The position numbers and the translations under genes are program-made. A stretch of 64,000 nt of DNA, from the NCBI RefSeq assembly GCF_000150275.1, contig NW_002060944.1, positions 3,614-67,613 of the forward strand. Direction: 5' to 3'. The notes below the pieces were generated by a model. The model ran no database searches. It was not told the DNA's origin and saw only the letters and a list, made by a program, of their open reading frames with translations. Below are positions 1 through 64,000 of the stretch, piece after piece. This stretch comes from Trichoplax adhaerens. Its lineage: Eukaryota; Animalia; Placozoa. Position 1 is the stretch's first letter. The number at the start of each line of letters is the position of its first letter.

Positions 1-290
1 AAGATTTGCATTTTACCGATACTTTAAGATAAGGCGTTTAAATGTAGCTACATGTATGAATGGTCGATTTATGTGATAAGTTATGAACTTTAAAAGTAGT
101 AGTAGGACTATCATAAAAATATCAATAATATTTTCAATATTTCTTGCTTTCTTTCAATACCATTTAATAGAAAAGAGTTTTTCAAATAATCAATTATTGA
201 GTATCGCTTTCATTATGTGAAACGTATTTTTGTAATGTAGCAAAATATACTTATATCAATGATATATTACATTAATAAAAACTTCTGCAG

Positions 291-3200
291 ACATTTGGCT
301 CATAATGCAATAGCCGAAGTAACTAATCCTAATAACGTCCAATTTAATGCACTGAAAATAATGTATGTATAAAATTCGTCTTTAATTATACATGAAGATG
401 CGAAAGTATATTTCTTACACGTTCAGTATTATGCGGAATTTACGTAGGAACATGAATCAGAACACACTCTCCAACATTTGCGGAAGGTCAAACGTACTCG
501 GAATTGCTCCTAACTTACAGAAATTGTTAAGTTTGACTTTGAATAAAGTGATATTTTCTGCATTTTTTATTATTCTTCAAGTTTAACTTACTACTATATG
601 AAATGTAAATTTTAGATATTTGGATTTCAACAAAATAAGAATTTTGAAAAGTAGATGTTTCAGGACACTTTTCAAATTACAACTACTGTAAGTATTTCAT
701 TTCTTAGAAAAATTAGCAAGAATAAATAAATTGTACAGTGTACATGATTCTATCTCGCTGAAAGCAGAAGCTAATAATATAATTACACCTTATGGCAAGA
801 AAAACGTATACCAATAAGCTAATATGTTGGATAATTTGTATGATTGCCTTGAAGTTAATTAAAATAAAATTTTTCTATTAGTTCTATTAAATCAAATCCA
901 TTAGCGCTGCTAAATGATGTTTCATTTTATGGCTCAGCGGCATTAACAACTGTGTAAGTAAAAATCTTCCTAAGTTTATATTAAGTAGCATGCTATTAAC
1001 AATTTCGGCTGTAATTTTACCATACTTTAGTCAATATCCATTATTGAAACGAACTTATAAAGCTCATGTATAAGTTTTCATTATGCATCTGTAAAATGAA
1101 ATATATTCTTTGATGATGCGATCAACTTAATTTAATATCCAAGCATAAAATTCAAAAATTTAAGAATGATTGCCTAGCACGCTTCCGTCTAATACAGACC
1201 TTCAAATATTGACAGCTACCTTGCCTATAGCAAGGTGCATCATAAATAGATTTAAGAAGAATCGCGGTATCATCTTACAACCACAGCAATGTGACAAATA
1301 CCAATTTATTCCAATATCAGAGTGATCAATAAATAATTAAGGAGTAATATACCGGTAGACTTTATCTTTTAGTAGTTTTCATCCATTATCAGAACTATCT
1401 ATACGAAATTATACCCATATATCAAGGAAGCAGACAGGAATTAATATCAAACGGGCGAGTCATTGCCAATGGGCAAATTACTTCTAATCTTGAGCTTAAC
1501 AAACTCGTATTATTCTGCATGTAGACAATTGGCTTGATCAGCTACTACCTTCTTATAGTAGTAGGAATTTACTGAATTAGACATCATTTATCGCATAAAT
1601 GATATAAAGTAAACAAAATTAGCGATGAAATAATAATTTTTAAATTTTAACAGTGCGAAAGCATTCGTAGTAATTTATATCTAACGATAATAATTATTAA
1701 GTTGGGCGTGTTCGACTTACTCCTCGTGTCCAAATTACAAGCTATTACAGTACTTGAAAATTAATCTTTGATGTTTAGTTGCTCACATGTTGTGGGTGGT
1801 ACGCCAATATATTTTCTGAACCATTTTTGGGTAATTTTATGTAGAGACTTTATGCCTAACTCGTTAGGGTTTTTTCTAAATCTTTTCTATCCTTTTATAA
1901 TCCAACGTCAACTAGAGCCTCCACACGTGCTTATTTATGCTGTATAGTTCCCGCCAAGATTACAACATGTACGCCAACTCCAGATTTAGATTCAGCCTCA
2001 AGCTGTGAAAATATACTGGCTCATACATCTTTACAATTAGCTGTTTGGATTATGGGTATTGCAGCGTTTATAGGAAATATACTTGTTATCGTTATGCATC
2101 GCACCAGTAACGATCAGAAAATGACGAAAGCTACGGAACTCGTATTTAGCAATTTAGCCCTGTCAGATTTTTTAATGTCATTGTATTTGTTTATTATTGG
2201 TGTTGCTGATCTAATGTATCGAGATCGTTACGCTCAATATGCTGAAGAATGGCTTAGTAGTCCAGCTTGTTTTATAGCATCATTCTTAATATGTACATCA
2301 AGCTTGATGTCGGTTATAATGATGTTATTTATCAGTATCGATCGATATACTATTACTGCTAATCCATTTGCATCATCGGATGGAAGATATAAACGGACTA
2401 AAATAGCATTAATACTTGGATGGCTTTTAACATGCACCTTCGTTGGTGTACCAACTATAATGGGTATCAATCAAATTGGAGATAGACGTTTACATGAATT
2501 CAGTTCTATTTGCTCTCCGAGTAATCTAAACAATCCATTCTACGCTGGTTGGACATTTTCCTTTGTTATAATTCAACTTATTTGTTGGATTATAACATTA
2601 ATAGCCTACGTAATGTTAGTAATTTCAGTCAGTAAAACTCAACGATCCGTTCGTAGCAGTGCTCAATCTCGCAACTCTGCAATAGCGATTCGATTATCAT
2701 TAATTTTAATTACAGATTTGATTGCCTGGTTACCAATTTATATAGTTTCCGCAATTACCATAATTCAAGGCAGATTAAATGTATTTACATTACAATTTGC
2801 GATCATTTTGGCTATACCACTAAATTCAGCAATAAATCCCTACATTTATACTGCTACTGGGACAGCTTGTTTCAATCGATTAGTTACAAGAGGATCGAAT
2901 AGAAAATCAGCGCAGCTGTCACATAAACAAATCTCTAATTTGCAATTGTTAACGTGCAATACTAGCTCTGTAACTCACGATAAATCAGCCATTAATCAAG
3001 AAAATGTTGTTAATCAAGAAATGCAAAATCCCGCTGAAACATCTAACATCTGTTATGAAAACAATTGTGATAACTGTGATAACTGCATGACTAAAGGATC
3101 AGTCGGTGAAGTTCATTCTGGTAATAATGAAATAATTAGATGTAATTCTATTTATCAAAGTATCAATTCTTCATTCGCTAGCAACCTTTCACATGTATCC

Positions 3201-3662
3201 GCTGATACTGCAACTATCAGAAATAATGCCGATATAAGCGATGATATCAATCACAAGAGCAAATCAACTCATGATAAAAACAGTCTTATACCTCATAATG
3301 ATGTTTCGGATGCTGATCGTATTAATGCTAATGATGACGTAGGTATTATAAATCCTATGTTCTACGATCCTGATGGTCTAAATGCTAGAGAAGCCAGTCA
3401 TAGGCAAGAACTTTTAAATAATAATGAGGATACAAAACATCACCAAACAACTGGCGCCCAAGATTTAAGAAAGTTTTGCTACGAGTTTGTTCCCAAAAAG
3501 CCACATAATGCTGTTGATTTGAAGATGAATAGCTGTAATAACATCAGTACACTTTATACAAATATAGAAACAGCTGATTCTGATGAAGGATTTCATCCTG
3601 CTCCATCGTTATCGAAGCTATCCTATCGTGATTTCGTATTAAAAAGGAACAACACATGGTAG
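291..3662 (+). CDS. LRR-containing GPCR 1 (LGR/GRL101/RXFP-like), 5'-truncated by the window; exons 291-362, 448-525, 616-687, 882-953, 1916-3662
   Basis: Four GT-AG phase-2 exons of 72-78 nt each encode one LRR (HLAHNAIAEV.., NMNQNTLSNI.., YLDFNKIRIL.., SIKSNPLALL..). The last exon encodes the hinge YLCCIVP..C.P..SSCENIL, seven hydrophobic segments with GN (TM1), LALSD (TM2), DRY (TM3), WLP (TM6), NSAINPYIY (TM7) and a long C-tail. Confidence 0.9.
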
Positions 3663-6243
3663 TTTCTGGATAACAACTAATCAGACATCCAATCACAAGT
3701 GTCTAGACAATACAAGTCTAATATAAATGGTAGGTGACCAAATTTCCTTGCTGCCTTTCAACCTTTATCTGCCAGTTTAAATATATGCGCTTACCATTAT
3801 ATACTGTGAAAACATCTATAAAATAGAATACACGCGATTAAATAAATTTATTAGCTAATGTCTTGCACGAATGGATTATAGTATCAATGTCACAATTTCA
3901 ACTCTGCAACTAAGAAACGTACAGTAAAAGTCAATAAGTAACTACTGATTCAAAAGCTCTTTCACTAAACGTTAAATGCAAACATTGAAATACCGTAAAG
4001 ATAGAACTTTGATTAGCATAAGCAAATCTACAACTTTTCTTTACACAACTTAACTCAATTTTTCCCGTCCATATAGCAACCATGTAATCTGTAAGCAACA
4101 AGAGTATTATTATTGTTCTACATTGGAAGAGACATTTCGAATTGAGATGTTCCTTACATAGCTTTTCTATCAGTAAATATTTTTAATCTCTCACTCATAC
4201 TTAATCTTAATCTAAGCATGTATGTTATCTAGTTCAACTATCATTGGCTAGAACTTGAATCACCTCACTACTATGTATATACATAATGAGGCATTACTTA
4301 TCTTACCTAGCACTACAAATATGGATATTTTCCATACTAGCTACTACTGCAGTATTAAACTATCATGCCATGAAGGTATCACCCTAACAATCGAATAAAG
4401 ATAAACTCAACTGTCTAGTACATTTAATACACTGAAATGTCATAAGAATTGCTAATTGAAAATTATAAACGACATACCGAGCTATAAATTTTGCAAAATA
4501 GAAATATTATAATATGATCGGACGTTAAAATCTAGGATCAACCCTTTCCACCATAAAGATACGCAGTTCACTAATTCTATTTTCTCTTAAATGCCTCTCC
4601 ACAAGTGTTAGTATACTAGAAATAATCTAGATTATAGTCACTAGACTATGTGATAAAAATTGCTCGTCCAATTTAAAGGTTATTGAATGATAATCTTGAG
4701 CTATCTCATAAATCTAGCGGTAGTAGGTAAAACGACTTATCTTAAGGAACTACCTTTCCAATATTAATGCTATGTTGTAGAAGTGCTTTCATACTAATCA
4801 TGTAGCGTGTTGTTTACAGTCTCGGTATCATATTAAAAGTCGCCTTTACGAGAGAATGTATGCTATAGTAAATCATAATGATTTATATTGTAAGTTACAG
4901 CAGTAAGTCGGTACCATTCATGCATTGCATTGATTGATATTGAGTGTCTTTAGGACAATGACGGGCTACCGTTATGTCTGTTGAGTCACTAAGTGGATGT
5001 AATAGGAATTCTATCCGTAATATTAAAATGGCAGTAGATACAATGAGGGTTCCGGTAGGAATTCTTGCCTAGCTCATATTAAGAGTTGTATTTTATGTTG
5101 TAATAAATTCTTTTACAACCTAAAATTAATAATACGGTTTGACTAAATTACAAGCTGTCATGTTTTTAATGTTTTAGTAACGTTGACCTCCTTTATTGTT
5201 GGTTGTAAGTTATTATTGTTGTAGACTGTTAGTAAGTACGGCTAAAATAAAGTCGTCGCCTAATGTAAGTTATACTTTTAGCTACTATTCCTTTGAGTCT
5301 GTCTAGGAGGGTAATTCTAGATATTTTATGCCTCTTAGACTTTCATGGCAACTTGCTATACTTTTCAAAACATATCGCAGTAACTTGTATGAATGCCCAT
5401 TTATAGATTAAATGCATAAGTCAGTATAATTCTGATATCGACTGAGCTAAATTCATACTATTGATGTTAAGTTATGTATTGTTTTCTAGACTACTTCCAA
5501 AGCAAGACTTGTTAGCAAATCTAACTGTCAATAAAAACAGTGCAAGCTTTAAAATATTTCCTATTCTGATTCCGTCATTTTACAATTGCAACATTTTCAT
5601 TACAAAATTTTTGTGCCATAATAATTAGATATATTTATTAACGTTAGTCTGATATTAGTATGCATGTCATCCATAGTATTAGCTAGCAAACTTTTGAAGA
5701 GTATTACTCTTTTTCTTTACTGCCTTACATTGGTCTAAGAAAGATTCCGATAAATTTTACTTTCGTTGTAATACCGCATGTTCCTATGAAGCTATAATTT
5801 AGTCTAAATAAAGAATGCTAGCCTTTAATTTTTAAATCATAACAGAATCATCACTTTCTTTCTTCTGTGGTGGATTTACTATCGGCATTTAATTTCCTAA
5901 CGGCCGTATTACGCGATAGCTAAAGAATTAATGAAATTAGATAGTACTGAAATTATCAAAAAAATATCCAGTTCAATTTATCATATTTTCTAGGGTAATA
6001 AGCGGTCTATTCAACTTATACCTCTTTATTCCCTGTTTTTCCTGTATTTAAACTTAATTCTTTTTTTCTAGTAGTTTACGTTTTCTTATTTTTTAGTCTC
6101 TTATCTGTAATTTATTTTCCTTATGAAGACTCTTACTGTTCAATTAACTAACCCTTTTTTATCTTTGATATAACTTTTAATAAATCAGCGACAGAAATTG
6201 ATTATTGCGGCTATGATTACTGAGCCGTTACATGTCCAAGTTT

Positions 6244-6264
6244 TATATATATATATATATATAT
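6244..6264. repeat. (TA)n microsatellite
   Basis: About 10 consecutive TA units. Confidence 0.9.
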
Positions 6265-6699
6265 GAACGTGACCTATATATAACAGACAAACATAGTAAC
6301 GTGCATAGTTGAAACGCTTCAAAGATTATATTGATGTCGATAGACATTCATACAAATGGAAATAATGACGTGTAATTATTACATCTTTTCACAAGTTTTA
6401 AGAGAGCTTTTGGCTATGAAGTAATTTTTTACCGCTAAATATGGCCATAATTATATCTTTTAGGACAAAAATAGGCTAAGGAAATCTGTCCAATATTCTT
6501 ATCATTTCTTTTTTCGAAATTTAGTTGGGAAGCTGAAGTAAAGCTTTACAACAGGACTCTAATGAATTTTTTTAAACTGGGAAAAATTATGTTATAAACT
6601 ATATTTTGGTTAGTAATCTGTGATCTCATAATTGAAATGTTAGTTTTTACTAAATATCAGCAAACATATCAAATACACAAAATAGTGTAGGACAAAATG

Positions 6700-8050
6700 C
6701 AGAGTCCTTTATAGCTTTTAGCATGTAACTATTATTACTTTACCATCAAAAATACTTAGAAAGTGATAGTATCTTTAAGTTTTACCCGGCCAAATCATGA
6801 TGTCTCCATCTTTTCTTCTTCACTACTTCACAAAGTATTCTATAGATCAATATAGAAATAACCTAGGAGCAATCGCCTAATCTAAAGAAAGGGCGTTCGA
6901 TAGTCTATTGGGATTGTAAATGAATTTGATTTAGTAGCAAAGCCTTATTCATAGAGAAAGGGGATTTACAACATGACAATAAAGTAGTGTAATGTAGGTT
7001 ATAATCGTACAGTTACCGCACAACTTCATGCTAAAACATCAGCTGTCAATGCTAATGCCAGAAAAGTAGTCATAGTTGTCAATATAAAATTTTTTTGTTA
7101 AGCGATTATGTGATCTTTATAAAATTCGGATTTTGGGGATTAAGATTCCGGAACTGGTCGGATCTATGTCCGATATAAATTTTGTATTTTAATTTTTGGA
7201 AAATGTTGTAAGAGTTGATTTATGAAATTTAAACTTTTCGTTGTGAATTTACAGCTTGGAATTTTATGACGTGACATGAAAGTTACATTAGGAAAGTTTA
7301 GTTGAGGAAATACAGAATAAGATGGCAAATGGTAGAGGTTGTGTTGATTGTTAATTGGTTAGACTGTTATATTAAGACAAAATCAGAGAAATCTTGATGC
7401 TTAAAGGTTAATTTTTAGACTTTTATAATGTTATAATGATTAGAAATTATGTTCGAAGTGAAGCTTGATGTATTTTATAGTTAGGTTTTTGATTTTATAG
7501 TGTTTTGTAAGGGAATCAAAAGGTAAATTATGTCTGAACTTTGAATTATTTTTTTATTTTTAAGCGGTTCAAAGTAATTTTCTAAAGTGAATCTTAAGAG
7601 CGATTGGTTAATAAATGTTTATTTTAAATCCCACTGACGGCTCTGCAAAGGCTATAAATGATAGTCCAACCAGAAAATTTAGAGTAGAGAGTAAAAAAAG
7701 ATTTTTTTTAAGAACTTATTGAATTTTAAAGGCCTTTGAAGTCGAACTGTTGTAAGTGAAAACGTTCTTCTTTTTTTTAAGTTATTTGATTGTTGACAGT
7801 TACAGTTCTGTCATTAATTTTTTTATTTATTCACTTACAAAACTTAGAATTAAGTATTTGAAAGGTTATTCAATCTGACTCTCTCTCGTTTTCTTAATAA
7901 ATTGTTGATCGGTTGTTTCCTCCGTTTTTATTTGTTGTCAAAGTTGCATTAAGTCGACCAAAGATTAAAGAAAGCAGAATCAAAGTTTATTAGAAGTTTA
8001 GTAGCTTGATTTCTGCACAATTTATTCCATTAAAATAGGACACTATAAAA
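6700..8050 (-). mobile_element. Degenerate non-LTR retrotransposon (LINE-type) reverse transcriptase remnant
   Basis: Minus-strand translation gives RT-like motifs in the expected order: FD/SKAF across a frameshift (~7725-7746), LKIN (~7407-7418), TFMSRH (~7266-7283) and LYRT*IRPVPES*SP (~7135-7178; cf. LYKxxIRPxLEYxSP). The last three are in one frame with stops. The segment is absent from the paralogous spacer at ~39805-39843. Boundaries approximate. Confidence 0.6.
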
Positions 8051-9320
8051 GCCTCAGTTATTGCAATAGGGTAAATTTAACTTTTTAAATAGCAGTAAGA
8101 AACACCTATAGCTAAAACTTTTGTTGTTTTGACAGCCAAGTTTAAATTACGCAAAAATATTATTGTTGACCAATTGGAAAAAGCAAAACTTATATCATTC
8201 CGCGATAAATTACCCATGTTGATACCGACATATGGCTAGTTAATCTACTGTATCTAACCATTCTATCTGCAACATAATTAAATTAACTAATTAAGACTGT
8301 TGTTTAGTTTTAACAGCAATCGTTCTATTTCTGCCTAATCTAGGCTAAGCGAATGCATTTATTGTTACGCCCATTAATCAATCAACCAATTTATGTATAC
8401 TATGGATTCAAGCCAATTATTATATAGTACTAACAAAGATAGCTACTATAATGATTCAGCAGCATATCTGGCTGTTTTGCTCTAGAAGATAATTATTTAC
8501 CTGCTGAGTATGAATCCCATTCCGTGAACTACTATACTACCAATATATAACTAATGACCTACAATCCATTAGTTAGCTACCATAAATTCTAAAAATTTAA
8601 GAGTCAATACTTATTGACCCCGGTCGTTCATCTATTTATTAGACATATTGTTCTAATTTGGTGCCATTGACTTTAATAAATGAATTAACAAAGATTTTAG
8701 ATATGAGTAACGAAACAATTTCAATTAAATTGGAATATAACATAAGGCGCTGGAATGCATTTCGCAGTGAAATTATTTAATTGAAGAAACTTGCTTGCTT
8801 TTTATTTGCGTTAAAACATATCAAATTTTTGGTTTCACATAATCGATTCGAAGAAATCATTTCCTATGATAGCTTCTTTCTGAAGCGATAATCATTCGGT
8901 AAAGAAATTTAAAATTTTTAATGAATGGTAGCTTTTTATTGATACTTCACTCATATCTAAGTAAATCTAGGCAAGTAGATTTTGTAAAAAGTATAGCATT
9001 TATGTATTTCTATATTTATCAACACCGAAACGATATCTTCTGATTCGCAGCAAAGACAACATCTTTCTTAATCTTAACTTGTAAAGTAATGAAACAGCAT
9101 ATTCAACGTGACAAAATATCTTTATAAACTATATCGTAGTTAGGATTTCGAAGCGTAATAGGTATCATGCAAATATTTGCTTCTTTAGAGCATTAGATCA
9201 GCAAAGTCCTCAGTTAAATAAATTGATACAACTTATGAACTATCTGCTGTACTTTCCAGTACTTTAATCTTACCAATTAAGTCAATTAAAAGGTATCCTG
9301 AATAAAAAATACGGGTAATC

Positions 9321-9384
9321 ATGGCATTACTATCTATTTTACTTTGGCATTTCGCATTCCTTTCTGGCTATCTACATGCCTCAG
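9321..9384 (+). CDS. Signal-peptide exon of LRR-GPCR 2
   Basis: ATG, hydrophobic 21-mer, CAG|GTATGA donor in phase 1, matching the phase-1 acceptor at 11559. Confidence 0.8.
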
Positions 9385-12300
9385 GTATGAAAATTTCGTT
9401 AACTTTTTATTTCGTACTTAACTACTACAAATACAAGAACGTAACAAGTAGTGTATATTCTAAGCAACTATGACATCTAATGAAACATTTTTTTCGACTT
9501 TCAATTCGGTAAAGTATGAATATAAACCAGTTACGAATTGTTCAATCTTCTTCAAGTATCTTGCTAATCAATATTTCAATAATGATGATGTACTATTGTG
9601 ATGTACTATAGTGATAAAATCCAATCACAAAAATTCCAAAGTTATAGAGAATTAAAACTTTATTAGATCGAATACAAAGACTAGCTACACATAGCTCTAC
9701 TCTAGCCGAATATAACTATTGAAGGACTTCTCGAAAGAACGAACTGAATAGTCTAAAGTTGCCGGCTTACATTCATTTCATGGTAGTCATAGCCACAATC
9801 AACATAGCAACAGTCTACCTTAATTTACACATAGTCAAATTATTATTATACCATCATTAATGCGATTAGGAAACAGCTACAGTATTTCCGTAGATATTAT
9901 TCTTAGCGGTCAAAGTACGGTAAACTAAGCATATCCTAATATATGAATTACAGTTCTATTTTTTTATCTCTAGCCTTAATAATAACTCAACACCGTACTA
10001 TATACTGTATAGTTATCTGTACTATAGCATAGAATCTACCATTACAGTCCACAGTAGTGAGCTACCAAAACACGTCTTAAGACAAATATAGAAAGTTACG
10101 CTTCCGTAAATCTTACTAACATAGCTAAAAGTCTACAATTACGATACTAAGTTTCATTAGAACTATCTAGATTAATGTACAGATACTTTTCTCAAGAATT
10201 GCCTGGTTACAGGACATCCTAAATATTAGTTATAAACCGTTGTCTAATGATCGATACAAGTCGATACACCTAGTTTTACATACTATAAGTCACAGAGATT
10301 AAATATTTAGTTTTTTTTAAGGTTATCTGAAATTTGCTGCTGATTCTAAACCACTTATTGCTACAATTTTGACCGAATACAGTTCGGATTGATTCGTGAT
10401 AGTTAGTCATACCGCGTTAGTGTGTAGTAGTATAGTACGTCTGTACTCATAATATTTAAATATTTGTACAACGTTACAGCAGTTGGTTTTTAGTGATTTT
10501 ACTCATTCGATTCTAGTCAGTCAACTCATCAGAGTTGCTGTTAGTAGTTGCCAGTTTACGGCAATCATTAGTAATTATAATTGCTTGAGAAGTCTAAGTG
10601 CCATCGTATGCGCTGTTTGATTTAGTTACGTTCAGTGGTGAGATCCATCGTGATCTATATGATCTCAGTTAGACCGTAAGGTCAAATAATATTCAGCGTT
10701 GTCTTGTATCATTCTTGATCTCAAATAAAGAGTAACCTAGGACTAACAGATATTGGCCAGGTATTGATTATTTGCGTAGAAGTAGTCCAATTAGTACATT
10801 AATCCGAGTAACTATAGAACTTTCCGTATCTGCGGATGAATTAGTTCTAATACAATACGTTAGATATACTGAACTGTAACACTTATATATATAAATTATA
10901 GCTTATTATTATAGGTAATCTAATATGTATTTAAATATCAAGACTAATATTTATTGGACATTTCTTCAAATTACATAGTTAACAATTGTTAGCCAGCATT
11001 GTATAGTGGCTCGTGAGCTTGCCAAGTTTAATCATTATTCAGCATTTATGCTATTGCGCGTGAAATGAATACAGCATGTATAATGATAAAGAAAATTTTA
11101 AATATAACATGGCCGATACGCATTAGGAGCAAGCTAGAGATATAAAGTTATAACATAAATATAAAATGAAAAAAACGTTATGCACTGCGTTTTATTGTAA
11201 ATAAAAATTCACAACTTTGATTATCATCAAGTCTAATTTCAAAACTTTCTACTATGAGTAAAGTTTCCACATCTATTGTATCTCAATTGCTTTGAATTAA
11301 ATCCGCGTTAAGAAGCGATTATTAAAGCCTTGGCAGTTCCTTACCATTACGTACTATAATAATAGTAACATAGTACTGTATAAAAATTTACGATAAAGGT
11401 AGTAGAATAGGTCATGGATAATAAATCTAGGTAATAGATATTTGGAAAGAGTGTTAAGATGGTATATTTAAGTAAATAAACCAACTGATTGCTGTATGCC
11501 CAGTGTCAATAATGAAATAAACTTTATATTTATACCTTTCCTTGCAACGGTGTAATAGTACTTCAATGTCCTCAAACTTGCACTTGCCCGAGTGCTTCGT
11601 ATATAGGCTGCACAGATGCAACCATGACTACTTTTCCAACTGCAAAAGTAATGATGGCTAACGTCACACAATTGTGAGTATATTACGACACTTTCACTAT
11701 AAGTGCACTTATCAAACTAAGATTTTAGCTACAATAAAAATCTTATCTAACTTAATTCACTTATGTAAGCAAGTGAGAACTATCTCTAAATTCAGTTTAG
11801 CCGTGATTTATACCTTATAAATGCAAGGCTTAAATATAAAATGTTATAATTTTTGAAAATAGAAGGATTACTGGCACCTTAATTTGGAAAGTTAATGAAA
11901 ATAGCCTATCTAATTATCCAAGCTTAAAATGGCTGTAAGTCAAACATAGTTATAGATACACCTACTAATACCTCGTTAATGTTAACTCACTAAGTCATCT
12001 CCAAATGATTATCACAAATAAATAAATGATCTAATTTATTAATAGATTTTCACTTCATGACTGATTTCAATTTAGATACTTGAACAAAAATAAAATACAA
12101 AAGATTGAAGATGGTGCTTTTGCAAGACTGTATAATTTACAAGTACTGTAAGTTAAAATAATGTAAGATGTGTTAATGGTTTCCCAGCGAGAATATTCTT
12201 AATTATTCTATTAATTTGAACTATTGCAAAATTGTAATTACTACAATTTGCAAGTTCTGTTAATCCTTTGCATACTAATCGCCCAACAGCGTCTTTGATT

Positions 12301-15300
12301 TCATATTATATTCATAAAGTGGCCTTAATCGAAATCTCCTAGAAGAATTGACGTCGCAGAAAATATTTAAAGAATTATCAACTTTAAGATCTTTGTGAGC
12401 TATATATATTGAACATTATTAATGAATAAATTTATTTTAAAGTCGTCAAATCCCCACGCATTTTATATCTTAGCCTTAATGCCACCATATGCATATAATA
12501 CTAAGTTAATGCTAATTTCTAATCTGGTTGTTAATGCTATAGTGTATATTTTATTTAAAAGGCTGTAACTGCTACAGATACCATAGCACTAAAGGTGTAT
12601 TTCGGAGGCAGATCACCTACAAAATCTGTATTTAAATAGTGTGAAAAAAATACGGCATAAGATACGTTACCATATGAAATATGCTATATTGACGATGATA
12701 CGGGGCTGATTCTATCAATTTAGATATCTGTCAAACAATAAGATACAAAGGATTGGTAATGGCGTTTTTTCAAGCTTACAAAAGTTGATGACACTGTAAG
12801 TTTCAAAAGTAACTTCCTGCTAAGATTTTTAATTTTTTAATCCCATGTAGGTCATCTATTCATATATTAATTCCTCGAAAAATTTTTGCATTAATAACTG
12901 GAAAACTGAAATAGGTGGTTACACCAAAATACGCTCAGTGGCATAGCTTCCAGGACGTTTGAAGGATTATCAAGTTTGAAATATTTGTAGGCTACTTACA
13001 ACTAAATTAATAATATCATCACCATTTTAATGCAGATAAAGTCATAAACATGCCATTCACTGCTTAATTCGATATTCTCTGTGATTTCTGCGCTGTATTA
13101 GTTGAATTATTATTAGCAATATTAAGTACTTGCACCTAGCCCTGATAATTCGGTAGTGAATTAAAAATTTATTTCATAACAGAATATTAGTATTGCAGAA
13201 AATGCTAAAAGAACTTGATTTTATTAAGTGATAGGCGAATAGCAAGATTAAACAGCAGCTTAACACTAGATAAAATAAATAAGAAGCAAAATTTTTTAAA
13301 CTATTTTTTCTAAATATAGATATATGTATAGCAATAAAATAGAAAGGATAGCCGATGGAGCCTTCGCAGACCTAGGTCAGCTTAAATTGCTGTAAGTCTT
13401 CGCAAGGTAGCATAATTATGCAGAACTGAACATCATATAGCAATGCAGGCAATAATTGCCTTCTAGATATAAATTTTTAACAATCAAAATTTCTAGAGGA
13501 TATTCATTTAATCAAAATGCATTATGTACTGTAAGTGGACTACATGCTAATCATTTTTGTACAGTTTACTCGAAAGCAAAAATTACGTCAAGAAGCATCA
13601 AGTGAATTAATTTTTAGATTTTGTACACTAGTATTTGATGTCTACCAATTACTGCAGAATCCACAAAAACTATTAATTTTATTTGCAATTCTAAGACGAT
13701 TTTTTCCATAGCTAACGATACTGTCAATGTTTCGCAAATGCTGAAAGAACAAAAATGATCATAACAACTTGATGCTACAATGGCATTCTTATTGGCAAAG
13801 AATATAATAACATAGAGACATTTAAAATAAAAAGCAGATCGCCCAATGCGAGATACTTATAGCACAAGAAAATGTTATACTTAGCATTATAGAATTATAT
13901 TCCTACTCCTTAGGTACTTTATAAATAGTATAATAGATGGATTAATTATAAGCAGAGTAATGAAAGCTTACAATATGCGGTAGTTGCATAATGAAATTTA
14001 TCAGAGATGAAATAAATTTTTTGCAGCTACATACAGTATGACATCAGAGATTTAATGAACTCCTTTCTAAACACGAAATTATCAATATGCTTTGATATGT
14101 AAAATTACACTATTATATATTATATTAAGAGTTTAAATGATTCTATATTAAGAACTAACATAGTTCGATGATGACAACTTTGCTAAACACTATACCTTCT
14201 TCAAAGATATTTTGAATGTAACGAATTTATGCTAATTAGTAATACAATATTTCATAGTTGAACATAGTAAACATCAAGGGGCAATATTAACAATATCTAT
14301 AGTCATTTTAGCAGATGTACTACTTGTTAAATGCCTAATCAAAACGGCTGAAATCAATCATTTTAGAGGGATAAGTAAGAATAATAAAGGTAATAGGTTT
14401 GCTTTAATTTCTAGATACTTAGATGATAACAAGATAGAAACGATTGGAGAGCAAGCCTTCACTGGATTAAATAAGTTACGGTGGCTGTAAGTTATCAAGA
14501 TTTGGAATGTATAATCTAATGTGCTATGTCAGTGCTCCAACTATTTCATGTTCATAATTATTATTTCAGATATCTATATTCAAATTCATTAGCTGTATTG
14601 AATTCAAAAATCTTTGGGGGATTATCAGAGCTGGAGATTTTGTAAGCTAAAACAGATACAGTGCCTTGATGTATACTGATTATTTGTATAATTTTGGAAA
14701 TTTCCGTTTTATTTTCGTACTAGCGATTGTACGATTATAATTAGTATATTAGCTAAGTATCATAATAAAGAAAATAATATAAGCAGAAAATTTTTTTATG
14801 CGAGACAATATTCTAAACTTGGTAGCTAAAATACCTAGATTAAACCGTCCTAAAAATACGAGTACTACACGGCAATCATGATTGCGACGCAAGTTATCGT
14901 ATTCTTTTCATTGATTTAGACATCTTCACAAAAATAAGATAGAAAAAATTGAAGACGGGGCATTTTTAAACCTATCTAACGTATACGAACTGTAAGCAAT
15001 TGTGAAGTACTTGTGCTTTTAACTTTTATGTACCATATAGTAACAATTTAAAGAATAATCTACAATAATTCTAAAAGAAATTAATAGTTCCTGACATTCA
15101 AGTGATCTTTTTGATATCAATATTATCCATAATAATCTTCTAATTATTAAAACAGACGGTTGGACGAAAACTTATTAAGTACCCTAGATTCTCCTAAAAT
15201 ATTCGAAGGACTTACAAATTTAAGAACTTTGTAAGTTATTCTGGCCATTGATGCTCACTGATTTAGAACAACTGATGATATTAGAGCAAATCTATCATTA

Positions 15301-18300
15301 ATATGAAGTATGAATTACGCAATATTTTGTAATATATTTTACGATTCGTATAGGTTCCTACTAGTGCTATAATTTTGTAAAGCCTTAATCATATTCATTT
15401 ATGTTATACAATATATTTACATAATTGGCCCAATTAGAAAATTTGAGTGATAAAATCTGATCACGAAAATTCAAAATTTGTAGAAAATTAGAACTTTATT
15501 AGATCTAATACAAAGATTAGTGACTCACAGCTCTACTCTAGCCAAATACAACTACTCAAAGACTTTTAGAAAGAACAATTAGATAATCTAATATCGCTTG
15601 CTTTTATAATCTAAGTAGCCTTCGCAGCTACAATCAAAGTAAAATGAATAACCATTTCCTAATAAATGATTCATAGTTCTATTTTTACCTTTAACTTTAT
15701 AGTAGTTCATCGTTCTACTGTATATTTATCTGTGCTCTAGCATAGAGTCTACTATTACAGTCTATAATTATAAGCTACAAAATATATCGTAAGATAAATA
15801 TAATAACTGCACTACCGTACATCATACTAAGCGTGGCTAATAATCTACAATCACATGACTAAGTTACTTTACAGTCTGCTATGATTTTGGCAGTAGGCAT
15901 TGTAAGTAGTGGAGTATCGTTGCGTAGCATTATGTAGTACACACCAATTATCCAGATATACAAAGTTATAATAATTTTAATATCTCTGTCACGGTAGTAA
16001 ATCTACCGTGATGAATGATAACTTACTTAATTTAGATATGTATATGTATCACGTTGAGATAGTTATTAATTTGGATATGTGCATGAATTATTTGATGACT
16101 TAATATAGCCGATACAAACCTGTTCCTAATACAGGTTAAATTATACTAAATATGGTATATGAATTGTCAATGGCAAATTCAATATAAATCCTGTTAATTA
16201 TAAGCTAGGGCAAACATAAAGTTAATCTATAGTAATACTAGTACAAACTCACGTCGCTTTGCTGACGGTTTACGATAATGTACCCATTTGTTAATAATTA
16301 ACAGATAGTTTCACCATTCGACATTATATATATCCCGGTAATAGCCAGGCACTACTATATTCACAGCGATGCTTCCAGAATACTACATTTTAATTATGCA
16401 TTCACAGATGAGATGCTGTGAGATGCTATACTAAGATTAGTTCATGGTCCAAAGCACATCATGATAACTAATGTACGGTGATGGACATACCAACTTAAGA
16501 TTACCAGGTACTGTGAGATATCGATAGTGCGGTACAATGTTCTTAATACTGTGGTCAATTATATACCAATCATTATAATGTGTCTAAGGATCGCTTGCGT
16601 ATGCAAGCAAAGCTTGCTCTGTCGATAACAACCGTTATAAGAAAATGTAACAATCAAAATGGCGGTGTAGAAAACTCTATAAAGATTCCATGTTTATTCA
16701 ATTTTCGTCAGAGAATTACATCAAATCAAAATTGAAAGGCCCAGTGGCCACCCTTAGCGATATAACGAATACTATTTAAAAAATCAGTACTCTGCAGAAC
16801 TTACTACCTTAGAGCTATTCGTTTTACACATGAAGAAATGTTGAGGTAAAAAGTACTGTAAGAATCTTATACTGGCTTAGAGCTATTCGTTTTACATGAA
16901 GAATTCTTGAGGTAAAAAGTACAGTAAGAATCTTATACTGACCTATTGGAATGAACCCATAATCACAGTCACCTAACAATAGTGTAAATACTCCCGCGCT
17001 GCTCGTTAAAAAAAAAGGGAAGGTTGTTGGGATTACAAATTCATTGGATTAGACTAGGAATAATTTAATGTATTCTCGAAGTCTTATTGGTCGAAATATA
17101 TCACACATCGCAAACCGGTTTTATGGCTAGAAAAGTTATTTAAATGATTGATTTTGAATATTAAATTAGACTTGCATTTTCCAGAAAAAAGATATAGTTA
17201 GAAGATTCCGAAAGTGCATTTCTCAGTTATTGTTACTTATCTAGGGTAATCTAATTAGTTTAGATTTGGCAACTTTGGTTAAGTAACAATCACAGTCAGT
17301 TTATAAGAACTATTTAGTTTAATTTGCAATATCTGGAATTTTTCGTACTGATAGCTAAACTGTTAATGATCTCTTCAGTTAAATAGCAAGAACAGTTAGC
17401 AATTAAATAAATTATAATTTGAGCCTGCAACAAAACCTGTTCTACTAATGATAATTAGAGTGTAGATCACAAAATTAATTTGATAATATCAGATTTCATT
17501 ACTAATTCTTTATCGATTGAGATGCTAGCTAACAGCACAACAGGCTCTGACAGACAAGAAAAATCTCCTATAATAGCAGATCTTAGAAAAGAAGGAATAA
17601 GACCAATAATAACAGAAAAGCGGTGCTTCTTAAATACGCTATCAAACTCGCTTGCAACATAATAATTACGAACACATTACTTAATACTTACAAAGTTTAG
17701 AATGAGAATAAAATTGTATGATTAGTATCATATTCTACGAAGCTGAAATCCACATACTTGAATTACTACATACATAACTTATATATACCTATTATTCTCA
17801 ACTGACCTAGATTTTGCCGTTATTTTTTAAGTTATATCTAATTCACCTCTACACGACATGTTGACAGCAACAGTTCATCTAACAGCTTCACTACAGTACC
17901 ATTAATTATTTCAATTGCTGAAGTATAAAAATACTTCTTTAATTGCGCATATTTTATTCGTTTCAACCAGCAATTTATTGGCAGGTAACCTATAGTGTTG
18001 GTCTAGTGATTGCTGTATGGTTTATTTATAATATTAATTTCTTGTACTATTTGCCGAAATATATCATGATACAGGACTAAAATAAATATTAGTTGCTAAC
18101 GTTTTGATAGTAGGCATTACTAGTATTGCAGTATCGCTGCATGGTACTGTATCAAGGTCGCCAATTACCGAGCTGTACACAATATAATTCACGATATCAA
18201 AGGCGAATAATAAGATTTATTCAGTCTAATTAGTATTATCAGATAGAAAGGACAGTTAGCAATAAAAATTTTAATTTGCACTATCAATTTTTCCAGCAAC

Positions 18301-21300
18301 TGAAGCACAAAATGGCTTTCCATTGAGCACGATTTAGTGATTTTAAACAGCAATTTATTAGCAGATAAATCTTTAGTATTTGCCAAACAACTGCTGTATA
18401 ATCTATTTTAAGGTTAATCACCGTAATAGTTACCGAAACACATCATGATAAAGGATAAAATAAATATTACCCTATGATGAACTAATACCAAGATAAAAAT
18501 AAAGTATTACCATTGCAAATATTTCTTAGTATGAAATATTACAACATAAGTAATCTTAACGATATAATTCTTGTATACTCATATATTGAGAAAAGCTTTA
18601 GACAGAATTTCTTTTAAAATTGCTACATTACAGATCTCTTGATCCAACCTTTCATTATGCTATACATTTAATTTTTCAGATATTTGAATAAAAACAGAAT
18701 ATCACAGATAGCTGATGGAGTTTTCATTCCTATAAAGCAAATAGAATATGTGTAAGTCTGTAATAGTGAAATTATCCAAGAAGAATTTCTCAATATTTTC
18801 GTGACTTAAGATTTATTGTTATTAACGGTTTGATGCGTATAAAAAATTTTAGACACGCCATTTATTACAATTTATATGTAATTCCAGTACTAAATCACAT
18901 TGCAAGCATTTCTACAAAATAATATATTCGTAAAGACATGTAATAGATAACTATGCTAGACATATTATTTGAAATTTTTTTCAAGCTCAACAACGCTATA
19001 TTATAATGTAAGATTTGCGCATTATTGTTTAAGAGATAAAGTAGATCTGTTAAAGAACTGTCGCAAAACAGCTTAGCAACAAGATAATGTAATGTACGAT
19101 AACCAAGTCAATTCCTTGAACCACGTATCAAGGAACGATATCTGCACTATCAGGAATGCTTTCGCTCTTCTAGCAGACTACGCAAAGACTTAGATGTCTC
19201 GTATTTTACGTTAAAAACTAAGTTTCAGAATTAACTTAATGATACGATATATTGTATTTATATACTCTTCCTCAATAGTTCATGAGTCATAGTTAGTACA
19301 CTTAACTTTAGAATCATTCACTGAATTAGACATTAATTTTAGCTACTGCTCCCTAATGCAGACAACAATGTTTACGAACATAGGCATCTGATGACTAATA
19401 CAGAATAGTCAGATTACGATATGTCCTATCACGAGACATTTCCACGATAATTTACAATCTACCATAAGTAAGTTACAATCACAATGATTCGAACTGTAAG
19501 TAGATAATACGCATTCCCTAATATAACTATTAATTTCAGTATTTATGTATATGTCACTGTTACATAAAGTAAGTGCTATATTAAAACACAGTACATCCAA
19601 ATTAAAAATTAATTAAATAAGGATATGCTAACAAAATTATCCTAGCATAGATATTTCTATTCTAATATAGTATATAACACTATCACAAGAACATATTATG
19701 ACGTCCGTTTTTAATTCATTAATTTAATATGTATAGTTGATTAAGCTAAGTACCTATCTTTATTTTAGAGATTATTATATCTGATTGTAGTTGTTGTCAC
19801 CATTGTAGAGTCAGTTTGTAAGTGTTGATTTCTTACCAGAGACGGAGAAGACCTTGACTAGCAGCAACGATTATGTAATTATTCGCGTAGGTCAAGGTCT
19901 CTTCTATCTTACTATTAGAAACAATTCTAAGACTAATATCTTTGCATGATCAGCTCAGAAACTAGTAAGAAAATATACAGTTCTAATACAACTTAGTGAG
20001 TAGATATGCTAGATTATAGAAGAGATAATGCGTTATGAAGCCGTCATGAAATAGATATTGTTTGCATGTCCTGAAAATGTAAATGTCTTAGTAATAGATT
20101 CAACGCAAAATTTCCTTTATTTACACAGCCTATCTCGTCATGTAACTATAATATGGCGATGTGCGTCTTTCAGTTTTTATTGTCCATTAAGTTAAAATCC
20201 TTTCATAAGCCACAATTATAATATGATTGTCACCCAATGATAACGTAACTTTCTTTTATACTTATATTGTAAAAATTTTCAATCTGCAGAAGACTGTCAA
20301 GAAATGAGATTCGCCGTGTACAGGACATTCATCTTAGTGATTTGATAAACTTAGGTCGAATGTAAGTTGTAAAACAAACTTATTTAACCACGAATGATAC
20401 ACCCTTGAAGATTGTATATCCGTTTAATCTTATTTTCAAAACTACAGTAAATTTCATACTTTTCAATTCTTAGATCGATATCGCGAAATAGACTTACCGA
20501 AATGCCCTCGGGAGCTTTTAGAAATATGACTAAATTGCGAAAAATGTAAGTCGCCACTTGCCGCAAATACCCTGGCGATACATTAAACAACACAGTACTC
20601 ATAGTAAATTTTACTTTAGTCCGCTAGACTACTTCTTTAACCTACGGTATTGTTACTGGAATATCTTTAAAATGCACACATTAAAACGGACAAAACAGAA
20701 TAACGCTCATATCTTACACACTATGTATGTTGATCATTATCTCGCTCATAAACACTATCAGTCGTAGTAGACAGATTTACTGCGCTATTAGCTTATTTGT
20801 AATAACAAATGTTATTACAGTTACTTTATCATACATGGATATTTTCAGGAACAAATAATTTCATACATAAGCATGTCTCGATTACGAGCTCTATCAATCT
20901 CCTACTTTTCAAATGCCCATTTGAGATGTATTACTGTTTTGTTATAATATTGTAAGGATTTACGCGCCTATCACTAACAACAATTCCTAAAGTAGCACTT
21001 TTTATTTCTAAAAAGTCAGAAACAAAACGTATTCTTAAACTATAAATCCATATCAGAGTCATTTTTATATCTGTGATGCAATGCTAATATATCAAGATGA
21101 TACTCAAACCATTTAACTATTTAAGAAAGACTAAAAATATGACTTTGCATTACTTTAGAAGGATGTTAATTTACGATACGTATCAATCATCGTCTTGACT
21201 AATTCTTCCATTGACTTTTCAAATATGCTACAGTATTCGTAATAACACTATTATATCTTACAAATAACTGTAGAAGAATACTGTGATTCTCAAGAATTAG

Positions 21301-24300
21301 GACTGAAATATATTAGGACGAGTTTGTTGCCAATTAAGATAGTATTTGTAAAATCACCTATAATATATTTGGAGTTTCAGACTAATCTATTTGACAAAAA
21401 ATATGCAGCACAGATGCTACATTTTTAATTAATAATACTTTGAAATGTGACTAAATACACATTAAATTAACTTGTTTACTTTAATCGCCAATCGTTATTA
21501 TTCTAATTTTATAATATTAAATCGCCTAAATGATACCAATATTAACTTCAATACATTTTCATGTAGATGGTTATATGCAAACTCAATTCAAAGGATTAGT
21601 AAAGAAGCATGGGATGACTCAAAGAACTTGAAAAATATGTAAGCTGACTGTAATAAATCTGGGTAGATGTTAGAGGCGCCATGTAAAAGTTAAGTCTTAA
21701 TCATATCAATCTTTAGCTATAAATTATAAGTATTATATTTTTGAAGTTAGTCGCCCTTGCAGTTCTTCACTGAGTATATAAAGAAGCTTTTGAAATGATA
21801 CAGAAATCTAATCTTTTTAATTCTTTATGATGTAAATTTCTCTAGTATACCCTAAATCGTATCATCGTTCATAATAGAGTAATCTAGACCAAGGAATAAT
21901 ACGAGTATAATGGCTTCCTTCAGTAAAAGCATAAGTTTTAATTTAAATGTCGTAAATTTCAGAACTCCTAAAAACAGTCTTAAAAATTATATAAAAGCAA
22001 AAGAATTTTGGTATTGCTACGCTGCAGGGAACGGTACTGTAGTGTTTATACATTAGAGCATTCCCTTTGCTTAACCTTCTTTAGCTAGTTTCCAGTTTTG
22101 ACAGCTTCAACATTAATACGTTACTGGCTTGTTGTGCAACGGTGGAACTGAAATTAACAGTTACATATGATGGCTAAGAATAATCTAGTTATTTTCCTTA
22201 TCACTCTGATTGTAGCTCAGTTACAGCAGATTATATGGTACTAATGAGGATTCATAAGCTATTGTAGAAGTCTATAAACCGCGATAAATTATGCAATGAA
22301 GAGAATTGTTGAAAATCTGTATTTAAAATAGTCTATATGACGTTTAAATCCTGTCTGTTAGCGGAGGAGTGATATTTCTGATAGAGTAGATATTGGGTCC
22401 TGAAATATGGTTCAGGGACGTAAGCTATGGATTGTAAATTGCGTTACTTCGTTGTTAAGTGCTATTAAAATATGCAAATAACTTGTTGCATTAATATCGT
22501 ATCGAACACTTGAAATAATTGATTAAACTCAGGCTATTTTTATATAGAGATTTGTCAAATAATGCTATTGGAAGTATCAACGAATCTGGCCTTTCACAAT
22601 TTAAATATATGGAAACATTGTTAGTTACCTTTAGCAGATTCATACACAAAATTTTATTATAAACTTATAAATTAAAAATATAAAGAGTATAAGAAATGCA
22701 AATTGTAACTAGATATTTTTGTAATTGCAGAACTCTGGGTATAAATAATTTAATCCGCCTGCACGATTTTGTCTTTTCTGAGTTATCTGAACTTACATCT
22801 TTGTAAGAACATTCCTAACTTTTTCCAATACCTACTAATTTTTTCATATTTTAACTCATCACTCCAAATTTCTATTTTGTATTTCATCTTTATTTGTTTC
22901 ATTTACAGACAGCTACATGGCAACGATTTAACTTTTATCAGTACTTATTCCTTCTATGGGCTGAAGAACTTGGAAATACTGTAATGCAGCACTTAAGTAT
23001 TTTAGTACCTATTACGCAACATTGGAAAATTACGACTATGACATCACTTTAAAGGGCTATTTACTAAAGCACTTTAAATTGATACGATTTCTTACGTATT
23101 GACTCAGATTCCTATATGATAACAAAATTAAAGTTATCGCTCCAGGTTCCTTTGCTAATCTAAATAAGCTAACTCTCATGTAAGTAATGAAAAAAATAAT
23201 TTTAGGTTAGAATAGAGCAATAAATGATAGGTTTTATAGCCATAAAAGGTGGAGCTCTATATTTTCTGGATGGTATTAACACTCAATTTTCAACAGCAAC
23301 TATGCTTTTTCGCTTCAACTGTGTTTTTATACTATAGGAAAGTTTAATTGTTAGAATACAAGACAGCTATATTTATACTGAGACTGCAACTTAATATTCT
23401 TTTAAAGCTCTCTGGTCTTAGAATAATAAATTATGTAATAAATGCAGGCAATTCGATCTTGTCTACAATTGTATTACAATGCAAGAACTTTCACGATCTC
23501 GTTTTCGTTTGGTAACCAGGCTAATAAGCAGCCTGTCTTGTCAGTTTATCGTAAATAACATTATGCTATCATCTACTAGTGAACTATCACGGAATAAACT
23601 CTTATCTATCAACGATCGTGTCTTTAACGATTTACCTTCATTAAAGACATTGTGAGTCTTAACGTATAGTATTACAAATTTATTTCTCTAAGCTATTGTC
23701 AAAAGCAACAGTAAACTAAATTGCATTAAATTAAATCTTAATTTTTTACAATTTAGACATATTCTAGATAATTACGTACTTAATCTAACTTCGACTGCTT
23801 TCAAAGGCTCTCACCAGATAGATACAATGTATGAAATATTCTCTTTCTTATATGCTAAAACAACAATATTGCAACAGTTTAATATCAGATAGTTACAATT
23901 TTTGCAGTAAACTATCAGGAAATGGAGTTCAACAAATTTCTGGTGATTCTTTCTCTGATTTGATAAACTTAAAACGATTGTAAGTTATATCATGCTACTG
24001 TGCTTGCCAAATAAATCATTAATTATTACTTTATCTTTAGCTATTTTGATTATATAATTAATTCATTTTTATTATTAGGGAACTGAGAATTTGCTCTATA
24101 ACCGAAATCGGAACTGAAATATTTGCTCGCAATACTAAGCTGCAGCACTTGTTTGTTAACACTTTCCATACTTTAAGAAATCTATACTACTTTGACTTTA
24201 TTTTCTATTATATCCAGTAATATAGTCCAAAATAATATCTAATGCTATTAAAATAACTTAAATTCATCTTTTAAGAGATGTAAGTGGCTGTAAAATTTCG

Positions 24301-27300
24301 ATGGTGACCTCTAGAGCTTTCTCTAATTGTACCGCCCTAAAAATATTGTAAGATTTTCATTTATATTTTCATAGCTATATCATTTATGAAGGAACGCAAA
24401 TGTCTTACAAACCAGAGATTTAAATAATTTCTTGGGATATGATATTGTACACTGTTCATATAAACACCAGTTGAGTCTTAATTATACAAAAATAGCGTTT
24501 CCAAAAGTAGCTGGATATTACACAAATGACTGACGGCGATAGAGAACATCACTAAATAAATAAGACTCTGCTAGATTTTACCTGATTAGCACGTTTTTTT
24601 CGTTGCTAAAAATCCATTAAATCTTTTATTAGTAAGATACTTAGCAAATGTAAAGAAAAAATATTTCCGTATCAATACCTAATTCTAGTTATATTTACTA
24701 CCTAAAGATATATTTAATTTTGTCACAGAAATTTATCAGCTACACTGATTCGAACCTTGCCATCGTATATATTTGGATCCAATAAACAAACCAGTATGGA
24801 GACATTGTAAGTTTACATATCGGTTGATACTAAAACTGCAGTGATTGACAAATTGTATAATCTGCAATTCCTTACTTAAATTCCGTATCCCTAAATTAAT
24901 ATCTTCTAAATATCTAAGTGAACGCAATGCTCAATAATCAATGTTTTATATAATACTATCGAATAAACTCTCTAAGTCAAAACCTAATCTAGCGAAAGAA
25001 TTCAAATTCTGATTAACTTTCGTTTGACAATAATATTCATTATTGTTAGATTGATAAATGGGAGCTTTCTGGAAAGCATTGATGAGATGGCTTTTTACGG
25101 TCTAAGTAAACTGAAAAGTCTGTGAGTTTAACTATGAATATGAGGATGAAGCGTATCCTTAACATAAATTCATCTTCTATGAACAGTATACGGGCTTAAA
25201 AAGGTATCATTTACCACGTGTAGTTTCTACAGGTAATGCAATTACAAAATTCATCTATTGAAACTTTAGAACATTAAGCACAAATTTCATTCGATACCTG
25301 GATCCTGTTACCTTTACATCTCTGACGTCTTTGGAAGAATTGTACGTATAAAATGTTAACTATTTCTATATTAGATCTAAAAAAATAATATTATACGACC
25401 GTATTCGTCGTAAATTCGACAGTATCTCAAACAATTTCTCGTCTTTTAATGGTAAAATCTTCTGATTAAGTTAAATACTTACATTAATACTAATTAGAAT
25501 AATTTTAACATTGACTCCTATTACAGTACTACAATTAGCAACTGATCCTTCTATATATTTGATTTAGTTTGATATTTAAAAAGACCATAATCAATTGAAT
25601 TAAACTTAGTCTGTATAGTCTATGCCAGTTCTAAAAAAGAAGATATAAAAGTAACAATCTTTTATGGTTAGCAAACTACTGTATGTGATGTAGGGCTGTC
25701 AACCATTAGTAACTTTACGTTTCATAAATGCCAAGTTTTAATAAGATAATCGAAATTCGAGATAATCAGCCTTAACAACCATCCATATGAAAGCCCACAT
25801 ATATAATATTATTCTTCTTTCAAAGATGAAATTATGATTTTTCACAAAACCAGTTCTTAAATTATGTTAATCGCAGGAATCTTAATCAAAATAAAATTGA
25901 ATATCTGAACGAGTTAGGATTCTTTGACCTTGGATCTTTGAAATTCTTGTAAGCCAGTATATGTTACAAATATATCGCTGAAATTTAGAGCTTCTTATGG
26001 TTCCTACATATGAACTACATTAATTGAAACTATTTCTTAATTATGATAATAAGAACTAATAACGTTGAAGGAGGCTATTAAACTAAGCTATCTTATAAGA
26101 ATACGCTATTGATTCTTGAGATAGAGCTTAGTAGATCACATAGTATAAGATTATTCTCAAAGCGTATAACAGACTGAAGGATTAAGAATGATCCTTGGCT
26201 TCATTACTAGGCATTTAACCTCCAATGAAATTAAACTGATAGGTAGCAATGCCTTCCTTGGCCTAGCAAAGCTAACGCGATTGTAAGATCCTCTTGTGTA
26301 ATTACACATCGATGAGATCTTTTATATATTTCTTCATTTTTGGATAATTTTATCATCATTATCGTAATTTAACCTGTATTTTTGTTAAGAAACTACCAGC
26401 TTTCTAAATTATACTATGATTATTTTAAAATTGTTCCTAATTTTCGCACCTGCATTGCACTAACTGCTATTGAGCAACTCTTGACTAATACACAATTGTA
26501 GTTCGTTTATCTATTTTGATAACTGCATCAAGTTATCATCATTTATTATCGTGTTATACTTTTAATTGAGCAATGGAATAGTAGACCACTAATTACTAAC
26601 TTTGAAATTATTGTGACTTACGATAGATATATCAATAACAATTACATTAGTACACTCAATGGGACGGCTTTCAGCGGATTACACAGCCTCACTTACCTGT
26701 AAGTGTCAAACTTAATAAATTACTGATTATATTAGTACAAACTAGTACGCATAGCTTCGAATTTCTATTGCTATATAAGAAATCATTGTATTACATCTTT
26801 AATGACGCTTTTCTTAACAAAGTAAAATGTGCTTTTGATGATTTAAATCAGATTACTGGATGAAAACCATTTATTATCCATTCAAGATTTCCAATTTGCT
26901 AGTTTACCTTCATTACAATATCTGTTAGCCATTATTTTTATTTATCTCATGTATTGAAAAAATTTAGAATAAGAAGATTTTAACTTAATTGCTGATTATT
27001 CAACATTAGTTATCTAAGGTCAAACAAAATCAAAGAAATTCAACCTAATTCATTCTCTGGCTTGGATAATATACAAGAAATGTAAGAAATTAAATTTAAT
27101 CTAAATTAAAAATGTTTAATTAATGTTGATAGGTAATGATAATGCTAATATACTTGTACGTAATAATTGTAACTAATTTACCCTGATATAAAGAAGAAAA
27201 CATGCCTATTAATGTATCAACAGTATCACTTTTAACAAATAGAAATATATTTTCACCTTATTTCGTCCACTTTGTATTCTGTTTTGATTAGCTGGCTTAA

Positions 27301-30300
27301 TGGAAATCCCTTGTACTCTGTAGCTGATCTACCTTTAGGCAACTTCAAAATTCTTCAATACTTGTAAAAGAATTTACTAAATAATTTAATGCTTGAATGT
27401 TATTCTTAAAAATCGAAGCAGAATTGCGGTATATAACAATGATATCAGCATAACTTTATAACCTTATCTATTTCAATAGGGGACTATCGAAAAATAAATT
27501 GCGAAGCCTTAAAATTGCATGTCAATCGAACTTTACCAGCGACATTTTTAAATTGTAAATTGATATATTTCCTGATATTAATCTTGGCAAAATTTGAAAC
27601 CAATGAAGCATTATTTCACATACGTTTAAAATCATTAATAACAAAATTTTACTATAGAAATATCCTTTGCTAAGTTGCATTTGCCCTCATCAAAAACTGT
27701 ACTCAAGTTTAATCATACAATATTTGCGAACTGCTTTAACTGTTGCAGTTATGATAAAATAGTTGATACTTATAATAAACCATAGCAGTCGTATTTACTA
27801 TAAAAAAAATCCGGTATCAACATATTTATTTTTTCTGTCATAGGGATTTATCCAATAACTTGATGACTGAAATTCGAATTCCTAAATGTTTTCAATGCCT
27901 ACATCATATGTAAATTGATTTATTAGTAAATTTTTTAGTTGTATATTAAATAAAAATTGATTTATTCTGACAAAATAGAGCATCCATTGTTCTTTGGTAT
28001 ACATGTATTGTCGAGTTATGAAGTTTTCTAAACGTCGATATTTCTTGTGATATTAATTATGCCGAAATATATTTCAGCAACATCTCCAACAACAGAATTA
28101 ACAATCCTAGAAGTATATCTCTAAGCAAAATTTCTTGCACTTCATCAATGTAAGTCTTTCTCTTACCAGAATCAAAGCACCTTGTTCTCATTCGTTTTCG
28201 CTTTATAGTAAATTCCAATACCATGAAAAATTTGTATAAATCAGTGTATATTGATTCAATGTAATTCAACTTATTTAGGACAACATTATATAAATTTCAG
28301 TTTATCATCCACAATCATAAGCGTTAACTTTTATAACTAATGGTAATAAATTTTATATTTTATTTTAATCCGTTTAATTATTTTCTAGCGATATTAGTCA
28401 AAATAGAATCACTAGACTTGAGTCAGATATATTTTCTTCGCTTGAAGAGCCGCTATTAATCAGTGTCCTGTAAGTATTTATACATTCTATTTTACAGTAA
28501 GATGCAGTACTGCAAATGTTATCATAGATCATGCCTTGACCTTTTTCTCGCGTCTTGTTTTTGTTACACGTTCTTAAAACAGGAACATGTCCAGCAATCG
28601 TTTAGAGTATGTTAAATCTAAAGTGCTTCAACCAATATCAGGCTTAACGGAGCTGTACGTGTACATACTAACTAAGCTGTATGATACAGCACTAATAATA
28701 CTGAATACTAATTTTTACATGCATAAAATAAAATTTTATCAATCTATTAAGCTACTAACCGTTGTTTAGCATAATTATAAGAATAATATCCATTTAATAT
28801 AGCAGTTATAAATAGTACAAAACAAAACTGTAAAATCATAAACATATTTTTACTTATAAGAAGTATTAGTATTACAACTGATAAATATAAATAGCTAAAA
28901 ATTAGATATGTTTCAAAAATTATGTGACATATTAACCTTCGCTTTGATATAATTAGAAACATTCATGATAATCGTCTCGAAACATTAGATTTTATTCAAT
29001 TATTTCATCAACTGAATAGACTGTAAGTATTACTAGGTCTTCATGTTAAGTAATCTAGCTAATCTATACTTATATTTATATAACGATCTTAGCAATACTC
29101 ATAGTTTTGCCATCATATGTACATTTATCTACTATCAAATTAGTGTGGTCTCCAGAAATCGAGTTACGGATTTAAAAAGTAGCTATTTTAAAAACTCCAA
29201 GAATTTAACACATCTGTAAGAATTTATAATATATACTTTCTTGAATACAAGTGTAATAAATTACTGAAATTCACTGCGAATAGTAGCTACCTTGTAATCC
29301 AGAATAACATACTACATTCGTATAAATAACATTTTACGAAACTGAACGGTAATCCTTCTAAATCTCTATAAGATATTTAAGCTATAACAAGCTCCAATCT
29401 CTTAGAAATAGAACATTTATCAAGAGCGACAATATTCTATACCTGTAAGTTTATTGAGATTTATTGCATGTATAGAGTCTATGACAGCATAGACATGTTA
29501 TGAAAGGAATTTATTTTTGTAATTTTACCTCACTAGACAACATATATAACATTATTTCGGATCGATTTACTTTTTTAATCTGTCCTTATAGACAATTAGA
29601 TCATAACAAAATTTCGATAGTAGAAAATGAAGCATTTCTCGGTTTATCAAACTTGCTAACGCTGTATGTTATCGATTTTTACCTTTTAATGTGACACAAA
29701 CATATCCACTTTGTCGGTTATTTTATAAAAACAATAGCTTCATGAGACATGACGTTTAATCTACTAGGGACATCAGCTATAACCACATTATTTCATTGAA
29801 TGGGATATTTCCTCAAGATTTACACCGCCTAAATTCGCTGTATGGTAGCATTATGCAGTATTTATTCTATATTATTATTTACGCTAACTAGTTCTATTGT
29901 TAGACTTCATATAAAATGTAGAAACACCTGTAAACTGAATCTTTAATTGAAATTAGATATATAGCTGCTTAAAACAAAGAATACAACGATATTTTCACTT
30001 AGAATTTAATTTAAATGCTTATTTTCACTTCACTATTTAAAGTAACTGTGATGGAAATCAAATCTCTTCTATAGCTGGAGCTCCATTTTATAATTTAACA
30101 AAACTGACTAAATTGTATGTTTCATTATAAACTCTTCAGTCTATCAATATCAAGATTTAGTTAAGATTACTACTATACTAAACTGAATAATTTTTAAATA
30201 TCATAACATACCAATGAGCAAACTCTTCTTCTAGATCATTGAATCAAAATCACCTACAAGAAATTGCTAGTGACGGTTTTAGTAATCTGATTAGCCTGCG

Positions 30301-33300
30301 TTTACTGTAAGTATAGAACCTAAATTATTTATCGTATATAGAATCGACTAAATTGACTAAATATCAACTAAGCTATAGTCCAAAGTTACTTACTTAATCT
30401 TTACTGAATCTTTTCGTCTACATTTTGTAAGAACAGCTCGATAAATTATAATAAACTTACCCGCTTATCTTGTGAGTCCATTTTTGAAACCATTTATGAT
30501 CTGTAAGTGACATAGCTAATAAATTCATGTCAATTTGTAGTATTTTAAGTCATAATACGGCTATAGAGGCATTTAAGTAAGTTACTGCCAATAAATTGCC
30601 TGGTACTATTTCAAATTTATTCGATTGCAATACATTAGCGATAGTGCAGTGCTGTACTTTTCGCATTGGTTTGGCTTTCCTTACGCGTTGCATTTGAAAT
30701 TATTCGTTGTAGTGCAGCATCTCTTTTTTAATAATTAAGGAGAGGACAATCAAAACACTGAAAATATAATTAACGCGCTATCAAGAAGATATATTCACAG
30801 AAGTTTTTATACACTTTGTTCAAGATAAAATCAATTCGTAATGATAATTAAACTAAATGTAATCAAACAAGTTTCAAGGCGAAACATTATTCGATGTGTT
30901 TACACAGAGAATTGTTGTCGTCTTACTTAAAATAAATATACATCATAGTAATATTTACCTTCTTTATTGTATACATTCAGGAGGATAACTCATAACAATA
31001 TATCCTACATCTCTCACAGTTGTAACAAAACATTTGGCAGTTTATCACAGAGAATGTAAGTTATAATTAAGACTTTATCATTTTAAAACTTAAGCCAGTA
31101 TTAAGATATAAAAAAAATTAAATGCTGTATATGGAGTTATATATTTGTGATTAACCGATTATAAAAATCCAAAACTGGTAAAGAATTAGGACTTTATCAG
31201 ATCTTCATAATAAGATAATCTATGCAAAGCTCTATTCCAACCAAATACAACTACTAAGCACTTTTAGAAATAACCATTAGAATAATTTAAGTAGCTAGCT
31301 TGTATACTTATCGTAGCGTTCATAGCTATAATCAGCATAACATTCTACCTTATTTACTTATATCTAGATTATTATTAGTAATAATATTTTACAGCGAACT
31401 ATTAATCCAACATAGAAACTACTAGAGTAATTACATAGTGTCACTAAACAGCTTTAGTGATCTGGGTTGAACTGATCTATCTACTCTAATTAATCACAAA
31501 CTAACTCCAGTACGTGTTCTGTTCGGAAATTTCCAATAGTAGATAGTTGAGATAGACGACAAGGGTTCAGACAAATTAAGTCTTATTTATTATAAGCTAC
31601 TTCGTAAATTAGTACTAGTGTACTCTACAATAGTCTTAGCTGCAAACAAGGAGCATCAAGCTCCATAAGGCATAGACATTATTTCTATCCGTTAGAGTAC
31701 GATGAACTAACCATATTCTAATATGAATTCGTTACAGTGTTATACGGTGTAATATCCAGATTAGAGTAGAAAGATCTATTGCAATTCAAATTACTGTGAT
31801 TGCAACTTACTTATGGTAGATTGTAGATCATCGTGGGCATGTTCCGCGATAGGACATATTGTAATCTGACCATTTCTTATTAGTCATTAGATGTCTATGT
31901 TCGCAAATACTGTTGTCTTTATTAGATAGCCGTAGATAAAATTAGCTTTTGATTCATTAGAAGATTTCAACGTTAATATTACTATCTAGAATTTCTAAAC
32001 TACTGTAAAAGAGTATAGAAATGCCTCATATCGTACAATAAAGTTAGTTCTTTACATTAGTGTTCACCATGAAATACTGTACAAGTGTCACAAACCTGCT
32101 TCGTGACAAAGATAATGTAAAACAAATCTCTAAATTACTGTAGTCTCCGGTATTTAGTGTCCCTGAACTATCTCAGAAGAATTTAAATGCCTTCGCTTCT
32201 ACGTTATACAACTGTAGAACTCTGCTTTATTTAACTATCTGCCGAGCTTAAATACTCTTTGGTAGCTGCTATCATGTATGAGTCATAACGGTTCATGAAA
32301 TTTAGTTCATATTGGATAGCTAAATTAATACAGAAATTATTCATAATCTTAGACATGTACTGAATGATTCTAGATAATTAGATTACAGTATGTCCATACA
32401 CAGAATTATTTATAGTATCCTCTACAATTGAATATCTTCAGAATATTCATCACAAGCGTTACAAGATATAACACTATAATCAATTAACATTAGTTACCTT
32501 ATAAAAACTCTTACTACAGTAAAGCATAATTTATTGCAACAAACTAATAACTACCGTAGTTCTTACTGTAAGTCATTATTAGCTATCTCCATATATAAAT
32601 ATTAACCACTAAATTTAGTCATTTACTCTTCACGATGGTTTGTACCGTAATAACAAGACTTTTATGTCTTTGTGTAGTCTACTAGTATAGGAAAAGTGTT
32701 CCTGATAGGGTGGATGTTGCTCCCTGATACGTGGTTTAGTCAATCGACTTATTGATCCTACATTACGTTATCTTGTTGCAGAGCTGCTGTGTAACAGAAT
32801 TACAGTTCTATTTTTACCTCTGACCCCAACGGTAACTCGATATATTGTATATAGTTATTTGTACTCTGGCATAGAATTTCCACCACAGCCTATGGTCATG
32901 AGCTATCAAATATGTCTCAAGATATCTATAGAAAGCCATACTACTGTACACTTTACTAAACACGGATAATAATCTAAAATTCCAATACTTAGCTATGTTA
33001 CAACATTATAGTTTTATGCCCTATTACTGAGCTAATTCTTTACAGAAAGTAACCTTTCAGTCATCATGTATTATTTTATCTGTCACGAAAGCAGTCTTCG
33101 TGTAATTTATTTTATTTCTATGTAACGTTCTATATATGTTTATATCTCAGAAATATTTACGGTTTCCTTAATTGTAACTCTAGTAGCTAACAAAGAATAT
33201 ATTAGTAATCCTTACTTTAAGATCAGATAGACTAAGATAGTAATTACCAACTAGTTGAAATAGATTGTATCTATAACCTCCAATAATGTTAAGGTTAAAA

Positions 33301-36300
33301 ATACAATTTCTAAGTTTAGACGAAATATCTTATTAAGATAGCCTAATATGTGTTTTTAAACTATTATTAAGGATTGGATAATTAATACTGAAAATACAAT
33401 AAATTTGATAGGATTAGACTGTGTTTAATCTGTACTAATAGAGGTTCTAATTAAAAGCTAAAGCTGTTACTAGCTCGTAATATTATGTTATACGTATATG
33501 AGGTAGAAGTTTACAAAATTACTTTGTCTTCAATTACAGAGATATCAGTTACAATAATTTGGTACGAAATGGAATTAGAGTAGAAGAACAAGTTTTATTT
33601 AAATTATTAAAGCTGCCTCCTGCTATGTAAGTAATTAATAAATGCTAATTATCAGATAATAGGACGCTTCAGTTAATTGCTACCATAAAGTGAAATAATT
33701 TCTGGAGGCTAATTCTTGTTCTTTAAATTTATAAAATGTAAATAGACTTTTGGCAGGAAACAACATTAAATCTATTCCAATGTCATTCTTAAAATGGAAT
33801 CTCTATATCAGAACATTGTGAGTAAATGACATAGCAATAAACTTATAAATAACCGATTGATAATGAGAAGAGAATATTAATAAATCTAAAACTGGTTAAG
33901 AATTTACCGTAAATATAGCAAATCGATAGCTTATTATGATAATGTGTCATCTCGGATACGTAACAAGAACTACAGTTTCTTGTAAACTCCACCTTATTAC
34001 GTAAGATTATGTTCGTCTCACAACCACCAAGAAATATCTGACTGCAATCAGACTATCCAAATTATCACAGCGATACTCATGATTTATATACAATTCGCCA
34101 CGCAATGATCTTCCTTCGAATACAATCATATCGTACCAATTAAGTTACAAGACCATATCTAAATTTACTAATGCGCTATCAACTCATAATTCGCACTTCT
34201 AATTTAAAGTGTCACAATACAAATTTCACAGTACTAAGATACTTAGCGCTATCTATTATTGTCTCAGAATCTCAATATAAGCATCTTAATACAATTACTA
34301 CAATAAGTACTGTAAACATCTTGCACAAATAGTCAGTTAAGATAATCTTACACTCTTACTTACAGTTTAATTTAAACTATTCTCATACAATCTTGAATAG
34401 TAATTTAAGCTATATTTGGTGCTGCACTACACTTATACTACAAATTATCTTCGCTAACATCATTGAAATGTTGCTAAGATAATGATAGAGATCTGCTTAC
34501 TAATTAAGGTGATCTCCATGGCATGCTATCAAAAATGATTTGTACGAATAATATTTATTGAAAAAATATTAATGTTAAAAATTGTACAGCTTATGTGAAG
34601 TCTTTTTCTTGCAAATCAGAAGTAATCTTAACGATTATCCTATTATGTTCTCAATCTCTAGTTCTATTGGTAGTAATAATATGTCACTATCTGCAATTGA
34701 ACAAGCTATGCGAGGTCTTTATATCGCCGATGTATGCGTACCACCTAAAATCTACCGTTATTTAGAATATTATAGCTGTAACCGTTATTCACTGTAAGTG
34801 AACAAGTTGTCAATAATTCTCACATAACCAGTGATTTACTTACTCCTAATTACACGTCCATAATTCCTACCTATATCTAACGAGCATTGTAATGCCGCTT
34901 TTTGCAAATTATTAATCTTATGCTCTATTTTACGTACGCTTAATTTGATCAGAGACTTAAGCGATAGCAGGCTAAACAAAATTCCTTCTGGCAGCTTCGT
35001 TCACCTTAATGGCTTATTAAGAGTCTTGTAAGTCGATTTAGCTAACCTAAGTTATTAGCTACAGTTTAAAGATCTAAAAAATGCTTAAGCACATACACGT
35101 ATCCCGTTGCTAACTTTCAATTTTATTTTTTAATAATTACATCCGGTGTATGTATCATTGATCAATATTCTTACAACTCGCTTTTGCAATAATACTTAAC
35201 AAAACGTAAATAGCAATAGACCTGAAAATTTTATTCGAGATTGTATCTTACATAAAACTTTCCGCTTATATCTTATTTGCATAACAGAAAATTAAATAAT
35301 AATTATATCAAAACTATTGATGCATCAGCCATATTTCGAGATAGTGACAGCAATTTACGAGAACTGTGAGTTTATTACTTATAATTGTCATGAATAGATA
35401 TCCGAATAGGATTGATAATTTTAATAAAATGATCGGTTTCATACGATATGCCTTTTAAATGTAACGCGGTATGATTATTTCATACGCTAGCGCATAACTG
35501 CTCTCATAAAAGCTGTAGAAATATTGAATGCTGACTGAATATCTATTGCATACTGATTTAGTCATTTGGCCAATAATGAAATATCGAACTTTACTAATCC
35601 AAGCAAAGTGCAATTCGTTGCCTTAAGATTACTGTAAAGTAAAACATTTCCTGTAGACTAGTTTTATAAATTATAGAATTATAATAGTACTAATCAGGCC
35701 ATATTTTATTTACTATATAGCAATTTAACTCGAAACAGACTGGCTAATATCTGCGGAAGATCGGAGTTATTAGGAGTTGCTTCCAATTTATTGGAAATGT
35801 AAATTGCCATTTTCCAATATATTCTTTGTTAGAATAACATAAATCTGATATTCAGTTTGCTTGCAAATCTACAGATATTTAGATTTCAATCAAATTAGAG
35901 TGCTAAAACCTAGATGCTTTGGCACCCTCTTCAAGTTACAGACACTGTGTGTGTTATCATTAATAATAATTTAGGGAATGATAGAATTATTTTCATTTGG
36001 TATAGATAGCATCTTTAATTTATAGACTATAGATGAAGTCTAGTAGTTTAAATAGTAATACTTATTCCTTTCACTTATCTACTGAGTCAATACATCGTAC
36101 ATTTCTTAATTATTTCTTTCAGATCCATCAAATCGAATCCATTAGTAACTTTACAGGATATCTCATTTTATGGTTCTACAACGTTAGGCTCAGTGTAAGC
36201 TGTCATGTTTTATTAATTAAGTTCTATAACAGTTTCTTAATTTTTAATAACATCTTGTAGTAAATTTTGTAAGTGAATATTCTATTTTTATCACTCAACA

Positions 36301-37890
36301 TTAACATATAGAGCTTCTACGCGTGCATATTTATGCTGCATTGTTCCTGCTAAGATTACTACTTGCTCGCCAGCTCCTGATTTAGATTCGGCTTCGAGTT
36401 GTGAAAATATTCTCGCTCACACCTCTTTACAACTAGCTGTTTGGATTATGGCTTTAGCTGCCTTTATAGGAAATATATTAGTCATCGCTAACAATCGTTC
36501 TAATAAAAATCGCAAGATAAGTAAAGCAACTGAATTGGTCTTTACCAATTTAGCCATATCCGATTTCTTAATGTCTCTCTATCTAATCATCATTGGTATT
36601 GGCGATTTTGTTTATCGTGATCGTTATGCTCAATATTCTGAAGAGTGGCTTCGCAGTCCAGCCTGCGTTGTTGCATCATTTTTAATATGTACATCAAGTT
36701 TAATGTCAGTTCTTATGATGTTATTTATTGGTATCGATCGTTACTCAATTGCTTCGAATCCATTTTTAGCATCAGATACAAGATATAAAAGGACTAAAAT
36801 ATCACTACTATTAGGATGGTTACTAACAAGCATTTTCGTAGGTATACCTATCTCTATGGGTATTGATGAACCTGGTGATAGACGTTTATATCAATTTAGT
36901 TCAATTTGCACTCCAAGTAATTTAAGTAACAATTTCTATGCTGGCTGGACAATCGCGTTTGTTGTACTCCAACTTGTATGCTGGATGCTAACTTTAACAC
37001 TTTACCTTAAGTTGGTAGCGACGGTCAATAAAACACAGCGTTCTGTTCGTAGCAGTGCTCAATCGCGCAGCTTTGCGGTAGCTATCCGAATATCGCTAAT
37101 TCTAATAACGGATTTAATGGCTTGGTTACCAGTTTATGTTATTTCTGTTATGTCGATCATCCAAGGTACTCTAAATGTATTTATACTGCAATTCGCCGTC
37201 ATTTTAGCTATCCCCCTGAATTCAGCTATTAATCCATACATTTATACCGCTACTGGAACAGCTTGCTTTAACCGCTTAACATCTACGAATAAATCAAAAT
37301 CAGTTTATTCTTCAACAACACGAAATATTTCCATGCATCAGAATAGCACGTATGGTAATAAGCAGAAGCGTACGAGAGTTGCTCCTTTTTCCAAATATGA
37401 AACTATTATAAACGAAGACGTCGGTGATTCTACTTCCAAAGCTATTAATGATGGGTATCAAGCAGAACCTAATCAGATTAATAATAGTACGACTATCCGA
37501 ACAGCTAATCAGAAAACAAAAATTTCCTGTAATGAAATAACGACTACTGCTATCCATTGTGCTCCGGATGCTGCCTTCTTATTAAGTATGCAAAGAAATA
37601 AAAGGTACAGCGCACCTTCATGCGTACTTGCCGACATGTTAACTACAAGCTGCGATCATACCATATCTCATGAAGCGAATACCAAAAAATACTTAATAAT
37701 AGATGTAAGTAATTTCGCACAAACCCATAAAGCCAAAAATGCATCTTCGACGAGTGACAGAGCTGCTACGTCCGAACTTGGTATCATAAATCCCGTATAT
37801 GATGAGGATAAAGGTCAGAATGTTAAGCCTGTTCATAATATGCTAGAAAATTTTAGCTGTAAGGGCAGATACAAGCCATCATTTATGTAA
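9321..37890 (+). CDS. Giant LRR-containing GPCR 2: signal peptide + LRRNT + ~55 LRRs + hinge + 7TM + tail, 58 exons, ~1938 aa
   Basis: Exon 1 9321-9384 MALLSILLWHFAFLSGYLHAS; exon 2 11559-11673 LQCPQTCTCPSASYIGC (LRRNT). LRR exons start at 11863, 12076, 12320, 12724, 12915, 13320, 14415, 14570, 14920, 15156, 18680, 20290, 20474, 21567, 22548, 22731, 22909, 23108, 23580, 23757, 23908, 24079, 24276, 24729, 25050, 25270, 25877, 26211, 26627, 26852, 27010, 27292, 27480, 27844, 28078, 28389, 28583, 28957, 29144, 29373, 29592, 29768, 30043, 30235, 30437, 30981, 33540, 33746, 34662, 34953, 35288, 35562, 35721, 35875, 36123. Last exon 36312-37890. All are AG/GT bounded and sum to 5817 nt, divisible by 3. 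Confidence 0.85.
9611..10152 (+). repeat. Intronic interspersed repeat family A, copy 1
   Basis: Shares aactttattagatc, cagctctactctagcc, agttctatttttta and tagcataga segments with 15447-15865, and its 3' part with 32797-32995. Confidence 0.8.
11559..11673 (+). CDS. LRRNT cap exon of LRR-GPCR 2
   Basis: CPxxCxCxxxxxxxC motif between a TAG acceptor and a GTGAGT donor. Confidence 0.88.
13467..13530 (+). pseudogene. Probable decayed LRR exon (64 nt, frameshifting)
   Basis: ttctag acceptor and ct|gtaagt donor typical of the LRR exons; core tcaaaatttctagaggatattca resembles tcaaaaatctttgggggattatca of exon 14570; lies where the alternating exon pattern lacks one member. Confidence 0.4.
15447..15865 (+). 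repeat. Repeat family A, copy 2 (internal deletion)
   Basis: Collinear with 9611-10152 but about 120 bp shorter. Confidence 0.8.
16808..16940. repeat. Two-copy tandem repeat, ~66-68 bp unit
   Basis: cttagagctattcgttttaca...gaggtaaaaagtac(t/a)gtaagaatcttatactg at 16808 and 16876. Confidence 0.92.
17968..18469 (+). repeat. Local direct repeat, ~120 bp (17968-18090 and 18348-18469)
   Basis: Both run cagcaatttatt(g/a)gcag ... ccgaaa..atcatgata..gga..aaaataaatatt. Confidence 0.75.
18936..19007 (+). pseudogene. 72-nt LRR pseudo-exon with in-frame TGA
   Basis: aag acceptor, exactly 72 nt, at|gtaaga donor; reads HVIDNYARHII*NFFQAQQRYII, similar to intact exon 23757-23828 HILDNYVLNLTSTAFKGSHQIDT. 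Confidence 0.6.
19310..19507 (+). repeat. Repeat family B, copy 1 (inverted relative to 31772-31968)
   Basis: For example gtcagattacgatatgtcctatc...acaatctaccataagtaagtt is the near reverse complement of aacttacttatggtagattgt...gataggacatattgtaatctgac. Confidence 0.85.
31772..31968 (-). repeat. Repeat family B, copy 2
   Basis: Reverse complement aligns by eye along ~195 bp with 19310-19507. Confidence 0.85.
32797..32995 (+). repeat. Repeat family A, copy 3 (3' part)
   Basis: gaattacagttctattttt...gcatagaat...gagcta...tatagaaag matches ~9945-10150. Confidence 0.75.
33930..34335 (+). repeat. Repeat family C, copy 1 (inverted relative to ~42138-42520)
   Basis: taacaagaactacag, gttcgtctca, taccaattaagttacaag and catatctaaatttacta all occur reverse-complemented and collinear at 42140-42520. 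Confidence 0.85.
36312..37890 (+). CDS. Hinge + 7TM + C-tail exon of LRR-GPCR 2
   Basis: YLCCIVPAKITTCSPAPDLDSASSCENILAH hinge, then ORF 36448-37890 with LAISD, DRY, WLP and NPYIY motifs; close paralogue of 1916-3662. Confidence 0.93.
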
Positions 37891-39199
37891 TATTTACTCT
37901 AATGGAGAAAAAGATAAAGAGCAATATTCGAAACCAAATAAAATTCACTACAGAAACATGAAAAATCAAGGTTGCGCATTCCTTTTATATTGTAATAATG
38001 CACTTCCTTCTGCTTTACCCTAACTAATCATCCAGTAATAAATCTTATAATGTAGTGGTTTAAAATAGATTATTACTTAAAAGTATTGTTGAATATTACA
38101 GTCGTAGAACTCATGACTAATGCAACTGCACATACGTAATTAGCACTCAGATTAATTATCGGCTGAACTTCTCTCTAAGAAGTCAGCCTTTTAAATCCTT
38201 CTAAAGGAATGTTAACAAATGTGTTCGCAAATGTTTTTCCGTAGTCAATTCAACTAAAAACCTAACTTAATCTATAGTTTCCCTTGTATTACTCAGTACG
38301 TAGTATGGCTCCTTTAGATACATGATTCCTAACTAGGTATAATTGCCATTCCTCACCGTGAGCCAATTATACACAAGTTGCTGAAATACGCTAATACCGC
38401 TTACCGAGGCGCCTTCAGTCTTACTTAAAGTTACAGCTATTGTCTCCTATAATCACTCACTAATAGTGGATGACTATTTTAACACCTAAAGTGATCCTTG
38501 ACGCCACTAATCCACTCAGATTAAGCGCTACTAGTTCTGATGACTACCGCGGTTTTCCTGTAAAACCTTTTTTCCTTTGCACATCAACATCATTTATTTC
38601 TCTTAAAGTCTAAATATATTATTGTTCTAATTGAAATTTTATCCATCCACAGGTGGACAAACTACAAGATACAATAATGTTGCTTTACGAAGAAGTAACT
38701 CTTGGTAATTCCTTTACGAAAATTGCATCCCATGGAACTCCCATTGCACATGCATAAAGCTAAAAAAATACTTCATTAATTATTTCGCACTTTCTTTAAT
38801 ATTCAATCTTAATAGCATATATCTAACTAGATAATTAATCAGACTGGATTATTTGCACTAATTGTAATCAACTTTTCAATATCCAGCCGTATTCAATTTT
38901 TATACTTATTAAGTTAGCATCGAATACAAAATACACAACTAATACTAGTACCAAAAATACTACATCTGTACCATTCTATATGATCTCATACAGGATTTCC
39001 ATTCCGTAACTTTTTATGGCGTTAAAATATGTACTACTTCTTCAAATAGCAATTTTAGCATAAGCAATGACAGCTTAATACAAATTTTAATTAACATATC
39101 ATTAATTACTATTTTAATACAATTGTGAGGTGCCTATGTAATAAAATGTATAAGCTTCATCTACAGTTTACCTTTTCTACATTGGAATAAGATTGTCAT

Positions 39200-41250
39200 T
39201 TTTGGCAACGGCGTTAATACGTTTTTTTCAATTCTTACTTTCTCAAGTAGTTTGTGTCTTCTGGCATTTTACTTTCTTAATTGTATTACGTTCTGTTATT
39301 GATGCTCTAGAATCTCATTAAACTAATCCTTCCTTAACTCTGACATACTTTGACTAAATCAGCGAGAGTAAATATATTATAGCGAATATGATCGCCAACC
39401 CTTATCGGGTTACATTTTATGCATCAAAAACAAGTATAGCAATCCGTATAGCTGAAACACTTTAAATTTATATCCATGCTGACAGTTATTTATATAGATT
39501 CCAATAATGCCAGGTAACCACTAAATCTATTAAGCAGGTTTAAATGAATTTTAGGGTTTGAGGTAATTTTTACCGCTAAGCAGTCCCATAATTTGTATCT
39601 TTTTGCAAAGAAATTAGCTATGGGAGAAACTGAGCAAAATTCTTTTCACTACTTTTTTCAGTATTTACTTGGGAAACTAAAGTAAATATAGCTTTATAAT
39701 GCAGCTCTAATAAATTTTCGAACAGCCATAAAATATGCTAGAAACTATATTTGGCCAACAATTTGTTTCTCATGATTTGTATATTATTTTTACCAAATAT
39801 TAAGTAAAAAAATAAAAACTACGAAGACAGATAAGAAAGCATTAGTCATTATAATAGGTAAAATTTAGCATTTTAAATAGCGGTAAAAGTAATCTATTGC
39901 TAAAATTTCTGTTCTAATAATCAAATTGAAATGATGTACAAAAATTATGATAAATATTTAGTACAAAACTTATTTCGTTACACGACAAATTACTCATATT
40001 GACACCAGCAAGCGGCCAGTGAATCTACCGTATCTAAAGATTTATCCTGGAATATAATTAAATTAATTTATCAACATTGTTATTTAGTTTTAACAGCAAT
40101 TGTTAGATTTATTTGCCATATCTGGTATGCAAGATTGCATTTTTATTATTGAACATCGATCAAATTCTTCTCCAGGCACTATTAAACATTAACAGCATTT
40201 TAAATGTACTTAATAGTGTAGATCAAAACAAGTTTACGTAAACTTTAAAACATTAACGACTCATTCGACTTTGCGTCGGCTCTCTGTGCAAAGATTTATG
40301 TCAGTTATTGTTTAATACTAGCACAATTAGCTATCCTGATGACGCAGCACCGTATATGGCTGTTGTTAGGATTGTATTCATGTACTGTTACTGTATTACG
40401 CTATGATCCGATGATGTAGGCTTGTATTGTACGCGTTACCCGTTAACGGTAGCGTGCTTGTTGATCGCCATATAAGTAAATGTTGAATAAGAAGTAAACA
40501 TTCTGAAGCTAGTCAAGTACTCATCATTAAGTTGACTTGAACGTTATCTTACTTTAGCCTAGAATTTTTTAATAGCTGAGAATGAACCTTAGTCCGTAAA
40601 AATAAAAGCGTAAGAGTCAAAACCAATTGATCACAACCATCCAACTATTCATAAGACATTTATTTTATAATTAATCTGATGCCATAAACTTCGATAAATG
40701 AATTAACAAAGATTTAGAAATAAAGAAAGCATCTAATTAAATTGGAATACAACATACGGTGCTGGACTACTATTCTTATACGCGTAAATAGCTAATAATC
40801 TGCAATCCAATAATTAACAATTTTATACAATGAAAGCTTAAGAGTCAAAACCAATTGATCACAACCATCCAACTATTCATAAGACATTTTTTTTATAATT
40901 AATCTGATGCCATAAATTTCGATAAATGAATTAACAAAGATTTAGAAATAAAAAAAACATCTAATTAAATTGGAATATAACATACGGCGCTAAACTACTA
41001 TTTTTATACGCGTAAATAGCTAATAATCTGCAATCTAATAATTAACAATTCTATACAATAAAAGCTTAAGAGTCAAAACCAATTGATCACAGCCATCCAA
41101 CTATTCATAAGACATTTTTTATAATTAATCTGATGCCATGAACTTCGATAAATGAATTAACAAAGATTTAGAAATAAGGGAAGCATCTAACTAAATTGGA
41201 ATATAAGGTTATATACGGCGCTGGAATGAATTTTATTGTAAAACTATTTA
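39200..41250 (+). repeat. Second copy of the inter-receptor spacer
   Basis: Collinear similarity to 6050-8790, without the LINE insertion. Confidence 0.8.
40611..41228. repeat. 228-bp tandem repeat, ~2.7 copies
   Basis: taagagtcaaaaccaattgatcaca starts at 40611, 40839 and 41067; copies nearly identical. Confidence 0.95.
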
Positions 41251-42137
41251 AGAAATGTATTAATTGTTTCATTATAATAATAGGGCAAATCTATATTGTG
41301 TACGCCTACAATAAACAAAATCAAATGTAATAACTCAGTCTTAGAACGATGCCAATAACCTACTGACTATATTTTGAACATTACCTCTATAATTTTGTAA
41401 ATATAAATAAATTGCTATTTTATGCCAAGGCTTACTACGATTAAATTATACCTGAATTTATAAGACAGTAAGTAAAATGGGCTTACAATAACAATTCTTT
41501 TCCTTGATTTTATCTAGGAAGCTTGCAAATGTAACATCAAATAAGGATTTCCTATCTATTCTCGTACAATATAAGATAGTAATCTACATTCTTTGCTAAT
41601 TCAACCATCCGTGCTAGTTATGATCATTCACTTACAGATTTATGTCAAAGAGTATCGTGTCTTATCGTAGATCTCTACAATATGTTTCATTTATTATTTA
41701 CATGGTTTATGATATAGGCTCTAGTAATTTCATTTTGCAATCTCCATTCAATATTTTGTTTCATTTTAAATCTTAAATGAATTCTTTGAAAGAGAATCTG
41801 GAAACAATTTATACGAATTTTGTCCTTTTGTCAACAATAGCTCATATTATTAAATTGGGGAAATGCTTAAAATTAAAATATTTAATTTATCGCTTGCAAT
41901 TATCCGTAAATAATTATGTATATTAACTCATGGAACAAAAAAACATTTCGAAATTACAGTACAAGTCTTTTCCTTTTTATATTGTAAAAGTTAGAAATGA
42001 TACTGTTAGTAATCCTTCCTCAATTACTGATACCGAATGTAGTACAGGCCAAATATAGCTTAGATTACGATCCAAGATCGTACAAAAATACTGTACTGTA
42101 GGTTAAATCGTAGGTTAGAGTGTATGATTGTATTAAT

Positions 42138-42520
42138 TTCTATTTGTAGAAGACGTTTACCGTACGTATTGTAGTAATTGCATCGAGATACTTATATTAA
42201 GATTCTGAAATAATAATAGATTGTGCTAATTATGTTAGTAGTGTGAGATATGTGTTGTGAGGCTTTATTTAGAAACACAAATAATGCATTGATAGCGCGA
42301 TAGTAAATTTAGATATGAACTTGTAACTTAATTGGTAAGATATGATTTTATTAGAAGGAAAATCATTGCGTTACTAATTGTATATAAATTGTGAATATTA
42401 CTATAATAATTTAGATAGTCCTTGGTAGTTATGAGACGAACCTAATCTTATGTAGTAAAACGAAGTTTGCAAGAAGCTGTAGTTCTTGTTATACTTTAGA
42501 GAAGGCACTTTATCACATAC
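42138..42520 (-). repeat. Repeat family C, copy 2
   Basis: Reverse complement of 33930-34335. Confidence 0.85.
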
Positions 42521-42651
42521 CGCATGGAGTATTACTAATTTAACATCAATTCTAGATTTAAGTAGTATATACGAGTAATATTTTAAGCGTTTTTAACAAC
42601 ACATACTAGCAGTTGTCTACTAATACCAAAGAGCCAATTATTGTAACACAG

Positions 42652-43874
42652 TGTAATCCTTGACTTATCCCTAAACAGAGCGCCTAAAATATAAAATTGA
42701 TATTAGATAAACAGTACATTACAGTACAATACTTTGAAAGATTTGTCCAACAAATAGTAAATCTGGATCTGGTTACATTGTTGCGCAAAAATTCGGGATA
42801 GGACGGGACGGCTGGGCGGGTGCGGCCTCACGTAGTAGCGCTAATACTTTACCATTTCTAATGCTGGTCCTTCATCTTACAATGTCAACAACAATATCTT
42901 AAAAGAACTACTGTGATGTTTCCCATACTATTATTGCATCTTAGAATGCCAACAACTACTGTAAGCCCCACTTCTATTATACAATGTATGACGAAGTGAT
43001 TTAATGTAATTTAGTATACTGTACACTGTATTGTACAGTCACTCTTTATACTATCCCTCGTCGTAATACATGCGTATTTTGAAATGCCGCAAAACATTGC
43101 CTTTTGCACGTATACCTTTCAATTTAAATTTTATAGATTTAAATTATGATAAACTGCGATTCTAGCTTACCGGTCTATACATATTGAATAAAGCATGCTA
43201 ATTATTTACTCTACCATTCTTCGGAAGCTATTAACAAAAATCTAAAGTTTTGTCTTTACTGATAATTTCGTAATCTCCATTGCTAACTTTCCTCCTGATT
43301 TTTAAATGTTCAACATCTTAGTATATTGCTAACATAGTGATCATAGGTGACTAACATACGTTAATCAATTACTGATAAAAGAACAAATGCAAGAATTACA
43401 AGATCAGCTAACATCTTTTTACATTTATCACTATAAGTCATTTAAAAGAAGCAGCATTTAGAATTATAATTATGCTAACTATTTCCAAATCTCTTACAAT
43501 AGCAAGCGGGTTAGGTCATTTATTTTGGTAGTAATAATAGTATCACGTAAAAAAAGTTAGTAATATTTGGTAGAGTAGCCTTATCAGAGAGACAGGGATC
43601 TTAAAATTACAAGATAGTCTATAATTTAGACGTTTTGCCTAATAGAGTATAGTTGCTTCGTATTGAATGTGTGACTATAAGTAATTTACACTAGATTGTA
43701 TGTTATGAAGCGACTGATTCTCTGAATAGGCGTATTGTAATCCTTGACTTAACCCTAAACATAGCGCCCAAAATATAAAATTGATACTTGATAAACAATA
43801 CGTTACAGTACAGTAATTTGAAAGATCTATCCAACAAATAGTAAATCTGGACCTGCTTACATTGTTGTGCAAAA
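42652..43874 (+). repeat. ~140-bp direct repeat pair (42652-42790 and 43736-43874)
   Basis: tgtaatccttgactta...aaaatataaaattgata...tccaacaaatagtaaatctgga...ttacattgttg(c/t)gcaaaa occurs twice, 1084 bp apart. Confidence 0.92.
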
Positions 43875-45860
43875 GTTCAAACTTTAGTTATAAAAATATT
43901 AAAAACGTATGACCAAAACGTAATGGAGAGAGTGTGATAATATGGTATTGCAGAATATTTCTGTTAGGTTTGTTCGCTGATTCTGAACAGAATACGCGGA
44001 CGACCTAAACTCTATCTTAAGAATGCCAACTGTCTTCTTTATTCGCCCAACCAAATTAACATAAGTAGGTCTTCTATCTATAAACTACATTTCTAAATGA
44101 AAAGACTTGAACAGTCACAATAGTACGATACACATAGAGAACCCATAAGTGTAAATCTGTAATATACTCCAGTCTGTGATCATGTAAAACAGATCTCTTT
44201 ATTCTCAAGTACCCAGTTAGCTATATCCGCTATATTCAGCAATAGCAACAACTGAATTATAATTACATCGACCTAATTCCATCTACAATATTACAGTTAT
44301 TATTACCAATTATAACATCCACCACAAGAAAAGATAGACTAAAACCTTTACTGTAGACTCAGAGTAAAACGTCCGCGCTTCCACTAGAATTAAAGTAAGT
44401 CACAACACCACTTTATTATATTGTCGTGCTTATAGCGTAGGATATTTTTAAGCAAGATTTATATTGACTTTCTCTACAGCTGCAGTTACGGATTCTCTTA
44501 GTATGCCTCTGCAGGTTTATTTTACTAATGGTATTTATAGCTTATTCACATGCGTCCATATAGCAGTATAATAAAAACATTTTAGTTTTAGTTTTATACT
44601 CTATTTCTACTTGTTTCATCTAAAGGCTTTTCATTTAATTTTCATCGTTACAAAGTTCGAGAATTTTTACATATTAGCAACGTGATAGTTTAGTTTGTAC
44701 TTTCTAAATTCTTAACAAGTTTACAAATTACACCTTAACCCGGATCAATTCAATTATATCCATGGATTGATGGTCTTAATAGTAGTACTTAGTTATCCAA
44801 CGATGTTAGCCAAACTACAGTATTGTGTGTACACTCCATAGTCATACATGATACTTTTTAACTATGCCATGGGTGCCTTTACCATTCACAAGCGTTGTGA
44901 AAGGTAGCGGAAATTATTTAAATTTTCTCAGCGATTCTGTGTACGTTATGTAGTAGGCTCACCGCACTACGCAGAATTAATGCCAGAGGTAAAGACACCG
45001 ACTACACTGATTGGGATGGTAAATCATGTTGAAGAAGAAAAACATTAAAAAATCCCCTAAAAAATATCGTTACATAAGCGTGCGTCTTCGTGGAATAAAT
45101 TTTTTGTATTCTAATAAGCTACATCTTTTACAAAGTTTTCTTTGCAATATTCAAAAGCGATAAACAGCATTCGCAATGAATAATTTTCAATTGATTTTAC
45201 TTCACTAAATTCAATTTTTACTATCCTTTAAGTTGCAGAGCTTATATATTAAAGCAATTGATCAAATCCTCAGTTGATACAGGATATCAATGACGACTGG
45301 TTGAAATGAGTCATTAAGTAAATCATTAAGTAAATCAAGGCCATGCGAGTACTGTAGCTACATTGAATCAGGCCAAGATTTACAATCACTGTAGTGTCGT
45401 GATGTCATGGTGTACAGCAATGTTTTGAATCAGAGCTGAGTACGTAATTATACGATCTAAATTTTGAAACATTGTGGTTTCAAGGACTCCACGTTATAGT
45501 ACGGTAATAGTTTAGTCGATATAGGAGAAAGAAAAACTACTCTGTTATTAAGACTGTATAGAAAAACGATATATGACATTGCCGTTCCTAAACCCCTTCA
45601 TGACATGCAGTAAGTCCATTTTGAAAAGTAAAGTTTTATTTACAGTTTTCCTATTATTTTGTGATATTTTTACTTTTCGATAAAAGTTGTTGTGGTTCGT
45701 TAGTCGTTCATAAGACAAACTGAAAATCAAAACCCAGCAGTAAATTTCTGATATTATTGATTACAGCTGACTGGTATTTTGTTAATTGCTGGTAATAAAG
45801 AAAAATAAGAGAATGACAGATAGGCTAGCATCTTGTTAAATTAAATTTATCATAATAAAC

Positions 45861-48607
45861 TTATTCAAGATGAATAGCATTCAGCAATTCAATCAAATTA
45901 TCCATTTCAAAATCTTTTGCTATATCAAGCGGCGTTAAGTCTCCCATTTTGGCATAAACGTCAGCTCCGGCCGCTACTAAACTTCTTACCATAGCATCAT
46001 CACCTATATTAAATCATCACAATATGATAACATAATTCATTAATTGTCTCTTCATATACGACCACATACAATGATCAGACTACCGGATTAATTATAGTTA
46101 TTTTATGATTTTTAATCAGTGAGAACACATAGTTCAGTTGGTCATGTATAGATGAATAAAATAAATAGATACACTGTCAAACTACAGAGCTATTGATGAA
46201 TACTCCAATAACAGCCTCACTAAGTAGCTATAATTATCGAACGGTTCCTTAATTTGAAATACTAAAGCTAGGATGATATAAGAGAAGTGCAAGTAAATAA
46301 TAGTAATAGCACTACTGTCGAGTCTTCTACCGTCCCTGAAAGGATAGATAATTTCTGACTTACCATTCATAACAGCTAGATGTAATGGAGTTGCATTATT
46401 GCATTGTTCGTTAATAACATTAACCTTAGCACCTATCTTTAGTAGCCATTTGACCATAAGAGTATCGCCACGACCAATAGCTGCATGAAGAGGTGTATTG
46501 CCTGATTCACCATGATGATTAATATCAATTTTACCTGGATGCTGTACATAGTTACTTAATTAGATCCAAAATATTATTGAAAAAGTAATGAACGTTCTGT
46601 CTCAATGTTATAATTCACTATTGTCTATATACAGTACTTCAGTATAATCAAATACGTATGCAGACATTAGGAATAATCAAGAAAGACAGAAATCATTTGA
46701 CTAAATTTGAATGACTTTAAGGTACCATAGATACAAGATAGTATCACCTTTTGAATTAAATACGTTAATATGGACGAGGAGTTGGCCATCACTCCGGTGA
46801 AGAATAATCTGTTATAATCTTCTGGTAATAATGATGTAATCGATAGGACTTGATCATCGAGAATGTATTGTATAACATCGAGATATTGAAGCTGAATTGC
46901 TTGACAGATAATTTCTGTGATATTAGAGACTTTATCGTGTTGAAAACGACTGTTTTCTTGCTGTAGTTTATGATAAAACTCAATAATTGCAGATGTCATA
47001 TTTAGTAGAGCATGAGATCGTATAGCAAGGACAATTTGAGCACAGGTGCGGTTACTTGTTTTACACTTGACCGCTGAAAGCAACTTCTTGTAGGCTTTAT
47101 GACGACCAGATGACAGAGTATACACAACATCCAAGAAAAAGAGCTGTCGATTGACAGCAAATCGAGTGCTAGAGAATAAAATCGTGAATGATAATGGTCA
47201 AATTAGTCTCATCTAATGGCTTAGCTCCTAGTATGATAAAACAAGTACTGTGTGTCTAATTTACTGCAGTTTTGAATAACATAATTAATCTATTTAATAC
47301 GGATGTTAGCTTTCAGTTAACAGACTGACGATTTGAAAGAAAAATGATACATTAACAGTAAATATGATACTCTGTATCAATTTATTACTACTGTTACAGT
47401 ATTTGTAAGTAATCCTAAACATTGTTTATTAATTTTCTGTATGTTTTTAACGTTGCTTTTGCATAGACTGCTGTTTATATTTACAAATCTCAAAATGGAT
47501 GAAGTAGAATTGAAGCTAATGCTTGTCGAAGTGGGTAAGGTTTACTAACATTTATTTGATTTGACACTTTATAACTTGACTAAGCGTTTACTGATGCAAT
47601 CTGTAAGGTTTTGTTGATATAAAAACAAAATATAGAATACTTAATGTGGACTCAATTCTAACTACATGGTTAAAATTTGGTTGTAAGCTAAATTTTAGCT
47701 AAAAATATTGCTTGTCGCAGTTTACTAGAGTTCGATTTGTCACTTATTGCTAAATTAAGTAATATAATGAATTAGCATACGAGTATATCTACTGTATGTA
47801 GTTATGCGTTTCTATCTACATACGGGAACTCGGGAATAATAGCGTAAATAAGCTGTTCTAAAGTAGACTCTTCTAGTTGTGATTGTTGGCCACCAAGAAG
47901 AATTATCAGATGATCTCGTATAATTTCCAACTCCATCTTTAAAAGGTCTAACTTTTGTTGTGATGGAAAAACGGATATCCAAAAATGACTGAACTGAGTC
48001 ATATTATCACCAGTTTGCCACCATTCATGTAACCTCATCACTAATTTATTGGATTCCTTCAACCAATTCTCTGCAATAGTTTTTACAATAGTCAATAAAT
48101 GATTGATAGTTTTTTTAAAGTTCAGTTCTAAATTATGGCACTACTTTAACTTATCCATTCTTTTCACTTACCAAGAATATTACTATCTACTCTAGTTATA
48201 ATTGATTCGAGGTCTTCTGTTTTGATTAGAGGTTGTATAGACGGCAAAACCGCCTGTTGTTTGGCAATCGTTTGAGGTGTTTTAGAAGTTGCTTTACTAT
48301 TGATCGTATGTAGTGGCCTTACTGGGCCGCTATTAGGGCGAATATCTTCTTTTTTTTTGGTAATATCACTTAGTGGTGATAATACTCTACCTGAACGTAC
48401 TTTGGCGCTATTACTTTTAACCGTTCCTGATGCCCCAGGAGGTGGCGTTGGTTGTTGAAAGGGATAAGAAGAACTTCTATGGAATGGATGTTTAGCTAAA
48501 GTAACGTGCGGTACATCTTGTTGAGAAAAGTCTTCATCATCGATAGCGCTATATGATAACCGCGATACGCATAGTAAATCTCTTATTTCTTCCACTTGAT
48601 CATCCAT
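45861..48607 (-). CDS. Uncharacterised protein with C-terminal ankyrin repeats; exons 48607-48172, 48127-47824, 47168-46748, 46541-46364, 46003-45861
   Basis: Phase-compatible GT-AG joins link ORFs 48164-48607, 47802-48095 and 46667-47134 to ankyrin motifs GNTPLHAAIGRGDTLMVKWLLKIGAKVN, NATPLHLAVMNGDDAMVRSLVAAGADV and LTPLDIA. A possible extra 5' exon 49236-49153 would join in frame via an acceptor at 48650. Confidence 0.8.
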
Positions 48608-50286
48608 CTTGTATTTTTGAATATCGATAAGGCTAGTAACTAAAGCAGACTATAGTATAGAAGCAGCCATGTAATAGATTAGAATGAATTATATGTTTAA
48701 ACCTTTATGATATATAAAAGGGCTGACATGCGTGTATCATAGTGCTACTATCATGCAAATTTTAGGCATGAATAGCATCTGTAGTAGATAATACAATGAT
48801 TGATTTTTTACCCAGTTAAGGCCCATTTATTAAATATAATAAATAGTCCGTTAATACTGTAAAAATTCATTTAATGATGTATATCCTGCAATTATCACGC
48901 ATTGCTGTTCGAAAGTTCAGTCCAGTGTTTATGGATGATATCAAATGATTAAGTTCAAGATACATTGGAGAATCGTTAATTATGTTATGAAAGTTGATAT
49001 TGAAGCGGAGAATAATTTTATTTACGAAAAGTACATGAACTATTGTCCTTTTCTGAATAATTATACTTTATTTTGTGGGAGATTAACAAAAATATTCGTA
49101 ATTTCATTACAGCATCACTTATTTGGAATCGAATAAAATTTTGAATCCTTACAGTTTCATGAAAACTGTCATGCACGCATTGTAAGTATAAGCGGATACA
49201 ATTGGATAATGGGTCCAAGCGAACTAGCGAGTCCATGCGAGTAGTAGTAAACGGTTAGGAATCGCCAAGAAATATTTACGTACTACTGTAGAGTACTTAA
49301 GTAAGAGATCTTGCATGAAACGATTGATTGGCCTGCAATTCAGTACAATCTATCAGTAGCTTGGCCTGGATGTTGTAAGTTTTGTGGATTACCGATTTAC
49401 ATCGTTGCAACATGTTTGCATTACAGTATCCGCTCTCATCTTTCGATAATATCATTAATGTAAAGTCCCCTTAGATATCTCAGTAAATTACAGTTGCAAG
49501 TAATCAATAACAAAACGTATATCTTTTAAGGCTAAAGCCAGATGCTTCACAGGCACATCAAAGGCATCGGTTTTATGAGCCTAAAATGAATTGATCATAC
49601 AGCCTCTCCCTCCGGTAACTACTGCTTTTCTAAGAATTAATAAAAAACAAAAGTAGACACCCTCTCATTTACTTGGTAGTCTCTATAATTTCTAACATGA
49701 TTATTATTCATGAAGTTCAAAGCTAATTAACGCTCAGCACTATTGACCAAAGGATAGTTTGAATAACTTTAACGTCAATCAAGGAAATCTATTCAGAGAT
49801 ATTAACGCCAAAGGCAAAAAATTCAGCAAAGTAATACATCAAAACGTTGCTTTTATTGTGATAATAAATGATTTTCGGAACCAAAGATAAAATTAATTCA
49901 TAACATAAACTTACAACACAGCTCATGTAAACAAACCTGCTAATGCCCTACCTTGCGTATGGTGTATCTTATATTACAAACAAGACTTTGGCATGAATTT
50001 TGCTACTGCAAGAAGTTACGATTACGTTTAAAGGTAATATTATTCAGGCTCTATTCGCTAGTCAAGTGTCAAGTACTGTTGTAACGTACGAGGCGTTGAA
50101 GATTTTATTACATGATTGTCCCAACTAAACAATCATGACGATTGTGTTGTTTGACGTAAGAAAACCAGAATATTACCGGTAATTTCCCTGCTAATAAATC
50201 CTAAGTACATTTCAATTATGAAGTAGTTCTGATGTTGCAGGCCGACCTTTTTTATGTCTTTAACCACATATTGGTGTGTCAAGACA

Positions 50287-53200
50287 CTAATATTTTGGGA
50301 AGCCAGGAACTCTTGACGTTGGCATAATATTGGCTGCTGGCGGTGGAAGTCCATACGAATAGGGAGGCGCAGCATGTACGGAATTCGTGGGAACTACAAT
50401 AACAGAAACGGGACAAAAATGTTCCGTTTATTGCTAATAAGCGAAATGCCAGATATCGCCTAATCAATATTTTTTTGAATAAAGATTCGAATAAATACTT
50501 ACATTGAGGTTGGGCAGCTTGCGCTATCTTTGTCTTATATTTTGCAGCCCTCCGCTCCTCCTGTATCAAAGTAGATAGCTTTATGTCAGATTCATGAATT
50601 TAAAAATAATACCGATATACGAGTAATCCTATGCATAACTGATTGACAGTAATAAATCGATAATGTCATCGTCATTAAATAATGTACTGTAGTATGGTTA
50701 AAGGCAATATAGTAAAGTATGGGAAGTTACATCAAAGTTAAATGCATAGCAAAACGGCACATTAATATAATATAATTGACAAGAACTTGGGAGTTGTAGC
50801 TGAAAAAATTAAAGCGATACTGAATACTGAAAGATAGCCAATTTCAGACAAACTCAATTGGTTCAACTATTCTACTATTCTAACAACAATCGTGGAATAA
50901 GCAGCACACTAATCTGTCACATCAACCGCAAACCTCTTCTGTGTTACAAGCCTATATATTGACGGCAATACTCCTTGATATCAACGCTGTTAATGATACG
51001 CAATTCCAATAAATTCGGACTAAATTAGCAACGTAAAATAGATATTACCAATACTCACGAAAAGTGTGTCAATGTGCCACCGTAATTCGTTGAAATAAAC
51101 ACATAGTAACTGTAACACATGTTGATTTCTGAATCATACCTTAAATGACTGTTACTATCAGTACCAACGAGCGGTACGGTTAATATTAATAAATGTAACA
51201 TGGAATGAGAGTTTACAGTAACAGCAATTAGAAATGCTATTATGTTAAATAGCATTCACTTTGCAGTTTTATAATATTCTCTTCGTACCTTAAACCGGTT
51301 TCATCTCTGAAGATTCAGTCAAATAAACTCTTAATAATGACGACAAAGAATAACGTAACCCCAGCCCAATAGCACAGTTTTGTAACTGACAAGTCAAGCT
51401 CAATCGTAGTAATACTTGACTGCTACATGTGATTAATGTACATGTGCTAGTACTAATAAAGAGCACCAAGGCTATTTCTTACCAATGATATATCCTCTTC
51501 CGGATGGACTAACTTGCTAGTAGCTCCAACACTACTGATAGTTGTAGATATCTTGGGCGTTGTTATTGGAGTGGTCTCAGCTGGAGGTGGTACACTGCCT
51601 ACAAGCGATAGATTCAAATTACAACGGAAAAAAGTGGTGTTAATATGACACAAGATGCCAGTCTGTCGAACGAAATTTACAATTTCTATCCAAAAGATTT
51701 AGCTTGTTCAAGGCACCTTTACTATCGTTCAGAACCGGTTTGGCTTCAAAAGTTTTCGAATTCGAGATAGGCTTGAAATCTGCACCTACAGGGCCGGAAC
51801 TAATTGTTGTAGAGCTACTAACTTGTGAGGCACTTGGAAATAGCGGTCGACTTGGTGGGGCAGAATTATTAGCGGCCGATACCGGAGGCGCTCTAATCGG
51901 CGGAGGCATATTGGTATTCGGTGGGGGCATGTTCGGAAATGGAAATCTATTCAATTGTATTACAGCGATTTTGGTATTTAATAATTTTTGAATTAACGTT
52001 TACTTGTTCATATAATGTAAAAGGAGTATATTGACAGTGGCTTTAACGGAAGATTAAGCCTATTACTGTCTACGTATTACCTAGCTTGCATTGGTGGTAC
52101 ACCAAATGGCACGGGTGGCATCGGCATACCGGTAGGTAGTCGGTCTGGTTTAGAAAAAGTAATGTTTGCACATTGTTTTAATGATGATAGCATATCTAAA
52201 TCGAGGGTAAAGGGTTAGTACAAGCATAATTATAACTGGAGTAACAAACTTGGTTGAGGGTAGCCAGGCACTCCTGGACGCCAAAAACCGGGAGCGACCG
52301 GAGGAACAGCCGACGGCGCAAAAGCTGCTTGAGGAGTCGGTTGTTCGTCTGATTTTGCTTTTTTCGTCTCGGGTTCTAATTGGATGAAAATAGTTTAAAC
52401 CTCGTTATCATATTATACGAAGTAAATCTTTGCAACATCATCATCATTCATTGTCAATATCGATTACATTATATGTATAGAAAAGAATACGACTTTAAAA
52501 TGATAACAAAAACCTGGCAAAGAATGAGTTATTGATGACAAGATACAAATCATTGCAGTCAAATGCTTACATAGTATAGCCAAATAGCCATTGTTAGCTA
52601 GTTTGATAATATATTATTAAAATTTCGTCAAATGATTCGATCGTCATCTACTGTAGTTTATCAAACTTTCGTTCTGTTGATGAAATACGTTATCGATAGT
52701 ATTGCTTGATAGATAATGCGAATACTAGATGAAAATGACAATTCTGTTTCCACGATGCAGCTTGAGTGGAACTGTTTGAAAATGATTTTGCCTTGCGTCA
52801 TAAATATAATTTATGATCCGTTTGCCTAGTGGTAGACTATGCGAAGGGCGTTTTTGTACGTTATAGTATCATGCTAGATTTCTAAAGTGAGATAAGGGAT
52901 GTTGGTGATACCGACTACTATATTGTATTAAAATGTTAAAATAAGATGTAATCCTTGGTATCAATGTGCTAGAACAATTCAAGGGCAGTTAGTTACCTAG
53001 TTACAATAATGCTCAAAACGCTATACAAGTTAATAATGTCTACTTTAACTTTGTCAGACATTACTTTTAGATGATCAACACAGATAGTACAGTGAAAGGC
53101 TGTCATTTAGGTAATTAAAGAATTACTATAGGGATTGTTGACTCACTACAGAGATAGAAAGGTTTTGTTCTGCATCTACTGTATATATATAAGAGCGAAG

Positions 53201-54351
53201 GATCAACTAGGTAATTCATTAAGATTAAATTTTACCATCAACATCTCCTTTACGAGCCGCTCTTGCTTTAGCATCTTCTTCTGGTATCCCTTCAGTCCCA
53301 TATATTTCAACTTCTGGATTGGTTCGGTTGGGTAAAGCATTGGGTATTTCTTTAATTGTTTCACGATGAACTTGCATACAATGTATAGCAAGGCCAGGAC
53401 CGGTATATAGTTTTTTATGGCATACAGGGCATTTAAAATGTTTAGCTCGTTGATGCTGTATTAATATCTTTTCATCTTCAAAATCTCTACCACAGTACCT
53501 GGATGATATTATACATTCATGAATCAAGGAAGATACAAATCGACAATAGTCTAACGCAATCATCATTGATGTATGAAAGCATCATGGAATGTTTGTTACG
53601 TTATTTTTTGTGAATGATTTAGAACATATCAAGCACAGTATGATCATATGTGTGATTGTAACTTCAAAGTGCTATCGTTCTTTCATCAGGAAAAATCGAT
53701 CACAACGAGACATAAGAAATTTCTATCAAAACTAAAAAAGATTCCCGTTAAATAAATGCCTTAATCAAGCTTTAGGTAGTGTAGATCAAGTTTGGCTTGT
53801 TGACGACCGACAGTGGACAACATCGAAGAACGTTGTCACTACGTCCAGTACAGTACAGTACGAGCGCGCGGGAATAACCGAGGCAAAACTACAGTAGTTT
53901 GATTGATCTCAATCACTCCTGTCTATTGTAATTCTTGGATGTGCGCTCCAAATTGTAGTATTGATGTGCTTTCAATATGCTCTTTTTGCGGACTAGGCAA
54001 ACTATTGACGTCCTAGTAAAACTGCTCAAAGCCAAGTAGCCTAACAAAAAAGGTCCATTGCAATGGGTATTACTTGGTGTCGCCATTGCAAGCAAGTATT
54101 GTACAGTGACAGCAGTACTGCTCTGATCTTCAAGACAAGATGATTAATCAATCCTTTGAAGTTCAGCAATGGACGCTTAGTAAAAGAGCCATGCGGGCAA
54201 AGAAATAAATAAATTGAATTCATTGTGGTGTAACAAGAAACTGTACAGACTTTTAGACTAGCCTGAATGAATTAATATCATGTTATGCATGGCAATATTA
54301 GAAAGGATACCAACACCAAGGCTTGACAGACTTCTTTTTCTTCCTTCCCAT
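50287..54351 (-). CDS. ZNF207: BUB3-interacting GLEBS-motif zinc-finger protein (BuGZ); exons 54351-54311, 53498-53236, 52375-52250, 52144-52081, 51946-51717, 51598-51483, 50560-50503, 50393-50287
   Basis: [58 protein letters not shown]...EIYGTEGIP, Pro-rich middle with PLFPSA and GPVGADFKP, and GLEBS-like [17 protein letters not shown]. Confidence 0.95.
53499..54310 (-). other. U12-type (minor spliceosome) GT-AG intron, ZNF207 intron 1
   Basis: 5' site GTATCCTTTC, branch-like TTCCTTGAT at 53531-53523, CAG acceptor, no strong polypyrimidine tract. Confidence 0.88.
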
Positions 54352-54467
54352 CGTTGCGATACTTGCCTAAAAAAGCTCAAATAAACTGTACGATGATGCT
54401 GCCAAGCAAGTAGTTAAATACTCTTACTCTACGTGCTGAATGTGATCGTATTTCCTATACTGGGCCT

Positions 54468-54600
54468 ATGTGTACAGTACATACAGCATTGTACAGTGTA
54501 TATACTGTAAGAAATGTACTGTACACTGTAGACAGTACAGTACATGATACAGTCGGATACAGTACAATATACTGTATACCAGTGCACTGTACTGTAGTCT
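54468..54600. repeat. TACAG/CTGTA-rich low-complexity tract upstream of ZNF207
   Basis: Dense tacagtac / tactgta / tacactg units beginning ~120 bp 5' of the ZNF207 ATG. Confidence 0.7.
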
Positions 54601-55382
54601 GGGGTGCAGTTCAGTTCTCAGAGCGTAGTGTATCGAGTCATTCGAGTGTCGAGTATGCGACTATCGACTGTGATAAAAGAGTTCTTCAGCGCACGCCCAG
54701 TCGAGCACCAATGCATGGAAGACAGTGTACACCAGTCGTGTTTTGCATCAGGTGATTGGGCAAGTCCATAATGGCATTGGCCGTCGTGTTTACTGTTGGC
54801 CACACAACATTTGCAACATTTGCATTTTACGATCTGCTGGACGCTTTCCTCTGTCCAGCAGTTTTAGCATACCTGATGACAACCTCCGCATAACTCATGC
54901 AATAAGTTCATGCTTTACTGTAACCGCCATGCTGTAAGCATGCCAACATGGACATTAAAAGAATGGCAAGCTCTTTACGTTGCATTTTCCGTTAACATCA
55001 ATTTCAGTCTTATTCATGTGACAGCGTTAGTTTTATTCGCGATTCAACACATCAACGATTCTTTAGTACGTAGAAGAACATGTCTAGTATTTGTATATGA
55101 TTACACAGTTACATTACATGAAAACTAACATATCCACTTACTGTATAAGACGGTATATCGAGTTTGCTTAAAATTGTCAATCAACCATATAATGTTGTTT
55201 ACAAAACGGATTGAAGAAAAGATAAAAAGATAAGATTGAACTGACGTCATCTTGGCCTACAACTCAATTTCTCAATTCTAAATTAATTTTACGCTAACTG
55301 CTTGAAGCAAAAGGTAGCAAAAAGCAATAGCATACTACTGTTATACAGTCATCATAGCGTGCACAATTGATTCGTACAATAT

Positions 55383-56707
55383 TCAGTTGGCTTTTCCTTT
55401 GACAATGAGGGGTCCTACATTATCTTGCTCTTGTTCATTGTGATTATTATGACTTCCATCACAGTAAGGAAACTAGGATACGAGAACATAAATAGCAAAT
55501 GCATGAATAATTAACAATTTTGCAATGAATAACCTATACCGTTAAAAGTACATACTGTACAGTATATACAGATTACTGCAAATTAATTACCAGCTGTAAG
55601 TGAACTTTCTTAAAGCTTAGGGATAGCAAGAACAATGTTATTGTTGACACCTTGCCATCAAGGAATGTCATCAGAACTAATCACTCAAATAAATATCTAT
55701 AATATTGCATGCTTGATGTACTGTATTTATAATTAATCAATGGAAGTGATCTAACGGTTTGCCAATGCTGTTTGTATATTTGTGCTCCATAAACTGTCAT
55801 CGAAATGCACGTTCAATCGAACCTGTTGACAGCTGCAGTACAGTACTGTATCGTTTTGCTAATATTATAACATGGTCAGATCACTATTTACTGTACGATC
55901 AGAAACACTTTGATCAAGCAACGCAAGATTAAACGTCGAATGCCAAACCAATCCAATAGCATTTTGATCGTTGTCAAGACTAATCTAATCTATCTGTAGT
56001 GCCATCACGACTAGGCACATAGGAAGTACAGTACACTATGGTTCTGTAGGTGGATAGAAATGATGTAGTTGTCCATACTACGGCTACTGAGCATGAAGAG
56101 ATAAATATAAAAAAATTGTTTTACGGACTATTACCAACGAAAGAGTTGTGTTAGCAGAATCGAGCTAGCATTGATTCATTATAGTTCAGTTTCAACAAAC
56201 TGGTTCATAGTAAAGTCTGCAGCTATGATGGTCATGCCGAATGAGTCATTTTCCATGTTTCAATATCGGAAAAGCAAGAAATGAACCGATTTTGCATTGA
56301 ACGAATTGACATACTTGCTGGCAAGCTACACCCTTTGACAGAAGTAGCACATGACACGGCACTATCTATCTCACCTTTTTCGATCTCCAACATCTGCAAA
56401 ATACTAACTTCTCTCCGACATCCTCGATATCTACAGTATGGACCACTTTCTTGCAGGTTTTATCGATGCATTTGTTGACACAGTTCGTGTCTTTAGCCTT
56501 AGGTGAAGGAGGTAACTCAACAGCTTTGGGCTGAAAAAACTTATATGTACTATAACCAATCAGCCAGCTCACCACCGCAAAAGGGAAAACGACAGCGATA
56601 GCATCACTTGGACTTAGTTCTGCGAATCCACTTAAACTAGAAGGAACTGGAAGTTTTTGCAGATAGTTAGGCAGTTGAACTTTAATTAATTTGGCTATTG
56701 CTTCCAT
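55383..56707 (-). CDS. CISD2: CDGSH iron-sulfur domain NEET protein (CISD2/CISD1 family), 140 aa; exons 56707-56375 and 55472-55383
   Basis: MEAIAKLIKVQLPNYLQKLPVP N-terminus, one TM segment, FCRCWRSKK|FPYCDGSHNNHN...DNVGPLIV. Confidence 0.92.
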
Positions 56708-57369
56708 TTTTCTCAATTTCACTGTGCTCCGTTGAGAGAAAATAACCTCTACGCTTTCGTGTCTCCTTGCTGCCTTGGTTCAGCACTTGCGGACTAATTG
56801 CGCAGTTTCCACACTGTCAGTCGATATAATATAATTATAATTAATTAAAATAATAATAATTATTATACTGTATATGATCAGGGAACAATCACAACAATAT
56901 CGACGGACGGACGTCGGATGAAGTCATACTGTACTGTGCCGTACGGTGGTCGTGGTTTTAGTGGTATGACTGCAGTGTACAATTGTACTGAACCTCATGC
57001 CTCGTTACTGTACTGTACCGTACCGTACCATACCATACCGTACCATCAGTGTGACGTGAACTTTTGTGAAGCTGCGGTAGTTGACGAGTCCCAGACGATA
57101 CCGTACCGCTGTAAGTCTGTCCGTCAGCAAGCAAGGAACATTGCTGTCAGTCTGTATGTCTGCACTACAACACTACAATGTACTGTACACTGCACAGCAT
57201 CCATAGTGTATAGTATTACTGTGCAGATTTAGGTGACCCATTCCAATTCATATTGAATCTTCTCGTCTGCCTTCAAGTCAGGTTCGGTTGGCTTGGACGT
57301 CTTTGGTCGTTGCTGCTTGTCTTGCTTTTACCTTTGCATCGACTGATCTACTTGTGAAGGAACGCCAAA
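56708..57369. promoter_or_regulatory. Probable bidirectional promoter between CISD2 and PRPF31
   Basis: Head-to-head start codons 662 bp apart; contains an almost pure A/T tract (~56824-56866) and TACCG/TACTG/TACCA pentamer runs (~57007-57045). Confidence 0.6.
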
Positions 57370-60300
57370 ATGTCGCTAGCTGATGAATTACTAGCTGATT
57401 TCGAAGACGCTGAAACCGAAGATGTAAATGATATTGTCGATGAAGACCAGTTGGAGGCAGAAAATGAGCGAAACGGTGACGATGTCATGGAAGTAGCCGA
57501 TGGTGGAGGAGATGCAATAAACAACTCCGTTCGGGCAGTTGCCAAGCTACGCGATAGCAAGAATGTAGGAGACAGTACTATTAAGCTTCTTGCTTAATTA
57601 CTATCATCATTGACGTTAGCAGTTAGCGATGATATGAATTATGATGATCAAATGGATCAATGGATCTGTTGATTTGATATTTGCGACGTTAATGAGATTG
57701 AAAAATGGCTAACTTTGATCAACTTCTGCTATTAATCTATACTGAACAGACGTATTCATTTATTCATTCTTTACAGCTGAATGATATCGTTAAAGATATT
57801 GATTATTACATCGAAAATCCAAGAGCGGAACAAGGTACAACATTGCAGACTCTTACAATGCATCTCAACACTCTTATTTTATAGGTGCTAAACTATCAAG
57901 TTAATTGTAGCCAAAAAATTGAATGTAAAATACTATCACAGTCGATTCTCCACATTAGAAAGTTGCATTCATCTTTTTGTCTCTCTCTCCATATACGTTA
58001 ATGTACGTGTCGTATATGCTTCGCTACAAAAATAATCAGTATGCAAGCTAAGAAAACGTTCCAATATCATTCATGGAATAGATTAAATTTGAGTCATGAT
58101 AGAGTGTAATATTCCTGATAATACGTAGATCGTCACGTTGTCAGGAATTGAAACCAGTACCGATGTAACTACTATGCAATTGATTTCATCAATGAAACTT
58201 TACTTCTTTGTGTTATTGTAGTGCTTGGACCCGTGGAAGTAGACCCTGAATATTTATTAATCGTCAACGGCAATAATATGGCGGTAGAGATTGACAACGA
58301 AATTAGTAAGTGTTATGCAACTTATTGCGCACATGCCTACCTTATTGTGGACTGTAATTTACTAGTCTAACAGAAATGGCAGTTTTGATATAGTGCTATA
58401 TACCATCAGAGATCAGTTTTGATTTGTTGAAATTTTATAAAATGTAAATGTAATTGTGTTGATATTAGTAGAAAAATTTTTTGAATCATGTGCTATTTAA
58501 TGAATGAAGGTATTATACACAAGTATGTTCGTGATACCTACACTAAAAGATTCCCGGAACTAGAATCACTGATTGAATTTCCATTCGATTATATACGTAC
58601 TGTGCAAAGATTGGGCAATGAATTGAATGTCCCTCAGGTAGATCTGCTAGATGACTTAAATATATGCTATCTGCACAAGATGCTGTCTTATAATTTGAAA
58701 TCACAATTGTAATTGAAATAAAAGAGTATGAAGTGAATAGCATGTAATGTTCTATGCTAGCATGACCATTGGGTGTACAATGCAATACTTGTAGAGACTA
58801 ATGCCATTGACGACATGATTAATAGTAGCATGGCCAATAATTTTAACCGATTGAAAAAATAAATCTGAACCATAAGAGTATATAGCTATAGAATGGTTCC
58901 ATACCACCTCAATATACTTTTTCTCACCCCATTTTAGACTGATCTGAGTGACATTCTTATCCCAGCAAATGTCATGGTAGTCAGTGTTACAGCTTCGACA
59001 ACGCAAGGTACCAAGTTAGATGATGACGAACTGGAACGAGTTTTAGAAGCTTGTAAAGTTGCTATTGAATTAATGGATATAAAAATCAAAATTTTCCAAT
59101 ATGTTGAGTCTCGGATGTCTTTTATTGCTCCTAACCTTTCTGTTATTGCTGGAGCCTCTGTTGCTGCAAAGATAATGGGTAATTTGCACACTCGATAGCA
59201 GAAAATTTATACGATTCAACCGTTATTTTAAGTAAATCACCTAAAATTGTTATTGTGATTAGGTACGGCTGGTGGTCTAACTGCACTATCAAAGATGCCT
59301 GCTTGCAATATCATGGTATGCGGTATTGGATTATTGAAGCCCATATTGAATGCATTGATCTACTGAATCTTCTCTGCCTGCAATATTCGCCGATAAGATC
59401 AATATCAATGCCATAGCAAATGACAATTCGCTATTGGTATTTCCATCTGAATTATATGATGGATTTTGAGGCGAATTGATGAATAGTCACTGCACTATGC
59501 TTTATTATACTTGTATTAGTTAATGGATGATCAAGAAAGAGACAAAACTCGTTCACTCTACTGTATATTTCTTATTGATGACAGGTTTTAGGATCGGTCA
59601 AGAAATCATTGTCTGGCTTTTCAACCTCTTCTATCATGCCACATACTGGAAATCTCTATTACAGTGATATAGTGCAAAATTCTCCACCGGTAGGTAGACG
59701 GTAGACACAACTTTAATCGATGTTACCTATTTACTTCAATATTAACTGAAAAGTATGGAAGCAGACTACATTGCAGATTGTCATTACAGGATCTCAGAAA
59801 GAAAGCAGCTCGGTTGGTGGCTGCAAAGTGCGCTCTAGCAGCACGTGTAGATAGCTTTCATGAAGCAGTCGATGGTAGCATAGGACAAAGTATTTATATA
59901 TAACGAAGCCTTAAATTAGAATAGCAGTCCTGATACAATATTCTAAACGGTCGTTGATATACTATAGATTTACGAGATGATATTGAAAAGAAACTTGACA
60001 AATTGCAAGAACCGCCGCCATTGAAAAAAATTAAACCACTTATCGTTCCTGGTGAATATCGGAAAAAGAAACGAGGTGGTCGTCGCGTTCGAAAATTAAA
60101 GGAAAAAGCGGCTGTGACAGAACTAAGGAAACAAGCTAATCGAATGACGTTTGGTCAGGTTAGATTTTGAATAAAGTAGTGGGTAAAATTAAAACAAGAG
60201 TGGTCATGGCTGTGCTATGCTTATACGAAAAGACAATGCGTAATTGGAGGTTACAAATTATTTTCCTGATTAGATCGAAGAAGATGCCTATCAAGGAGAT

Positions 60301-60603
60301 TTGGGCTTTTCTCTTGGTCAGTTAGGGCAGTCTACAAGTGGAAAAGTGCGTGGAGCACCTGTAGATAAGAAAACCCAGGTATCTGTATCCAAAAAATTAC
60401 AAAAGACACTACAACAGGATAACCAAACGTATGGTGGCAGGTCGTCAGTTCGTGGTGCTACTTCAGGTACAGCTTCCAGTGTTGCTTTTACACCATTGCA
60501 AGGTCTAGAAATTGTTAATCCATTGGCTGCTGAAAAGAAGGCGCAAGAAGCCAATGCCAAGTACTTTTCAGCAAATACCGGATTCCGATTCGTTAAGAAG
60601 TAG
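57370..60603 (+). CDS. PRPF31: U4/U6 snRNP protein Prp31; exons 57370-57564, 57777-57834, 58222-58305, 58510-58638, 58938-59178, 59263-59315, 59585-59689, 59790-59889, 59968-60158, 60274-60603
   Basis: MSLADELLADFED, GPVEVDPEYLLIV, KRFPELESLI, MVVSVTASTTQG, YVESRMSFIAPNLS, LSKMPACNI, KKRGGRRVRK, ELRKQANRMTFG, SGTASSVAFTPLQGLEIVNP. Confidence 0.97.
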
Positions 60604-62805
60604 ATAAGGATTACTGACTAGATATATATTCTATTTCAAAACTCACGTACTGGTCAGTCCGCGATGACATTGTTTTGCATAGTTAGAGTTTATGTGCTGA
60701 TAGCAACTTCTGTTAATCTACTTGATATTATAAATATATATAGCATATATATCTGTTAAATTTGAAATGTTATCATCCTTTTCTTGTATTCGACTTTTGT
60801 CTTGTCATTATCTTCATGAAATATGGCATGGCTAAACTGTACAGTAACTACGATGATTCCAGCACTGGCTCTATTTTTACCGTGCCGTACTGAATAAATT
60901 GGTCACGTTTTATTTTGTCTGTTGTTATCCATGTATACGCGTATACCTTTGTAGATACTAGAGTCTATTACATAACCATGATTGTATGTCTACGACTTCG
61001 AATATATTTTCAGATACTTTTTGCTTTCTAAACTAATCTTACTAGTGCTTTGAAAGTATTAAGGCAATGACTTTAATACTGTTTCAATTCGATTTAAGAA
61101 TGGAAAGAGCTCCAAGTGAAGAATTTACTAACAATAACTGGTGAATTCGGTTTATATTTAGCAAGGACATGCATCCTAGTCAGTATGCTTCAACGTTATG
61201 CTGTATTAGTATGGAATATGTACGTACATCATAACTTATTCTCCTCCTTTTTTAAGTCTTTAAAATGCAGCAATAAATATTTGAGCTGCTACTTTTGCAT
61301 CTAGCTGACATCGACAACTTGATCGAGTTTCTAGTGACTACTTGCAGCATTATTGTATTTTTGAACAAGCTTGTGTAGAGTAGTTTATCCGTCAGAAAAT
61401 CATATCTATAAACAAATTTCATTACCAAGGATTTACGGTACTATTTCATTTCAGTACAGCATATTGAAATACGGTAGCGCAAGCTATACTGTATGTCATA
61501 TCATTTTTGTACACTGGAGTAGAATGTCCCGCTTCGCAGGTAGCACCTTGTGGAAATGTAGTGTTCTTGTAGCCATTGAATTATATGTATGCTACTGCAC
61601 TCTACTCTATTCAACATAACGGCACATGTACAGTCACAGTAACCTTACATATCATCATGCAACTTGATTTTATTCAGTTGCTGAAACAGAACAGTCATGA
61701 TTTTTAGGTAAACCTGTCACTCATATGCTCGCATTATTCTGAGGATAACACCAATCGAAATGATAATTACTCATATACGCATATACGAACAGTATACGCC
61801 TATCGAATAGCTAGCTACCTTCTATGTTTAATTTAATAAATAAATTCAATTATACAGTATACAGTACATTAATGTTATATAAGTTTTACCGTAAAAATCT
61901 ACAGATTACCTACTGTACTGTGCAATGTGTTACGTTCTATACAGTGCCTGTGCAACGCGATCGACAGTATAGTAAAAATACATGTAGATACCGTACTGTG
62001 CTATGTTTGAAGCCGGCAACAAGAAGAATGATACTCAAAACATTTAGCCGTGAAAGCGAAAGCAATAGTTTATTAGCTGTAAGTCATTTGAAATCGGAAC
62101 AGCAATGTATAACATAAGATATAATAAAGCTACAATCGGTTACTTTAACACACCAGTATAGGGTTACTTGCTGTAAATAAGTAGCAACAAGTCCGACATC
62201 AACAAATTTGGTTAAATTTATTTTACTTTTCAGTTAATAACGGAAGATTAGATTAATAACAATTGTGGCAAGACCGAGTCGTCCTGTACATAAATTTACA
62301 TATGGCTATCATTACGCTATACGAGTATGAGTTTATGATAAAATTTTAAAAACGAGCAAGATAGATAGTACTTTTTGTGCTGGATAAGTCGACAGTAGCA
62401 CAGCTCTGTACTGTACTTATACCTAAACCTAGTAGATCACATTCTATGTGCCTATAACAATTGTTTTTATGGTAAAGCAGTAATCCGTCTTCTCAATATT
62501 GAAGATCATGGAACTGTAATGAAGTATTGAGAAAATTGTTGCAGATATATCTGCATAGAGTAATCTAGTTCAATTTTAATTTATTGCATTTCAACTCAAG
62601 TTAAATAATTAATTAATAGTACAATTCTACAAAGGTGAAATTTATTATAATTTCTCGATTGTATGATAAAGTAAAGTTTTAATTATAGACTGTACAGTAC
62701 AGAAAGTACAAGAAAAAGGCAGTTAAGTCTAGCTAAAGACAGACAACCGGTCGTGATTATTTATTAATTACTAATAACAGACGGGACGGCGTTTACTATA
62801 TAGCG

Positions 62806-63905
62806 TTAGCGGTCCATAGTGGAGGCATTCTTTTCGCGATTTTGTTTAATTTCACGAAGGAGGGACGCAAGGAAATGGATTTCGTTTTTCGTGGCTTCGA
62901 TCTTTTGTTGAAGCTTCATGTTTTCTGTTTCTAATTCCTTCTCAATAGTAGATAGGCTAGATACTTCTTCTTTCTTCTTTAGTCTGTATTTCAAAGCGGC
63001 ATTGTTGTTTTGCTGTCGTTTACGCTGTTGTTTGGCTGATGCCGGTAAATTATTCAGTCGTTTGCGTCTCGCATTTTTTTTGATTTTTGCTTGGACTTTT
63101 GATATTTTCAATGTAGATGATTCTGGTTTTATTTCAGCACCTTCGTTGCGCGCATCAACAGGATATGGCGAAGAATCGAACGATGGATGCATAGGGCTGC
63201 AAGCAGTCGATGCAAAAGGGCTTGAAGCATTGGATGTAAAAGGGCTTGAAGCATTGGATGTAAAAGGACTTGAAGCATTGGATGTCAAAGGACTTGACTC
63301 TGTCGATTCAAAAGGGCTGGAAACAGATGATGAAAATTCAGAGGTGAATTCACCGTCTGTGGCATTTAAAAGATCTTGTTCAACATTGGCGTAAGTATTG
63401 TCGATGACATCGTAAGTAGCAATTAAATCTGGGATAGTATCATCGATCCATGAAGAAGAAGTAGTGTTGGTTGTTGTGTTGGTATCATTATAAGCTAAAT
63501 AAAAGGGTAGAAACAAAATGGGAGCATTAGACCTTCAATCATGACTTTTCTATTCCTCAAGAAGTTTTTATTCAATCGTGAATCATTTTTTAATTTAACA
63601 ACATTTTCAGTACGCTTATCTGTTGTTTTTTTATTCATTTTACCTTCTTGATCGAAAACGTGTTGCGATGCCGATAAGCCAAAGAGTTTATTAAGTTGAG
63701 TTTCACCTAGAGCATTGATATCAAAACGTCCATCATTTTCGCCTCCCTTTTCAGCTAAGGAAGCAATGACCGGTTGGTTAAAAGTGTTTGACCAAGCGTT
63801 TTCGTTGCTAAAATCGTCTAGCAAATCGTTATCAAAAGGGAAATCAAGAAGGTCAGCCCCGGATGAGACTATAGAAGGGTCCATATTCAGGTCGTATGAT
63901 GCCAT
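62806..63905 (-). CDS. ATF4: ATF4/ATF5-like bZIP transcription factor, 316 aa; exons 63905-63644 and 63494-62806
   Basis: Acidic N-terminus and C-terminal RKRQQNNNAALKYRLKKKEE...KELETENMKLQQKIEATKNEIHFLASLLREI matching the ATF4/5 bZIP pattern; phase-1 intron joins the two ORFs. Confidence 0.8.
63190..63322 (-). repeat. Coding 24-nt tandem repeat (SSPFTSNA)n in the ATF4-like gene
   Basis: aaaggg/acttgaagcattggatgt three times plus degenerate flanking units. Confidence 0.9.
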
Positions 63906-64000
63906 GATATAATAAGTGTGGGTAATTTGAAGTCGCAGGAGAAGTTGAATGGTAAAAGTGAGCAAAACTAAATAAGAAAGACAAACGAAAAAAAAAATTA

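Follow-up and report, generated by a model that had tools for sequence, protein, structure and literature searches.

Results

A 58-exon receptor gene

The forward strand of the window (the whole 64-kb stretch of Trichoplax adhaerens DNA analysed here) carries an LGR gene whose 58 exons extend over 9321-37890 and join into a single frame of 5,817 nt (1,938 aa) with no stop other than the terminal one (Table 1). Scans for open AG..GT segments of phase 2-2 retrieved the exons of the original prediction at the coordinates given there. The exons encode, in this order, a signal peptide, an LRRNT cap, 55 single LRRs and a final segment of hinge, 7TM domain and tail. All 55 LRR exons are of phase 2-2 and 41 of them measure 72 nt, the remainder being of 75 nt (five), 78 nt (three), 66 nt (three) and 81, 87 and 132 nt (one each), in agreement with the original prediction of about 55 such exons, mostly of 72 nt and ranging from 66 to 132 nt. 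LRR exons are followed by GT donors throughout (GTAAGT in 23 cases) and preceded by TAG, CAG or AAG acceptors, and the introns of the gene have a short median length (168 nt) and strong donors. From 41 repeats we derived a 24-residue consensus of the 'typical' LRR class, LxLxxNxIxxIxxxxFxxLxxL. A strict scan for segments of exactly 72 nt that are open, flanked by AG and GT and contain LxxNxLxxL retrieved 37 exons on the plus strand of the gene, compared to 0.06 on average in 50 shuffles, and none on the minus strand or elsewhere in the 64-kb window.

Table 1. Exons, long introns and a doubtful segment of the Trichoplax LGR gene (positions in the window; LRR exons are of 72 nt unless a size is given).
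Feature	Position	Strand	Description
Exon 1	9321..9384	+	ATG, hydrophobic N terminus resembling a signal peptide; codes for 21 aa plus 1 base, end phase 1
Exon 2	11559..11673	+	115 nt, phase 1 to 2; LRRNT cap, C-x3-C-x-C ... C cluster
LRR exons 3-5	11863-11934, 12076-12147, 12320-12394 (75 nt)	+	With exons 6-8 (together 11863..13391), begin the N-terminal block, in which repeat types alternate
LRR exons 6-8	12724-12795, 12915-12986, 13320-13391	+	
Doubtful 66-nt open segment	13536..13601	+	Phase 2-2, weak LRR pattern, weak acceptor, GTGAAT donor; left out of the model
LRR exons 9-12	14415-14486, 14570-14641, 14920-14991, 15156-15230 (75 nt)	+	Partly covered by RNA joints
Long intron 1	15231..18679	+	3,449 nt; spliced out in RNA
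LRR exons 13-15	18680-18751, 20290-20361, 20474-20545	+	RNA contigs; exon 15 inferred from contig run-on
LRR exons 16-48	21567..31055	+	One-to-one partners in four paralogues
72-nt exons within 16-48 (starts)	21567, 22548, 22731, 22909, 23108, 23580, 23757, 23908, 24079, 24276, 25050, 25270, 25877, 26211, 26627, 26852, 27010, 27292, 28078, 28583, 29144, 29373, 29592, 29768, 30043, 30235	+	
Odd-size exons within 16-48	24729-24806 (78), 27480-27554 (75), 27844-27909 (66), 28389-28469 (81), 28957-29022 (66), 30437-30502 (66), 30981-31055 (75)	+	
Long intron 2	31056..33539	+	2,484 nt; dispersed ~565-bp repeat at ~32086-32648
LRR exons 49-57	33540..36194	+	Irregular membrane-proximal block
Exons 49-53	33540-33626 (87), 33746-33817, 34662-34793 (132, two-Cys loop), 34953-35027 (75), 35288-35365 (78)	+	
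Exons 54-57	35562-35633, 35721-35798 (78), 35875-35946, 36123-36194	+	
Exon 58	36312..37890	+	Cys-rich hinge, 7TM, 214-aa tail, stop

Exon 2 holds the only LRRNT-type Cys cluster of the gene, and a gene-wide scan found neither a second signal or LRRNT exon nor a stop between exons 2 and 58. Together with the uninterrupted frame and the 7TM profile match described below, this confirms a single signal/LRRNT pair and a single hinge-7TM exon, as had been predicted. The 66-nt segment left out of the model could be an optional exon; the extra exon present in one paralogue (paralogue A) has no homologue in the intron that contains it. A further exon-like segment, which bears a stop (18936-19007), is intronic and is skipped in RNA. 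As to the two long introns, the first contains high-copy repeat DNA at ~16200-16800, where all four RNA runs show a depth peak, and the repeat in the second has at least 40 scored copies in the genome at 86-90% identity.

The hinge-7TM exon is closest to relaxin receptors

Exon 58 matches the full Pfam 7tm_1 profile (positions 1-260, E 5.6e-22) and contains the motifs DRY (residue 1555) and NPYIY (residue 1720). Its best match in the PDB is RXFP1 (7tmw, E 6e-30), in an alignment that begins in the hinge before TM1, followed by TSHR (3.6e-23), LHCGR, FSHR and LGR4; with the beta-2 adrenergic receptor reaching only 1e-11, the 7TM domain is nearer to LGRs than to the remaining class-A receptors. 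Relatives with a name in the databases are relaxin receptor 2-like and GRL101-like proteins; exon 58 shares 99% identity with a partial 'GRL101-like' protein from Trichoplax sp. H2 and 100% with its own genome. The remainder of the model likewise has the parts of an LGR, namely a signal peptide, a Cys-rich N-cap, tandem LRRs and a Cys-rich hinge before TM1, and the gene has the corresponding design, with one LRR per small phase-2 exon and hinge plus 7TM on a single large exon. The same genome contains 93 matches to this 7TM exon; broken 7TM copies are also present elsewhere in it.

Repeat exons hold their positions among paralogues

Four close paralogues (A, C, D and E) share this architecture with about 47-65 LRR exons each. 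Exons 13-57 correspond one-to-one to exons of all four in order and in odd lengths, and the positional partner was the best match for 44 of 44 exons in A, 43/45 in D, 37/43 in E and 40/44 in C. Median amino acid identity was 69% to the partner in paralogue A versus 39% to the most similar other exon within the gene. Exon number varies between paralogues in the N-terminal block. Paralogues A, D and E have one LRRNT exon each, ~300 nt before the first LRR exon, and A has an ATG exon similar to exon 1 (8 of 14 residues alike) ~1 kb upstream of its LRRNT exon.

Over 42 exons, dN/dS relative to paralogue A, the closest one, was 0.18. A comparison of the concave face, for which the original prediction had suggested a dN/dS analysis, revealed no excess of change: omega versus A was 0.23 at concave x positions and 0.28 at convex and other positions, the test being blunt at a dS of ~1 or more. 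T. adhaerens H1 and Trichoplax sp. H2 diverge at 0.76% of exon sites and 1.28% of intron sites. The H2 locus, from window position 23546 on, keeps every splice site and the frame, with 37 intact LRR exons, and yet is annotated only in pieces: model P0001 (791 aa, flagged partial) corresponds to exons 49-58 and begins mid-repeat at window position 33541, and exons 31-33 appear as a 72-aa fragment. Searches retrieved no full-length cDNA or protein model, and public proteins at 50% identity or more reach at most 894 aa.

Neighbouring exons are linked in RNA contigs

In two RNA runs of a single study, assembled contigs link exons 9-10-11 and 11-12-13-14-15 in order. Run X6 provided GT..AG joints 14486>14570, 14641>14920 and, across the 3,449-nt intron, 15230>18680 (72 letters on the shorter side), and its contig 17 includes 15156-15230 plus 12 further letters on the exon-11 side. 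Joint 18751>20290 was found in runs X6 and X9, whose contigs extend 64-67 letters past 20361, a stretch that we read as exon 15. In total, six exon-exon joins were shown or implied (five listed joints), all between neighbours. The original prediction had called for a junction analysis to detect exon skipping: the neighbour joins over exons 9-15 were recovered, whereas no skipping joint was present among the contigs there. These contigs are assembled at a depth of about 5 from a strain 95-99% alike and extend over 6 kb of a gene of 28.6 kb; assembly loses rare variants, such that minor isoforms could be missed. RNA joints are direct for 5 of 57 introns, and frame, conservation and H2 models are the basis for joining exons 1-9 and 15-58.

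Discussion

A probable single receptor with a fixed ectodomain

We favour, with a probability of roughly 80%, a single constitutively spliced gene encoding a 1,938-aa orphan LGR-type receptor with 55 position-specific repeats. Its product would consist of a signal peptide, one LRRNT cap, 55 tandem LRRs, a relaxin-receptor-like hinge, a rhodopsin-type 7TM domain and a long tail, and each repeat would have its own set place in an invariant ectodomain of about 1,450 aa. As is the case in solved LGRs, the LRRs may form a continuous solenoid that binds a protein or polymer ligand and signals through hinge and 7TM domain to a G protein. Exons of symmetric phase 2 probably go back to the ancestral exon design of LGRs and were multiplied by exon duplication. 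The 45 membrane-proximal repeats would have been fixed prior to the split of the paralogues, with later changes in number between genes confined to the N-terminal block, where repeat pairs alternate.

It is because of the in-order RNA joints, the one-to-one exons of the paralogues and the dN/dS of 0.18 that we prefer a constitutive giant receptor over a cassette library, in which regulated skipping of symmetric exons would yield many isoforms with different repeat sets. We consider such a library, which the original prediction had put forward, unlikely. Dscam isoforms are made with Ig exons, and here any skip would be frame-neutral, as every LRR exon is of phase 2-2 and a multiple of 3; the unequal exon number of the N-terminal block among paralogues and the ease with which rare isoforms escape assembled contigs also leave room for it. 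Ectocarpus ROCO genes, with 72-bp phase-2 LRR exons and several splice variants, offer a precedent (PMC11378527). However, ordinary gonadotropin receptors share the same exon design, the introns are short with strong donors, and exons 9-15 are joined neighbour to neighbour; moreover, the exons are individual in sequence, with odd lengths held in place among paralogues, and the concave face shows no excess of change. A VLR-type somatic assembly was rejected, since nothing is missing from the germline gene: its introns are ordinary and its frame is unbroken.

A division into two or more genes, i.e. an upstream LRR protein (secreted or separate) and a shorter LGR starting after a long intron, is very improbable. 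The piecemeal H2 annotation would suit such a division, as would the fact that the RNA contigs span exons 9-15 and gave no joint for 31055>33540, but P0001 is a partial model that starts mid-repeat, RNA crosses the first long intron, and nothing resembling a new start (ATG/signal exon or second LRRNT) or a stop is present from exon 2 to exon 58. The dispersed repeat has enlarged long intron 2, the equivalent of which measures 186 nt in paralogue E, and H2 model P0006, which represents another paralogue, joins the exons equivalent to those that flank it. The original claim of one giant LRR-GPCR rather than two genes is supported. We give still less credence to a partly dead array, in which pseudo-exons or a decaying duplicate would leave a real product with far fewer repeats. 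The two intronic exon-like segments (the shorter one doubtful) and the broken 7TM copies elsewhere in the genome are what such decay might leave; yet none of the 55 exons has a stop or frameshift, the 37 at the H2 locus are equally intact, introns are more diverged than exons between H1 and H2, the low omega versus paralogue A speaks against decay, and RNA passes over the stop-bearing segment.

Returning to the single fixed receptor, a more speculative extension, to which we attach a low probability, is that the ectodomains of 55-65 repeats in this subfamily coil without a break into LRR superhelices with over two turns and detect, in a multivalent manner, polymeric molecules on the surface of microbes or algae, the copy-variable N-terminal block tuning specificity, possibly with some regulated skipping. 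If so, no GPCR would carry a longer LRR array. Canonical Toll-like receptors are absent from this animal (PMC6321704).

The analysis provides a full 58-exon model for a receptor present only as fragments in the public protein sets searched, and reveals a placozoan LGR subfamily with 47-65 position-specific LRRs, far above the 34 of the literature and the 7-18 of bilaterians. The frame-neutral exons reflect the inherited LGR design, and we found no evidence of a combinatorial receptor system at this locus. The model raises the questions of what shape the array takes, which ligands need such length, and why a nerveless animal with simple behaviour retains dozens of such receptors.

Comparison with known systems

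Within a family of placozoan receptors published in 2022, the gene is an extreme member that has so far been annotated only in part, and the 'undescribed system' of the original prediction is not supported: T. adhaerens has 46 LGRs, 41 of them placozoan-specific with their own Cys-rich hinge and unusually many LRRs, in a clade positioned outside types A-C (Hauser, Koch and Grimmelikhuijzen, 2022; PMC9545775). Similarity and architecture, as distinct from a tree, suggest that our gene belongs to this clade, with which it has in common the species group, a class-A 7TM domain, the Cys-rich hinge and a long LRR ectodomain; no TriadITZ identifier in the table of that paper could be mapped to it. 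The example given there, Tadh-LGR-15, has 34 LRRs, compared to 55 here and ~47-65 in the four close paralogues. Bilaterian LGRs, with 7-9 LRRs in types A and C and 14-18 in type B (PMC9545775), do not match this number.

The type-C receptors RXFP1 and RXFP2 resemble the gene in hinge-7TM sequence (at an identity of about 30%) and in having one LRR per exon, but they have about 9-10 LRRs, and the LDLa module of type C is absent from our model, residues 1-60 of which comprise signal peptide and LRRNT alone. Akin to the gene described here, FSHR, LHCGR and TSHR have small ectodomain exons (~69-78 nt) whose introns are all of phase 2, and a single large exon for part of the hinge, the 7TM domain and the tail (PMC6281744; PMC11378527), although they have 9-10 small exons instead of 55 LRR exons and another hinge type. 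The one-LRR-per-exon structure that the original prediction named for glycoprotein-hormone receptors and LGRs accords with these sources, and phase-2 single-LRR exons are an inherited feature of LGR genes (PMC11378527, citing Koo, 1991).

The brown-algal LRR-ROCO genes (PMC11378527; Zambounis, 2012, as cited there) are the nearest published model of the cassette idea: they too have one 72-nt phase-2 exon per LRR with frame-neutral gain and loss. Their exons, however, are shuffled, with positive selection at concave positions and several annotated isoforms. As opposed to these genes, which encode cytoplasmic GTPases, the Trichoplax gene encodes a GPCR; its exons keep their positions, evolve under purifying selection and follow one another in order in the RNA contigs over exons 9-15.

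Gene structure

In this AT-rich eukaryotic DNA (G+C ∼30%), we scanned for open AG..GT segments of phase 2-2 carrying a leucine-rich repeat (LRR) pattern, and 58 joined exons on the plus strand (9321–37890) gave a single frame of 5,817 nt with one stop, which is terminal, and a product of 1,938 aa. The scan and the joined frame upheld in every detail the exon description of the original prediction (some 55 single-LRR exons, mostly of 72 nt and all of phase 2-2), together with its single signal/LRRNT pair, no other LRRNT being present, and its single hinge-7TM exon. Exactly 72 nt were measured for 41 of the 55 LRR exons, the rest being of 75 (n = 5), 78 (n = 3), 66 (n = 3), 81, 87 and 132 nt, and all 55 are phase 2-2. 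Their consensus, LxLxxNxIxxIxxxxFxxLxxL, is that of the 24-residue ‘typical’ LRR, and the repeats of the ectodomain amount to ∼1,450 aa with 20 N-glycosylation sequons. The median intron is 168 nt long and GTAAGT is found at 23 of the 57 donors. A strict scan for 72-nt LRR exons returned 37 on the strand of the gene, none on the opposite strand, none in the remainder of the window and a mean of 0.06 in shuffles.

Exons of the LGR-type receptor gene in the window.
Feature	Position	Strand	Content
Exon 1	9321–9384	+	ATG and hydrophobic signal-like peptide
Exon 2	11559–11673	+	Sole LRRNT-type Cys cluster of the gene
Exons 3–57 (n = 55)		+	Each a single LRR; from phase 2-2 scan and joined frame
Exon 58	36312–37890	+	Cys-rich hinge, seven hydrophobic helices with DRY and NPYIY, 214-aa tail

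Splicing and gene boundaries

RNA contigs from two metatranscriptomic runs (X6 and X9, 95–99% alike to the window) were compared with positions 14400–20399, where they showed the GT..AG joints 14486>14570, 14641>14920, 15230>18680 and 18751>20290. The joint 15230>18680 spans the 3,449-nt long intron 1 (15231–18679), which is therefore spliced out, and the possible boundary between two genes that had been proposed for this intron falls away. The listed pieces of one X6 contig (contig 17, 295 nt) are exons 12 and 14, with exon 13 placed between them by two joints and the record positions; a further 12 and 64 letters of this contig could belong to exons 11 and 15. An exon-like 72-nt segment at 18936–19007, bordered by AG and GT and containing an in-frame stop, is skipped in RNA, both contigs joining 18751 to 20290; nothing corresponding to it is present in the equivalent introns of four close paralogues from the same genome (A, C, D and E). 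Two other runs (X4 and X5) were considered as RNA, as their word share of 0.27–0.29 matched the exon fraction, but their contigs cross introns and thus behave as DNA. In all four runs, depth over 16200–16800 and 19000–19600 exceeded that of the flanks by factors of tens to hundreds, and loose ends were numerous; both stretches look like high-copy repeat elements inside long introns, and the joints 16236>17032 and 16356>16759 point to shorter versions of the element at other sites.

The possibility of two genes also arises at long intron 2 (31056–33539), where several observations argue against a boundary: (i) the intron contains a dispersed ∼565-bp repeat; (ii) the equivalent intron of paralogue E is only 186 nt long; (iii) the exons equivalent to those flanking it are joined in P0006, a Trichoplax sp. 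H2 model of another paralogue; and (iv) between exons 2 and 58 the gene has neither a stop nor a further ATG/signal exon or LRRNT. Among words sampled from 27891–37890, 15–19% were present in the RNA runs, wholly exonic 31-mers making up 25% there, a share that fits transcription of most exons of this stretch in a slightly diverged strain. A scan of metagenome contigs for spliced transcripts with P0001, the partial H2 model of the gene, found none. The ∼565-bp repeat (32086–32648), probably a non-autonomous transposon, has at least 40 scored copies of 86–90% identity, spread over many contigs, with 1,535 candidates at first look; copies also occur within the upstream regions scanned for paralogues E and C (C1384:408734 and C1384:498520).

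Paralogues and selection

A search of the 105.6-Mb assembly with the 7TM exon gave 93 matches, mostly in tandem clusters and 8 of them at ≥67% identity. We scanned 40 kb upstream of each of paralogues A, C, D and E as had been done for the window gene and found the same design throughout, with ∼55–56, 47–49, 65 and 57–59 LRR exons, respectively, counts that cover these four of a family with two further paralogues on contig C1410 and ∼45 more distant ones. In each of A, D and E a single LRRNT exon directly precedes the first repeat. For exons 13–57 of the window gene, each of the four paralogues has partners that correspond one to one and in unchanged order, and the odd exon lengths are likewise kept (78, 75, 66, 81, 66, 66, 75, 87, 132, 75, 78 and 78 nt). 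For 44 of 44 exons the best match in paralogue A was the positional partner, with a median of 69% amino acid identity, compared to a median of only 39% for the best other exon inside the window gene. Number varies only in an N-terminal block of alternating repeat pairs (exons 4–12 of the window gene), which comprises 3–4 exons in C, 9 in the window gene, 10 in A, ∼13–14 in E and ∼19–20 in D; no recent duplicates were seen among the block exons of the window gene, and no remnant of the extra exon of A was found in its intron 8.

Against paralogue A, 42 length-matched exons gave a dN of 0.20, a dS of 1.13 and an omega of 0.18. By site, omega was 0.05 in the core, 0.23 at the variable concave-face positions of LxxLxLxxN and 0.28 at convex and other positions. 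With the concave-face value below that of convex and other positions, this comparison, in which dS is near saturation, gives no indication that the binding face is under diversifying selection.

Several further features of the family were observed. The 3′ end of a tandem paralogue occupies 291–3400 of the window on the plus strand, its 7TM exon (C1413:5530–6522, on the contig whose positions 3614–67613 are the window) being 74% identical to that of the window gene and its final LRR exons (291–362, 448–525, 616–687 and 882–953) matching exons 54–57; upstream, this paralogue is cut off after 3.6 kb by the start of the contig, and four further LRR exons lie there (L048). In paralogue E, a unit of two consecutive LRR exons recurs after 706 nt, its exon sequence being 100% identical in both places (joined-stretch positions 13608–13866 and 14314–14572, ∼C1384:411007–411971), reflecting either a very recent tandem duplication or an assembly artefact; a fixed-offset comparison of the whole unit, crude in that introns were not properly aligned, gave only 66% identity. 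In the short upstream parts of two ENA metagenome contigs (L049 and L050) that carry related 7TM exons, the exon scan found no LRR exons.

Comparison with Trichoplax sp. H2

An H2 locus (L001) aligns with 23546–40337 at 98.7% identity, covering 38 exons, all of which keep their splice sites. H1–H2 differences affect 0.76% of exon and 1.28% of intron sites, with 17 synonymous and 15 non-synonymous codon changes. The sole coding indel is a 1-nt deletion in H2 at 37847, in the C-terminal tail, because of which the H2 model has an altered last stretch and ends 133 nt later (window 38023). Beyond the aligned part, the alignment jumps from 40337 to 44656, leaving 4.3 kb (40338–44655) without counterpart in the H2 contig, either inserted in H1 or deleted from H2; this stretch opens with a 228-bp tandem repeat (40601–41206, 2.7 copies, 93% match).

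The H2 annotation holds the gene in two pieces only, P0001, which starts exactly at exon 49 and covers exons 49–58, and a 72-aa fragment corresponding to exons 31–33. No relative at ≥50% identity exceeded 894 aa in a first protein search or 510 aa in a representative library, where a cluster is not necessarily represented by its longest member. In light of these two pieces and short relatives, the full receptor seems to be absent from the public protein sets searched; the longest related database protein (P0028) has 1,270 aa and ∼33 LRRs.

Receptor class and proposed working

The protein of exon 58 is 100% identical to a protein from the window's own genome and 99% identical to P0001 (791 aa, ‘GRL101-like’), followed by T. 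adhaerens and H2 paralogues; next, at ∼30% identity, come relaxin-receptor-like and GRL101-like proteins from a sea urchin and a coral. The closest solved structures are RXFP1 (E = 6e-30, the alignment beginning inside the hinge), then TSHR, LHCGR, FSHR and LGR4, and on this basis the product is, as judged from sequence, an LGR-type receptor with a relaxin-receptor-like hinge, although the 58-exon model has no LDLa module of the relaxin-receptor kind.

The window gene most likely encodes a constitutive giant orphan LGR. By analogy with solved LGRs, its extracellular solenoid of 55 position-specific repeats would bind a ligand, with the signal then relayed through the hinge to the G-protein-coupled 7TM domain. 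LRR geometry would not let an array of 55 repeats lie flat but would force it into a spiral or kinks, for which irregular exons such as the 132-nt one with its two-Cys loop are candidate breaks. The alternative, that frame-compatible exons form a cassette library from which skipping generates combinatorial diversity, we regard as improbable. The symmetric phase-2, 72-nt exons that inspired it are not special to this gene, since PMC11378527 (citing Koo 1991, Kobe and Deisenhofer 1994) describes gonadotropin receptor genes with all introns in phase 2 and small exons that encode single LRRs (for FSHR exon sizes, see PMC6281744). Moreover, the exons are individual and positionally fixed, concave residues bear no mark of positive selection, and RNA revealed only ordered joints, albeit in shallow contig data (14400–20399).

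Relation to known systems

Nor does the window gene amount to the ‘undescribed system’ first suggested, as T. adhaerens is reported to have 46 LGRs, of which the 41 placozoan-specific ones possess a hinge of their own and an ‘unusually high number’ of LRRs, the example given, Tadh-LGR-15, having 34 (Hauser, Koch, Grimmelikhuijzen 2022, PMC9545775). The table of that study consists of identifiers only, to none of which the window gene was matched, and full-text literature searches found no further description. The window gene is thus a new, extreme and under-annotated LGR of a kind already published, of interest for placozoan sensory biology and for the structural biology of LRRs. Among published systems, the brown-algal ROCO genes come closest to a cassette library: according to PMC11378527, their exons are similar to one another and shuffled, concave residues are under positive selection, and several isoforms are annotated. 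The window gene, with only ordered joints in shallow contig data, is their opposite in exon shuffling and positive selection.
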